64,000 nt of DNA from Azolla caroliniana (lineage: Eukaryota > Plantae > Polypodiophyta), in the NCBI GenBank assembly GCA_043228905.1, contig JBHGNT010000004.1:11160001-11224000 (forward strand). The letters run 5' to 3'. The notes below the pieces were generated by a model that worked only from the letters and a program-made list of their open reading frames with translations, ran no database searches and had not been told where the DNA came from. Position numbers and translations under genes: made by a program. Position 1 is the first letter of the stretch. Each line of letters opens with the position of its first letter. Of the stretch, positions 1-64,000 are shown in pieces.

Positions 1-252
1 GTAGGCCACATGGCACACACCTAGAGAAGCTTGTGCATGTGCGCGATATAAAGCATGTGGGCCATGTGGCACACATGTAGAGAAACTTTGCATGTGCGTT
101 CTTTGAGTCTAGAATGTAAATCAACTCCAATGAGTCGAATCAGGTGGATCTCCAAGGAGTGTTGGGTCACCGAACCAAGTCGAGATGCGTGGTTGTAGTT
201 GAGGCAAGTGTGGAATCGTGGTGGCACCAATCGGTCGTATCCCTTTATGACA
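1..252 (-). repeat. 3' LTR (partial) of gypsy copy E1
   Basis: Near-identical to 6971-7317 except for a deletion of about 95 bp; ends ATGACA next to the polypurine tract. Confidence 0.9.
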
Positions 253-449
253 TGCACCCCCTCCTAATATGCACATCCTCCGGTATGTGCCAAGTGGAGA
301 AAATTCAACCAAAGTCTTCTTTCCTTTTCTTTGAACATTTGATGCATGCCAATCATCTTCATTCAATTTCGGAATCGACATGAGAGACATCTTCTCCCCT
401 TCAAACTTCTCGTTTACTTTCTCTCCTAGACGAGTATCATGTGATGAAA

Positions 450-3400
450 CTATCGTTACCGCTTCTAATTGGATACTTGTAGTTGCCACGTCATGGACCA
501 TCTCTTCTTCAACATCTTCTTCCCAATTCGAATTAGCTTCCACGGATCGTTCATCTTGCAAAATGTCAGGAACAAGAGAGACTCTTTGTTTAAAGAGTTT
601 AATTCGTTTACCAGTAATCGGAATTCGAAGAAGAGTTCCATCAAATTTTGACAAGATATATGTTCCATTTTGCCGGACTTCTACCACTCGATACGGCCCA
701 AACCATCAATGATAGAATTTTCGAATAGATTTGTGTTGATGCTCAAGGTTACTATCAAACACCAAAACCCAATCTCCTTTTTCAATGGGAATTGTTGTAC
801 ATTTTAGGGTTAGGGTTAATGGTAGTGATGGTGATCGATGATGAAGATATACATGGTGTAATAATGAAGATGATGGAGAGTATGATGGTGAGAGAGATCA
901 TGAAGATGCAAGACAAGCATTGCGAAGCATTGTGGGGTGGGGGGTGGTGCCTAGAATGGCTCCACCCCCCTCCCAAGGGGGTTCAACGTTAAGGGGGAGG
1001 GAAGAGAGAGAGAAATGACAAGAGAGAGATTGAGAGAGAAATGGTTATTGTTTTCATTCATTCCCCATAAGGGGTTAAATAGGTACAAAAGGGTAGATAC
1101 ACAAGGGTGCAAGCCCCTTGGGCATTCACACCTCTTTGTATCCACCACACTCACACTTACATTCACACTCATAATCGTATAAGATTACACATACATTACA
1201 TCTTTCACCCTCACTTATCAATCACCCGTACATCTCGTACGATAACAGGAATATTCCGAATTCGATGTGTCTTGTCAAATAGATCCTTATTCTTCAATCA
1301 AACTTCTTGTTGTTTCCTGGCAGCTTCAGCTATATCCTCTGGCCTATTCTCTAATTGCCAAATCCGAATAGCCAACAAATCTTCACGTTCCATCTGATCT
1401 TCCCAAGGTAAAACTCCCCAAGTGGGAATCATCCGCTCCATAGGCATAATAGGCTTCTGACCAAAAAGTAGTTCCGATGGCATAAATCCCGTAACAGAGT
1501 TGTGAGTGCATCTATCAGCCTAGAGAGCATAAGGAAGCATGTCAGGCCACATAGAAATTCGGCCATCACATGCTTTGACCAAATCTTTCACAATCGGACC
1601 ATGGCCCCTTTCCACTTTACCATTTCCCTTCGGATTATATGCAGTAGTCAAAGTCAATTGGATCCTGAATCTTTGGAAGAACATTCGAGCCTCATTTGAA
1701 TCAAGCTCCCCTCGATCTGTTACAATCTGCCCAACATTACCATATCTACAAATTACATCCTCTAATAAAACCTTTAGAACGGCCGATGCAGAATTGTTTC
1801 GGAGAGGTCTTCCTTCCACTTGGTTGGACAAATCCTCTCGAGCAAGAACCAAGTATTTCATTTGATTTCGACCAGAGGGCATATGAACTATATCCACCAT
1901 CCACTTATAATGCAACACAGGTGAGTACGTAGGATGTACCTCATCTCTCACCCTATAATCAAAATACATTTGACATTCAATGCATGATTCCACATACCTT
2001 TGGATATCCGCATACATTCCCTCCCACCAATACCGATCCTTAACCTTCGAAAATGTGTTGACCACTCCTTTATGTCCAACCCAATGACTATCATGAAAAT
2101 CGGAAATAATCTTATCTTTCTGAACCTGTAAACCGATAGCTCAAGTTGGAGAATCCTTAACTTTCTTTGCAAGTCTCCAAAGATATCCATCCTTCAAGAG
2201 AAACCTATAAGCCTTCTTCCCGAATAGCCGAAAATCCTTTGGTGTCCAATCAGGGCTTCCTTCTTGTGCTTGTAGGAATTTCCTGATTTGCAGTAGCTCT
2301 CCTTCATATTCCTCCTCTCTAAATTCAAGCACTTGCAAACCAATCTCATTACAAAAGAATCCATTATCAAAATCATCCTCTTCTTCCAGAGAAGACAACT
2401 CTAGAATAGTCCGTGCTCGGGACAACATATCAGCCATAACATTGGTTTTCCCTGTAATGTGCCGGATCTCTGGGTTAAATATTTTAATATAGGCAATTTA
2501 TCTCAGCATGGATATATCTGTAGAAGAGCATCCTGAAATCATTCCAAGGATCGGCAGACAATCCGTCTCTATAACCACTTCCGATCCAATCAAATAATCC
2601 TTGTCTACTTTAATTGCAGAAACTATGCTCCACAACTCTCTCTTTATTTGAGCATACCTTCTTTGTTGATCATGTAAAATCTTTGCTCCAAACCGAATAG
2701 CATATCGATCTCCAGTTTCATCCTCTTGATTAATAACCCATCAAATTCTAGTCGGACTTGCATCAACAATCACAAAGATAGGTTGACCTTGCTCATATAT
2801 AGGTCGTCGCAAGGCTGGTGCAGACGAAAAAAGTATCTTAATCTTCTTCATGGCCAATGTATGCTCCTCCTCCCATATAAACCTTTGTCCTTTCCGTAAT
2901 AACTTATATAAGGGATCAACAATATGTGCAAAATGTGGAATCCAAATATGATAAAAAACACATGCACTTACTTCTGATGTTGACTTGTAGATATCCTCCA
3001 TTGCATTGATGTCGTCCACCTTGGCTGGATCAGGTTTCCGACCATAGGGGCCACACAAATGTCCCACAATCTGCACTTCGGATCTACCAAAACTTGATTT
3101 TTCTCCAGAAATTGTCAAATGTGCCTCCTCTAAATTCTTCAATATGTCTTCACAGTTTGCTATATGATCTGAGACGAATTTCCAACATCCATCCGACCCA
3201 ACTTCTTCATCCTTCTCCTCTTCTAGACATCCTTTAATCGGAATGTCATCCAAGAAAGGCATTGTTCGATGAGGAATGTGATCCCTGAGCACCTTATTCA
3301 TTACGTTCATCATATGAGTGACAAAATTAGTTGCACCTTGTGGTAAAGTACACATTCAAACCAACCCAATAGGTGTACGCATTGTAGTAATATCCTTACT

Positions 3401-4420
3401 ATCCAAAGCAAGCTGAAATTGATTATATCCGGAATACAAATCAGCCATGGAGTAGATAGCTCTACCTGCAAAAGATTCTGCGAAGGAATCCACAACGGGA
3501 CCAACTCCTGAATTTCAAATCATTACTTTGTTAACTGGTTGGAGATCTTGAATGAACCTGAGAGATCCGTTCTTTTTTGGCACTGTAAACCACCGGTTAG
3601 AATACGGAGCATTCGAAGGCTCGAAGGCTCCAAGATACCCATCTGCACCTTCTCTTTTAGCAACTCAATGAGTTTCGGAATATAAGCTCTTGGAACAGGA
3701 ATTGGTTTCAAGTTCCAAGGCATATGAAGGACAGTAAAGATAATAATTGGCTCCACCAGTTGTGGGTCCACACAACCTATCTCTAAAGGTGAAAAAGCAA
3801 AAGCCTTACCATGTTGAGATAACATCTTTCGGAATTGGCTTTCTTCAGCTTGATTAAGGAAATCACCCCCTCCTATCTGAAGCTTCCCTTGCGAAGACTC
3901 TATAAACACATGACCAATCATCCTCGGATCCTGTAACATTGGTTCTTCCTTCACCCTTTTTAGCCGATCTATGCTATCAACCGGCAATGGTTCCGCTACA
4001 GGTCAAACTTTCCGATCCACTATCTTATATTTAGTATGGACACGAGCAACCATATCCATCGGATTTTGAAATGTTGCAATTTCAGCATACATATCCACTG
4101 AATTGGCCGGAATAAAGAATGACTGACCTTCATTTGAATACAAAGAATTTTCGAACTCTCCAATGGTATCCACAAAGGAAAGTTCCTCCATAATTCCTGA
4201 CACCTGATCATCTGGTTCCAAAATTTGATGTTTAAGAAGCATCACCTGAATGTCTTCCACATTTACCTGGCTTTTACGATTTAAATCATCAATAGAAGAA
4301 AATGAGATTGCTCTGGTATAAGAAACATAAACTTTATTATTTCCAGAACAATTATTCTCATACAGGGACTTTTGTTGTCCTGGAATATTATAGCCTTGTT
4401 TTATAATAGTCCTATCTAAA
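450..4420 (-). pseudogene. Disrupted pol (RT-RNaseH-integrase) of gypsy copy E1
   Basis: ORF fragments 3523-3987, 2741-3355, 2141-2437, 1520-2065, 1298-1483 and 121-687 are collinear with the pol at 16750-20223. Confidence 0.9.
793..1247. mobile_element. Solo LTR (455 bp) inserted in the E1 integrase
   Basis: TGTT...AACA ends flanked by a perfect 5-bp TSD GGAAT (788-792, 1248-1252). Removing it restores the integrase reading THRIRNIPIEKGDWVLV. Confidence 0.85.
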
Positions 4421-6431
4421 AATCCCGATCAGAGGATACATGTAAACTATCCTTGTTTCTTTCATGATTGGGTCGAACTGTCTGAAATTGTATTGTCCTT
4501 CCACCATCCATATCTTTGATCCAAGCATAGGACGATCCATCATCCAATACCTTGGTCTCCATGCGGACAACAACCATAAAGGGTTGCCCCAATATAACTG
4601 GATATGTGGCTGAATCCTAAATAAAGAAATGCTGAAGCACAATAACACCACCGATTGACACCTCCACATCTAGGCAAGCTCCAGATAACTCCTCTGATGA
4701 TTGTGTTGCTGCTCAAATCCTCCAATGGTGATCAGAAGTCATCGGCCACCTTCCTTGCTTGTAAACCTCCAAGGACATGAGGTTTATCTCTGAGCCACTA
4801 TCAATCAGAGCCATCACTACCTCCGATAAACCACCAAGTCGTACTTTCGTTTCTGTAGTTGCCAGAGCCCAGTGATTTTGAGTAAAGTGGCTCCTCAGAA
4901 TATTATCTTCATGCTTCAACACTTGTCTAGATCCTTCTTTCCATCCAGCCTCCTTTGCAGTCATTGTTGTATCAACCGGAATTTGCTTTCTTCGCATCTT
5001 CTCCAATAAATCATCCTGAACTTCCTTTTTGGAGACCGCCAACAAGTCTCCTAACGGAACCGAGACATGTTGCTTTAGAACATAATTTTCAATGAAAGAG
5101 AAAGCATCTACCTTTTGTTCCAATTCAGTCCGCATCCGGAATGTTGGAGATGACTTCTTGGATACTTGTACAGGGTTTGGTTCAGCCTTTTGCATGTCCA
5201 AATTTTGCTTTTCGGATGGCGAACGAAAATCAGCCCTCTTTAGAACTCGTTCACGATCCAACTCTTCCTCTCTTCTCCTTTTCTCCTCTACCATCACATC
5301 ATAATTTGTGGGAAAAGTTGGATCACTCCAACCAGTCCTTTCACAACCATCTTCAATAAGAACACTTTGAATAGTTGGATCTTGCTTGGGCAATTCAATT
5401 AGTCGAATAGCAACCGAAGTAGAATGGAAAATACCTTGTGCATGTCGAAGCTCTTCTTCCTCCAAGAGCTTTTTCATTCCTCCTCGCCCAAAATTTGTCT
5501 TTAGTGGTTGACGAGTCATGGATGAGTGGATCAACCGATCCTTGTAGAATATGAGGTTCTTCTGCATCACCTCTTGATGGTCCGCACACTCCGATCTTCG
5601 ATGATCCAAATTGTCACACCATAAGCATTGAAAATCCCTAGTTGGAAGAGTTCGTTGCACTTGTTTCTGATGTTGCACCTTCGACATGGAAGAAATCTTC
5701 CACTCCATGAATTGCTTCACTAGGTCATCTACGTCACTTGGTTGTGGTTTCTCCATAGATGCCTCAATCCCTGTTCCTGTCTTCAAAGAGGAGGTCGGAG
5801 TCGCATTTCTAGGTCCCTTCGAGCCCAACCATGTTCTTCTTTTCTCATATCGAAGGCAGATGGAACGAATTCGGCTCTAGTCCTCCTCTAAACCTGTTTC
5901 AGTTTCCCCTGATTCCATAAGTTTTCCTAGCTCTACCCTATCCGCATAGGGGATCGAGCGAAGGAAGAGAACCACCTTCTCTGGTTCAAGCAAAGTTTGC
6001 TCCCGAACTGAGAGTTGTCGGAACTTTGCTTCAAAATCAGTAAGGGTCTCTAGAACTGACCCATGCTTCTTGTCCAACTCCACCCAAGCTTCAAATGCCC
6101 GCCGAGTCATCTTGGTGGAATCAACATAATTAAAAACACCGAGCAAATCACGACGGAATGCCTCCCATTCAACATCTTGCATTTGAAGCTCTTCTATGAT
6201 AGGAAGAACATTGGCAGCTACCACACGATGGAAGTTGGATTTCTTCAAATCAGCGGGAATATTGCAATGTAACATCTCTGCATCGAACACCTGCAAAAAT
6301 CGGGTCACATTCTTTCTAGTGAATGGACCTAACTTCTCTAATACCCCATCCACACCTTGATCTAGGTTCGGACTCCTCTCCCTCCCTGTGAGAACAACTT
6401 CTAGAATTAATTGAAGTTGTGTTGTATCCAT
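4416..6431 (-). pseudogene. Disrupted gag-protease ORF of gypsy copy E1
   Basis: ORFs 5877-6431 and 4713-5828 contain a zinc knuckle and the DSG protease motif; the region ends at the slippery site GGGATTTTTAG. Confidence 0.88.
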
Positions 6432-6479
6432 GTTCGACGAGGTAAAATCCCAAAGAACTCACTCTCCTTGCCGCCCGTT

Positions 6480-6497
6480 TTCACGTCGGGTTCACCA
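6480..6497 (-). promoter_or_regulatory. Primer binding site complementary to tRNA-Trp
   Basis: Minus strand TGGTGAACCCGACGTGAA is the complement of the plant tRNA-Trp 3' end (...TTCACGTCGGGTTCACCA); it lies 2 nt from the LTR. Confidence 0.88.
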
Positions 6498-6499
6498 CA

Positions 6500-7317
6500 T
6501 GTCGTGTCGAAGCACATCGCGTATAAGAGCTTGGTGTGTTTGGGCGGAATCGCTAGGGTTCTGAACCAGGAGAGTGGAAATAAGAAGATGAAAGAGAAGA
6601 GTGGGAAGTCGAGCCGGAAGTATCTCAATAGTCACGAGTGGTTTGCAGCCCTACCCGTGAAGACAAAAAACCTTATATCGTTCCACCTAGATAACCAAAT
6701 TAAGTGTGCAAACACAGATTGGAAAGTCCTCTAGAAGATCTTTCCAACGAGCTATAGAACGTCGAAAAATGATCTCAGAATTGGGAGTTATGAAGGAAAT
6801 ACCGTACAGTGCTACTCCTCAAACGCAGACGAAGAAGAAATGCCAAATAGGAATTTCACTATTTCTTCGAGAGAAAACCCTTTACAAAATAGGACTCTTT
6901 GATTGTCCCCCCCCCACCCCCCTCCCTGACAATAATCCTCCCCTCTTATACTAAATTGATGTCATTACATGTAGGCCACGTGGCACACACCTAGAGAAGC
7001 TTATGCATGTGCGCGATATAAAGCATGTGGGCCATGTGGCACACATGTAGAGAAACTTTGCATGTGCGTTATATGGTGCACATGAAATACATTACATGGT
7101 TTTGACTACACAACATTTGTTCCAAAATAGTGCAAATAATCCCTAAGAACAATAATACTAAATAACTTTGAGTCTAGAATGTAAATCAACTCCAATGAGT
7201 CGAATCAGGTGGATCTCCAAGGAGTGTTGGGTCACCAAACCAAGTCGAGATGCATGGTTGTAGTTGAGGCAAGTGTGGAATCGTGGTGGCACCAATCGAT
7301 CGTATCCCTTTACGACA
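6500..7317 (-). repeat. 5' LTR of gypsy copy E1
   Basis: TG...CA with TGTCGT/ACGACA terminal inverted repeat; adjacent PBS; shares sequence with 1-252. Confidence 0.9.
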
Positions 7318-7758
7318 TCGGTATCCAGATATAACCGGCCGGATCGGTGAGACGGATCAGAGAGCTGGATTCGAGGGGGAACCGGAAGCCTAGTAGTAGC
7401 CTAGACTACTAGGTAATCATTGTCTCATAGTTAGTGTCAGTCGTTTGTATGAGCACTGAAGTACCTGTCAGTACTTTTATCAGTCCTTTATGGACTTTGT
7501 ATAAATAGTGTTGTTATAGCACATTGTATGTACATAGAGTTTTAGAGTTATTTTGAATTGAGTTTATGTTCTGCTCTCTCAGTGCGTCCATGATTGGATG
7601 TACCCATAAATCAACTTAGGGTTTACAAGAGTTGACATACACGCTTGATTTCTCTCCCCCGTGTATACTCTTTGTGTATTAAGCTTCTCCATTAAACCTC
7701 TTATTCTCTGTTGCTATCCGGCTGAGCCGGTTCTGTCTAACGCTTTTGCATGTTAACA
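7318..7758 (+). repeat. 3' part of a copia-type (probably solo) LTR interrupted by E1
   Basis: Shares GAGCA(C/T)TGAAGTAC(C)TGTCAGTACTT and downstream layout with the copia LTR near 39100; ends TTAACA directly against copia gag coding sequence. Confidence 0.6.
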
Positions 7759-8334
7759 TCGACACCTAAGTTCCCAAATCTCGGCTTAGGAAACGACAAT
7801 TGAAGATGAACTAAAAGCAATGTTTCTAATGTGTAGTCTCCCCCCTTCGTGGGAAACTTTCGTCACAACTGTGTGCAATGCGTCGACTGCCGTCGTGAAG
7901 CACTCTGAAGTCACAAGCTCAATTTTGATGGAAGTTGCTTGGAGGAAATCGTTTGCAAATGATTCATCCAGTGACGCCTACGTACTACAAGGTTCGAACG
8001 ACTGATTGAACACTTGAGGATGAAGTTATTCGTGATTGCCGACAAATTAACGACGCTGGAGCAAGTCCTGGGATAATCGAATCTACAATTATTACAAGAA
8101 ACTTGGACATATCAAGGCCGATCGCCGCACACTCAAAGCAAAAAATGACAAAGCTCATCGAGCTGATCAAAAGAGTGGTAGGCTTGAGGAGGTCAACTAC
8201 ATCGGCTCTTCAGCCGAAGTATTGACGGACGACCCGAACATTCTATTGATCGAACACTCAGTGGAATCAAAAGTTCTGCTTACGATTGGGGAATCGAGCA
8301 CATGGCTCATGGATTCGGGTGCATTCTACCACGT
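7759..8334 (+). pseudogene. Ty1/copia gag-protease relic (host element X, left part)
   Basis: Translates LMCSLPPSWETFVT, a decayed knuckle (LGHIKAD) and WLMDSGAFYH; continues as VTPHR at 24763 across the nested insertion. Confidence 0.8.
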
Positions 8335-9075
8335 TGTCGTGTTGTTTTGCTTACGGATCGGAAACTAAGGCGGGACCGTCGGGGCCTTGGACCAAGGAGT
8401 GCAAGAGATCGAAGAGAGAGAGACAGTGTCGGGCCGGCGAATACCCGCTTCCGGCAAGCAACGCTTACCAGCCGAATGAACCACGACTGCGTGTACAGAA
8501 CGAAGAGAGACACACAGCCACTAGACAATGAAGGGAACCACGCAGGAAAACACTGAGAGATGGAAAACAGGAGAATCAATTCCAATAATAAGAGTAATTA
8601 CAACGATTGCAAGATTACAACCGGCAAACCAGCAACAGACCCAACATAGGCGACCACACACCCACACACGCACACAGTGGAGCCTCTACCGGAAGCACTC
8701 GGGCTTTCATCGAAGCAGAGGAAACCGACCCAAAACCCATAGCGAACAACGATAAAGGAGGAGAGAGCTCAGTTCCCAGTCCGACAACGCCTCGTCCTCG
8801 CCAAGACGTGATCCTCTCTTCAGTTGTCTCCCCTTTCTTTTTATAGGACGCTGGGGAGGGACCGTTACATCCCGTCACATCACTTTTATTCTCTGTCCCT
8901 TTGGACAGAGATCCGATTCGATTTACTAACCTATTAATATATTCTTCCTAGGATATACACAGTACGCCGGCCTATTTCTAGTTATGTACAGAGTGTTGGT
9001 TTGAGTGCACACGCGTAAGTGCCGTTGCACGAGCCTAATTCCTTGATTTTACCTAAGGCCGGTTTTCTCCATGCA
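8335..9075 (-). repeat. 3' LTR of gypsy copy C
   Basis: Collinear with 24017-24762; inner end damaged at the deletion junction. Confidence 0.88.
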
Positions 9076-9096
9076 CCAGAGAGGGACAAATGCTGG

Positions 9097-12000
9097 AGAA
9101 AGCCGATTTCTCTCTGGAGAAGGTGAGCCACGCGTTCTCAAGTCTTTGAAGCACCTTCTTGCAATCGCTGATGTGGTCCACTACGAATCTTTGGTATCCG
9201 TCCGGCCGTTCTCTTCCACCGGGCACCCTTTTATCAAGATGTCGTCCAAGAACGACATGGTGATGCCCGGGATGCAATCCCTCAGCACCTTATTCATTGC
9301 ATTCACCATGTGCGCCACCAAGTTGGTCCCTCCATGCGGCAAGGTACACATCCGCACTAAGCCGAGAGGAGTTCGCATTGTCGTAATGTCCCTGCTCTCC
9401 ACAGCTAGTTGGAACTAATTGTACCCTGAGTACAGATCCCCGACCGAATAGATCGACCTTCTGGCGAAGGCCTCCGCGAACTCATCAATGGTCGGTCCAA
9501 TACCTGCATTCTGGATGGTCACCTTGTTGACCGGTTGCAGGTCTTGAATGAAGCGCAATGTGCCATTCTTCTTTGGCATGGTAAACCACCAATTCGAATA
9601 TGGGGTGCTCAACGGCTCGAGGATGCCCATCTCCACCTTTTGCTTCAGCAACCCCATCAACTTCGGGATGTGAGCTCTGGGTACCAGAATCGGTTTGAGA
9701 TTCCACGACACATGCGGTACCGTGAAGATCACCATCGGTTCCACGATCGTCGGGTCCACGCACCCGATCTCCTCCGGTGAGAATGCGAAGGCTTTCCCGT
9801 GCCTTCTGAGCATTCTTTGAAACCGCTCGTCCTCCGCCAACGGTAGAAAGCCACCCACACCGACCTTGAGCTCCCGTAGCGTTATGTCGGTGAACCGGTG
9901 CCCTATGCTGGCTGGATTCCACAAACTTGGGTCCCACGCGACCCCTTTCATTCGTTCCTCGCTGCCCTCCGGCAAGGGTGCCGCGACTGGCCTCACCTTC
10001 CGGTCTACAGTCTTGTACCTCGCATCCACGCGGGTCGTCCGATCCGACCCGACCCTTCCACCGAAGTTGGCAATGACTTCGTACATCTCCACCGAGTTAA
10101 CTGGAATCACCCGGTCTTCACTGAGGCCTTCTTCGATCACCTTTCCCATTTCCTCGAGGGTGTCATTGAAAGAGACCGCCTCCACGACGCCGCTAATTTC
10201 TTCGTCGGGGCCGAGGACTTTGCACTCTCTGAAACGCTCCTTGACCCTCCTCTTTTCCCGGCCACCGACGCCGGCTATCGTACAGCCTCCGTTGTCGGAG
10301 TCCCAAAACTTCCTACCTATAGTACGAAACTTCCTTCCTACTGTACACGTATGGGGTTCTTCTGGAGTGTCTGGACTACCGCGGCCCCACACCTTGATAG
10401 CCTTCTCTAAAAATCCCCATGGCCATCGCCGCCGAGGGTCTCGCGGTTGCGCTCATGGTTCGGTCGCACTGTCAGAAACTGGACGGAGTGTCGTCCGTCT
10501 TGGCTCTTTTCGCGCGCATACGGAAAACCGTTGTCCAGCACCCTGGTCTCCATGTGGGCTGCCGTAATGTACGGTTCGCCGAGTATCACCGGGTGCGAGG
10601 ACGTCTCCTGCACAAAGAAGTGCTGATCAATCTCGACATCTCCAATTTTCACGCGTACATTCGGGCATGTCCCATGCAACTCTTCCAAAGCGCGTGTCGC
10701 CACGCGTATTTTCCAGTTGTGCTTGGTGTTGATCGGCCACTTTCCCTTCTTATAGAAGTCCATAGACATCACGTTGATCTCCGACCTGTGGTTGATCAAC
10801 GCCACTACCGGTTCCTGGACGTCCCCGACCCGAACGGGGGTTTCCGTTGTAGTGCTTGCCCAGTACAACTTTGAATAGTGGCTCTCCGCCAACTCGTCTT
10901 CAAGGGCCACGTCCTCCAGGTGTGTCGTTTGCACCTCCACCGGCTTCTCCGGCTCTGACTCCCTCGAGAGTCGTTTACGCTTCACGAAGTCTGCGTTGGA
11001 ATCGTGGAACTCCTTCATGGAGATCCCGAGCACCTCCCTTAGTGATAACTCCACCTTGCTGTCGAGAATCCGCTCCTCGAGGGCCTTCTGCAGGTCCGTC
11101 ATCCTCTCAATCTCCGTGCTCAGTCGGTAACCGGCCCACTTCGTTCTATCCGATGCGCCGGGGTTACCAGCATCATTCTGCTTCGGCCCGAACCGGGTCT
11201 CATACCGCTGGGAGGGTTCGGCCCCTCCGGCCCCTCCGGCCTTTTCTGCACGCTTGTCTTCAACTAGAACCTCGTAGTTCTGGCACGCCGCTTCCACGAA
11301 TCCGGTTTTCTCCTCGACTGGGTCGTCCCATCCAGTCACCTGTCGGATCCGCTTCTCAGCACGGTCCGCTTCTTCCTTCCTTAGCCGTACGCCGGTGAGG
11401 CCTTCCATCACCAACGGCTAGAATCCAGAGACTTCCGTTTTTCGGCCTTCGTCGCTTCCGACCCGGATTGCCGCCGACGCCGAGTAGTGGACGGCCTCCG
11501 CATGGCGTGCCGCCACTTCTTCCATTAACCTCTTCATTCCGTCACGCCCAAAATTTGTCTCCACGGCTCTCTGGGTGTCACCAGCGTGCACACGCCCGTT
11601 CCACAGGTACATCACGTTACTTCTGTGCACTTTCGCAAACTCCACGCAGTCTCGCCGACTGTGTCTGACTGAGTCGCACCACATACACCGTTGTTCGGCG
11701 GGAGGCCGTCAGTCGCATGGCTGCCCTTCCTTGTCTCTTCGGGCCTGTGCGATCTGAAGGTCACGCACCATCTTCATTAGTTCTTCCAGAGCCGCTCCTC
11801 CAGACAGACCCTTGAGCACACCGATCGAGGTCAAGCTCGTCTCAAGCCAATCCCAGGTTTCCTCCTTTCGTGCTGGAGAAGGTTCGTCACCCTTCCTGGC
11901 TGGGATAGGTCTTGCCGCCGACGAACCCTCGTCGCCCCACTCGCACCGTTTATCGAAACAGTTGCATACTCTCTTCACCACGGCCCGGTCGGTTGTTAGC

Positions 12001-12155
12001 CCATCATTTGTCTCTAGCAGGAGACCCACTTGATCCTGATCTCGCACGTCCACCGCTTTGACGAACAACAGGACACGGCTCGTGTCAAGCAAGATTCTGT
12101 CCAGTGCCGAGAGCCAGGCAAAGCGTTCCTCAAACTCCCGGAGGAGCGCTGACGT
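9097..12155 (-). pseudogene. Disrupted gag-protease and partial RT of gypsy copy C
   Basis: ORFs 11709-12197, 11418-11684, 10407-11414, 9415-10392 and 9181-9402 closely match gag/PR/RT of the element at 14070-20943. Confidence 0.9.
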
Positions 12156-12644
12156 TGTTGCGTTGTTACACGCGTGCGTGGAGAAAGGCGGGACCACAGG
12201 GGTCTTGGACTAGGGAGCGACGGAGTGTAGGAAGTCGCACTTCACCGTTTCTGGGGCACCCCTGAAACGCACCGGAAGCAGCCGAAGGGAGAGAGGGAGT
12301 GAGAGAGCGTGCTTGACACCGACTCACGCGCGCACACACACACACCCACACACACCCACACACACACGCGCACTCGCCCTCTTGTACAAGAAACGCAGGG
12401 AAGGAGGGGAGCACCCGACACCAACAAGACGCCAATATACATAGACAGACGCAAACGTATATGTATATATATATAAGTAGAATACACTCCTGGCTTCGAG
12501 CCGGACCAAGATAGTTTACAACAGTCGTCTGCTGTCAAGCCGCCGTCAGGGAGCTCTCGGGCTCGTCGCACCGAGCGGGGTATTGCACAGGAGATAAGCT
12601 GCAGCCAACCCGGTTTTCGCCTATGGCCAAAATTCTTCACGACA
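12156..12644 (-). repeat. 3' LTR of the gag-only element (about 285-bp internal deletion)
   Basis: Matches 22805-23260 then jumps to about 23546-23578; contains (CA)n and (TA)n tracts. Confidence 0.88.
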
Positions 12645-13639
12645 TCCGCCCCCACCTAACTTCACGTCCACCGGTACGTGCCAATCTGGTTGAAGGGTGA
12701 GAGATTTCGGCCGGTGAGAACCGGTCTCCCGTGATCCGCATCTCGGCTCGCTGCCGGTTTGATCCGGCGGCTTCGAGTCTTCCTTCGCACTCGCCTCCCT
12801 GTAGGCTCATTCGACCCGTCGATGGGTCCTCTGCCGCGACCTCCGTAGCACGCATTCTTCCGTTGGCCCCTGTTCGGCCGTATGAACGCCCCGCTTCCCG
12901 CCGTGTGCCCGATGTCCTCCGCTAGAGGAATGCCCGTGGCAGCCCGCTTGGCCTCCGTTTTCGAATCATGATGTCCCGATGGTGTTTCGCGTCGCCTTCG
13001 TCCTTCCGCCGACACCTTCCTTCTCCATGGTCTTACATCGCCGCGTCGGCTCGAACCGCCATGGTCTCCGGATCGGTGTGGAAGATTCCTTTCCGGCCTT
13101 CTTCCGCGCTCGCCTTTCCGCTCCGGCACCTCCGTGTTGCACTCCTCGTCGGCCCCTTTCCGGCCTGATTGTGCATCGTTGTTCACCCGCATACCGGTGT
13201 CCTTTGCATCCGAGGAACACCCCGTAGTAGCCCGCTTGGCCCTTCCCGTCTCCGTGCTGCTGCAACAGGTCCTGGGTCTTCCGCTTGCCGTCGTCCCCTT
13301 GCCCCCACCAGCTTGTCACCCCGGCTTGCCGTGTCAGTCTTTGTTACTTCGACGGAGTTACCGAGATCTACAAAGCGAGTGTGGAGGATCCTCCTCCGGA
13401 CTCTCTTGCCGTCTTGGTCCCGACCCTGTGCAGTCCACTAGGCACTTGTCCCTTCGTTCTCGGCACCTCCCTTGTGCCGTCTTCCGCTTCCTTCGTTCGG
13501 CCCTACCCGCGCTGAACCATCGTCCCGTAGTCACGCTTCGATCCGGCCCATGATGACCACTCGCGAGACTCTTGTTCTGTCCTAGGTGTGCCTTTCCGGC
13601 CTGACACACCTCCCCGTGTTCACCCTTATCGGCTCCTTC

Positions 13640-14065
13640 CGATACCTCGTGTCGTCGGGTCCCGTTCCCTACCGCCACCGTCCTTCTCCCTTGGTCTCAC
13701 GTTGCCACGTTGGCCGAACTGCCGGAGCCTCCGGATCGGTGTGAGGGTCCCATAGGACCGGACTCCGTTTCTATGCTTGCCGAAATTCGGGTGTCTTTTG
13801 TTTAAGTCCCTCCCGGACTCTCCTCGTGTCTTCCGCGTAGTCGGGTCCCGTTTCCCGCCACCACCTTCCTTCTCCCTCGGTCTTACGTTGCCACGTTGGC
13901 CGAACAACCGGGGTCTCTGGTTAAGTGTGGGGATCCCATAGGACCGGACTTCCTTACGCCCATTGTCTTCGTCACCTTGCCGCCATTGTCAGTATCTTGG
14001 TCTTACGTCGACCGCGTTGCCGACTGCCGAAGTCTCTAGAACTGGTGTGAAGGATCCTCCATCGA
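13640..14065. repeat. Degenerate tandem repeats inside the gag-only element (continued at 20948-21070)
   Basis: Units at ~13650-13765 and ~13837-13955 (period about 187 bp), and a pair at ~13965-14065 / ~20960-21065 split by the nested insertion. Confidence 0.75.
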
Positions 14066-14069
14066 CCGC

Positions 14070-14724
14070 TGTCGTGAAGAAAACCGTCCACAAGCGGAAT
14101 CGGTGCACCAGAGCGTAGGAACCGGCTCTTCATGCAACGTGCGCCTTATGTTGTACATAGGAGATCCTAGGCGGGCAGATTCGGTAGGTAGGAAGTAAAG
14201 GGGAAACGGCTCCTTCCTAGCCTATAAAAGGAGGGAGACGAGGAGGAGAAAAGGGGATCGCGGAGAGTCGAGGACGAAGTGCTGTCGGTTTGCGTGCGAA
14301 GGCTTCTCTCTCTCTCTCTCTCTTTCTGGTTGCAAATGCCATAGCTTCCTTCTGTGCAGGTTTCGGGAGGCCCGCGCTGCTCTGAGGAATGCCCGAGTGC
14401 TTCCGGCAGCACCTCCAACCTACTCATCCTCCTCTGTGCGTTTACGAGCAGGTATCAGCATCTGTTCGCCGGCCTGTTCGGTTGTAACCGACTTCGTGTT
14501 TTGTTGTCTTTGTGTTCTTGTTGTTTCTCCTGTCAATACATACATACTTTCGTGTCTTTCTGTGTCGCTGTCCCACTCGCGTCTTTGCGTCGAAGGGCCG
14601 TGTCCCTGTGAATCTACGCTCGCACGTAGTGGGTCTCTCTCTCTCTCTCTCTCTCTCTTACTCTTCGGTACAGGACCCCCGAGGTCCCGCCTCACTCCAC
14701 GCATCCGCGAGGAATACCTCGACA
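14070..14724 (+). repeat. 5' LTR of gypsy copy D
   Basis: TGTCG...CGACA, TATAAAA near 14223, (CT)n tracts; direct repeat of 20296-20943. Confidence 0.95.
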
Positions 14725-14768
14725 TATTTGGTGAACCCGACGTGAAAGAGGCGGCAAAAGAGCAGAAG

Positions 14769-16759
14769 ATGAGGGGGTCGGATCTTGTAGAGGCCATGGC
14801 TTCAGCCGTGGATCGGATATTGAGCACACGCGAGGACACCGGTGCCCTCGAGTGGCGATGCCGAGCATCCATGCGGAGGTGCTCGAGGTATGGGCGGAGA
14901 GCCGTACCTGGGAGGAGTTCGAAGGCCGACTCCTAGAGAAATATGGGTTGGACGACGCGCTTCGGCTTTCGAAACGGGACTTCATGGAATGGGTGGAGTC
15001 CCCCGGCAAAGGAAGAAACGCGTCGGCACTCCTCTGGGAGTTCGAAGAACGCTTTGCGCGCCTTTCGGCGCTTGACCGAACCATTCTGGATACGAGCCGG
15101 GTCCTACTGTTCGTCAAGTCGGTGGACGAGCGGGACCGGGATCAAGTCGGCTCCTTGCTGGAAACTGAAGACGGGCTGACAACCGACTGGGCTGCGGTTA
15201 AGAGAGTCTGTGGCCGTTTCGACAAATGGCGAGAATGGGCTGACAACGGGGCGGCCGGTGTGGGCTCTGTTACAGCAAGGAGGCTTGAACCGGCACCGCA
15301 AGTGCGAAGGGAAGAAACCCGGGAATGGCCCGAAACCGGTCCGGCTTCGACCAGCATGGTCAATGGCTCGTCCGGAGGAGCAGCGCTAGAGGAGTTGACG
15401 CGGGCGATAAAGGATCTCCAGATCGCCCAGACTCGAAGGGAAGGCGGCGAACCGGCTCGTGACCGACGGCCGGCAGCGGGGAACAGGTGCATGTGGTGCG
15501 ACGAGGTCGGCCACATTCGGAAGGATTGCGGCGATTTCGCAGAGGCGTTGAGAAACCGGGTGGTGTACCTGTGGGAAGGCCGGGTGCACGCTGGCGACAC
15601 TAGGAGGGCCCTGAGCCGAAACGACGGGCGAGGAGGTATGAAGAGACTGATGGAAGAGGCAGCGGCCCGACACGTGGAGGCCATCCACTACTCGGCGTCA
15701 GCCGGTATTCAGGTCGGGGGCAGCGAGGCCCGAAAAGAGAGTAAAGACGGTTTCTGGTCGGCAATGCTGGAAGGCCTCGCCGGCGCGCGGCTGAGGAAAG
15801 ATGAAACGGACCGCGCTGAGAGACGGGTCCGGGAAATAACCGGGTGGAGCGATCCAGTCGAGGAGAAGACGGGCTTCGTAGAAGCCGCTTGCCGGAACTA
15901 CGAGGCTCTGGTAGAAGAAAAACGAGTGGGGAAAGCCGGAGCGGCCGGGCCCTCACAACGGTACGAGACCCGATTCGGGCAACGACGGAACGATGCCGGT
16001 GGGCCCGGCCCGCAAGATAACCCCAGGAAGGGCGGGTACCGACTGGGGACAGAAATAGAAAGGACTACGGACCTACGAAAGGTCCTAGAAGAACGGATCC
16101 TCGACAGCAAAGTGGAGCTGTCATTACGGGAGGTGCTAGGGATCGCCAAGAAGGAGTTCCACGACTCCATTGTAAACTTGGTGAAACGGAAGAGACTGTT
16201 GACGGAGACGAAACCGGAAAGACCGGTGGAGGTGCGGACGACGCACATCGACGACTCGGCGCTGGAAGATGAGTGGGCGGAGAGCCACTATTCGAGGCCA
16301 CACTGGGCCCGAGCGACCACGGAGACCCCGGTAAAAATCGGAGGTGTTCAGGAACCGGTGGTGGCGTTGGTGGACCACGGTTCGGAAATAAACCTAATGT
16401 CCATGGACTTCTATAAGAAGGGAAAGTGGCCGATCAACACCAGGCACGGGTGGAAGATACGGGCGGCGACGCGCGCCACCGAGGAACTGCACGGGGCCTG
16501 CCCGAATGTGCGAGTAAAGATCGGCGACGTCGAGATTGACCAGCACTTCTTCGTACAGGAGACGTCCTCGCATCCGGTCATATTAGGGGAACCATACATC
16601 ATGGCAGCTCGAATGGAGACCAAGGTGCTAGACAACGGTTCGGCCTACGCAAGGGTCAAAAGCCAGGACGGGCGCCATTCGGTCCAATTTCTGACCGTGA
16701 GACCGAATCACGAGAGGAACCGCGAATCCCTCGGTGGCGAGACCCGGGAGGATTTTTAG
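14769..16759 (+). CDS. Gag-protease polyprotein of gypsy copy D (frameshifting deletion near the N-terminus; open from 14852)
   Basis: 635-aa ORF with CMWCDEVGHIRKDC knuckle and ALVDHGSEIN...VILGEP protease. About 45 codons present in copy C are missing at ~14850. Confidence 0.9.
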
Positions 16760-16816
16760 AGAGGGCTGCCAAGGCGTGGGGCCGAGACAGTCCGGACACT
16801 CGGGAAAGACCCCACG
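16750..16816 (+). promoter_or_regulatory. Putative -1 programmed ribosomal frameshift signal (slippery heptamer plus pseudoknot)
   Basis: G GAT TTT TAG, 6-nt spacer, stem 1 16763-16768/16788-16793, stem 2 16775-16781/16810-16816. The -1 frame is open into pol. Confidence 0.8.
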
Positions 16817-19800
16817 ACTGTACGATAGGTAGAAAATTTTGCTTCTCCAACAATGGAGAGTGTATGATAGTCGGCATCGTCGGCCGAGAAAAGACAAGGG
16901 CGGAAGTGCGACTTCGAGCGTGCGGAGTTCTCGGCCCGGACGAGGAAATCAGCGGAGCCGTGGAGACGGTCTCCTTCGACGACACCTTGGGAATGCTGAG
17001 GAAGGTAGCCGGAGAAGACCTTAACGAAGACCGGACGATACCGGTATGTTCCGAAGAGATGTACGAAGTCATCGCGAACTGCAGTCAGGGGCTCGGGTCG
17101 GATCGCATGGCCCGAGTTAGCATGAAGTACAAGACTGTGGACCGGAAGGTAAGGCCAGTCGCGGCACCCTTGCCAGAGGGCAGCGAGTCCCGAATCAGAG
17201 GGGTGGCGTCGGACCCCAGTTTACGAGACCCGGCCTGCATAGGACACACCTTCACCGACGGGACGCTCCGGGAGCTCAGGATCGGTGGGGGCGGGTTCCT
17301 ACTGCCTGCGGAGGAAGACCGGTTTCGGAAAATGCTCGGAAGGCACGGGAAAGCCTTCGCATTCTCGTCGGAAGAAATCGGGTGCGTAGACCCGACGATC
17401 GTGGAGCCGATGGTGATATTCACGGTACCACATGTACCGTGGAATCTCAAGCCGATTCCAGTACCGAGAGCTCACATCCCGAAGTTGATGGAGCTATTGA
17501 GGCAGAAAGTCGATATGGGTATTCTCGAACCGTCGAGCGCGCCATACTCGAACCGATGGTTTACCGTACCAAAGAAGAACGGAACATTGCGCTTCATTCA
17601 GGACCTGTAGCCGGTCAACAGAGTGACCATCCGGAACGCAGGAATCGGACCGACCATAGACGAATTCGCGGAGGCCTTCGCCGGAAGGTCAATTTACTCG
17701 GTCGGTGATCTGTACTCGGGGTACGACCAGTTCCAGCTAGCCGTGGAGAGCAGAGACATTACGACAATGCGAACTCCCCTCGGCCTAGTGCGAATGTGTA
17801 CCCTGCCACAAGGAGGGACCAACTCGGTGGCCCACATGGTGAATGCAATGAACAAAGTACTGAGGGATTGCATCCCGGACATGACCATGCCGTTTCTAGA
17901 CGACATCCCCATAAAGGGGTGCCCGGTGGAAGAGAAGGACGAGACACTCGGGCCGGACGGATGCCGGCGATTCGTAGCAACACACATCGACGACTGCGAG
18001 AAGGTGCTACAAAGGCTAGAGGATGCGAGGCTCACCTTCTCCGGGGAGAAATCGGCCTTCGGGCAATCAGAAATCCTGGTGGTCGGGCATCTATGTGGAC
18101 CATATGGCCGGAAGCCGTCTCCGACAAAGGTAGAAGCCATCTCCGCGATGAAGACCGACTATAGCTCGGTTACGGAAGTTCGGAGGTTCCTGGGGGCATG
18201 CGCGTTCTACCACATATGGATCCCGCATTACGCCCATGTTGCAGAGCCACTATACGGGTTGTTGAAGAAGGGGCAAAGATTCGAGTGGCGAGACGAGCAC
18301 ACGGGGTCGGTCCGGAAGCTGAAGGAGGCTCTTACGGCAGCACCGGCGCTCCGGAAGGCTGTCTACGAGAAGGGTACCCCGGTATACATAACGGTGGATA
18401 CGAGCCCGACCGGGATCGGATGGGTCGTCAACCAAGAAGACGAGGACGGCACCCGGTTCCCGATCCGATTCGGCGCTAAGGTCCTCAGTGAGCGACAGCG
18501 AGGGTACGCCCAGGTTAAACGCGAACTCTGGGGTATCGTTTCAGCGGTAAAGGTGGACAAAGACTACCTGATCGGGACAGAAGTGATTATCGAGACGGAT
18601 TGCTTGCCGATTCTCGGCATGGTTTCCGGATCCGCGACACCGGACCTGGCGATGCTCAAGTGGATAGCGTACATCAAGTCCCTAGACCCGGAGATACGAC
18701 ACATTTCCAGAAAGGACAACGCCATGGCCGACATGCTTTCGAGGGCGAGGTTTGATGACGAGGGCGGCATGGTTTCGGAGGACGAAGAAGTCGGCGTGGA
18801 CTTCTTCGAGGCGGCGTACGTGACGACCGATGGGACGAGCACTCCGGCACTTAACGACTTCGACGAGAGCAAGTACGACGGCGAGTGGCTCCAGATCGGT
18901 GGATTCTTGAGGACATTGACGCCGGATGCGTCATGGACGAAGGACGAGGCCAACCGGATCCGGAAGAAAGCTTACCGATTCTTTCTCCGGGACGGATACT
19001 TATGGAAGCACCTGAAGAAGAGGGACAGCACTCCGCTCCGGGTGGTGGCGATGAAGGAAGAACAGGAGGAGCTGCTGACGGCCTACCACGACAACCCTTG
19101 GGCCGGACACCGTGGAACCTGGGCCACGTTCGAGAAGATAAAGGGGAAGTACTGGTGGCCGGGACTGTACCGAGACGTGCATCGATTCGTGACAACTTGC
19201 AGGAGCTGTCAGATGCACTCCGTGGTCCGACACCGGGACGAGCTTCACCCTACGTACCCTCCGACCATCCACTTCAAATGGATGGTAGACCTGGTGACGA
19301 TGCCGATGGGAGTAGGACAGATGCGGTATATGGTCCTGGCTCGGCAAGATCTAACGAACCAGGTAGAAGGCCGGGCCCTTCAGAACAAAACGACCGCGGC
19401 CGTATGTCGGTTCCTGATTGAGGACGTGATATGCCGGTACGGGTGCGTCGGGAAGATTGTGGCTGATCGCGGGGAGTTGGACGCCGAAGAGGCCGAGGAG
19501 CTGTTCGACCGGCTAGGAGTCAAGCTCTCGCTTACCACTGCGTACAATCCGGAGGCGAATGGAAAGGTGGAGCGCGGACACGGACCAATCGTCAAGGCGT
19601 TAGTTCGGGCATGCGGAGGTCAAGTCGGGAACTGGCCGCGGCTGCTGCCTTACGCGTTGTGGGCAGACCGAACTACGCATAGTTCAGTAACCGGATTCAT
19701 GCCGGCAGAACTCATGTTTGGGCAGAAGCCGGTCATGCCAATGGAACGTACGATCTCCTCGTGGGCAACCGTGGACTGGAGAAATGAGATGAGCAGGGAG

Positions 19801-20223
19801 GAACTGCTGGCGGCGCGCATACGACAGCTCGAGCGGAGACCGGAGGACGTGGAGCGGGCTGCGGAAAGGCTTCGGGTGGCCAGGACGAGGAACAAAGCCC
19901 AGTTCGACCGGACGCACCGGCTCCGACCGAAGAAGATCGAGGAAGGCGACTGGGTGCTAGTCTACGACAGCAGCCTCGACAACCAGCACCGAGCGACACG
20001 GAAGTTCGCAAGAAGGTGGTTCGGGCCTTACGTGGTACAAAGCGCCAACAACAATGGGACGTACCATCTGGCGGAGCTCGACGGTACGCGAATGGCGATA
20101 CCGGTAGCAGGGAAGCGGGTCAAAGCGTTCAAGAAGCGTCACGACAACGAGCCGGATCCGGTTAACCTGGACCGGGACGACGAACGATCCGAAACCGAGG
20201 AAGAACCGACGGGCGGGGAATGA
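16750..20223 (+). CDS. Pol (RT, RNase H, integrase) of gypsy copy D, one premature stop at 17608-17610
   Basis: ORFs 16864-17610 and 17623-20223 are in the same frame. LPQG and FLDD (RT), TVDTS/ETDCLP (RNase H), HHCC, D-D-E and GPY motifs (integrase); no chromodomain. Confidence 0.93.
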
Positions 20224-20295
20224 GGTTGGACCGGTTTTCTACGTCCCAACACAATTTGGCGCATGCCGGTGGATGCGCGGTTAGGTGGGGGCGGA

Positions 20296-20943
20296 TGTCA
20301 TGAAGAAAACCGTCCACAAGCGGAATCGGTGCACCAGAGCGTAGGAACCGGCTCTTCATGCACGTGCGCCTTATGTTGTACATAGGAGATCCTAGGTGGG
20401 CAGATTCGGTAGGTAGGAAGTAAAGGGGAAACGGCTCCTTCCTAGCCTATAAAAGGAGGGAGACGAGGAGGAGAAAAGGGGATCGCGGAGAGTCGAGGAC
20501 GAAGTGCTGTCGGTTTGCGTGCGAAGGCTTCTCTCTCTCTCTCTCTTTCTGGTTGCAAACGCCATAGCTTCCTTCTGTGCAGGTTTCGGGAGGCCCGCGC
20601 TGCTCTGAGGAATGCCCGAGTGCTTCCGGCAGCACCTCCAACCTACTCATCCCCCTCTGTGCGTTTACGAGCAGGTATCGACATCTGTTCGCCGGCCTGT
20701 TCGGTTGTAACCGACTTCGTGTTTTGTTGTCTTCGTGTTCTTGTTGTTTGTCCTGTCAATACATACATACTTTCGTGTCTTTCTGTGTCGCTGTCCCACT
20801 CGCGTCTTTGCGTCGAAGGGCCGTGTCCCTGTGAATCTACGCTCGCACGTAGTGGGTCTCTCTCTCTCTCTCTCTCTTACTCTTCGGTACAGGACCCCCG
20901 AGGTCCCGCCTCACTCCACGCATCCGCGAGGAATACCTCGACA
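20296..20943 (+). repeat. 3' LTR of gypsy copy D
   Basis: Direct repeat of 14070-14724, preceded by the PPT. Confidence 0.95.
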
Positions 20944-21489
20944 CCGCCCTTTTGTAGCCCTTGCCTTCGTCACCTCGCCGCCACCGTCAGTATCTCGGTC
21001 TTACGTCGACCGCGTTGCCGACTGCCGAAGTCTCTAGACCCGGTGTGAAGGATCCTTCGTCGGCCTCCGATTGGTCTTCCCGACCCTGTCCCGGGTCGTC
21101 CTTTTCCTCATGCCGAGAGGGCGGTTTACTCCGCACCCTCTCCCGTGGTACCGATGTACCGTGTCCTCGGCCTCTACGTAGGCCGGCTCTTTCCCTCCCT
21201 CCCGGAATGGTTATCCGGGAGTCCTCTCCGCTCGGTTCTCGTCCGGGTTTTCGACCTTCGCCCGGTCGGTCTTTCTCCCCATGTAAAAGAGGGCGGCTCG
21301 TCCCGCACCCCCTTCCGTATCGGCACTTTCATGTCGACTCCGGCTCCGATCGAACGATCCACGACCGGATCACGCTCCACCCGTATCGGAATGCCGATCG
21401 CCTCGTGCCGCATCCGCCCTCGGCCTCCTCGCAGGCCGTTTCCCATCCTACTTCGCTGGCATCGTGCCAGGACTCCTCGGTACTGCCAT

Positions 21490-22767
21490 TCATCTCCTCG
21501 GTCTTACATGGGCAAAGGGGCCGAATGCCGAGTTCTCCGGAATCGGGTCTGTGGGCTTTCGTCCGCTCCTTCCCCGTATCGTCTCGCCGGTGATTCTTGG
21601 CCTTTCGCCGCCGCCTTCTTCCGCTTGGGACTCACGTGGGCACTCGGGCCCGAGTGCCATCGTCTCGGGAGCAAGTGTGGGAAGACACAAAGAATCGCCC
21701 GTCCGTTTTACGCCCTTGCCCGTAGCCACCGACTCTTCGTGGTCGGCGGTCATCTTCTTACCGATCGCGCAAGCCCCGTCTGGGCTTGCCTCTCCAATGA
21801 CCGGGATCTCGGGCTGACACGCCCAAAACCGCTGGTCCCAACGTTCTGGTTCCGCGATCAATATCTCGGCCTCGTCCTTGGCCATTCTATCTCCGCAAGT
21901 CGAGAGGGTGGCTCGTCCCTCACCCCCTCCCGTGGTACCATCGTACCGATCTTCCGCCGTCGCGTGGGGCAAGTCCGTCTCCTCGGTCTCAGCTTCCGGC
22001 CTCGATCCCCCTTCTTCCTCGAGCATCGCTTTGAGCGCTGCGTACGCCTCCGCAATCCTGGCCCCAACGCCGACCCTTGCCGACTCTCCCTGCCGTCCGG
22101 CCTCTTCCCGCTGTGATGGCACGCCGTCGCGTACCTTCCTCTTAGCCTTCTCGGCTCGCTCGTTGTCTAGCCTTTGGCACACCCTTCCGACCCTCGACCA
22201 GTCCTCCGTAAGCCCATTCGCTCCATCATCGTCTTCGAGCTCAATCCCGATGGCTTCCCGTTCCGCTCGGTCGATCGACCTGACGAACAAAAGGACTTTG
22301 TCCGCCCCCACCAAACCTTGTTCCCGCTCTGGGAGCCGAGCAAGTCGTCGCTCGAACTCCCGGAACACCTTCGTCGCACCCCGGTGGGTCTTTGCCGATG
22401 CTACCCACTGGTTGAAGTGGTGCCGTCCCCGGCTCTTCCACCATCCTCCGTATGCCTTCAGGAGCGCCTCTTCGAAGGCCTCCCACGAACCACGAGCCTC
22501 ACGGAGCTCCACTACTTCCGCGTGCATCCGGACAGCTACGACCCGACAAAAGAACTCCAGCCTCAATGCCTCGTCTACGCCACGCTCTTCCATTTCCGCG
22601 TTGTAGGCTTCCAAGTAAGATGGGTATTTGTCCCCGTTGAAACGGCCGACTCTTTCGACCACTCGCCCAACCGCTTGTTGCGCTGCTTCTCGCCTCATCA
22701 CCACTCGTGCCAACTCCAACACCACTTCGGCCACCATCTCCACAAGGTCGTCGTCTTCCGACTCCAT
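21490..22767 (-). CDS. Gag-like protein (capsid-like N-terminus plus low-complexity tail) of the gag-only element
   Basis: 425-aa ORF starting just after the PBS. VGRFNG..YLEAY..EM, FREFERRLARL, KVLLFVRSID and GLTEDW align with the gag of copies C and D; no knuckle or protease seen. Confidence 0.8.
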   Translation of the reverse strand: MESEDDDLVEMVAEVVLELARVVMRREAAQQAVGRVVERVGRFNGDKYPSYLEAYNAEMEERGVDEALRLEFFCRVVAVRMHAEVVELREARGSWEAFEEALLKAYGGWWKSRGRHHFNQWVASAKTHRGATKVFREFERRLARLPEREQGLVGADKVLLFVRSIDRAEREAIGIELEDDDGANGLTEDWSRVGRVCQRLDNERAEKAKRKVRDGVPSQREEAGRQGESARVGVGARIAEAYAALKAMLEEEGGSRPEAETEETDLPHATAEDRYDGTTGGGEGRATLSTCGDRMAKDEAEILIAEPERWDQRFWACQPEIPVIGEASPDGACAIGKKMTADHEESVATGKGVKRTGDSLCLPTLAPETMALGPECPRESQAEEGGGERPRITGETIRGRSGRKPTDPIPENSAFGPFAHVRPRR

Positions 22768-22804
22768 CCACCCTTGCCGCCTTTCACGTCGGGTTCACCA
22801 AAGA

Positions 22805-23578
22805 TGTCGCATTGTTACGCGCGTGCGTGGAGAAAGGCGGGACCACGGGGGTCTTGGACTAGGGAGCGACGGAGCGTAGGAAGTCGCACTTCACCGTTTC
22901 TGGGGCACCCTTGAAACGCACCGGAAGCAGCCGAAGGGAGAGAGGGAGTGAGAGAGCGTGCTTGACACCGACTCACGCGCGCGCACACACACACCCACAC
23001 ACACGCACACACACACACGCACTCGCCCTCTTGTACAAGAAACGCAGGGAAGGAGGGGAGCACCCGACACCAACAAGACGCAAATATACACAGACAGACG
23101 CAAACGTATATGTATATATATATAAGTAGAATACACTCCTGGCTTCGAGCCGGACCAAGATAGTTTACAACAGTCGTCTGCTGTCAAGCCGCCGTCAGGG
23201 AGCTCTCGGGCTCGTCGCACCGAGCGGGGTCTTGCACAAGAGATAAGCTGCAGCCAACCCTAAACGAACACGAAGGGGGAGAAGAAGAAGCGGAAGAAAC
23301 CTAACCCTAAACCTACCGGTATACCCTCTAATCCAAAATGGGCAACCCTTTCACAAAGGGCGTTCCCTTCCTTTTATAGAACAAGGAAAGGGATGCGTTA
23401 CAATGTGGGACAAATCCCGCCTTACAAGGATCGTCTGCCCCGACTTGACTACTCTTCGGCGCCATAAAGGCGCCCTCGATATTCACACTAAATGTACATG
23501 GGTGCATACACACGCTGCACCCCGCCGATGTAGCCAATGTTTCCCGGTTTTCGCCTATGGGCGAAATTCTTCACGACA
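22805..23578 (-). repeat. 5' LTR of the gag-only element
   Basis: TGTCG...CACGACA; TATA (minus-strand CTATAAAAGG) near 23375; telo-box-like AAACCCT motifs. Confidence 0.9.
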
Positions 23579-24016
23579 ACACGTTCCTCCCCTTTCTGGG
23601 AGTCTCCACCAACTCCATGAAATGCCGCTTCGATAGTCGAAGCGAGTCGTCAAGCATGTACCTTTCAAGGAGTTGACCTTCGAATTCTCCCCAGGTCCGG
23701 TAGCCAGCCTGTACCTCGAGCACCTCTGCGTGGATGCCTGACATCGCCACCCAAGGGAATCCAGCTAGTCGCCTGTCCTCCGGGATATCCCTCATCTCCA
23801 TCTCAGCTCGATAGGCCTCCAAATAGCTCGTGGCATACTTCCCACCGAACCGGCCTATTGTGCCAACAATCATTTTAATGGCCTTGTCGAGGGTGCCTGT
23901 GCCCTCACGAGAACTCACTATCCGATCCACGGCTGCCGCCATGGGTTCGGCAAGCTCCGATCCCCTCATCTTCGACTCCTCAGCCGCCTTGTTTCACGTC
24001 GGGTTCACCAAATTGA

Positions 24017-24762
24017 TGTCGTGTTGTTTCACTTACGCGTGAGAAACTAAGGCGGGACTGTGGGGGCTTTTGACCGAGGAGTGCAAGAGATCAAAGAGAG
24101 AGAGAGAGAGAGTGTCGGGCCGACAAATACCTGCTTCCGGTAAGCAGCGCTTACCGGCCGAATGAACCATGACCGCGTGTACAGAACGAAGAGAGACGCA
24201 CAACCACAAGAAAATGAAGGGAACCACGCAGGAAAACACTGAGAGAAGGAAAACAGGAGAATCAATTCCAATAATAAGAGTAATTACAACGATTGCAAGA
24301 TTACAACCGGCAAGACGGCAACAGACCCAACATAGGCGACTACACACCCACGCACGCACACAGTGGAGCCTCTACCGGAAGCACTCGGGCTTTCCTCGAA
24401 GTAGAGGCGACCGACCCAACACCCGCAGTGAACAATGATAAAGGATGAGAGAGCTTGGTTCCCAATCCGACAACGCCTCATCCTCGCCAAGACGCGATCC
24501 TCTCTTCAGTCTTCTCCCCTTTCTTTTTATAGGTCGTCGGGGAGGGACCGTTACATCCCGTCACATCACTTTTATTCTCTGTCCCTTTGGACGGAGATCC
24601 GATTCGATTTACTAACCTATTAATATATTCTTCCTAGGATATACACAGTACGCCGGCCTATTCCTAGTTATGTACAGAGTGTTGGTTTGAGTGCACATGC
24701 GTAAGTGCCGTTTCACACGCCTAATTTCTTGATTCCACCTAAGGCCGGTTTTCTCCACGACA
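24017..24762 (-). repeat. 5' LTR of gypsy copy C
   Basis: TGTCGTG...CACGACA next to the Trp PBS; matches 8335-9075. Confidence 0.9.
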
Positions 24763-25669
24763 ACGTGACCCCTCATCGATCCCAATTTCGGCAATACTCG
24801 GCTCGGCATTCCGACTCAGTTCGAGTTAGCAATTCGCAGCATTGAGCTATAATCGGAATCGGCATAGTAGAGCATAACCTTCTGGGTGGCTCTACATTAG
24901 TACTACATAATGACTGACACGTACTTGAACTCTCGAGACCGTTGATTTTGATCTGACAACTTGACGAAGATCGCATCCGTGGTGGCTTCTCATAAGGAGG
25001 GTGGACACTCCATAGGGGGAACCTCCTACTTGCTCAAGGTCCAAAAGTACATTCGTTGTACCCGTTATACGTCACACTTAGAGAGGGTGACTTGTTTCTG
25101 GTTTATGTCCCTATCTCATCCTTATGGCATGGATGACTTGGACACCTCAGCAAGGCCGATATCACACATTTATCTAGATGGTGCCACATCAATCTCTTCG
25201 TGGTGCCCCCTACTTCTCCATCTTTATCGATAATTCGACTTGTAAGGTGTGGGCATACCCTATCAGAACCAAAGATCGATGTTCTCGATTTTTTTCAAAT
25301 TGCTCGCTATGGTAGAGAACCAATTTGGTTGAAAGTTGAAATGCCTTCGAACCAATAATGGGGGAGAGTTTAAGTCAAAAGAATTCTCTAGATTGTAGCG
25401 GTGCATCAGACGTGAATACACGACATCACAATGTCTGGAGCAGAATAGAATTACTGAAAGGATGAATCGGACAATTGAGGAACGAATAGTGTCCATGCTC
25501 CAACACTCCAGATTGTCTGATGGTTTCTGGGTTGACCAAAACTTATGGCAGTACACATAATCAATATGTCGCCAAGTAGGCCTCTAGGACTTCAAGTACC
25601 TTCGGAACTATGGAGCCATAATAAGTTGAATTACGAAAAGCTGAGGATTTTCGGATGTGAGGCATACGC
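24763..25669 (+). pseudogene. Ty1/copia protease-integrase relic (host element X, right part)
   Basis: Decayed VTPHRSQF, RLGHLS, MNRTIEERIVSML and LRIFGCEAYA motifs; cut at 25669 by another LTR. Confidence 0.8.
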
Positions 25670-25980
25670 TGTCATGATATAGCATGGTATGGATTCCAAA
25701 AGATTTGAACCCATAACCTTGTGTAACATGGGTTGAAGCCTTACCATTAAACTATACATTGTAACACAAAAAATAATTTTTCAATTTATTAGTTCACTTA
25801 TGAAATCCATGAATATTCAAGATTTCTCTAGAACATTCTAGAAATGTCAAGAGTATTCCTAAGCCACTATAAAAAGAGGCACATGGCATTATTGAGAACC
25901 AAATCGGTTCAACGCCAGTCTTAAGCCTCTTAGCTATTCTTGTATATTCTCGTCATATAATATATATCTTTTGTTATCAC

Positions 25981-26024
<44 letters not shown>

Positions 26025-26173
26025 CTACACCCCGCTTAGTACTAACCCTCATCTTTTAGTACTAATTCCCTATCTGCCTTAGTACTATTCCTGACAGTTT
26101 GAACCAATTTTGTCCTTCCTTCTATCTTCTTACTTAACCCTCCTTTCTCTAATACTATGGCAATTGTTAGCGT
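25670..26173 (+). mobile_element. 5' LTR (25670-26096) and leader of a probable self-priming Tf1/Tcn1-type gypsy element; continues at 48671-~48900
   Basis: TGTCA...TGACA, TATAAAA at 25868, no tRNA PBS. 26099-26110 is complementary to 25901-25912. An ORF starting ATGGCAATTGTTAGC at 26157 resumes after 48670. Confidence 0.65.
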
Positions 26174-26287
26174 TAACGTGGTTTTCCGCGTGGATGCGTA
26201 GAAATAGGAGGGGACCACCAAGATCTCGGACCAAGGAGTCGGAATAGGGGGGAAGGGAGGACTGTGTCACAATTCGGATAGCTACGC

Positions 26288-27273
26288 TGTCGTGAAGTAT
26301 GAAAGCTTCACATTAAAAGTTTACAATAGGATAAATACATAATGAAAATAAAATAAACCTTTATAATGTTAATAACATACTATGATAATATTATACATTA
26401 TATGTAGAGACTAAAAAATATATATCTATTATATTACATGGGCATGAGAAGACTTGAACTAATAAACCCTACCTTATGACACTCAAAGGTTACCATTTAG
26501 CCTATACTAATCATTTACAAAATAATATATGATTTGAAGTAGTATTTTATTACATGGACAAAAGAGGACTTGAACCAACAACCTCAACCTTATGGCATTC
26601 ACACCTTACCATTTAGCCTATACTTATAATGTATATAAGTGTATGTCTTGTTTTCATTTTAACTAGTATTATACGGTTAAACCATCAAACGTGCTACATG
26701 TGCACCATATAGCACACATGCAAGAGCCTCTCTGCATGTGCGCCACATGGCCCACATGTAGAACCATCTCTTCCCTATAAAAGGAGAAGGAAGTATAGAC
26801 AAAGGGAAGCCAAGAAATAAGATGGAAATGATTATATTGGATCTAGAGAAAGATATATTGTAATAGAGAAAGAGAGAGAGAAAGGTATTCTTAAAAGAGA
26901 AAAGAAGAACTAGCTTGGTGGTGGTGGCCCTTGCAACGGAAGGGCGGCCGTTTGAGTCTTATACTTGTCGAGAGATTGAAGGGAAGACTATGGTCTACCA
27001 TCAAGAAAGAGAAGAGCGACTACCTTCTGAGACAAAGCTCGAAGGTTCAACGATGCTCGCAATCATTTTGTAACTCATTCATCAAATAATTATAAGTTTC
27101 TTTCATTCCTTCAAATATAATTCTATATCCCATCTTGTCATATCTTGTTGATCTCTATTTACTCTCTCTACTCTTTCGTCTCTTCCATCTATAATCCCAG
27201 TGATTCCTTCCTCACTTTCACGATATCTTTTGTCTACGCAATAGTATGCTTCTAGGCGAGCCACGCCACGACA
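26288..27273 (+). repeat. 5' LTR of gypsy copy A
   Basis: TGTCGTG...CACGACA; near-identical to 46826-47852 apart from small indels. Confidence 0.92.
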
Positions 27274-30200
27274 CAATCTGGTGAACCCGGACGTGAAACG
27301 GGGAAGTAGAAGAGACATCTAAAGTAAAGATCAACATCAACATGCCAAGTACGAGCACAATGGATCCTGTAAGGTTATTTATTGAAAAATTGAATCAAGA
27401 TCAATTATTTTTTGTAAAATTGAAGTCCGAGAGAAGATTGGTGTGTTTGATGGCACAAATATCTCAAAGTATGTCAATATATATTATAATGAAATGGAAA
27501 TGTTTGGTGTGAATGATGTCAATATTATAGCAAACTTTTATAAATTAGTGGAAATGGAATTAAGAGATAGAATTCGTGAAATACAAGCATTGCATAGTTT
27601 GGATTGGAATGCATTCAAGGAAGCGCTTAACGTCTGAATATTCTCGTGAAGATTTCTCTCGAGTTACTATGCGTTCATTTCATGAATGGATCTTAAAAGA
27701 AGATAAAGGGTTATCTGTGGCTGACACAAAAAAAGAGTTTGATAGGATGTATGGACACTTAAAGCCAGAAGAAAGAAATTCTTTCTCTTGGCAAAAGGTT
27801 GCTTTATTTTTGCAGGCAGTTGACAAGAGATATAGAAAAGAATTGGAATTTATGCTTGAAGTGTCAAATACCGAGGCCGGTATAATGACAGATTGGAATG
27901 AGGTAACAAATGCTTGTAATAAATTTATGAAAAGAATGCAAAGGAATGGTATAATGCTACAAATACCACTTGTGGGAATCATGAATCGCCTTGATCAAAA
28001 CATCGAAGTTCAAAGACATGGTCAAGAACCATCACACGAAATGGTGCATCAACCACGCAAAATGATCGGAACTAAGAGTGAGTCTTTGCTTGATGATTTA
28101 GTTCAAAGTATGAAAGATCTAACAAATAAAGTGGCAAAGCTTGAGAATGGTCAAACTTTGAGGTCAAGGGAACCATTTTGACCCTGATGCATGTGGTGCG
28201 ATAGTCTCGAACATCGTCTACGTGATTGTGAAGAATATAAAGACATGGAAAATTCAGACTTGGTGTATTGGAAAAATGGTAACATTTATTTAACTCAAAC
28301 TAGAAGTCCACTTACAAAGAACTTTGGTAATGGTGGTGTTAAGGTTAAATTTGACGAAACTGAAGCAAAGAAGGCTTCTGCAATGTACTACTCGGCAACG
28401 GTAGGAATCCGCCTCGATGACATGCCATCTTGATCATCATTCTGGGAGAAGGTTGTAAGTACCGCACAAAAGCAAAAGATGAAGATGGAAGACCTTCGTG
28501 TTGCCGGAGATTCTGTAAGGAAAAACACTGGATGAGATGTTCCAGTAGATGCTATGACGGTCTATGCTCAGATGGCAAAACACCAAGAGCATGAGGTGAT
28601 AGTGGAAGAAAAAAGGGAAAGGCTGAATGATGAGATTGGCTCAACAAAAAAGCATGAGACAAGAGAAAGCAAAAGAAAAGAGATGGACGCAAAAGTTGAA
28701 AAAGGTAAATTTGGTCCTTCATTCAAATTAATGTCTGATATTGAAAAGGATACAGATTTAAAGAAAGTTCTAGAAACAAGAATACTAGACAGTTGAGTAG
28801 AATTTACACTAAGAGAAGTGTTAGGTATTGCAAAAAAGGAATTTCATGATGAAATAATTGATATTGTGCAAAGAAAAAAGCAAATTAATGAGCAGGTTAA
28901 AGAGAGAAATCCAAAGGTAGCATATGAAGTGGTGAGCAACGACTCAAACAATATCGTTGTTGACTCTCAACATGCATCAACCTCAATGATAAGTTCAACA
29001 GATGCAAGAAGCCACTACTCTCGCAAATGTTGGGCAAGAGCCACTACTGAGCATCATGTGAAGATTGGAAATGTTCCAGACCCCGTGATGGCACTTATTG
29101 ATCATGGTTCTGAAATAAATATAATGAGTGCTGAATTTTACAGGAAAGGTAGATGGCCAATTGATACTCAACATGGTTGGCGAGTAAAAGCAGCCACATC
29201 AGTCACTGAAGATTTATTTGGTGCATGCCCAAATGTAAAGGTTACCATTGGTGATATAGAGATAGATCAACATTTCTTTGTGCAAGAAGGATCTACCTAT
29301 CCAATAATCTTGGGGCAACCATACATCACAGCAGTACGGATGGAGACCAAAGTCCTTGACAATGGTTCTACCTATGTGAAAGTCCGTAGCCAAGATGGAC
29401 GACGAACTGTACAGTTTATGACAGTTCACCAAATCATGAGAGGAACAAGCAAGAGCTTCGTGATCATTCAATACCAAAAGACTGTGATGATTTTGATAAT
29501 CAGGTTTTTGACCAGGACTATTGTGAGTGAGGGTTGCAATAGTCCCATTATTAAAAGGCCCTCATATAGGGCATTACAACATATGAATAAGTCATTTCAT
29601 GTTTCTGAAAGTGGTGCTATATGTGTGACTATTATGTATGAATGCAAGAGGAACTTGAAAAAGAATGCTAATCTGTTTCAACAGGCATTGAAGGATAATG
29701 GAGTACTTAAAATGGAAGAGCAGATTGAAAGTGTTATGGAAGAAATTTCTTTTGCAAATACTTTAGAAGAGTTAGAAATGTATTTGAAAGAAGATGATGA
29801 GAATGTTAGAAAGATACATGTAAACTCAGTTGATATGTATTATGAAATTAATGAGTATAATTGTAAATATGAAGAAGTAGAAGGTTTATGTAACACAAAA
29901 TATAAAACAATAGATAAAAAGATTAAACCTATTGCAATACCATTACCTATTGGAAGCGAAGAGAAGATGAAGGCAACATCAACTAAGCCTATGCTTCGAA
30001 CAATAGAGAAGATTGGACATCACTTCACTTCGGATACAATAAATAACTTAAGAATTGAAGGGGGTGAATTTCTTCTACAATCAGAGATCGCGACTTTCAA
30101 AGACATGATCTTTAGGCATGGGAAGGAAAGCATTCGCATTCAAAGCCGAGGAGATTGGTTGTGTAGATCCAAAGGTGGTAACGCCAATGGTAATATTTAC

Positions 30201-31386
30201 TATCCCTCATATTCCTTGGAATTTTAAACCTATTGCAGTATCGAGAGCTCGATTACCTCAATTGTTGGAGCTACTAAAGGATAAAGTCAAGATGAAGAAT
30301 TTAGAGCCTTCAAATGCACCATTTTCCAACCGATGGTTCACCATTCCAAAGAAAGATGGCTCTCTAAGATTCATTCAAGATCTACAACCAGTCAACAAAG
30401 TCACAATCCGAAATGTAGGAATCGGGCCGATCGTTGATGAATTTGCAGAAGCTTTTGCTGGGAGAGCCATTTACTCTATGGGAGACCTATATTCAGGATA
30501 CGGCCAATTTCAACTAGCAATTGATAGTCGCAATATCACAACAATGAAAACACCAATTGGGTTGGTTCGAATGTGCACTCTACCTCAAGGTGCGACAAAT
30601 TCAGTTGCTCATATGATGAATGCAATGAACAAGGTTCTACATGAGTACATCCTAAAGGTAACTATGCCATTTTTAGATGATATTCCTATCAAAGGATTCT
30701 TAGAAAGAGAGAAAGATGAGACTATGGTTGGAAATGGTTGCAGAAAGTTTGTGATGGATCACATTAATGATTGTGAAAGTCTTTTAAATAAGCTTGAGCA
30801 AGTACATTTGACACTATCAAGAACAAAGTCAAGCTTTGGGCAGAATGAAGTTCTGATAGTTGGTCATATGTGTGGGTGGTATGGGAGGAAACCTTCACTG
30901 ATCAAAATTAACGCAATAGAAAACATGAAGGACGTTTGTGAATCAGTAACAGAGGTGAGAAGATTTTTAGGTGCATGTGTATTTTATCATATTTGGTTAC
31001 CACACTTTGCACATGTCTCAGATCCTCTCTATCAACGTTTAAGAAAAGGGAAGAAGTTTATATGGACTGATGAACATACACAAGTTATTCAACAGTTGAA
31101 AGAAGCATTATTGAAAGTTCCAGTTCTTCGTCAACCAGACTACAATGGTGAAAGACCAATTATAGTGACAGTTGATACTAGCCCAATTGGGATTGGTTGG
31201 GTTATCAACCAAGAAGATGAAGAGCAACATCGATATGCTATCAGGTTTGGAGCAAAGATATTAAATGATAGGCAAAGAAATTATGCGCAAGTTAAATGAG
31301 AATTGTGGGGTTTGCTTACTGCACTAAAAACAGATAGAGATTACTTTATTAGAGCAGATGTAGTTGTTGAAACAGATTGTTTGCCA
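26288..31386 (+). mobile_element. Ty3/gypsy tRNA-Trp-primed element (copy A, AT-rich subfamily), truncated in RNase H
   Basis: LTR 26288-27273, PBS 27279-27297 (1-nt insertion), disrupted gag-PR 27341-29510, pol to VETDCLP at ~31386. Internal region closely matches copy B. Confidence 0.9.
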
Positions 31387-34300
31387 ATGTCTCCTCCTCT
31401 GTTTCTGTCGTCTGCCTCCTAGTGGCACGCTCCTTTGCCGCCTTGTCTGTGTCGGCCGCCTTCCCTTTGGGTGCCTTAGAGGCCAACAGTTGTTGCCGTT
31501 TCGAAGCCGTTTTCAGGGGGGTGCCTTCGGTTGTTCTCCCGCGCTTCGTGGTCTTGACGGGCTCGATAGGTGGCGCTAATAGGGTAAGCTATTGCGCCAC
31601 TGCAGTCCATATTTTCCGACCCTCCTTGCCTCTTACAGAGTCGATGGCTGCACAGAGGCCATCTGCAATCAGTACCGACCAGTCCACCTGCACGCCTTCA
31701 TACATTGCTATGATTAAGCCAGCTCGGTTCTAAGGCATGCACGGGGGTCAAGGGTATACATGTCCAAATTCATGGATCACATGGGCAATCGCTCGAAATA
31801 ATGTATGTTCGTTGCCCTGTGTCCTGTAAGCCTTGTTGGCCACAGAGTATTCGCCAAAATATTTTCGGAGCTGCTCCGGGGTAGGGTTGTCTATCCAAAT
31901 TGTGGGACTTGCCGGCCGCGGAACTACTTGCCGTCGTGTTGTTCTTGCCGTTTGCCGGCTCGTGCTCCCTCTTACCAGCTTCGCGTTTGCCGATTGCTAA
32001 AGGTGTTGCTGTCTCTTCCGACTTACCGGTGTCCGATTCTGTGTCGGCCTTTACTTGTTCAAATGGGTTTCTTGGCATGGGTCCATTGTATGGTTTGAGT
32101 CGGAACCCATTGACCCATTTACCCAGAACCTCGCCGGCGAGTGTCCCTAACTGGTAGGAACCGTTGAACTCTCGTGTGATCCAGTATGGACCGGTCCACC
32201 GAAACCGTAGCTTCCTTGGCATCTTACCCATCCGGGTCTGGAATACTAGTATCGGCTTACCGATTTCGAACATCTTTTCAGTGACAATCCACGAACGCAT
32301 TCCTTCATCGTTGCTCTAGTTCTAGGTGCATAATGCTGGCTAGCCGGTGTTCTTCCAATTCGCATAGCGCGGCTAACCGGATCGCTTCCGATTCCTTCTG
32401 ATTTAGGCGTTCCCGAATCTGTATTCGTAAACCTCGGCACCTGGAACTCGACCGGCATCACTGCCTCCAATCCGAATGCTAGGTAAAACGGTGTTGTGCG
32501 GATACTTGTCTTATATGTCGTTCGATAGGCCCAGAGTGCACTGTGTCACTTTGTGTCCCAATCCGTCCGGTTCTCATTGACGATTTTTCGAAGCATGTTC
32601 TCATTGACTCGGCTAATCCGTTTGCTTGTGGATAATAGGGAGTGCTTCGTTTGTGCACCACCGCATAGAATGTCGTCAAACTTTACACTACTTCCCCTAA
32701 AAAGTGCCCACGTTGGTTACTTATTAGCTCTATCGGACATCCATACCTGCACTAGATGTATTGATATAAAAATTTTGCCATGGATGCCACGGTGTTGTCA
32801 CGTAGTGCTTTGGCTTCCACCCATTTTGTGCAATAATCCGTAGCGACAATCACGTACTAGTTGCCGGTTCTCATTGCTGGTGGTTTGAATGGACCGACAA
32901 AATCCAGCCCCCATTTCTGAAATGGTTCTAACGGTAGCACGGGCTGGTGAGGCATCCTGGCTTGTTCGGTTGGTTGGCCCATTTGCTGACATAGGTCACA
33001 TTCTTTAGCGTACCGGACTGCATCCTTCAATGTTGTTGGCCACCATAGTCCACTCTACCATATTTTCCTTGTCGTAGCGTCTCTGGCATAATGTCCTCCA
33101 GCCACTCCGCAGTGTGCTTCGCACAATATTATGTCCTTTTCGTCGTTGTGCACTGCACGCCGCCATATGCCATCTGCGCCTTTGTTGTACAGTGTGTCCT
33201 ATAATAGACAGAAGTGCCGGCTTTGAACAGCTAAGCGTTTCCTTTCGTCTCTGTTCATCTCCTCTGGAGGTAAGCCGGTGCTCAGAAATTGGTGCATGTT
33301 GGTGAGCCACTTGTCTTCCTCTACGACCATACCATCTGTTGTCGTTTTTGTTGTGACTCTAAACAGTTCTGCGTCCGGGAACTCATCTGGGACGCCGTCA
33401 CCGGTCTCGCCAGAATCTAACCGGCTCAAATAGTTTGCTACCGCATGTTGTATGCCGGGTCGGTGGAATATCTCGAATTCGAATTCTTGTAATAGTAACG
33501 TCCACCAGGCCAGCTTACCGGTGAGTGATGCTTTGGACACCAAATAGAGGAGCGTCGAATGATCTACATGGAAGGAAAATTTCCTTCCCAGCAGATAGTG
33601 TCTAAACTTGGTGACACTGTAGATCATGCCCAAGGCCTCTCTTTCCGTTGTGGAATAATTACGTTCTGCTTGGGACAGCTTCCGGCTGGTATAATACACT
33701 GGCCGGTACCACTTCAGTTCTGTAAGTTGCATAAGCACGCTCCCGATGGCGATGTCGGACGCGTCAACGAACACATGGAACTCTTTAGACCAATCGGGAG
33801 GTTGCACCACCGGCGCTTGGGACAATAGTAATTTTAGTGCCCGTTAAGCCTTGTCTTCTGTGTCCGTCCATTGGAACGGTGTCCGATGTACGGCGGCATG
33901 CAATGGTGTAGCCAGGTCTGCAAAATACCAAAGCATTCGGCTATGCCACCGAATTTGTCCTAAGAACCAGCTTAATGCCTTTGCCGTGGTTGGTGCCGGT
34001 GCCTCTAAAATAGCTTTGACCTTGTTCGGATCCACTACAATACCATCCTTGCTCACGATGTGGCCAAGTAACGCTCCATTGGACACTCCGAACACGCATT
34101 TTGTTGGGTTAAGGCTTAGCTGGTAAACCCTACATTTCTCCAAACATAGTCGGAGCTGTTGAAGGTGATCCCCTTCCCTGCTATAAACAGCGAAGTCGTC
34201 CAAGAACACCTGCATGAATGCCGGAATGAATTCTCCGAAAATCTCCATGATGATCCGCTGGAAGGTTTCCGGTGCCATTTTCAGTTCGAACATCATAACT

Positions 34301-37300
34301 ACGACAACAAAGACTCCCCATTCGGTGACAAAAGCGGTTTTCTCCTGGTCATCGGGGTGCATCCGGAATCTGATTATAGCCGATGAAGCCGTCTAGAAAA
34401 CTGTACACCTCATGACCGGCGACCGCATCCAAGACTCCGTCCGTGAAGGGAAGTGCAAAGGCGTCCGTTACCGTAGCCGCATTCAATTTCCGGTAGTCAA
34501 CACAAACTCTTATCTTACCGTTCTTTTTCGGTACTACGACTATCGGACTGAGCCATGTGGCTTTCTTTACCAGTCGGATGAAGCCAACCCTTAGCAACTT
34601 GTCGATTTCTTCTTTGACTTTTGCTGCGTAATTCGAGTTCATCTGGTAACGTCGTTGTGCTACCGGTTTGGCGTCTTTACTCAGATGTATTTGATGTTGA
34701 TACAACTGAGGATCGAGTCCCCGCATGTCCTCATAGGACCAGACGAACACATCGCAAAATTCTTTTAGGAGTGTGATCATTGCCGTTTTGTTCTCCGGGG
34801 TCATTTCCTTGGCGATGTGAACCGGTCTTGCATCCTCTGTGGTACCTAGGTTTACCTCTTCTAGTTGGGATGCTTTTACGTGTTGCGACACTGCCATCTC
34901 TCTTTCCAGTGTCTCCTGTGCTTGTTGTAATTCCCAGATCACTTCTTTATCCGGTTCCTCGTCGGTCCCGTCCGGTTGCAGTATGTACGGTGATACTGCT
35001 TCAACTACATCAATTTCAAATAGAGGTACGATCTTCGGATTTTCCTGTAAGTATTGATCGACCTCTTCGTCTGCCAATCTTTCAGCATGTTGATGCATTC
35101 CGCATATAGCGGCGTCAATTCCTTGCCGGTACTAGACCGTGGTTGAGTCGGTACTCGCACTTTTGCTTTTCCACGCCGAAACGTAATTATATTCTTCCTC
35201 CAGTTTTGCTTGATGTGTGTTGTTTTTAATCAAGGGCGTCCCAACAATAGTGGGTAAGCTCCTTGAGCCTGTAGCTGGAGGACTACTGCCGAAATGCAAA
35301 ATGTGTGACCCCCGATGGTCACATCCAGATCACGTATTAATCCGGTCGGCCATACTGAGCTTCTGTCCGCCATCTGAAGCCAAAACAGGCATGGTTCCCA
35401 GTCGTGGATTCCTAGAGTGTTACATGTTCGGAGGCTGATCACGTTCACGCCGGATCCTCCATCGATAATTGTGTCGGGTAGCTCATTTCCTTTCACGATG
35501 GCTGTGATTGCCGGACTGATCGTGTCTACTACCGCTGGTCCTTCCTCCGGATTTGAAAAGAATGCCGGAGCTGGTGGTGTGTTGGTTGCCGTCCTTCCTG
35601 TCTTCGGTCCTTCCGTGAAGCGTGGTACCAATTGCAATAGCCGGCCTAACGGCAACGTTATTTGGCATTCTTGTAACGCCTGCCATGTTGGGTTTTCGGG
35701 CTGCCTTATGCCGGTGAGCTCTTCAGCATTCTCCTTTTGGTGTTCTAGCTCTGCTACATTCTGCTCGTTTGCATTCTTCACCCATTCGGTTGCCTGCTTT
35801 CAGATGGCTTCCTGAGTTTCCCACTCCGTGGCTTTGCCTTTTGATCTTGTAGTAACTTGTTGTAAGTCTGCTACTTCCGCGACTACCATGTTCACCGCTG
35901 GTAGTTTGTCGTAGCTCTTCGCCGGACATTGGTTACTATAGTGGCCTTCCTACCGGCAATAATAGCAGTACGCCTTCTGGGTGTTGCTGGATTCGGTGTT
36001 TGTGCCCACACCTAGTTCAGGTCCTGTGGTAACTACTTCGTTTTGGTCCAGTTGGCTGCTTGGAGCGCCCTTTTCTGGTTCTCGTGGATGACCCCCCTTT
36101 TTGTTGAAATGTCGTTTCTTGTTGAAATTCTTTTTGTGTCGGTAAGCGTGACAGGGTTGGTCGTCATACTTGCCATAGTCGTCCCGTCGTTGGTTGTAAC
36201 CAGGGGAGTGATCCCAGTTGTTTCTCTCGTACCGTCCATTATAGTCCCGGTATCTTTCCTGTTTATCATCCCGGTCATAAGTGTCCCATCGATCCCTATA
36301 CCGGACATCTTCTGCCGGCCGGTAGCGCTCCTCTCGCCGCCAGCGTTCTTCTTCTTCCTCCCGGTTGCTTCGTGGTTCATTTGCCGGACTGGTGGTGCTT
36401 GCCTATTTAACAAGTTATACTCACACCGTTCCATTGTGTGGCTTCTGGAGTGGTAGAGCAAGCATTGGGAACGCATGATGCATTCCAGCACCGAATGTTC
36501 AGCATTCAGGCATGTCGTACATTGAATTGCTAGCTGGAAGCGGAGGTCCTCATCTGTCGGTAGTGCACGCTGAAGTGCGCCCATGGTTAGCGATGAACTT
36601 GATTTTTCCATTTCCCGAACTTGGTTGATTACTATGCTGCTAGTGCGGAAATCAATGACAGTGCACATTGTTCGTAAGGGTTCCCGGAGTGCTGCTATGA
36701 ACATGGCCTTTGTTTCTTCCTCTGGTGGTGTTCGGCTAAGCTGACTGTGGATCTGCTGGAACCGGATGACAAACTGTTGGACGTTCTCCATTGGTTCCTG
36801 CCGGATCATGTAAAATAGGCCTACCATTTCCCGTTGGTCCATCTCCTTGTGAAAGAAATGCAAGAATTTGGTCTTTAATGTTTCAAATGTGGGGATGGTG
36901 CTGGGATCTTGTGTTCGGTGCCATCTGGCAACCGGTCCCTCCAGGGTCATCCCAAACTCTGCCCTTTTTGAGTGTTCCTCTTCGGCTGCATTCAAGCGTT
37001 GGGACATATGGTTTGCCTCCCAGGTCTACTGAAACGCATGGACGTGGGCTTCCACGTCCGGATCATCCCTATTACTGGGATATTGGAACGACATATCGTC
37101 GTCTGGTGTCGGTACGCGGGCGGCTGGTGTCGGGGGTCTTTCCTCCTCCTCCGTCGGCGTTAGAGGTCTTTCCTGCTCCTCTTTTGGTGTTGGAGGCCTC
37201 TCCTCCTCGACTTCCTGTGTCGGAGCTCTCTCTTCCTCGACTTCTGGTTCCGGAGTGTGCTCTACTTCCAGTGCCGGAGGTTCCAGCGTTGTCAATTCGG

Positions 37301-37560
37301 GTTTTGGTGTTGGCAAGGTATCCGACTTCTCGTCCTCCGGTCCGTCTAGGGTGTCGTTACTACTGTAGTAGTTCGTCTGCGCGTTTTATTCCCCTTCCGA
37401 ACCCGATTCAAAAGCCGAAAATGCTTCAGATTCGCCTTCGCCCACTGCCAATGCCTGGAGAAGGGATTCCGCTTCCCGGAGGCTGCTTAGGCTACTCCCT
37501 TCGTCCGGGTAGTCATTTTGTTGTAAACGAAGTGACTCCTTGGCCACTCTTCGGATCACC
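31387..37560 (-). mobile_element. Internal region of a second Ty3/gypsy lineage (Athila/Tat-like non-chromovirus), decayed, no LTRs visible
   Basis: gag with knuckles (36033-37007), protease IIDGGSGVN (35230-35781), RT CVDYRKLN...FLDDFAV (33844-35098), RNase H FVDASD...EREALG (33199-33825), integrase YYPQANGLAE and WTGPY (31770-33200). Confidence 0.85.
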
Positions 37561-37569
37561 TTGGAAAAT

Positions 37570-38005
37570 GGGCGATGGGGATTCTAGAGCCATCAAACGC
37601 TCTGTACTGGAATCAATGGTTTACGGTTCCGAAGAAGAATGGGTCACTCTAGTTTATTCAAGATTTGCAACCGGTGAACAAGCTCACGATCTGGAACTCC
37701 GTAGTCGGTCCAATAGTGGACCAATTTGCGGAAGCATTTGCCGGTCGCGTGATATACTCCATCAAAAACCTATACTCCGGGTATGACCAATTCCAACTAG
37801 CCGTGGAGAGCCAAGACATCACTACCATGTGGACACCAATAGGATTAGTCCGGATGTGCATGCTACCAGAAGCCGCGATGAACTCGGTCGCACATATGAT
37901 GAATGCGATGAACAAGGTCCTCCCGGAATGCATTCTGGAGATAACGATTCCATTTCTAGATGAGATTCCGATAGAAGGATGTGCGGTGGAAGAAAAAGAT
38001 GTGGA
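37570..38005 (+). pseudogene. Isolated RT fragment of the Trp-primed gypsy lineage
   Basis: GILEPS...WFTVPKKNG, QFAEAFAGR...YSGYDQFQL and PFLDEIPIEG match the RT of copy D. Confidence 0.85.
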
Positions 38006-38770
38006 CTGACAAGCTCAACATTGGGTGCGTAACACGGTGCGTAGACTGGGTGCGTAAAACAGTACGCATAACGTGGCCGTATCGGTGTGTAAATAGAACT
38101 TAGTTGTCTGCTCTCTCTCTCTCTCTCTCTCCATCTTCATCTCCATATCTGCGTTTTCTGTGTTTTTTACCAAACGGTCATTCTCCGAACTATGTACTCT
38201 GTGTTTCGCATACGCTTCCGCACACGTATTCTTTTACATGGTATCAGAGCGCGAGGGTTGAAGTTCCCTGCAGCCAACATAAAAGCTTGCGACAGAGACA
38301 TAGTTGAGTTGGTATTCTTGGCTTTCGGAAAAGATAAGATAGCAACATGGACAGAGGAAGCTCGCTACCAACTGAGAAGCTCGACAGGAGCAACTACGCA
38401 TCTTGGTTGTACAAGACGCACTAGTACCTGCTTGGTCATGGCTACTGGAGTTATGTTGAAGGAGATAATGATACAACACCCGAATTGACACACAAGGATT
38501 TTTCGTCTTGGGAACAGGCGGCAAGTAGAGTTCTCTTCTGCTTTGCGTCCTGTGTGAGCAACCAGCTATTGAGCCATATTCGGGATGCCAAAACGCGAAA
38601 GGACGCATGGGCAAATCTCAAGAAGATTTTCGCCACTAGCACCACAGCTAGGAAGCTTCAACCCAGGCAGGGAACAACAGGGGGAGTCATGGCACTGGAA
38701 GCTGGCAAGAGAAGGCCGCGACAGAATGCTGGTATTGTGGCAAGAAAGGTCACAAGGAGAGCAAGTGTTG
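38006..38770 (+). mobile_element. Ty1/copia fragment: partial LTR, tRNA-iMet PBS and gag relic
   Basis: ...TTACA TGGTATCAGAGC at 38239-38250; gag similar to 39409-39855; CWYCGKKGH knuckle remnant. Confidence 0.8.
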
Positions 38771-40681
38771 TCCACCGGAATAGTAACCGACGGCCAAAAG
38801 CGTAGGAATAAGAAACTATATAAAGCATAACGTATGTAACGGTTCACGTGGGGAAGCGTGAACGGCTAATTAGACCCTGCATATATAAAGGGCAGAAAAC
38901 CTCTTAAGGAGGTGCGTGTAAATTTTGGGAAATGTAAAATGTTGAGAGACAAGCTCAACATCGGTTGGATCGGCTGAAGAAGCCGAGGACCAGATCGGTT
39001 AGGACCGATCGGTTAGGCCGAGTGCGTAAACCGGGAGGTCGTTAGGAAAGATATTCCGTGAGGAATATATTTGGGAGTTAGTGTAGGGGCTCTTGATGAG
39101 CATTGAAGTACTGTCAGTACTTCGGTCAATCCTTTTAGGACTTGTCTAAAAGTTCTCACTGAGCACGTCTTATGTACAGAGATTGAGTGTTATTGTTGAA
39201 TATAGTTTTTTGTGTTTCTCTCTGTCTCTCCTGCGTATACCGTATAAGCCTAAGCTCTCCATTGAACCTGAGTTTCCTTCCTCTGTTCTATCTTCATACC
39301 TGCTTCCGCACGCTACTTTCTACATGGTATCAGAGCGCGAGGGTTGAGAACCTCTGTGCAGCCGACACAGCTTGACGAAGAAGAACAAGAAGAACGATGG
39401 ATAGAGGCATGGCGAGCTCGCTTCCAACAGAGAAGCTCGACAGAACCAACTATGCGTCTTGGTCCTACAAGATGCACCAGTACCTGCTCGGGCACGGCTA
39501 CTGGAGTTATGTCGAAGGAGCTAATGACGCGGCACCCGAATCGACACACAAAGACTTCCCGTCGTGGGAGCAATCAGCAAGCAGGGTACTATACTGCTTC
39601 GCGTCGTGTGTGGGCGAACAACTATTGAGCTATGTTCAGGATGCAAAGACGCCGAAGGGTGCGTGGGAAAATCTGAAGAAGATTTTCGCCGCGAGCACCA
39701 CAGCCAGGAAGCTTCAGCTCCAACAGGAGTTGAGCAACCTACGACAACGCGACTTGTCGGTGGCGGACTATACCTCGAAGATCAAGGATATCTGCGACTC
39801 CCTCGCCTTCATAGAGGTGAAAATCGAGGAGAGCGAGATGGTCCAGATCTGTACCTTTAAAAACCGATACAACCGGGAGTAGTCGTAACAGGAGACGACA
39901 CTCCACATCTAATCGCGAATGTCGGAGAAGTTCCCCTTAGCCATGTCGGGCAGAAAGGGAAACTCAAGAACGTGTTGCACGTTCCGACAATCACGAAGAA
40001 CTTGGTCTCGGTCGGACAGATCGTCGACCAAGGGATGGAGGTTCGGTTTACACACCTCGGGTGCTTCATTGAGGAAGAAGGCCGAGTGATTGCGCAAGGG
40101 CGCCGAGACGGGAGGATGTTCATCCTCGATTCCACTGACGGTGGCACCGCAATGTTCGCGAAGGGACAAAAAGCCGAGTCGGACATCGACTTGTGGCACA
40201 AGCGGATAGGCCACGTCAACTACCAGCAGCTTCAAGATCTGCAATCGAAACAGGTAGTGTTCGGATTGCCCAAGTTTAGTGGCTGAAAGGCACAAATTTG
40301 TGAAGCCTGCCAGCTCGGGAAGCAACACCGACTTCCTTTCCCCAACGAGCGAAACCGGAGCCAGAACAAGCTCGACCTTATACACTCGGATGTGTGGGGA
40401 CCGGCACAAAACGTTAGTCTTGGCGGGAGCCAATATTTCGTCTCCTTCATCGACGACCACACGCGGCACACATGGATCTACCTCATTGAGAGGAAGAGCG
40501 AAGTCTTCGACTGTTTCCAGGACCTCAAGGAGTTCGTGGAAACCGAAACGGAACGAAAGATCAAGTGCCTGCGGTCGGATGGCGGGAAAGAGTACTTTTC
40601 CGGTCAATTCAACGGTTATCTACAACAAATGGGAATTCGGCGCGAATTCAGTTGTAGATACACGCCGGAGCAGAACGGCGT
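38771..40681 (+). mobile_element. Ty1/copia fragment: LTR to 39324, iMet PBS, partial gag and integrase
   Basis: TGGTATCAGAGC at 39325-39336; EKLDRTNYASW (gag), VLHVP..KNLVSV, LWHKRIGH, CEACQLGKQ, FIDDHTR, LRSDGGKEY, PEQNGV; cut by the LTR at 40682. Left boundary approximate. Confidence 0.85.
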
Positions 40682-41759
40682 TGTCGTGAAGTACGAAAGC
40701 TTCACATTAAAAGTCTACAATAAGATAAATACGTAACTAAAATAACATTTGATAATGTTTTATAACAACACATATGATAATATTATATATATGTAAAGAA
40801 AAATAATATATATATATATAGATAAATATATTATATTACATGAACAAGAGAGGACTTGAACCAATAACCCCACCCTATGACTCTCAAATCTTACCATTTA
40901 CTCTATACTAGTAATATACATAAAATAAAGCATACTTTATATTACATAAAGGATTTGCTTCATGATATAAAAATAAAGTTGTATGTTGTATTCAATAGCA
41001 TTTTGAGACTCAAACCCACAACCTCATACACCAAAGTTGACACACCTACCATTAGGCTAGGCCCTTTCTCTTTAAGATTATGTTTTCATGTTTATTGTTA
41101 TTGCATATATTGTTTCATACATAAAAACTCAAATGAGCGAGATGTTTATCATGCATCACATGTAATGCATGAACGCCAAATGGCGATCATGCATCACATG
41201 CATTTCATGCATTACATGCATGACTTGTACCCTCTAATGCATCATATGCATGGGGGCACCTATTTAAATGGTGAAAGAGAAGATCAAAGGGAGATATGTA
41301 TGAGATATCAATCAAATTATATATTTCATAAGAGATACCATAAAAATAGAGAAAGAAGGGAAGAAGTTTAACATAAACGTGGAGCTCTAGCTTGGCGGTT
41401 GTGGTGGTCAACTCTCAACAAGAGGGAGGCGGTTCGAGCCTTATCTTCATCAAAATATTGAAGTGAAGATTGTAATGGTTTACGATCAAGAAAGAGAAGA
41501 GCGATTACCTTGCAAGACAAAGTTCGGAGGTTCAATGATGTGCACAATCATTTTGTAACTCTTTTATCAAATAATTATAAATCTCTTTTATTGCTTCAAA
41601 TATCATTCTATATCCTATCTTGTCATATCTTGTTGATCACTATTTATCTATCTCTACTCTTTCGTCTCTTCCGTCCATAATCCCAGTGATTCCTTCCTCA
41701 CTTTCACGATATCTTTTGTCTACGCAACGCTACGCTTCTAGGTGAGCCACGCCACGACA
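40682..41759 (+). repeat. 5' LTR of gypsy copy B
   Basis: TGTCGTG...CACGACA. Termini and U5 resemble the copy A LTR; central U3 is divergent. Confidence 0.9.
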
Positions 41760-41826
41760 CAATTTGGTGAACCCGACGTGAAACGGGGAAGTAGAAGAGA
41801 CATCTAAAGTAAAGATCAACATCAAC

Positions 41827-44001
41827 ATGGCAAGTACGAGTACAATGGATCCGGTAATGTTGTTTATTGAAAAGTTGAATCAAGATCGATTATTTCATGC
41901 CTTACGAGAAGTCCGAGAGAAGATTGGTATGTTTGATGGCACAAATATTTCGAAGTATGTGAATATATATTATGATGAAATGGAAATGTCTGGTATAAAT
42001 GATGTCAATATGATAGCAAACTTTTATAAATTAGTGGACATGGAATTAAGAGATAGAATTCATGAAATACAAGCATTGCATAGTTTGGATTGGAATGCAT
42101 TCAAAGAAGAACTTGTGTCTGAATATGCTCGTGAGGATTTCTCTCGAGTTACTATGCGTTCATTTCATGAATGGATCTTAAAAGAAGATAAAGGGTTATC
42201 TGTGGCTGACACAAAAAAAGAGTTTGATAGGATGTATGGACACTTAAAGCCAGAAGAAAGAAATTCTTTGTCTTGGCAAAAGGTTGCTTTATTTTTGCAG
42301 GCAGTTGACAAGAGATATAGAAAAGAATTGGAATTCATGCTTGAAGTACCAAATACTGAGGATGGTATAACTGCAAATTGGAATGAGGTAACAAATGCTT
42401 GTATTAAATTTATGAAAAGAATGCAAAGGAATGGTGCAATGCTACAAATACCACATGTGGGAATCACAAATCGGCTTGAGCAAAACATCAAAGTTCAAAG
42501 ACTTGGTCGAGAACCATCACAAGAAATGGTCCATCAACCACGAGAAATGATCGAAACTAAGAGTGAGTCTTTGCTTGATGATTTAGTTCAAAGTATGAAA
42601 GATCTAACAATTAAAGTGGCAAAGCTTGAGAATGGTCAGACTTCGAGGTCAAGGGAACCATTTCGACCTCGATGCATGTGGTGTGATAGTCTCGAACATC
42701 GATTACGTGATTGTGCGGAATATAAAGACATGGAAAATCGAGACTTCGTCTATAGGAAAAATGGTAACATTTATTTAACTGAAACTAGAAGTCCACTTAC
42801 AAAGAACTTTGGTGATGGTGGTGTTAAGGTTAAATTTGAAGAAGCTGAAGCAAAGAAGGCTTCCGCAATGTACTACTCGGCAACGGCAGGAATGCGCCTC
42901 GATGACATGCCATCTCGGTCATCATTCCGGGAGAAGGTTGTAAGTACCGCACAAAAGCAAAAGATGAAGATGGAAGACCTTCGTGTTGCCGGAGATTCTG
43001 TAAGGAAAAACACTGGATGGGATGTTCCAGTAGATGCTATGACGGTCTATGCTCAGATGGCAAAACACCAAGATCATGAGGTGATAGTGGAAGAAAAAAG
43101 GAAAAGATCGGATGATGAGATTGGCTCAACCAAAAAGCATGAAACAAGAGAAAGCAAAAGAAAAGAGATGGACGCAAAAGTTGAAAAAGGTAAATCTGGT
43201 CCTTCATTCAAATTAATGTCTGATATTGAAAAGGATACAGATTTAAAGAAAGTTCTAGAAACAAGAATACTAGACAGTCGAGTAGAATTTACACTAAGAG
43301 AAGTGTTAGGTATTGCAAAAAAGGAATTTCATGATGAAATAATTGATATTGTGCGACGAAAGAAGCAAGTAAATGAGCAGGTTAAAGAGACAAATGCGAA
43401 GGTGGCATATGAAGTGGTGAGCAACGAGTCAAACAATATCGTTGTTGACTCTCAACATGCATCAACCTCAATGATAAATTCAACTAATGTAAGAAGCCAT
43501 TACTCTCGCAAATGTTGGGCAAGAGCCACTACTAAGCATCATGTGAAGATTGGAAATGTTCCAGACCCCGTGATGGCACTTATTGATCATGGTTCTGAAA
43601 TAAATATAATGAGTGCTGATTTTTACAGGAAAGGTAGATGGCCAATTGATACTCAACATGGTTGGCGAGTAAAAGTTGCCACATCAGTCACGGAAGATTT
43701 ATTTGGTGCATGCCCAAATGTAAAGGTTACTATTGGTGATATAGAGGTAGATCAACATTTCTTTGTGCAGGAAGGATCTACCTATCCAATAATCCTAGGG
43801 CAACCATACATTACAGCGGTACGAATGGAGACCAAAGTCCTCGACAATGGTTCTGCCTATGCGAAAATCCGTAGCCAAGATGGACGAAGAACTGTACAAT
43901 TTATGACAGTTCGCCCAAATCATGAGAGGAACAAGCAAGAGCTTCGTGATCATTTAATACCAAAAGACTGTGATGATTTTGATAATCAAGATTTTGACTA
44001 G
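41827..44001 (+). CDS. Gag-protease polyprotein of gypsy copy B (uninterrupted, 724 aa)
   Basis: CMWCDSLEHRLRDC knuckle, ALIDHGSEIN...IILGQP protease; ATG about 45 nt after the PBS. Confidence 0.9.
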   Translation: MASTSTMDPVMLFIEKLNQDRLFHALREVREKIGMFDGTNISKYVNIYYDEMEMSGINDVNMIANFYKLVDMELRDRIHEIQALHSLDWNAFKEELVSEYAREDFSRVTMRSFHEWILKEDKGLSVADTKKEFDRMYGHLKPEERNSLSWQKVALFLQAVDKRYRKELEFMLEVPNTEDGITANWNEVTNACIKFMKRMQRNGAMLQIPHVGITNRLEQNIKVQRLGREPSQEMVHQPREMIETKSESLLDDLVQSMKDLTIKVAKLENGQTSRSREPFRPRCMWCDSLEHRLRDCAEYKDMENRDFVYRKNGNIYLTETRSPLTKNFGDGGVKVKFEEAEAKKASAMYYSATAGMRLDDMPSRSSFREKVVSTAQKQKMKMEDLRVAGDSVRKNTGWDVPVDAMTVYAQMAKHQDHEVIVEEKRKRSDDEIGSTKKHETRESKRKEMDAKVEKGKSGPSFKLMSDIEKDTDLKKVLETRILDSRVEFTLREVLGIAKKEFHDEIIDIVRRKKQVNEQVKETNAKVAYEVVSNESNNIVVDSQHASTSMINSTNVRSHYSRKCWARATTKHHVKIGNVPDPVMALIDHGSEINIMSADFYRKGRWPIDTQHGWRVKVATSVTEDLFGACPNVKVTIGDIEVDQHFFVQEGSTYPIILGQPYITAVRMETKVLDNGSAYAKIRSQDGRRTVQFMTVRPNHERNKQELRDHLIPKDCDDFDNQDFD

Positions 44002-46811
44002 GACTGTTGCGAGTGAGGGTTGCAATAGTCCCATTATTAAAAGACCCTCATATAGGGCATTACAACATATGAATAAGTCATTTCATGTTTCTGAAAGTGG
44101 TGCTATATGTGTGACTAGGATGTATGAATGCAAGAGGAACTTGAAAAAGAATGCTAATCTGTTAGCAGGCATTGAAGGATAATGGAGTACTTGAAATGGA
44201 AGAGCAGATTGAAAGTGTTATGGAAGAAATTTCTTTTGCAAATACTTTAGAAGAGTTAGAAATGTATTTGAAAGAAGATGATGAGAATGTTAGAAAGATA
44301 CATGTAAACTCAATTGATATGTATTATGAGATTGATAGGTATAATTGTAAATATGAAGAAGTAGAAAGTTTATGTAATACAAAATACAAAACAATAGATA
44401 AAAAGGTCAAACCTGCTGCAGTACCATTACCTATTGGTAGTGAAGAGAAGATGGAGGCAGCAGCAACTGAGCCTATGCTTCGACCAATAGAGAAGATTGG
44501 ACATCACTTCACTTCGGAGACAATAAATAACTTGAGAATCGGAAGGGGTGAATTTCTTCTGCAATCAGAGATCGCGACTTTCAAAGAAATGATCTTTAGG
44601 CATGGGAAAGCGTTCGCATTCAAAGCTGAGGAGATTGGTTGTGTAAATCCAAAGGTGGTGACGCCAATGGTAATATTTACTATCCCTCATATTCGTTGGA
44701 ATTTTAAACCTATTGCAGTACCGAGAGCTCAATTACCTCAATTGTGGGAGCTGCTGAAGGATAAAGTCAAGATGAAGAATTTAGAGCCTTCAAATGCACC
44801 ATACTCCAATAGATGGTTCACAGTTCCAAAGAAAGATGGTTCTCTAAGATTCATTCAAGATCTACAACCGGTCAACAAGGTCACAATCCGAAATGCGGGA
44901 ATCGGACCGATCGTTGATGAATTTGCGGAAGCGTTTGCTGGAAGAGCGATTTACTCTGTGGGAAACCTATATTCAGGATACGACCAATTTCAACTAGCAA
45001 TTGATAGTCGCAATATCACAACAATGAAAACACCAATTGGGTTGGTTCGAATGTGCACTCTACCTCAAGGTGCGACAAATTCAGTTGCTCATATGATGAA
45101 TGCAATGAACAAGGTTCTACATGAGTACATCCCAAAGGTAACTATGCCATTTTTAGATGATATTCCTATTAAGGGATGCTTAGAAAGAGAGAAAGATGAG
45201 ACTATGGTTGGAAATGGTTGCAGAAAGTTTGTGATGGATCACATTAATGACTGTGAAAGTATTTTAAATAAGCTTGAGCAAGTACACTATCAGGAACAAA
45301 GTCTTGCTTTGGGCAAAACGAAGTTCTAATAGTTGGTCATATGTGTGGGTGGTATGGGAGGAAGCCTTCACCGATCAAAATTAATGCAATACAAAATATG
45401 AAGGAAGTTTGCGACTCGGTAACAGAGGTGAGAAGATTTTTGGGTGCATGTGTGTTTTATCATATTTGGTTACCACACTTTGCACATGTCTCAGATCCTC
45501 TCTACCAACTTTTAAGAAAAGGAAAGACGTTTATTTGGACTGATGAACATACACAAGTTGTTCAACAGCTGAAAGAAGCATTACTGAAAGCACCAGTTCT
45601 TCGTCAACCAGACTACAAAGGTGAAAGACCAATTATAGTAACAGTTGATACTAGCCCAATCGGGATCGGTTGGGTTATCAACCAAGAAGATGAAGGCCAA
45701 CATCGATATGCTATTAGATTTGGAGCAAAGATATTAAATGAAAGACAAAGAAACTATGCACAAGTTAAACGAGAATTGTGGGGTTTGCTTACTGCATTAA
45801 AAACAGATAGAGATTACTTGATCGGAGCAGATGTAGTGGTTGAAACAGATTGTTTGCCACTCATTGGAATGGTAGCAAGTTGCACAACACCAGATATTGC
45901 AATGCTTCGGTGGATTGCATACATCAGAACCATGAACCCAGAATTGCGGCATATAAAGGGAAAAGACAACCCAGTTGCAGATATGCTGTCAAGGGCAAGG
46001 TTCATAAATGAAAAGGTGATGGAAACTGAAGATAAGAACTGGGCAACTACAAGCCATCAATTTGCTCATCAAGAATCTATTACGCCTCATGATGAGTTTA
46101 ATGTAAGTATAATGTTCAAAGACACAGAGTATGAAGGTCAATGGTTAGAAATAGGAAATTTTCTAAAGACTCAAGAAGCCAACCCATCATGGTCGAAGAA
46201 ACAATTAAATGAATTTCGAAGACGAGCATTCAAGTTTTTTTTACATGAAGGGCATTTATGGAGGCGTCCAAAAAGGCCAACCGAAAATCCTCTTCGAGTC
46301 ATTTGTAAGGATGACATTAAGAGAAAATTAATTAATGAATTCCATGATAGTTTGTGGGCAGGACATAGAGGCATATGGGCGACATTTATGAAGTTGAAAG
46401 AAAAGTATTGGTGGCCACATATGTATAAAGATGTAATGAAATTTGTGGAAACTTGTGAAATATGTCAAAGGTATTCAACTATTTGATATCGAGATGAGCT
46501 AAAACCAACATATTCATCATCAATGCATTAAAAATGGATGGTTGATCTAGTGACAATGCTACTTGGAGAAAGTCAAATGCGATATTTAGTACTAGCAAGA
46601 GAAGACCTTACAAACCAAGTAGAAGGAAGACCACTACGAGAAAAAACAACTAGAGTTGTATGTAAATTTTTGTTAGAAGATGTAATATGTCATTATGGGT
46701 GTGTTGGTAAAATAATTGCAGATAGAGGAGAACTTGACTCTGATGAAGCTAGAGAATTCTTCAGCCGGATTGGGGTCAAATTATCGCTTACAACTACGTA
46801 TAATCCAAAAG
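44001..46811 (+). pseudogene. Disrupted pol of gypsy copy B
   Basis: ORFs 44172-45329 (RT, FLDD), 45341-46486 (RT, RNase H, HHCC) and 46538-46819 (integrase core, truncated). Confidence 0.9.
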
Positions 46812-46825
46812 CCGGATAGCTACGT

Positions 46826-47852
46826 TGTCGTGAAGTATGAAAGCTTCACATTAAAAGTCTACAATAGGATAAATACATAATGAAAATAAAATAAACCTTT
46901 ATAATGTTAATAGCATACTATGATAATATTATACATTATATGTAGAGACTAAAAAATATATATCTATTATATTACATGGGCATGAGAAGACTTGAACTAA
47001 TAAACCCTACCTTATGACACTCAAAGGTTACCATTTAGCCTATACTAATCATTTACAAAATAATATATGATTTGAAGTAGTATTTTATAGTCTAAACCAT
47101 GTAATATAATACATGCACAGAATTACATGGGCAAAAGAGGACTTGAACCAACAACCTCAACCTTATGGCATTCACACCTTACCATTTAGCCTATACTTAT
47201 AATGTATGTAAATATATGTCTTGTTTTCATTTTAACTAGTATTATATGGTTAAACCATCAAACGTGCTACATGTGCACCATATTAGCACACATGCAAGAG
47301 CCTCTCTGCATGTGCGCCACATGGCCCACATGTAGAACCATCTCTTCCCTATAAAAGGAGAAGGAAGTATAGCCAAAGGGAAGCCAAGAAATAAGATGGA
47401 AATGATTATATTGGATCTAGAGAAAGATATATTGTAATAGAGAAAGAGAGAGAGAAAGGCATTCTTAAAAGAGAAAAGAAGAACTAGCTTGGTGGTGGTG
47501 GTCCTTAACTTGCAACGGAAGGGTGACGGTTCGAGTCTTATACTTGTCGAGAGATTGAAGGGAAGACTATGGTCTACCATCAAGAAAGAGAAGAGCAATT
47601 ACCTTGTGAGACAAAGCTCGAAGGTTCAACGATGCTCGCAATCATTTTGTAACTCATTCATCAAATAATTATAAGTTTCTTTCATTCCTTCAAATATAAT
47701 TCTATATCCCATCTTGTCATATCTTGTTGATCTCTATTTACTCTCTCTACTCTTTCGTCTCTTCCGTCTATAATCCCAATTATTCCTTCCTCACTTTCAC
47801 GATATCTTTTGTCTACGCAACGATACGCTTCTAGGCGAGCCACGCCACGACA
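46826..47852 (+). repeat. LTR of the copy A subfamily (3' LTR or duplicated solo LTR)
   Basis: Near-identical to 26288-27273; flanked by ACGT/ATGT; no PPT upstream. Confidence 0.9.
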
Positions 47853-48924
47853 ATGTCGGTTCGGTCCCCGGTCGCGTATCGGATATGGAACAGTACCCGG
47901 ATCAGAGCGGAGTAGCTCACAGGCCTGAGGGGGTCTATCTTTCATCGCCAGGATGCTAGGGAGCAGCAGCAAGCACATAGGCTCACAAACTCGTACATGC
48001 ACGCAACAGATTCAGGACGGGAATACAACCCGAGCTTAGAGCACGACCAACACATGACAAATAGGAGTCACGCAGGAACCCCAACAAAGGGGACTCAGCA
48101 AACTAATGATTAACATAGAATCCAAAGAGTATAACCGAGCGCAACTGGCAACAACGCTTAGCGCTCTCAAGAGAGACGCACACACACACACACACATACA
48201 CCGGGAGACATGATAAAGAATCTCTGGTCGAGAGCATAGGGGCTGCCAACGCAAGAAGAGACTTCCTCTCCTTGTTCGAAATGGTGCAGAGCACAAGACG
48301 GGAAGAGAGAGAGAGGGGTAGAGAACTCGGCGCTCAATCCAACAACACTTCCTCCTCCTAATTCCTGAATCCCTATCTCAATCTTCTCTCCCTCCCTTTA
48401 TAGCTCAAGGAGAGAGAGAGTTGTTACATCAGGTAGTTAAGTCAGCCGCTTGCGACAGGGATTTTCCACGATTCCCTCACGTCAAACTCCTAAATTCCTT
48501 GCTATCCATGCGGGTCTTTAAAGTGCCCATTAAACCCTACTACCTAGTAATTACTAGTCCTATGTTATTACATGTTTCACACATAAATGCTAAACTTTGT
48601 ACATCCGTGTAGACACCCATTCCCGCGCGTCTCGCTCAGTTTCCCTCTGTAGCCAGACTCCTTCACGACAGCGCTAAAGAATATCAATCCGTTTTCTCAT
48701 AGTTGCAATGCTTGAAAGAGAAGTTTCTCGCATTGGAACAAACAATTCCCTTGAGCATTTCTAAAAACACGCCTTCATTGTACAAGTCATTCATTAATTG
48801 TACATGGACAATCCTATAATCATAGAACGTAATATTCGTGTTCGTGCAAGCATTCAAACGTTTGAAAACGAACACATTTGAAAAGGGAAAAATACATATT
48901 CCTTTTTTTTCATTAATTGTCATT

Positions 48925-49520
48925 GCAAATTTAGCTCACCCTAGTGGTAAGGAGTCATGCTATTGTTGTCTATGTCTTGGGTTTGATTCCCAATTTTCTC
49001 ATCTCTCTCTCATTAGTACCATGTCATAGCAAAATTTTATGTTAGTAAGTGTTATAATAGTTTTTTGTTTTTATTTTTTTATCTAGAAGTTGTCATGCTA
49101 CTATTACGTGTCTTGGGTTCAATTCCTAACTTTCTCATATCCTCTTGTTAGTGTAATGGCAATATTTTATGTTAATGTCATTTTCCTTTTTCTTTTTTTT
49201 CTTTCTTTATTTGTTATTAGAAATTAGCTTACCCGAGTGGTAAGTTGTTATGCTACTACTGCCTATGTCATGGCAAAATTTTATGTTAGTGTCATGTTCC
49301 TTCTTCTTCTTTTTTCTTTCTTTCTTTCTTATTAGAAATTAGGTCACCCTAGTGGTAAGTTGTTATGCTACTACTGCCTATGTCATGTTTTCTTCATATT
49401 CTCGAATATAAGTTTTATGAGTTTTTTATCATTTCTTTCTTTCTTTCTTTCTTTGTTATTAGAAATTAGCTCACCCTAGTGGTAAGTTGTTATGCTACTA
49501 TTGCCTATGTCATGTTTTCT
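48925..49520 (+). repeat. Degenerate tandem repeat (about 115-140 bp units) with tRNA/SINE-like head
   Basis: Repeated AAATTAGCTCACCCTAGTGGTAAG...ATGCTACTA..GCCTATGTC units separated by T/C-rich tracts; first units have TTGGG-TTYRATT-CCYAA hairpins. Confidence 0.7.
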
Positions 49521-49629
49521 TCATATTCTCGAATATACATTTTATGAGTTTTTGAACGTTTGATTATAATTTATAATGACATATTTTGATTCAATCTCTA
49601 TAGTTCATACTCATTTTTTTGTAAAGTTC

Positions 49630-49790
49630 TAAAGTGAGGATGATAGAGATGTCTTGATTTTTAAGAAGCATCCCAAAAGTATGAATGTGATACAATGCAA
49701 ATATCGCAACCATACTTATGTTGGTGGTTCACAATGGATTAGAGTCTACTTATTGGGATTGAGAATGAATCAATATATAATATATGCCAT
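49630..49790 (+). pseudogene. Relic of a hAT-type transposase BED zinc finger
   Basis: Translates VIQCKYRNHTYVGGSQWIRVYLLG, resembling the CxxC...GG..RI..HL BED finger; short and decayed. Confidence 0.45.
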
Positions 49791-50283
49791 AGTCAATCCA
49801 ATCCAACTTTGAGATGATTTACCATACACGTTTGATTGAATCATTCTCGAATGTGAATGCACATATGATACGTATGGTTCATTCTATGCCTATAATAGAT
49901 TTGAGTGACCTTAAGATTTATTTACTTCCAGTTTTTAAAGTTATGAAGCAAACGATATGCCTCTTAAGTAAATTAAGCATTATACTTATTCTAATAATTG
50001 TATAATCAACATGCATATGCATAAATTAAGGGTGCAAGGAAAATGGATCTGCCAATAAACTAACCTCTTAATGTAACCAAAAAATCAAAAGTAGCTGACA
50101 CTCTTGAGTGAATGCATAATTAGCATAACTTTAGTGTATAAGAGAATCACAGAAACTCGTCATGTAAGATAGCTGGAAATCATTCAAATTTGGAATGAAT
50201 TTTGGCTGAATACTTTGAATTACAAGAGAGAAGAATGTTCCTCGGATGACAAGACTACCTACTATTCTCTATGCATAAATTGA

Positions 50284-50538
50284 TCATTCCAACATAGATG
50301 CAGGCTTCATTCTCTTTTGCTTCCTCTTCTTTGTGGCATTTGCTTTTACTTCTCTGCTCCGCTTTTTATTCAATGACTTGGTTAGCAAGGACGGACTATC
50401 CCGTAGACCAAAACTTTTTGCCACATGACCCAGATGTAATTTCCTCACCTGGAAAATTGTTTTAAGATCTCCCTTGTAGGTTGTATATGCACGTACATAT
50501 GACCTGAATGCATCAGCTGCAAGCTCCTTCATACTGGC
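50284..50538 (-). CDS. RH17: RH17-like helicase exon 10 (terminal)
   Basis: AFRSYVRAY...[12 protein letters not shown], basic tail, TGA. Confidence 0.92.
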   Translation of the reverse strand, partial: ASMKELAADAFRSYVRAYTTYKGDLKTIFQVRKLHLGHVAKSFGLRDSPSLLTKSLNKKRSREVKANATKKRKQKRMKPASMLE

Positions 50539-53500
50539 CTAATTACACATCACACAGAAAATCAGCCTTATTCTTAATAGTCTAAATGGCAGCACAAGAA
50601 ATTTTATATTATAATTGATATGTTCTCACAAAGAAGCATATAGATTTAAGCTTCACGCATGACATAGATAGAGCTCTAGACACACGACATACTTTTAAAT
50701 CGTGACTCAGTCTGATGCAGATTGACCACTAGGAAGCTTTTGATCATTTTCAAAATTTCAGTCAGGAATCAACTGCCATCCTAGAATGAATACCGATCTC
50801 ATGGATAACCCTTTTATACTCAAATTACAGCCTCTCTACCAGGATAAATACTTTGGAAATTCAACCAGCAAGATTATGACACCATATCATTGATATCTTT
50901 CCTTCCTACAACTCATTTGAACTTGGCTGTATTGTCATGCAACTCCCAAGTAAACCATCAAAATTATACTGTTTTATCGTTACCATAGTAACTAAACTGT
51001 TTAATCATTTTTTTACAATGGATTCTCTAGCAAACCAGATAATTTCTTTCCTTATTAAACATTGCCATTTACATGTGCAATGATAAGCAATATGGTTTGT
51101 AGACTCGAAATAATTCATACAGAACTTTACTGAATGCTCACATCCTTAATAAACTGATAAGCATTTTAATTTTCAACTCGTACAGATAGACTGAATCTAC
51201 TCACATGAGTCACAGCTATTAACAAGCAAATTATAAATTGATGATCACGCTGCACAATAAGATTGTCTGATGTCTATTCCTAGCTTACCTGTCTGCTGAC
51301 AAAGGCTTCCAAAGCTTTCTGAAACAGCAGCACATTAGGGTGCATCTCTACTGAAAGATTATCACTTTCAAAGCTACCCACTTTCAACCTTGCAAATGTC
51401 GTTCTCCAAAAATTTGAAAAAGATAAGTCATCGATTGCAACACTATGTTTCTGTAGCTCAGTTAGATATTCTCTTTCACAAGGCTGCAGAAAGAGTAATG
51501 CTTCACCCTTCTTACCGAGACGTGCAGTTCTTCCAACTCTACAGGAAAGAGAGGAAAAATACATTACATTGGATTCTTCAGAAATATTAATTCAAAAATT
51601 ATATCCAGCAACTACATGCATGTAAGGGGCACTCAATAAAAAACTTTTGACCTAGAGCTACATTGTTCAACTGCTGAACTGCAATTCAATGATGCCCAAA
51701 CGATCATACATCCTAAAGATATATGACAGGCTGTTTGGGCATGCAAATTGGTTATAGAGAAGAAAGATCAGAACTAACATATAAATCCATTAGTTTAGGA
51801 TTTACGATACCATGAAGAAAGTTCAGATCCACATTGTTAACCCAGTGATTGAATAGTCGAGAACCAGATATTTACAAGTGATAGCCCTGGATATCAGAAA
51901 TCTGACGGCAACCCCTTGCCTAGCTATCTTTTGATTCTCTACAAATATAAAATTGTACAAATATCGTTCTTCCACATGGAAAACTCCAGAATGAAGAATT
52001 TCTATTGTAGGACCCCTACAAGTTTCCATGCTTAATAGACTGTTAATTTTATAAACTTACCTGAGTTATTTATAAGACCAAGAAGATTTCTACTTGAATA
52101 TTTTCCTTCCAGACAATAGTCATACGTATATTAATCTCAATTTGGTACCTATCATCATGCAAACACTTGCTATTAAGTGAAAGTTTCCAAACATTGCAGA
52201 TGGCATTCCCATACAATATGGAGAATTGGCTGCATTTTGCAATGACTTGAGCTGCAAGATGGATATGTCACACGCTCCTACACAATAGCTCAAGAGTACA
52301 TAAAACAATCATTCTATCACAGTAGGTAACATGCTGCACCAATGACAACTCGGTGAGATGCTTCTTCAGGATCCTTGGTATTTAACAGAACTATTTCCCT
52401 TAACTCAAGAAAATAAAGGGAAAACTATATCACAAAATCTAAGTGGCAATGATACGCACTGATATAATAACATGTAAGAGCGACTGATATTTTGGTAGAG
52501 AAACAGAAATTTTAAGCACTAAATCCTCCACAGTACCTGTGCACATATTCATTAGGATCACCAGGTGGGTCGTATTGTAAAATATGAGTGACTTTTGGTA
52601 TATCTAAACCCCTTGCCGCCACATCAGTACACAATAGTAGAGCTGAATCTTCTTTATTAAACTCAAAAAATGTATTTGTTCTTTCTTTCTGAGACATGTT
52701 TCCGTGTAAACGTAAACTTTTGCATGCAAGAAATCCTCTCTCCGTTTCTCGTTCTCCACTTGGAGAGAAGGTCCACAAAAAATCATTTAGCAGGGCATAG
52801 TGGAAGTCCACAGAATCGCATGTCGATAGAAATACAACTACCTAAAAAAACAAGTTTCATATAAGCCTCATTGAAAAACATAATATCCAGAAAAATGAGC
52901 TACCTGTAATAATAATAATAATAATCCCATCACTTCCACTGATTTAGAAATCCTTGACATAAACTAGAACTTTGTATGATATACGAGTTATTGGTTGGTA
53001 CCTTGTGTCTATGTCTATTGGTCACATCCAAGTACATGCGTAAGATCATCAATAATGTAACCAACCGCAAGTTGCCAGGCACTGAAATTGAATCAAGTTA
53101 ACGTTAAAATGTCCGAAAAAAAAGTATACTTTATTGACATTTGAAAAATAAGCAAATTGAAAAGCACATCCCCAAAGAAATTTTAAGACATTTGTCTACT
53201 GAAACTTTACCTGTCATATATCTCTGTACCAACTGTACAGGCACATTGTACTCGAGAGGAGCTTGAACATCATTATCTCTATTGCCTCCATTATTATGTA
53301 GAGAAAACGTTCCTGATTCAGAGGATAAATTGGCACTCTTCTTAGGTAGTTCTGTTAGGCCCACAGTAACTGGATTTCTGAGGCTTAGGGATGCAAGTTC
53401 CATCACTCCATCACCCAAGGTCGCAGATAGTAAGAGATGTTGCCGATGCCTTCCTCTATTTCTTGGATGTGTTTTTGGATTGCCAACCGGCTGAGAATCA

Positions 53501-56500
53501 AGAATTGACAGAATGCTCTTTATATCCTTGCCAAAGCCTAGATCCAGAAGCCTGGAACACCACAGAAATAACTTAAGCCCATTGTATCAAGTTCCCAATT
53601 GTCCTCTTATATTGTAATGGAATTATTAGCAGCCACATGGATAAATAACAGACTCAAGAAACACTTCACTTTGACTATCATTTTCTATGATGTGTTTAAC
53701 GTATCCTATCTTCTTGAGAAAGAACTTCTTTTTTTATCATTGATAATTTAATTAGTATTTAATTCTTGAAATACAAGCTTTAGTGTTGCTTCTATGAGGC
53801 AAGCCAAACCTACTCAAACTATATTCAATGGAATGTTCATGAACAAGGGCTGGATATCAAAAAAATATTATGTAAGACCATATGGTATTCCCAAAAACTT
53901 ATTTAGTCCAAACTAATCTTGAAGTATAGTAGCTACTCATTGAATCAATTTATACTAAAGATTTCGAAAGACTCCATTTAATTCAAAATGCCATCACTTT
54001 GACTATCTCTAAATAATCCTATAAAGTGTGATGAGATCGATTGACTAAAGATTTTGAAAAACTTCATTTAACTCAAAATGCCATCACTTTGGTAATGTCT
54101 ACATAGTCCTACTAAGAATGATGCCCATATAAAATAATCCATTTTCTCATTGGTTAAAAGACTTTGCCCATCATAAACGATAAATTTTTCGTGATCCGTG
54201 ACTGTTTCTTGGCAGAATGATTTGGCACAAGAATAATTCCTCCTTTTAGAGACCATCCTTAGTTTAAGAATAATATCTCCGACTATCAGTAATGACTCTA
54301 TATCATTGACCTTTTATCAATCATAGAACATGAATACTTGAAAGATAGTCTGATTATTAAACCTTCTATCCAATATGATAATCAGCATGTTTCACAGATA
54401 AATAAGAATATTAAATATGAAAATGGAGCCCATAAAACGCATTGAAACTTAATTAGACCTGTCAGCTTCATCAAATACTATCCATTGCAAATTTGCCCGA
54501 TCAAAACATGAGGTGTTTTGCAAGTGGTCCAACAATCTCCCAGGAGTAGCAACCAAGACAGTTATACCTGTCATGTTAAAGAAGAACTGTGAATTAGCAG
54601 GTATAAGTAAAATGCATATGCATTACGCACAGAGAACTGATAATCATCCTAAACCAATAGACAAAAATAAAAAGAAACCAGATGTATAACAGGATTCTTC
54701 AAAAGCAATTCCCTTTCCTTTGTTAAGGACAAAACTGTACATATGCAAACTATCATTGGGCCAAGGAAGATCTGCGTGTCTGTGGAGTTCCACAGAAAAT
54801 TGATAGGTATCATGCTATAAATGTACAATAACTTCGTCAATTTGGTAGGAGGATGCATATTATGTATGAGTATACCTTCATGGTTCATGTCATACATGAA
54901 CAATGAAGTAATAAGTTCAATCACGTCAAGTGCACTTAAGTGGTCTTCTTTGAGTGGGTTTACACGTCCAACACATTGTTAGATACATAGGTTTCATGTT
55001 TCAAGATTTTGAGTCTGTTTTCTGCTTTATATATGTAAATTAAGAATCATCTATTATTAAGCTTAGATTTGATTAATGGTAAACAGGCATAAATAAATAT
55101 GTAGTATATCCCAAATTCCCAACCGTTATAAATTGTAACGAAGTAATATGTTCCAAATCATTATTTTGCATCCCTTTTCTATGTTTAGATTTCTATTTGG
55201 AAAACTATTCATCTATGATACCCTTTCACTATTCCAGAGGGCTGTTTTTTTTTCATTTTAGGGTTTGTAAACCCTAAACCCTAAACCCTAAACCCATAAC
55301 CGCAACCCATTGGTTTTGCAAGCTTGCAAACATGACCCTTGTCTACGTTTGACCTAGGAAAAAGTATCATCATCTTTGATTTCTTTGTCATTACTATGGT
55401 TTCCTTTTTCTTCATTTTAGGTTTTGCCTCACATTTCACCAAGTCAATCTAAACACTGGTGCATGGTAATGGATTGCAAAGGTTTTGTAGCATCACAAAC
55501 ACAATCTGAGGTTGTAATACTCAAAATGTTTTCAAAAATTTGTCCTGTGAAATTTTCAAGTTTTAAACATGTTACTTTGGTTTTTTCCAAATGCCTATTA
55601 TTATATTTTTCAACATTTCTCTTTTGCTTTCAGTTTTTAGACAAAAACAAATTGCATGAAAGTTCCTAGCATCTCAGTTACAAGAGCTTTCAGTTTTTAG
55701 ACAGAAGTGGTTCTCTTTTGTGGCCTCACCACTTCTGGTGTTTCTGTCCTCTACTGTGGCTCCTTCTCTAGCATCAGTTCATAAGTCAACCATTTGCCAC
55801 CACCTCCTATCAGGTTATGCTCTTGGAAACATTGTTGTAAAATACTTAGCATAAAATACGCATACAATACGTATTCTAAGTATTCTACAAGTATTCTAAC
55901 TTCTTTTTTTTAATACTTAGAATACGTATTTTATAGATCAAGTACATTAAATACGTAGAATACTTGTAAAATACATTAAATAATTCGTAAGTTTTAAAGT
56001 TTTTTTTTTCAAAAAAAATAAAATATTTTTGAAATGATAAATACCTGTTAAATACGTTGAATACGTAGAATACGTAGAAAATTTAGAATACATAGAATAC
56101 GCCAAATTTTAAAAAACGGCAGTTCTAAAACGTAGAATACGTGTAGAATACTTCAGAGTATTCTAAAACGTAGAATACGTGTAGAATACTTCAGAGTATT
56201 CTAAAATGTAGAATACGTGTAGAATACTTCAGAGTATTCTAAAACGTAGAATACGCATTTTTTAACAACTATGCTTGGAAACAGGTGTTTGACATATAGA
56301 GATATGTGAGAAAAGCTGTTAATAGCAGCAGCGGAAGACTTAAAACAAAATAGGCACAGCCAAGCTGTGAGAAGGCTGTTAGACAGCAGCAGAAAAAATG
56401 GTTGCAAAGAGTAGAGACACAGCCAAGGAATAGAGCTTGTTTTAAGTAGCAAAAAAGAAAATGAAAACTTATACAAAAGAGGCTGGTATAGCCTATTTAT

Positions 56501-59500
56501 ACAAAATTGGGGAATGTGGGTGAAATGGCTGTTTGGTAGTTAAGTGACTCTTGTATTACCAAACAGGTACAAAAAACTAGGAATATCTTGGAAAAGGTAG
56601 AAGAGAGAAAAGGCATTTAAAGCATTGCAGATTCTAGAGAGAGAAGGCATTTAAAGAGTTGCAGATTCTAGAGAGAAGAATCTGAGAAAAGAGAGAATGT
56701 AGTACAAAGATAATAAATATGAAAGAGAGTGCAAGGCTGGAGCTGCCACCCTCCAACACCTCCTCTCAACTCCAGAACGGCAGTTCAACATTGAGTCGAT
56801 CAAGGAGCTGATCAATGGCTTGCCTTGGAAGTGGCTTAGTAAATAAATCAGCCACATTTTCTTGAGTAGGGCAATATGCCAAGTTGATGACTTGTGATTT
56901 CACTAAGTCACGAACAAAATGGTAGTGCACTTCGATGTGTTTTGTTCTACCATGAAATGCTGAGCTATGTGCCAAGGCACGTGCACTTTGGCTGTCGGTG
57001 AAAACTGCAATAGGAGAGGCTTGCAAAACACCAATGTGAGAAAACAATTGCATCAACCATAGCAACTCACGGCAAGTATCCAAGTAGGCGCGATATTCAG
57101 CTTCCGTCGATGAAGTAGAAACTGAGTTTTGCTTCTTCGATTTCCAAGAAATCAAGCCTGAACCTAACATAAAACAATAGCCAGATGTGGACCTTCTAGA
57201 ATCAATATCACCTGCCCAATCAGCATCTGAGTAGCCAACAAGCTCAATGCCGCCTCTAAAAGATAGACCATAGTCGAGTGTGTTGGCCAAATACCGAAGA
57301 ACTCGAATAGCTGCTTGCCAATGACTTTGTCTTGGAGCAGTTGAGAATTGGCTGAGAATACTCACGCTATAGGACAAATCAGGCCTGGTATAAGTTAAGT
57401 GAAGAAGGGACCCAATTAATCTCCTATATTTCGTGATATCCTCAAATATGGGAGAATCGTCTTCACGAGATAGCTTTGAGTTTGGATCCATTGGACAGGA
57501 GAGTGGCTTGCAATTTGTCATGCTATAGGTCTCAAGGAGCTGCCTGAGATACCTATGTTGGCTGAGAAAGATACCACCATGTGATTGATAGACCTCCATA
57601 CCTATAAAATAATGGAGAAGTCCTAGATCAGTCATTTCAAAGGTTGTTTTGAGGTCAGCGCGGACCTCCTCGATTTTAGATGCAAGGGACCCTGTAATTA
57701 GAAGGTCGTTAACATATAATATGATCAAGCAAAGCAAATTATCTTGGGAAAAAACATAGAGATTGCTGTCAGCATTACAGTTTTGAAACCCAAGAGAAAG
57801 AAAGAAGCTATCAATTTTGTCATGCCAAGCTTTGGGAGCTTGCTTTAAGCCATACAAGGCTTTGTGTAACTTGTAGACCATGTTTTTCTGCTCTAAAACC
57901 TCGAAACTTGGAGGCTGTTCAACATAAACCTCCTCTTTCAAGTCACCGTTAAGGAAGGCTGACTTGACATCCATTTGAAAAATGGCCCATTTGTTGTGAG
58001 CAGCAAGTGCAAGCGCACATCGGATAGATGTGTACCTTGCTGTTGGAGCAAAAGTCTCCTCATAATCCACTCCTTCAACTTGTGAGTAGCCTTTTGCCAC
58101 TAAACGTGCCTTGTGCTTATCCAAAGTACCATCAGCATGGTATTTGGTCTTGAAAATCCATTTCAATCCAATGACTTGTCGATGTGGAGGCCGTGGGACC
58201 AACTCCCATGTATGATTCCGCTCAATGGAATCAAGTTCAACTTCCATTGCTGCTTTCCACTTTGGAAGAACAAGGGCCTCTTTTGCTGTTGTGGGTTCTT
58301 TTGATTGCACAACAGTGCACAATAAGGCAAAGTTGCATGAGTGAAGAGGCCGTTGTGACTTACGTGTTCGAGAACCAGATGTATACTCATGAAGTTCAGC
58401 ATCGGAGAGATGAGAATCACGAATGGTGGCTTGAAGCCACTTGGGAAGTGGTGGAAGCTGGTTTGTAGAGGGAGTGGAAACAAGTGGAGTTGAGGGAGAG
58501 GTTTGAATTGTTGGCGAAGTTAGAGATTGAGTAGGAGGAGATGGGGGGCTTGAAGATGAGACATCTTCGTCTAAAATAGGAGATTCCGAAGGAGCTTGGA
58601 TTTCAACCATGAACTCAGGTAAAATCCTAGAGTCATCCGGCTGAGACTCCACAAAATGAACATCCCTAGATATGACTAGGGACTTTGACTCGAAATCCCA
58701 TAACCTGTATGCTTTAGATTGTGTGTTGTAACCAAGAAATTTGCATTTCTTGGTTTTGGACTCAAATTTAGTCCTTTTATGATCTGAAATGTGAACATAA
58801 GCATCACAACCAAAGACTTTAAAATGAGATACTGAGGGCTTTACACCTGTAAATGCTTCTTCAAGCGTCATTCTAGCAACTGCTTTTGTTGGGCAGCAGT
58901 TGATGATGTAGACTGCTGTGTTGACAGCTTCACCCCAAAACGAGAGAGGAAGATCAGATTGAGATAGCATCGTACGAGCCATCTCTTGGACTGTCCGGTT
59001 CTTCCTTTCCACAACTCCATTTTGTTGAGGAGTATTGGGTGTAGAAAATTGGCGAGCAATGCCTCGTTGAGAGCAAAAATGGTGGAAAGCTTTGGAGATA
59101 AACTCTCCACCATTGTCCGACCTGATCTTTCGAACTTTCTTCGATGTCTCGTTCTCCACGAGAGCTACCCATTCTTGAAATTTTGCGAAGGCTTGGGATT
59201 TTTCTACAAGAAAATAAACCCAAACCTTGCGGGAGAAGTCATCAATTATAAGCATGAAGTAGCGTGCACCACCAAGAGTAGTGGTTTTCATGGGACCACA
59301 AAGATCCATGTGCACTAACTCCAAGATAGATGTTGCTCGGTGAGTGGCTTCATGAGGGAAAGGCTCTCGATGTTGCTTGCCATGAAGACAAGCAACACAT
59401 GGGGTATTGGGAGATTTGAAAATAGGAAGACCCTCAACTAGTTGGGAGGAGGAGAGCTTTTGAAGAGAATCATAGTTGAGATGACCAAACCTAGCATGCC

Positions 59501-62500
59501 ACAACGTGGGATCTTCTTGTGCCACCAAGGCATGAGAGCCTTGAAGAAGATGAAGAAGATGAAGAAGATGAGATTTGGAGTTTTCCAAGGGGCTATGGGA
59601 GCTTTTTAGGCGATATAAACCCCCTTCTTGTGTGCCACTAGCTACAATTTGTAGGCTGTTGGTGTCAATCACTTCCAAAACTGAGCTATCAAAGTAGACT
59701 CCATAACCTTGCTTGGTGATTTTGTAAACCGAAAGTAGGTTGGTAGAGATGCGAGGCACATGTAGCACATCTTGAAGAACGACAGGTTCTTCACTTGAAG
59801 AATTGTCAAGAACCACATTACCCACACATGAAGCCTCAATGCTTGAGGCATCTCCTATAGAGATTTGGGAAGAGCTAGGCTTCACATCATGCAAAATGGA
59901 TTTGTCATAGGTCATGTGTGAAGTGGCACCACTATCTACTAACCACTCATCGATGGTTGAAGTAGTTGGTCCAGCCAAATGTGAAGTATGTTCCTCAATG
60001 CCAAGGAAAACTGTTTCTTTGGCTGAGTGGGCCGAGTTGGATTTCGGTGTAGGTTGATTTCTGGTAGAAGAAGAGTTCTTAGCATTGTCCCTTTTCTTTT
60101 TCTTAGCATTGTCCCTTTTCTTTTTCCGACAATCTGGCTGAATGTGACCTTTGTAGCCACAATAATGACAAGTGAGCTCCTTGTAAGCTGGGTTGTTTGG
60201 CGGTCTTGGATTGGGTTTGTTGTAGGAGTTACCATTTTGCTTCCACTTGCCTTTACTTGTCGCATGTAGAAGCGTCTCATTGGAAGTTTGAGCACTTTTC
60301 TTCCTTGTTGCCCTATCTTGTAGCATACCAAGAAATGTATTCATGTCAGGTGTGTTGGGAAGAAGAGAAATGGTGTCACAAAAGGCTGAGAATGACTCAG
60401 GCAACTTTATCATTAGACGATGCACAAACTCAACTTCAGTGGACTTGCTTCCCAAAGAAACTAGTTCCTTTTGGAGAGTGACAAATTCCGTTATTTGATC
60501 CATGATGTTGGGAGTGTCATGAATCTTGAGATTTGCTAGTTGGCTTTCAATAGCTATCATTTGAGCATGATTAGCTCGATGATACCTCCTTTTGATGGCT
60601 GTCCATAGTTCATTGGCTGTCTCGTCATCTTTATCTTGCAATTGACGAGCGATGCTCGGTTTAATATTAAACATGAGGAAAGCATGAGCACGAGAATCCT
60701 TATCTAGCCACGCTTCAATCTCAGCGTTAGATGAGCCAGCAACTGATTTGGTTGAAGAGGATGAAGTTACTGGTGGTTTCTTGTCACTACCATTGACTAC
60801 ATTCCATAAACGATGGTATTGTAGCAAGGTCTTTATTTGTAGCTCCCAATCCAAGTAATTGTTCCCATCCAAGATGGATTCTTTGGGGAGTTGGGGAATG
60901 GTTGATGAAACAATGGTGGCATGTGAGGCCATGGATATCCTCCTCTTGAGCTACAGCTGGACAATTTACAGCAGTTGTAAGTAGATACTCAGGGTCTTTC
61001 TACTTCTCCCTAGATGCTAGGTGAGGCTCAGATAAGGGGAAAAGAAAACAGAAGAGCCTCCTCTGTAGGGTTGGGAGGGAGGGATAAAAGAAGATAGGTC
61101 TGTGTGCTCTTTGGCAAAAAAAAAAAATCAGGCTATATGGAGACCTCACTGCTCTGATACCATGTGAGAAAAGCTGTTAATAGCAGCAGCGGAAGACTTA
61201 AAACAAAATAGGCACAGCCAAGCTGTGAGAAGGCTGTTAGACAGCAGCAGAAAAAATGGTTGCAAAGAGTAGAGACACAGCCAAGGAATAGAGCTTGTTT
61301 TAAGTAGCAAAAAAGAAAATGAAAACTTATACAAAAGAGGCTGGTATAGCCTATTTATACAAAATTGGGGAATGTGGGTGAAATGGCTGTTTGGTAGTTA
61401 AGTGACTCTTGTATTACCAAACAGGTACAAAAAACTAGGAATATCTTGGAAAAGGTAGAAGAGAGAAAAGGCATTTAAAGCATTGCAGATTCTAGAGAGA
61501 GAAGGCATTTAAAGAGTTGCAGATTCTAGAGAGAGAAGAATCTGAGAAAAGAGAGAATGTAGTACAAAGATAATAAATATGAAAGAGAGTGCAAGGCTGG
61601 AGCTGCCACCCTCCAACAAGATATTGACGCTACAAAGAGTATATAGATACACTACAAAAGTCGAGAATATGTCAAATCATAGATTACCACATCTTGCTTG
61701 GAATGTTGAATGTAAACTACAAAAGAATCACAAGAGAAAAATTCTCTCATCTGGTTGGATAGTTGACATTGAAAAATGGTTTATAAGATGGGACGTGCAA
61801 GATCTCTTAGAGCTTTCAGGTGATGCTATGAAATATGAAGTTATTGAGGAAAGATTAATGGAAGCACTAAGGAAGAAAGTGGTAAGATGCTAAAAGGACA
61901 AAATTAGAATATTACATTGCAAACATCAATCCTGAATGTTGGGTTCTATATAAGGCAAGAAGGCCCATTGACCATATTCAACCTTCATTGCTTACATGAG
62001 TATTAACTCTCATGGAGCCCTAACACTCCTTCACACTCAATCACACAGCCTAGGTATTGTAGTTGCATTATGGAATCAAAAACAGGCAAATATAGAGGCA
62101 TGTATGGTTTGCAAGGAAGGGCTAGTAGAGGAGGAGTATCACTTGCTTTTTACATGTTTTGCATATAGTTGTACTTCATGAAAGCTATAATGATATATTG
62201 AATGACTTAAGTGTCACGCTAAAGATAACACCTAGACGGTTGAGCTCATGTGTGTATGCCTTATTCACACATCAAGACTTTGTGATTTGAAGTATGAATA
62301 TCCCTTCTTAGGAAGGAGACACACATTAAGAAAACTTTTGTCCTTAGGTGCCATGGGTCAACATTGGCCTCTCTATGGATGCGAAAAAAATCTATATACC
62401 TATCTTATGGAAAAAAATCTCTCCATGTAATGCCCTATTCTCTGTTGTCTAAGAATGATGAGTCCTTGCATTAATCTTAAAAGATGCAAAATTACGTAAT

Positions 62501-63723
62501 AATTGAACTTTGAATCAAGCTTTATTTTGTTACTGATAAAAATGCCTATATTAAACACGGTCATCATGGCATTTCTCAACTGAATTTGATTCAATTGCTA
62601 AGCTGAAAAAAAGTACACATATAACCTCCTTGTTTCAAGCATTACAAATGCCCCTATATTAAGCACTACAGATTACATCAATGAAGTTGAAACTGAAGTT
62701 TGGTGAATGCTGCTTACAACATTGAAGATTCGCTCACATAATAGAGATCACACTTAACAATATTGGGAAAGAGGAATAGATTACCTTTGCGTAGGCGTGC
62801 CTTTTCCTTAGTTCGATTCTCTCCACCCATAACATAGCCCGGGACTAACCACTGGAAACGGTGCACAAGTTGTTTCATTACTTCATAAACCTGTAGGCAA
62901 AGTTCCCGTGTGGGAACGAGCACAAGGGCTGCTTCCAGGTCCATTAAGTCTTATTGTGTTTCTGGCACAGAGGCCATAACAAACGAACATAGCATATGCT
63001 TTTCACAGATAAACCATAGCGTGAACAATCAGCATACCTACCAAATGTACCATCAGAACGAGAAATCGTCTTCATATTTGCTTGCAATTTATGGATGATC
63101 GGTGCAAGGTAAACAACAGTTTTACCTGTTCCAGTCTCAGCTTTCACCAATCTGAATGCTCAAAATGTTAAAGGACTATTAATGAACCAAAAGGAGAAAC
63201 TTGCAAACACAAACCTCACATACTCAAACAATATGACAACAATTCCACAACAAAATATGATGACTTAAAAAGAAGACATCTTGTAAATACAAAAAGGATT
63301 TCAACAATTCTCCACATTAAAAATTCATGATCAGATCCCTCTTGCAATCAAACAAGTCACACATAAGAAGAACGTGGCTACAGCATCAAATCATAGAAAT
63401 GGATAGGATACATATCCCTTTCAGAGAGGATAAACGGTATAGCAGCTTGCTGTATACGAGTAGGTGCAGAGAATCCCATACGTTCTGTGAAACATATAAA
63501 AGGAAATGAGAAATTTGAGAGAGACAGAGACAAAGGAAGATGAAGAAGATAAAGACATACCTTGCATATGATCGGAAAGTATGTCGCAAAGTCCTAAGTC
63601 GCGGAACGTACAGGAAACGAAAGGATTCGCTGGTTCTGAGGGAGTTAACGAGGATTCCATCTCGCCATCGTCGTCTGCTTCTTTATGGGAGTTGTCAGAC
63701 CGCGCTCTCTTCCGGCTTTTCAT
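50284..63723 (-). CDS. RH17: DEAD-box ATP-dependent RNA helicase, RH17/DBP7/DDX31 type (10 exons, about 609 aa)
   Basis: Exons join in frame with GT-AG introns (1830 nt). Q motif, [50 protein letters not shown]-terminal [12 protein letters not shown] and basic tail. Confidence 0.93.
51289..51538 (-). CDS. RH17: RH17-like helicase exon 9
   Basis: RVGRTARLG (motif VI). Confidence 0.92.
52537..52841 (-). CDS. RH17: RH17-like helicase exon 8
   Basis: [14 protein letters not shown]...LHG...TDVAARGLD...YVH. Confidence 0.92.
53002..53081 (-). CDS. RH17: RH17-like helicase exon 7
   Basis: [11 protein letters not shown]...HK; phases match both neighbours. Confidence 0.85.
53211..53551 (-). CDS. RH17: RH17-like helicase exon 6
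   Basis: RLLDLGF...LLSATL...VPVQLVQRY. Confidence 0.9.
54459..54567 (-). CDS. RH17: RH17-like helicase exon 5
   Basis: [16 protein letters not shown]...FDEAD. Confidence 0.92.
55257..55295. repeat. Short interstitial plant telomere-type repeats
   Basis: TTTAGGG followed by about 4 x AAACCCT in the opposite orientation. Confidence 0.7.
55830..56273. mobile_element. Non-autonomous hAT-type DNA transposon (MITE-like, 444 bp)
   Basis: Perfect 8-bp TSD CTTGGAAA (55822-55829/56274-56281), imperfect TIR CAT(T/A)GTTGT, many AGAATAC/GTATTCT subterminal motifs, about 39-bp tandem repeat at ~56123-56255. Confidence 0.85.
56305..56758 (-). repeat. 3' LTR of the intronic copia
   Basis: TG...CA, direct repeat of 61163-61618. 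Confidence 0.96.
56766..60932 (-). CDS. Copia gag-pol polyprotein (1388 aa; gag, PR, IN, RT, RNase H)
   Basis: [72 protein letters not shown] catalytic motif is YVND. Confidence 0.95.
61163..61618 (-). repeat. 5' LTR of the intronic copia
   Basis: TG...CA, directly followed on the minus strand by TGGTATCAGAGC. Confidence 0.96.
62785..62928 (-). CDS. RH17: RH17-like helicase exon 4
   Basis: LVPTRELC...[15 protein letters not shown]. Confidence 0.92.
63042..63151 (-). CDS. RH17: RH17-like helicase exon 3
   Basis: [11 protein letters not shown] (motif I). Confidence 0.9.
63412..63484 (-). CDS. RH17: RH17-like helicase exon 2
   Basis: [20 protein letters not shown] (Q motif). Confidence 0.9.
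63561..63723 (-). CDS. RH17: RH17-like helicase exon 1
   Basis: MKSRKRARS...[16 protein letters not shown]; donor GTATGT. Confidence 0.82.
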
Positions 63724-63900
63724 GGTCCCAGAAGAAGAAGAAGAAGAAGAAATGCGTTCGATATGTAAATGAAAGAAACATAAAACCCCACGCCATAAAT
63801 CCTTTTTTGGGGGGAGGGGAGGGGTAACACATCCGATGAGTCGAGGGGTTCTGTGAATGGTGAGGGCCTTTCCTTTCTCCACGGGTAGAGAAGGCAAGGC

Positions 63901-63929
63901 GCCCATGACTCAGGGTAAGAGTCATGGGC
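63901..63929. promoter_or_regulatory. Perfect 11-bp inverted repeat upstream of the helicase start codon
   Basis: GCCCATGACTC-N7-GAGTCATGGGC; related half copy at ~63967-63988. Confidence 0.45.
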
Positions 63930-64000
63930 TTCTAATCTAAGTCTTCTTGATGGATGGAGAAGAAAGCCATGACTCAAGGTGTGAGTCTTCGACTTGTGGC

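What the first reader, a model, noticed from the sequence alone, without database searches (positions are those of the whole stretch)
7318..48674. Gypsy lineage that appears to insert only at CpG, with 4-bp NCGN target duplications
Seen: all seven readable insertions of the tRNA-Trp-primed family have a central CG or its deamination product: TCGG (7318-7321); ACGT/ACGT (8331/24763); ACGT/ACAC (12152/23579, host codons restore ACGC); CCGC/CCGC (14066/20944); GCGT/GCGC (26170/48671); ACGC/ACGT/ATGT (26284/46822/47853); GCGT (40678). Rejoining the host reading frames (YHVTPH, RNASA) requires exactly 4 duplicated bases. Established: plant LTR elements usually make 5-bp TSDs with weak sequence preference, as do the two other TSD-bearing LTR insertions here (GGAAT, AGATA). 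Inference: this integrase reads CpG, possibly methylated CpG, which would steer insertions into other CpG-rich TEs without needing a chromodomain.
Basis: partly seen in the sequence, partly recalled or inferred. Interest (0 to 1): 0.85.

Follow-up and report, generated by a model that had tools for sequence, protein, structure and literature searches.

The report
Known CpG-inserting Phygy retrotransposons, fern
Seven nested jumping-gene insertions in what is likely a fern genome all sit on a CG pair, and the five with both ends readable fit four-base duplications; this is the already published signature of the Phygy retrotransposons of moss, their integrase likely reads the CG itself, and whether methylation matters is untested.

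Summary
Five insertions have both flanks and fit a 4-bp duplication (2 exact, 3 with only C>T/G>A changes); two are one-sided. All 7 carry a literal central CG (chance 2.6e-8 after correcting for motif choice). One metagenome copy (CCGT) and junction contigs from public DNA runs show the same.

It is not new. Neumann et al. 2019 (PMC6317226) report that Phygy Ty3/gypsy elements of Physcomitrella prefer NCGN: 186 elements, 4-bp TSD in 100%, tRNA-Trp PBS in 81%, no extra domain. The window's elements share these traits, and group in a tree with P. patens and Riccia gag-pol proteins.

Small additions: the host is likely a fern; at least three families (pol 58-66% identical) share the habit; the bias is for CG, not just any flexible pyrimidine-purine step (P=1.5e-5). 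The likely mechanism is reading of the central CG by the intasome itself. No chromodomain or methyl-binding domain was found. Deamination shows methylation after insertion, not at the time of targeting, so methyl-CpG sensing is untested.

The parts
1..7317 (-). Element A (third family): 5' LTR 6500-7317, PBS, gag-pol, PPT, 3' LTR ending at 252 and cut by the window start
7318..7321 (.). One-sided target 4-mer TCGG of A; the flanking DNA resembles a copia LTR
793..1247 (.). Control: unrelated solo LTR inside A's integrase, 5-bp TSD GGAAT/GGAAT
8331..24766 (-). Element B (8335-24762; LTRs 8335-~9072 and 24017-24762, K2P 0.087; pol deleted from mid-RT to the 3' LTR) in a copia protease region, TSD ACGT/ACGT
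12152..23582 (-). Element C (12156-23578, non-autonomous, K2P 0.028) in B's gag, TSD ACGT/ACAC; paralogue D reads ACGC at this site
14066..20947 (+). Element D (14070-20943, 6874 bp, youngest, K2P 0.0125) in C, TSD CCGC/CCGC; ORFs 14735-16759, 16540-17610, 17611-20223
18928..20160 (+). Integrase of D: H2C2 zinc finger, D560-D619-E654 core (pol numbering), SH3-like C-terminal domain, no chromodomain
26170..48674 (-). Element E: solo LTR (928 bp net, halves 26174-26287 and 47857-48670), TSD GCGT/GCGC
26284..31386 (+). Element F (5' LTR 26288-27273, internal part to RNase H) inserted in E, left TSD ACGC
40678..46812 (+). Element G (LTR 40682-41759, broken off inside the integrase) in a copia integrase, one-sided GCGT
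46813..47856 (+). 13-bp copy of F's left flank, then LTR H (46826-47852, K2P 0.024 to F), then right TSD ATGT
56300..61623 (-). Control: young copia, LTRs with no substitutions, 5-bp TSD AGATA/AGATA

Best explanation
These are non-chromovirus Ty3/gypsy LTR retrotransposons, likely of the Phygy lineage, whose insertions are centred on a CG with a 4-bp duplication, and whose integrase complex likely recognises that CG itself, probably whether or not it is methylated. Shown: TG...CA LTRs, a shared PBS, a PPT, gag-pol order RT-RH-INT, 4-bp CG-centred TSDs, nesting order B>C>D and E>F, and later methylation. Inferred from foamy-virus intasomes: two active sites cut 4 bp apart around a sharply bent, unstacked central pyrimidine-purine step. 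CG is such a step and is palindromic, so it fits the two-fold intasome. Bendability alone would also accept CA, TG and TA, so base-specific contacts are inferred in addition; which residues make them is unknown. Because young TEs are CpG-rich and old DNA is CpG-poor, this bias would by itself favour nesting in young TEs. After insertion the new copy and its TSDs are methylated and the CG decays to TG or CA.
For: 7 of 7 window sites have a literal CG; 5 of 5 two-sided sites fit 4 bp. P(7/7 CG if only YR mattered) = 1.5e-5, and no pair is CA/CA, TG/TG or TA/TA. Outside copy L002 has CCGT before the LTR. Among junction contigs in the rows shown, the match runs back through the CG of G's flank in 13 of 34 (X10), 15 of 28 (X6), 8 of 22 (X8) and 2 of 3 (X1); P = 1.2e-5, 1.0e-8, 8.8e-4, 0.028 at a generous 10% background. 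The loose-end consensus at the LTR edge ends in CCGG (n=14, n=11) and CCGA (n=8). Phygy in P. patens: 186 elements, 4 bp 100%, NCGN, tRNA-Trp 81%. The only named hits of D's gag are P. patens proteins, which group with Riccia and the window elements at support 0.998. The integrase core matches PFV (Z 19.2, rmsd 2.0, 155 residues), and 4-bp-TSD retroviruses favour a central YR step (PMC4422553). ZAM integrase binds CGCGCg directly (PMC2527525 abstract) and Ginger1 transposases give CCGG/CCGT TSDs (PMC2836005).
Against: No biochemical test. The PFV base-reading residues Ala188 and Arg329 contact bases flanking the central step, not the step itself, so strict CG reading has no structural template among the papers I read. 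No whole genome was held, so there is no genome-wide logo. The contig counts omit 19 rows not shown, runs share loci, and the tool's end-scoring is unknown. P. patens rows in the tree cover only 124 and 169 of 1073 columns and carry no Phygy label. D (6874 bp) and A (about 7420 bp) are shorter than the P. patens range of 7656-9968 bp.
Confidence: 0.65

Rival explanations
1. The intasome prefers methylated CpG, so insertions are steered into silenced TE DNA without a chromodomain.
For: All 7 sites lie in repeats, none in the gene-bearing part of the window. Copies are methylated at CG and CHG after insertion. Phygy is reported enriched in liverwort centromeres (PMC12885004 passage).
Against: No chromo, MBD or SRA hit in Pfam at E<=0.1 in 12 proteins; D's pol ends about 20 residues after the part that aligns with relatives. 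CpG density alone is 3-8 times higher in the TE hosts than in the gene region. ZAM recognises a CG-rich site in Drosophila, which lacks CpG methylation (recalled).
Confidence: 0.2
2. A host CpG-binding or chromatin protein tethers the integration complex and sets the cut position.
For: Tethering by host proteins exists in relatives; the PDB entry for Ty3 bound to TFIIIB is among the best matches. The integrases have variable acidic tails.
Against: A tether rarely fixes the two central bases of the TSD (my knowledge). The trait is shared by families 58-66% identical in pol and by moss Phygy.
Confidence: 0.1
3. Only DNA bendability (any YR step) is selected, and CG dominates by local composition or by how sites were picked.
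For: YR preference is general for 4-bp-TSD retroviruses. Some junction-contig consensus lines end in CA or TG centres.
Against: CG is 19% of YR steps in the window and 5% in the gene region; P(7/7) = 1.5e-5. No two-sided TA, CA or TG pair was seen. Phygy is given as NCGN.
Confidence: 0.04

Closest known systems
Phygy clade, non-chromovirus Ty3/gypsy (REXdb; Neumann et al. 2019, PMC6317226; passages and supplementary file 3 read)
   Same: 4-bp NCGN TSD, tRNA-Trp PBS, no chromodomain, aRH or extra ORF, coding region fills the internal part; P. patens proteins are the named relatives of the gag.
   Different: Described there as specific to Physcomitrella; here the host is likely a fern, with at least three families, and the measurable elements are a little shorter (6.9 and about 7.4 kb).
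Ginger1 DNA transposons (Bao et al. 2010, PMC2836005; passages read)
   Same: Gypsy-like integrase, TGTNR ends, 4-bp TSDs centred on CG (CCGG 75%, CCGT/ACGG 24%).
   Different: DNA transposons with TIRs and no RT; their outer TSD bases are fixed, whereas here they vary.
ZAM of Drosophila (Faye et al. 2008, PMC2527525; abstract read)
   Same: LTR element whose integrase itself binds a CG-containing target.
   Different: Longer CGCGCg consensus; insect element with a retrovirus-like structure.
Prototype foamy virus intasome (PMC4422553, PMC6784120; passages read)
   Same: 4-bp stagger, bent target with a central YR step; best structural match of the integrase core.
   Different: PFV has only a weak YR bias, not near-strict CG.
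TatI and Selgy clades (PMC6317226 supplementary file 3)
   Same: 4-bp TSDs; TatI also uses tRNA-Trp.
   Different: TatI carries an extra RNase H (aRH); Selgy uses tRNA-Ala and is about 5 kb; neither is listed with NCGN.

Membership tests
Phygy | 4-bp TSD | tested here: met
   5 of 5 two-sided sites
Phygy | NCGN target | tested here: met
   7 of 7 window sites, L002, junction contigs
Phygy | PBS for tRNA-Trp | tested here: inconclusive
   The same PBS lies 2-5 nt after 6 of 6 5' LTRs, with one extra base in F. Its assignment to tRNA-Trp is recalled; no tRNA gene is in the window.
Phygy | No chromodomain, aRH or extra ORF; polyprotein fills the internal region | tested here: met
   D's ORFs span 14735-20223 of internal 14725-20295; no such Pfam hit
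Phygy | RT-RH-INT phylogeny inside the REXdb Phygy clade | tested here: inconclusive
   REXdb sequences are not among the 5 supplements held as text. Proxy: two unlabelled P. patens gag-pol proteins group with Riccia and the window elements at 0.998, on 124 and 169 columns.
Phygy | Length 7656-9968 bp (range seen in P. patens; descriptive, not diagnostic) | tested here: not met
   D 6874 bp; A about 7420 bp estimated
TatI | Additional RNase H (aRH) | tested here: not met
   Only one RNase H region in D pol and in 9 pol homologues
Selgy | tRNA-Ala PBS, about 5 kb | tested here: not met
   D is 6.9 kb against 4432-6724 bp; the PBS does not match tRNA-Ala (recalled)
Chromoviruses (Tcn1, Galadriel, etc.) | Chromodomain after the integrase | tested here: not met
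   The C-terminal 140 aa of D pol give only a weak SH3_Tf2-1 hit (E 0.002)

The most novel reading that the evidence does not exclude
Phygy-type integrases read 5-methyl-CpG directly with no methyl-binding domain, a targeting mode kept from mosses and liverworts to ferns that sends new copies into already silenced TE DNA. It would be a retroelement integrase that senses DNA methylation at the cut site, which my searches did not find described.
Probability: 0.2. Interest if true: 0.7.

Novelty: new member of a known kind. Interest (0 to 1): 0.2.

Why it matters
The NCGN habit is already in print for Phygy, so the headline is not a discovery. Two things remain useful. It appears to extend to several families in a likely fern genome; my search for Phygy with fern (passages of 2 of the 3 listed papers read) found no such report. 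And how an LTR integrase fixes the two central bases of its target is unexplained in the papers I read. If methylation turned out to matter, it would be a chromodomain-free route into silenced DNA. If not, CpG reading plus CpG decay still gives a simple self-limiting rule: young TEs are preferred targets and old DNA is spared.

Tried and rejected
Whole genome: none held, so no genome-wide logo. Viral contigs: PBS pattern 0 hits, pol query no confirmed relative. Metagenome contigs LTR-start pattern: 2 hits; L002 is a true copy, L001 matches only the pattern and has no similarity to the window, so I dropped it. Genome contigs PBS pattern: 2 hits, both chance, no tblastn match. First read laying gave mainly internal loose ends, plus one junction reading CCGG after the LTR 3' end. 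TSD lengths 3, 5, 6, 7 rejected. A longer target consensus: none evident in 12-bp flanks of 7 sites. Possible eighth site at 25666-25670 (ACGC then TGTCATG): only weak similarity to F/G LTRs (scores 29-33) and no partner end, so not counted. ESM Atlas gave generic gypsy pol clusters only. Rfam and ARAGORN: nothing. The integrase C-terminal part alone found no PDB sequence match below E 0.1, so its mapping to the PFV Arg329 loop is not shown. Paper searches for Ylt1 with CpG (0 papers), Physcomitrella integrase with CpG and methylated-cytosine targeting showed no test of methyl-CpG targeting in the listings. REXdb element tables and protein FASTA were not among the supplements held; they bear directly on membership.

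Full report
Anatomy. Self-comparison and ORF/Pfam scans show a stack of LTR elements over 1-48.7 kb, then a gene region with a DEAD-box helicase and a young copia. The best named hits of a helicase exon are ferns (Adiantum 52%, Ceratopteris 51%; two unnamed hits rank higher), so the host is likely a fern. No whole genome was held. Elements A, B, C, D, F and G have LTRs of 655-1078 bp starting TGTCGT and ending CGACA, and the same PBS 2-5 nt downstream. Its identity as tRNA-Trp is recalled, not tested. A, C and D keep a purine-rich PPT. E is a 928-bp solo LTR. D is the youngest (LTR K2P 0.0125), inside C (0.028), inside B (0.087). Pol identity to D is 58% for A, 59-65% for G and 66% for F, so this is at least three families, not one.

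Observation check. For the five two-sided sites, k=4 gives 0, 2, 0, 1, 2 mismatches (B, C, D, E, F/H), all C>T or G>A, and k=5 gives 5, 5, 3, 4, 4. C also fits k=6 with 2 mismatches; aligning its two flanks separately to the uninterrupted paralogue D gives an overlap of exactly 4 bases, ACGC. A and G are one-sided. The ACGT at 46822 belongs to a 13-bp copy of F's flank fused to G's broken integrase, so it is not independent. All 7 events have a literal CG on at least one side. Host CG frequencies are 0.010-0.099; their product is 5.4e-10, or 2.6e-8 after allowing free choice of motif and offset. The two control insertions have exact 5-bp TSDs.

Outside evidence. A metagenome scan with a 22-nt LTR-start pattern gave 2 loci: L002 is a true copy with CCGT before the LTR, and L001 is unrelated and was dropped. 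Public DNA runs of 10 studies hold the element. I laid 4 runs on G's left junction. In the rows shown (19 rows were not shown), the match extends through the flank's CG in 13 of 34, 15 of 28, 8 of 22 and 2 of 3 junction contigs. Against a generous 10% background P is 1.2e-5, 1.0e-8, 8.8e-4 and 0.028. The denominators include PPT junctions, the runs share loci, and the end-scoring is unknown, so these are not independent counts. Contigs whose match stops at the LTR edge have consensus flanks ending CCGG (n=14 and n=11) and CCGA (n=8); the single X1 contig there is a PPT. Rows one or two bases further out show CA or TG centres in 4 of 4 cases, as expected from deamination. One contig reads CCGG after the LTR 3' end.

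What it is. Neumann et al. [quoted passage not shown] Their supplementary file 3 (read whole) lists Phygy as 186 elements, 4 bp (100%) (NCGN), 7656-9968 bp, tRNA-Trp 81%, no extra domain. Jedlicka et al. 2019 (PMC6911290; section 8) also find 4-bp TSDs most common in Phygy and GC-rich centres in 4-bp TSDs. The window's elements match on TSD, target and domain content but are somewhat shorter. Among 32 gag hits only two are named to a species, both P. patens; named pol hits in the top 120 of 218 are Riccia and Adiantum. In a FastTree of 54 homologues plus 13 added rows, rooted on the window's other gypsy element, the P. patens rows sit with Riccia inside a clade with all window elements (support 0.998), on only 124 and 169 columns. 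REXdb references were not available. I therefore call them Phygy or a close sister group. TatI is excluded by the lack of aRH, chromoviruses by the lack of a chromodomain. Phygy is also named in a liverwort (PMC12885004 passages). A search for Phygy with fern listed 3 papers; the passages of the two I opened only list the lineage name.

How it likely works. The predicted integrase (pLDDT 81.5, pTM 0.55) has a core matching PFV integrase (Z 19.2, rmsd 2.0, 155 residues) and a weak SH3-like tail. In PFV the target is bent and unstacked at a central YR step between cuts 4 bp apart (PMC4422553 and PMC6784120 passages). CG is a palindromic YR step, which explains the geometry. It does not explain the strictness: CG is 19% of YR steps in the window, and 7 of 7 would occur with P=1.5e-5. 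Base-specific reading is therefore inferred. Precedents are ZAM integrase binding CGCGCg (PMC2527525 abstract) and Ginger1 with CCGG/CCGT TSDs (PMC2836005 passages). Lineage-conserved candidates are the Glu in D-R-G-E-L (E93, D13 of 106 homologues; it aligns to the PFV Ala188 position by my residue count) and a C-terminal Q-H pair (88 of 97 and 86 of 96). These are weak leads, because the PFV contacts flank the central step rather than touch it.

Methylation. LTR-pair transitions run at 13.8% in CG, 8.1% in CHG and 2.5% in CHH, and the TSD mismatches fall at CG or at the CHG made by joining a final C to the LTR's TG. This shows methylation after insertion. It says nothing about the target's state at integration. 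CpG density is 45-99 per kb in the copia, B and C hosts against 13 per kb in the gene region, so plain CpG reading already favours young TEs. Searches listed no test of methyl-CpG targeting (I opened one listed paper, PMC6839031, passages; it does not bear on it). PMC7466625 (passages) gave no target-site data.

Verdict. A real, well-read feature that is the published hallmark of Phygy. The new parts are modest: a likely fern host, several families, and the open question of how the CG is read. Interest 0.2.

Noticed in passing
window 46813-46825 vs 26275-26287: G's integrase breaks off and is fused to a 13-bp copy of F's left flank followed by LTR H. It looks like a templated-repair or deletion junction; contigs of other copies continue with normal integrase at 46813.
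   Followed up: partly
window 25666-26169: Copia homology stops near ACGC|TGTCATG; the following AT-rich, LTR-like stretch has weak similarity to F/G LTRs. Possibly an eighth CG-centred insertion, no partner end found.
   Followed up: partly
window 17890-17919 (D pol 94-103): The RT active-site motif is F-[LVI]-DD rather than YxDD in 112 of 115 homologues.
   Followed up: partly
window 37566-38000: An isolated 435-bp RT fragment of the same lineage (72% to D) lies between the minus-strand gypsy element and a copia LTR.
   Followed up: no
window 56305-61618: Very young copia with one 1394-aa ORF and LTRs without substitutions, lying between the helicase exons at 50-55 kb and a helicase-like exon near 63.4-63.7 kb, so probably in an intron.
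   Followed up: partly
window 13600-14065 and 20948-21065: Non-autonomous element C carries degenerate ~110-190-bp repeats in place of pol; D inserted among them.
   Followed up: no
window 49150-49560 and 56050-56260: Short tandem repeat arrays (about 120-bp units; about 35-bp units) in the gene-side region.
   Followed up: no
L002 (junction at 79-83, - strand): The outside G-type copy is inserted in another gypsy element, 67% like window 32404-32962.
   Followed up: partly
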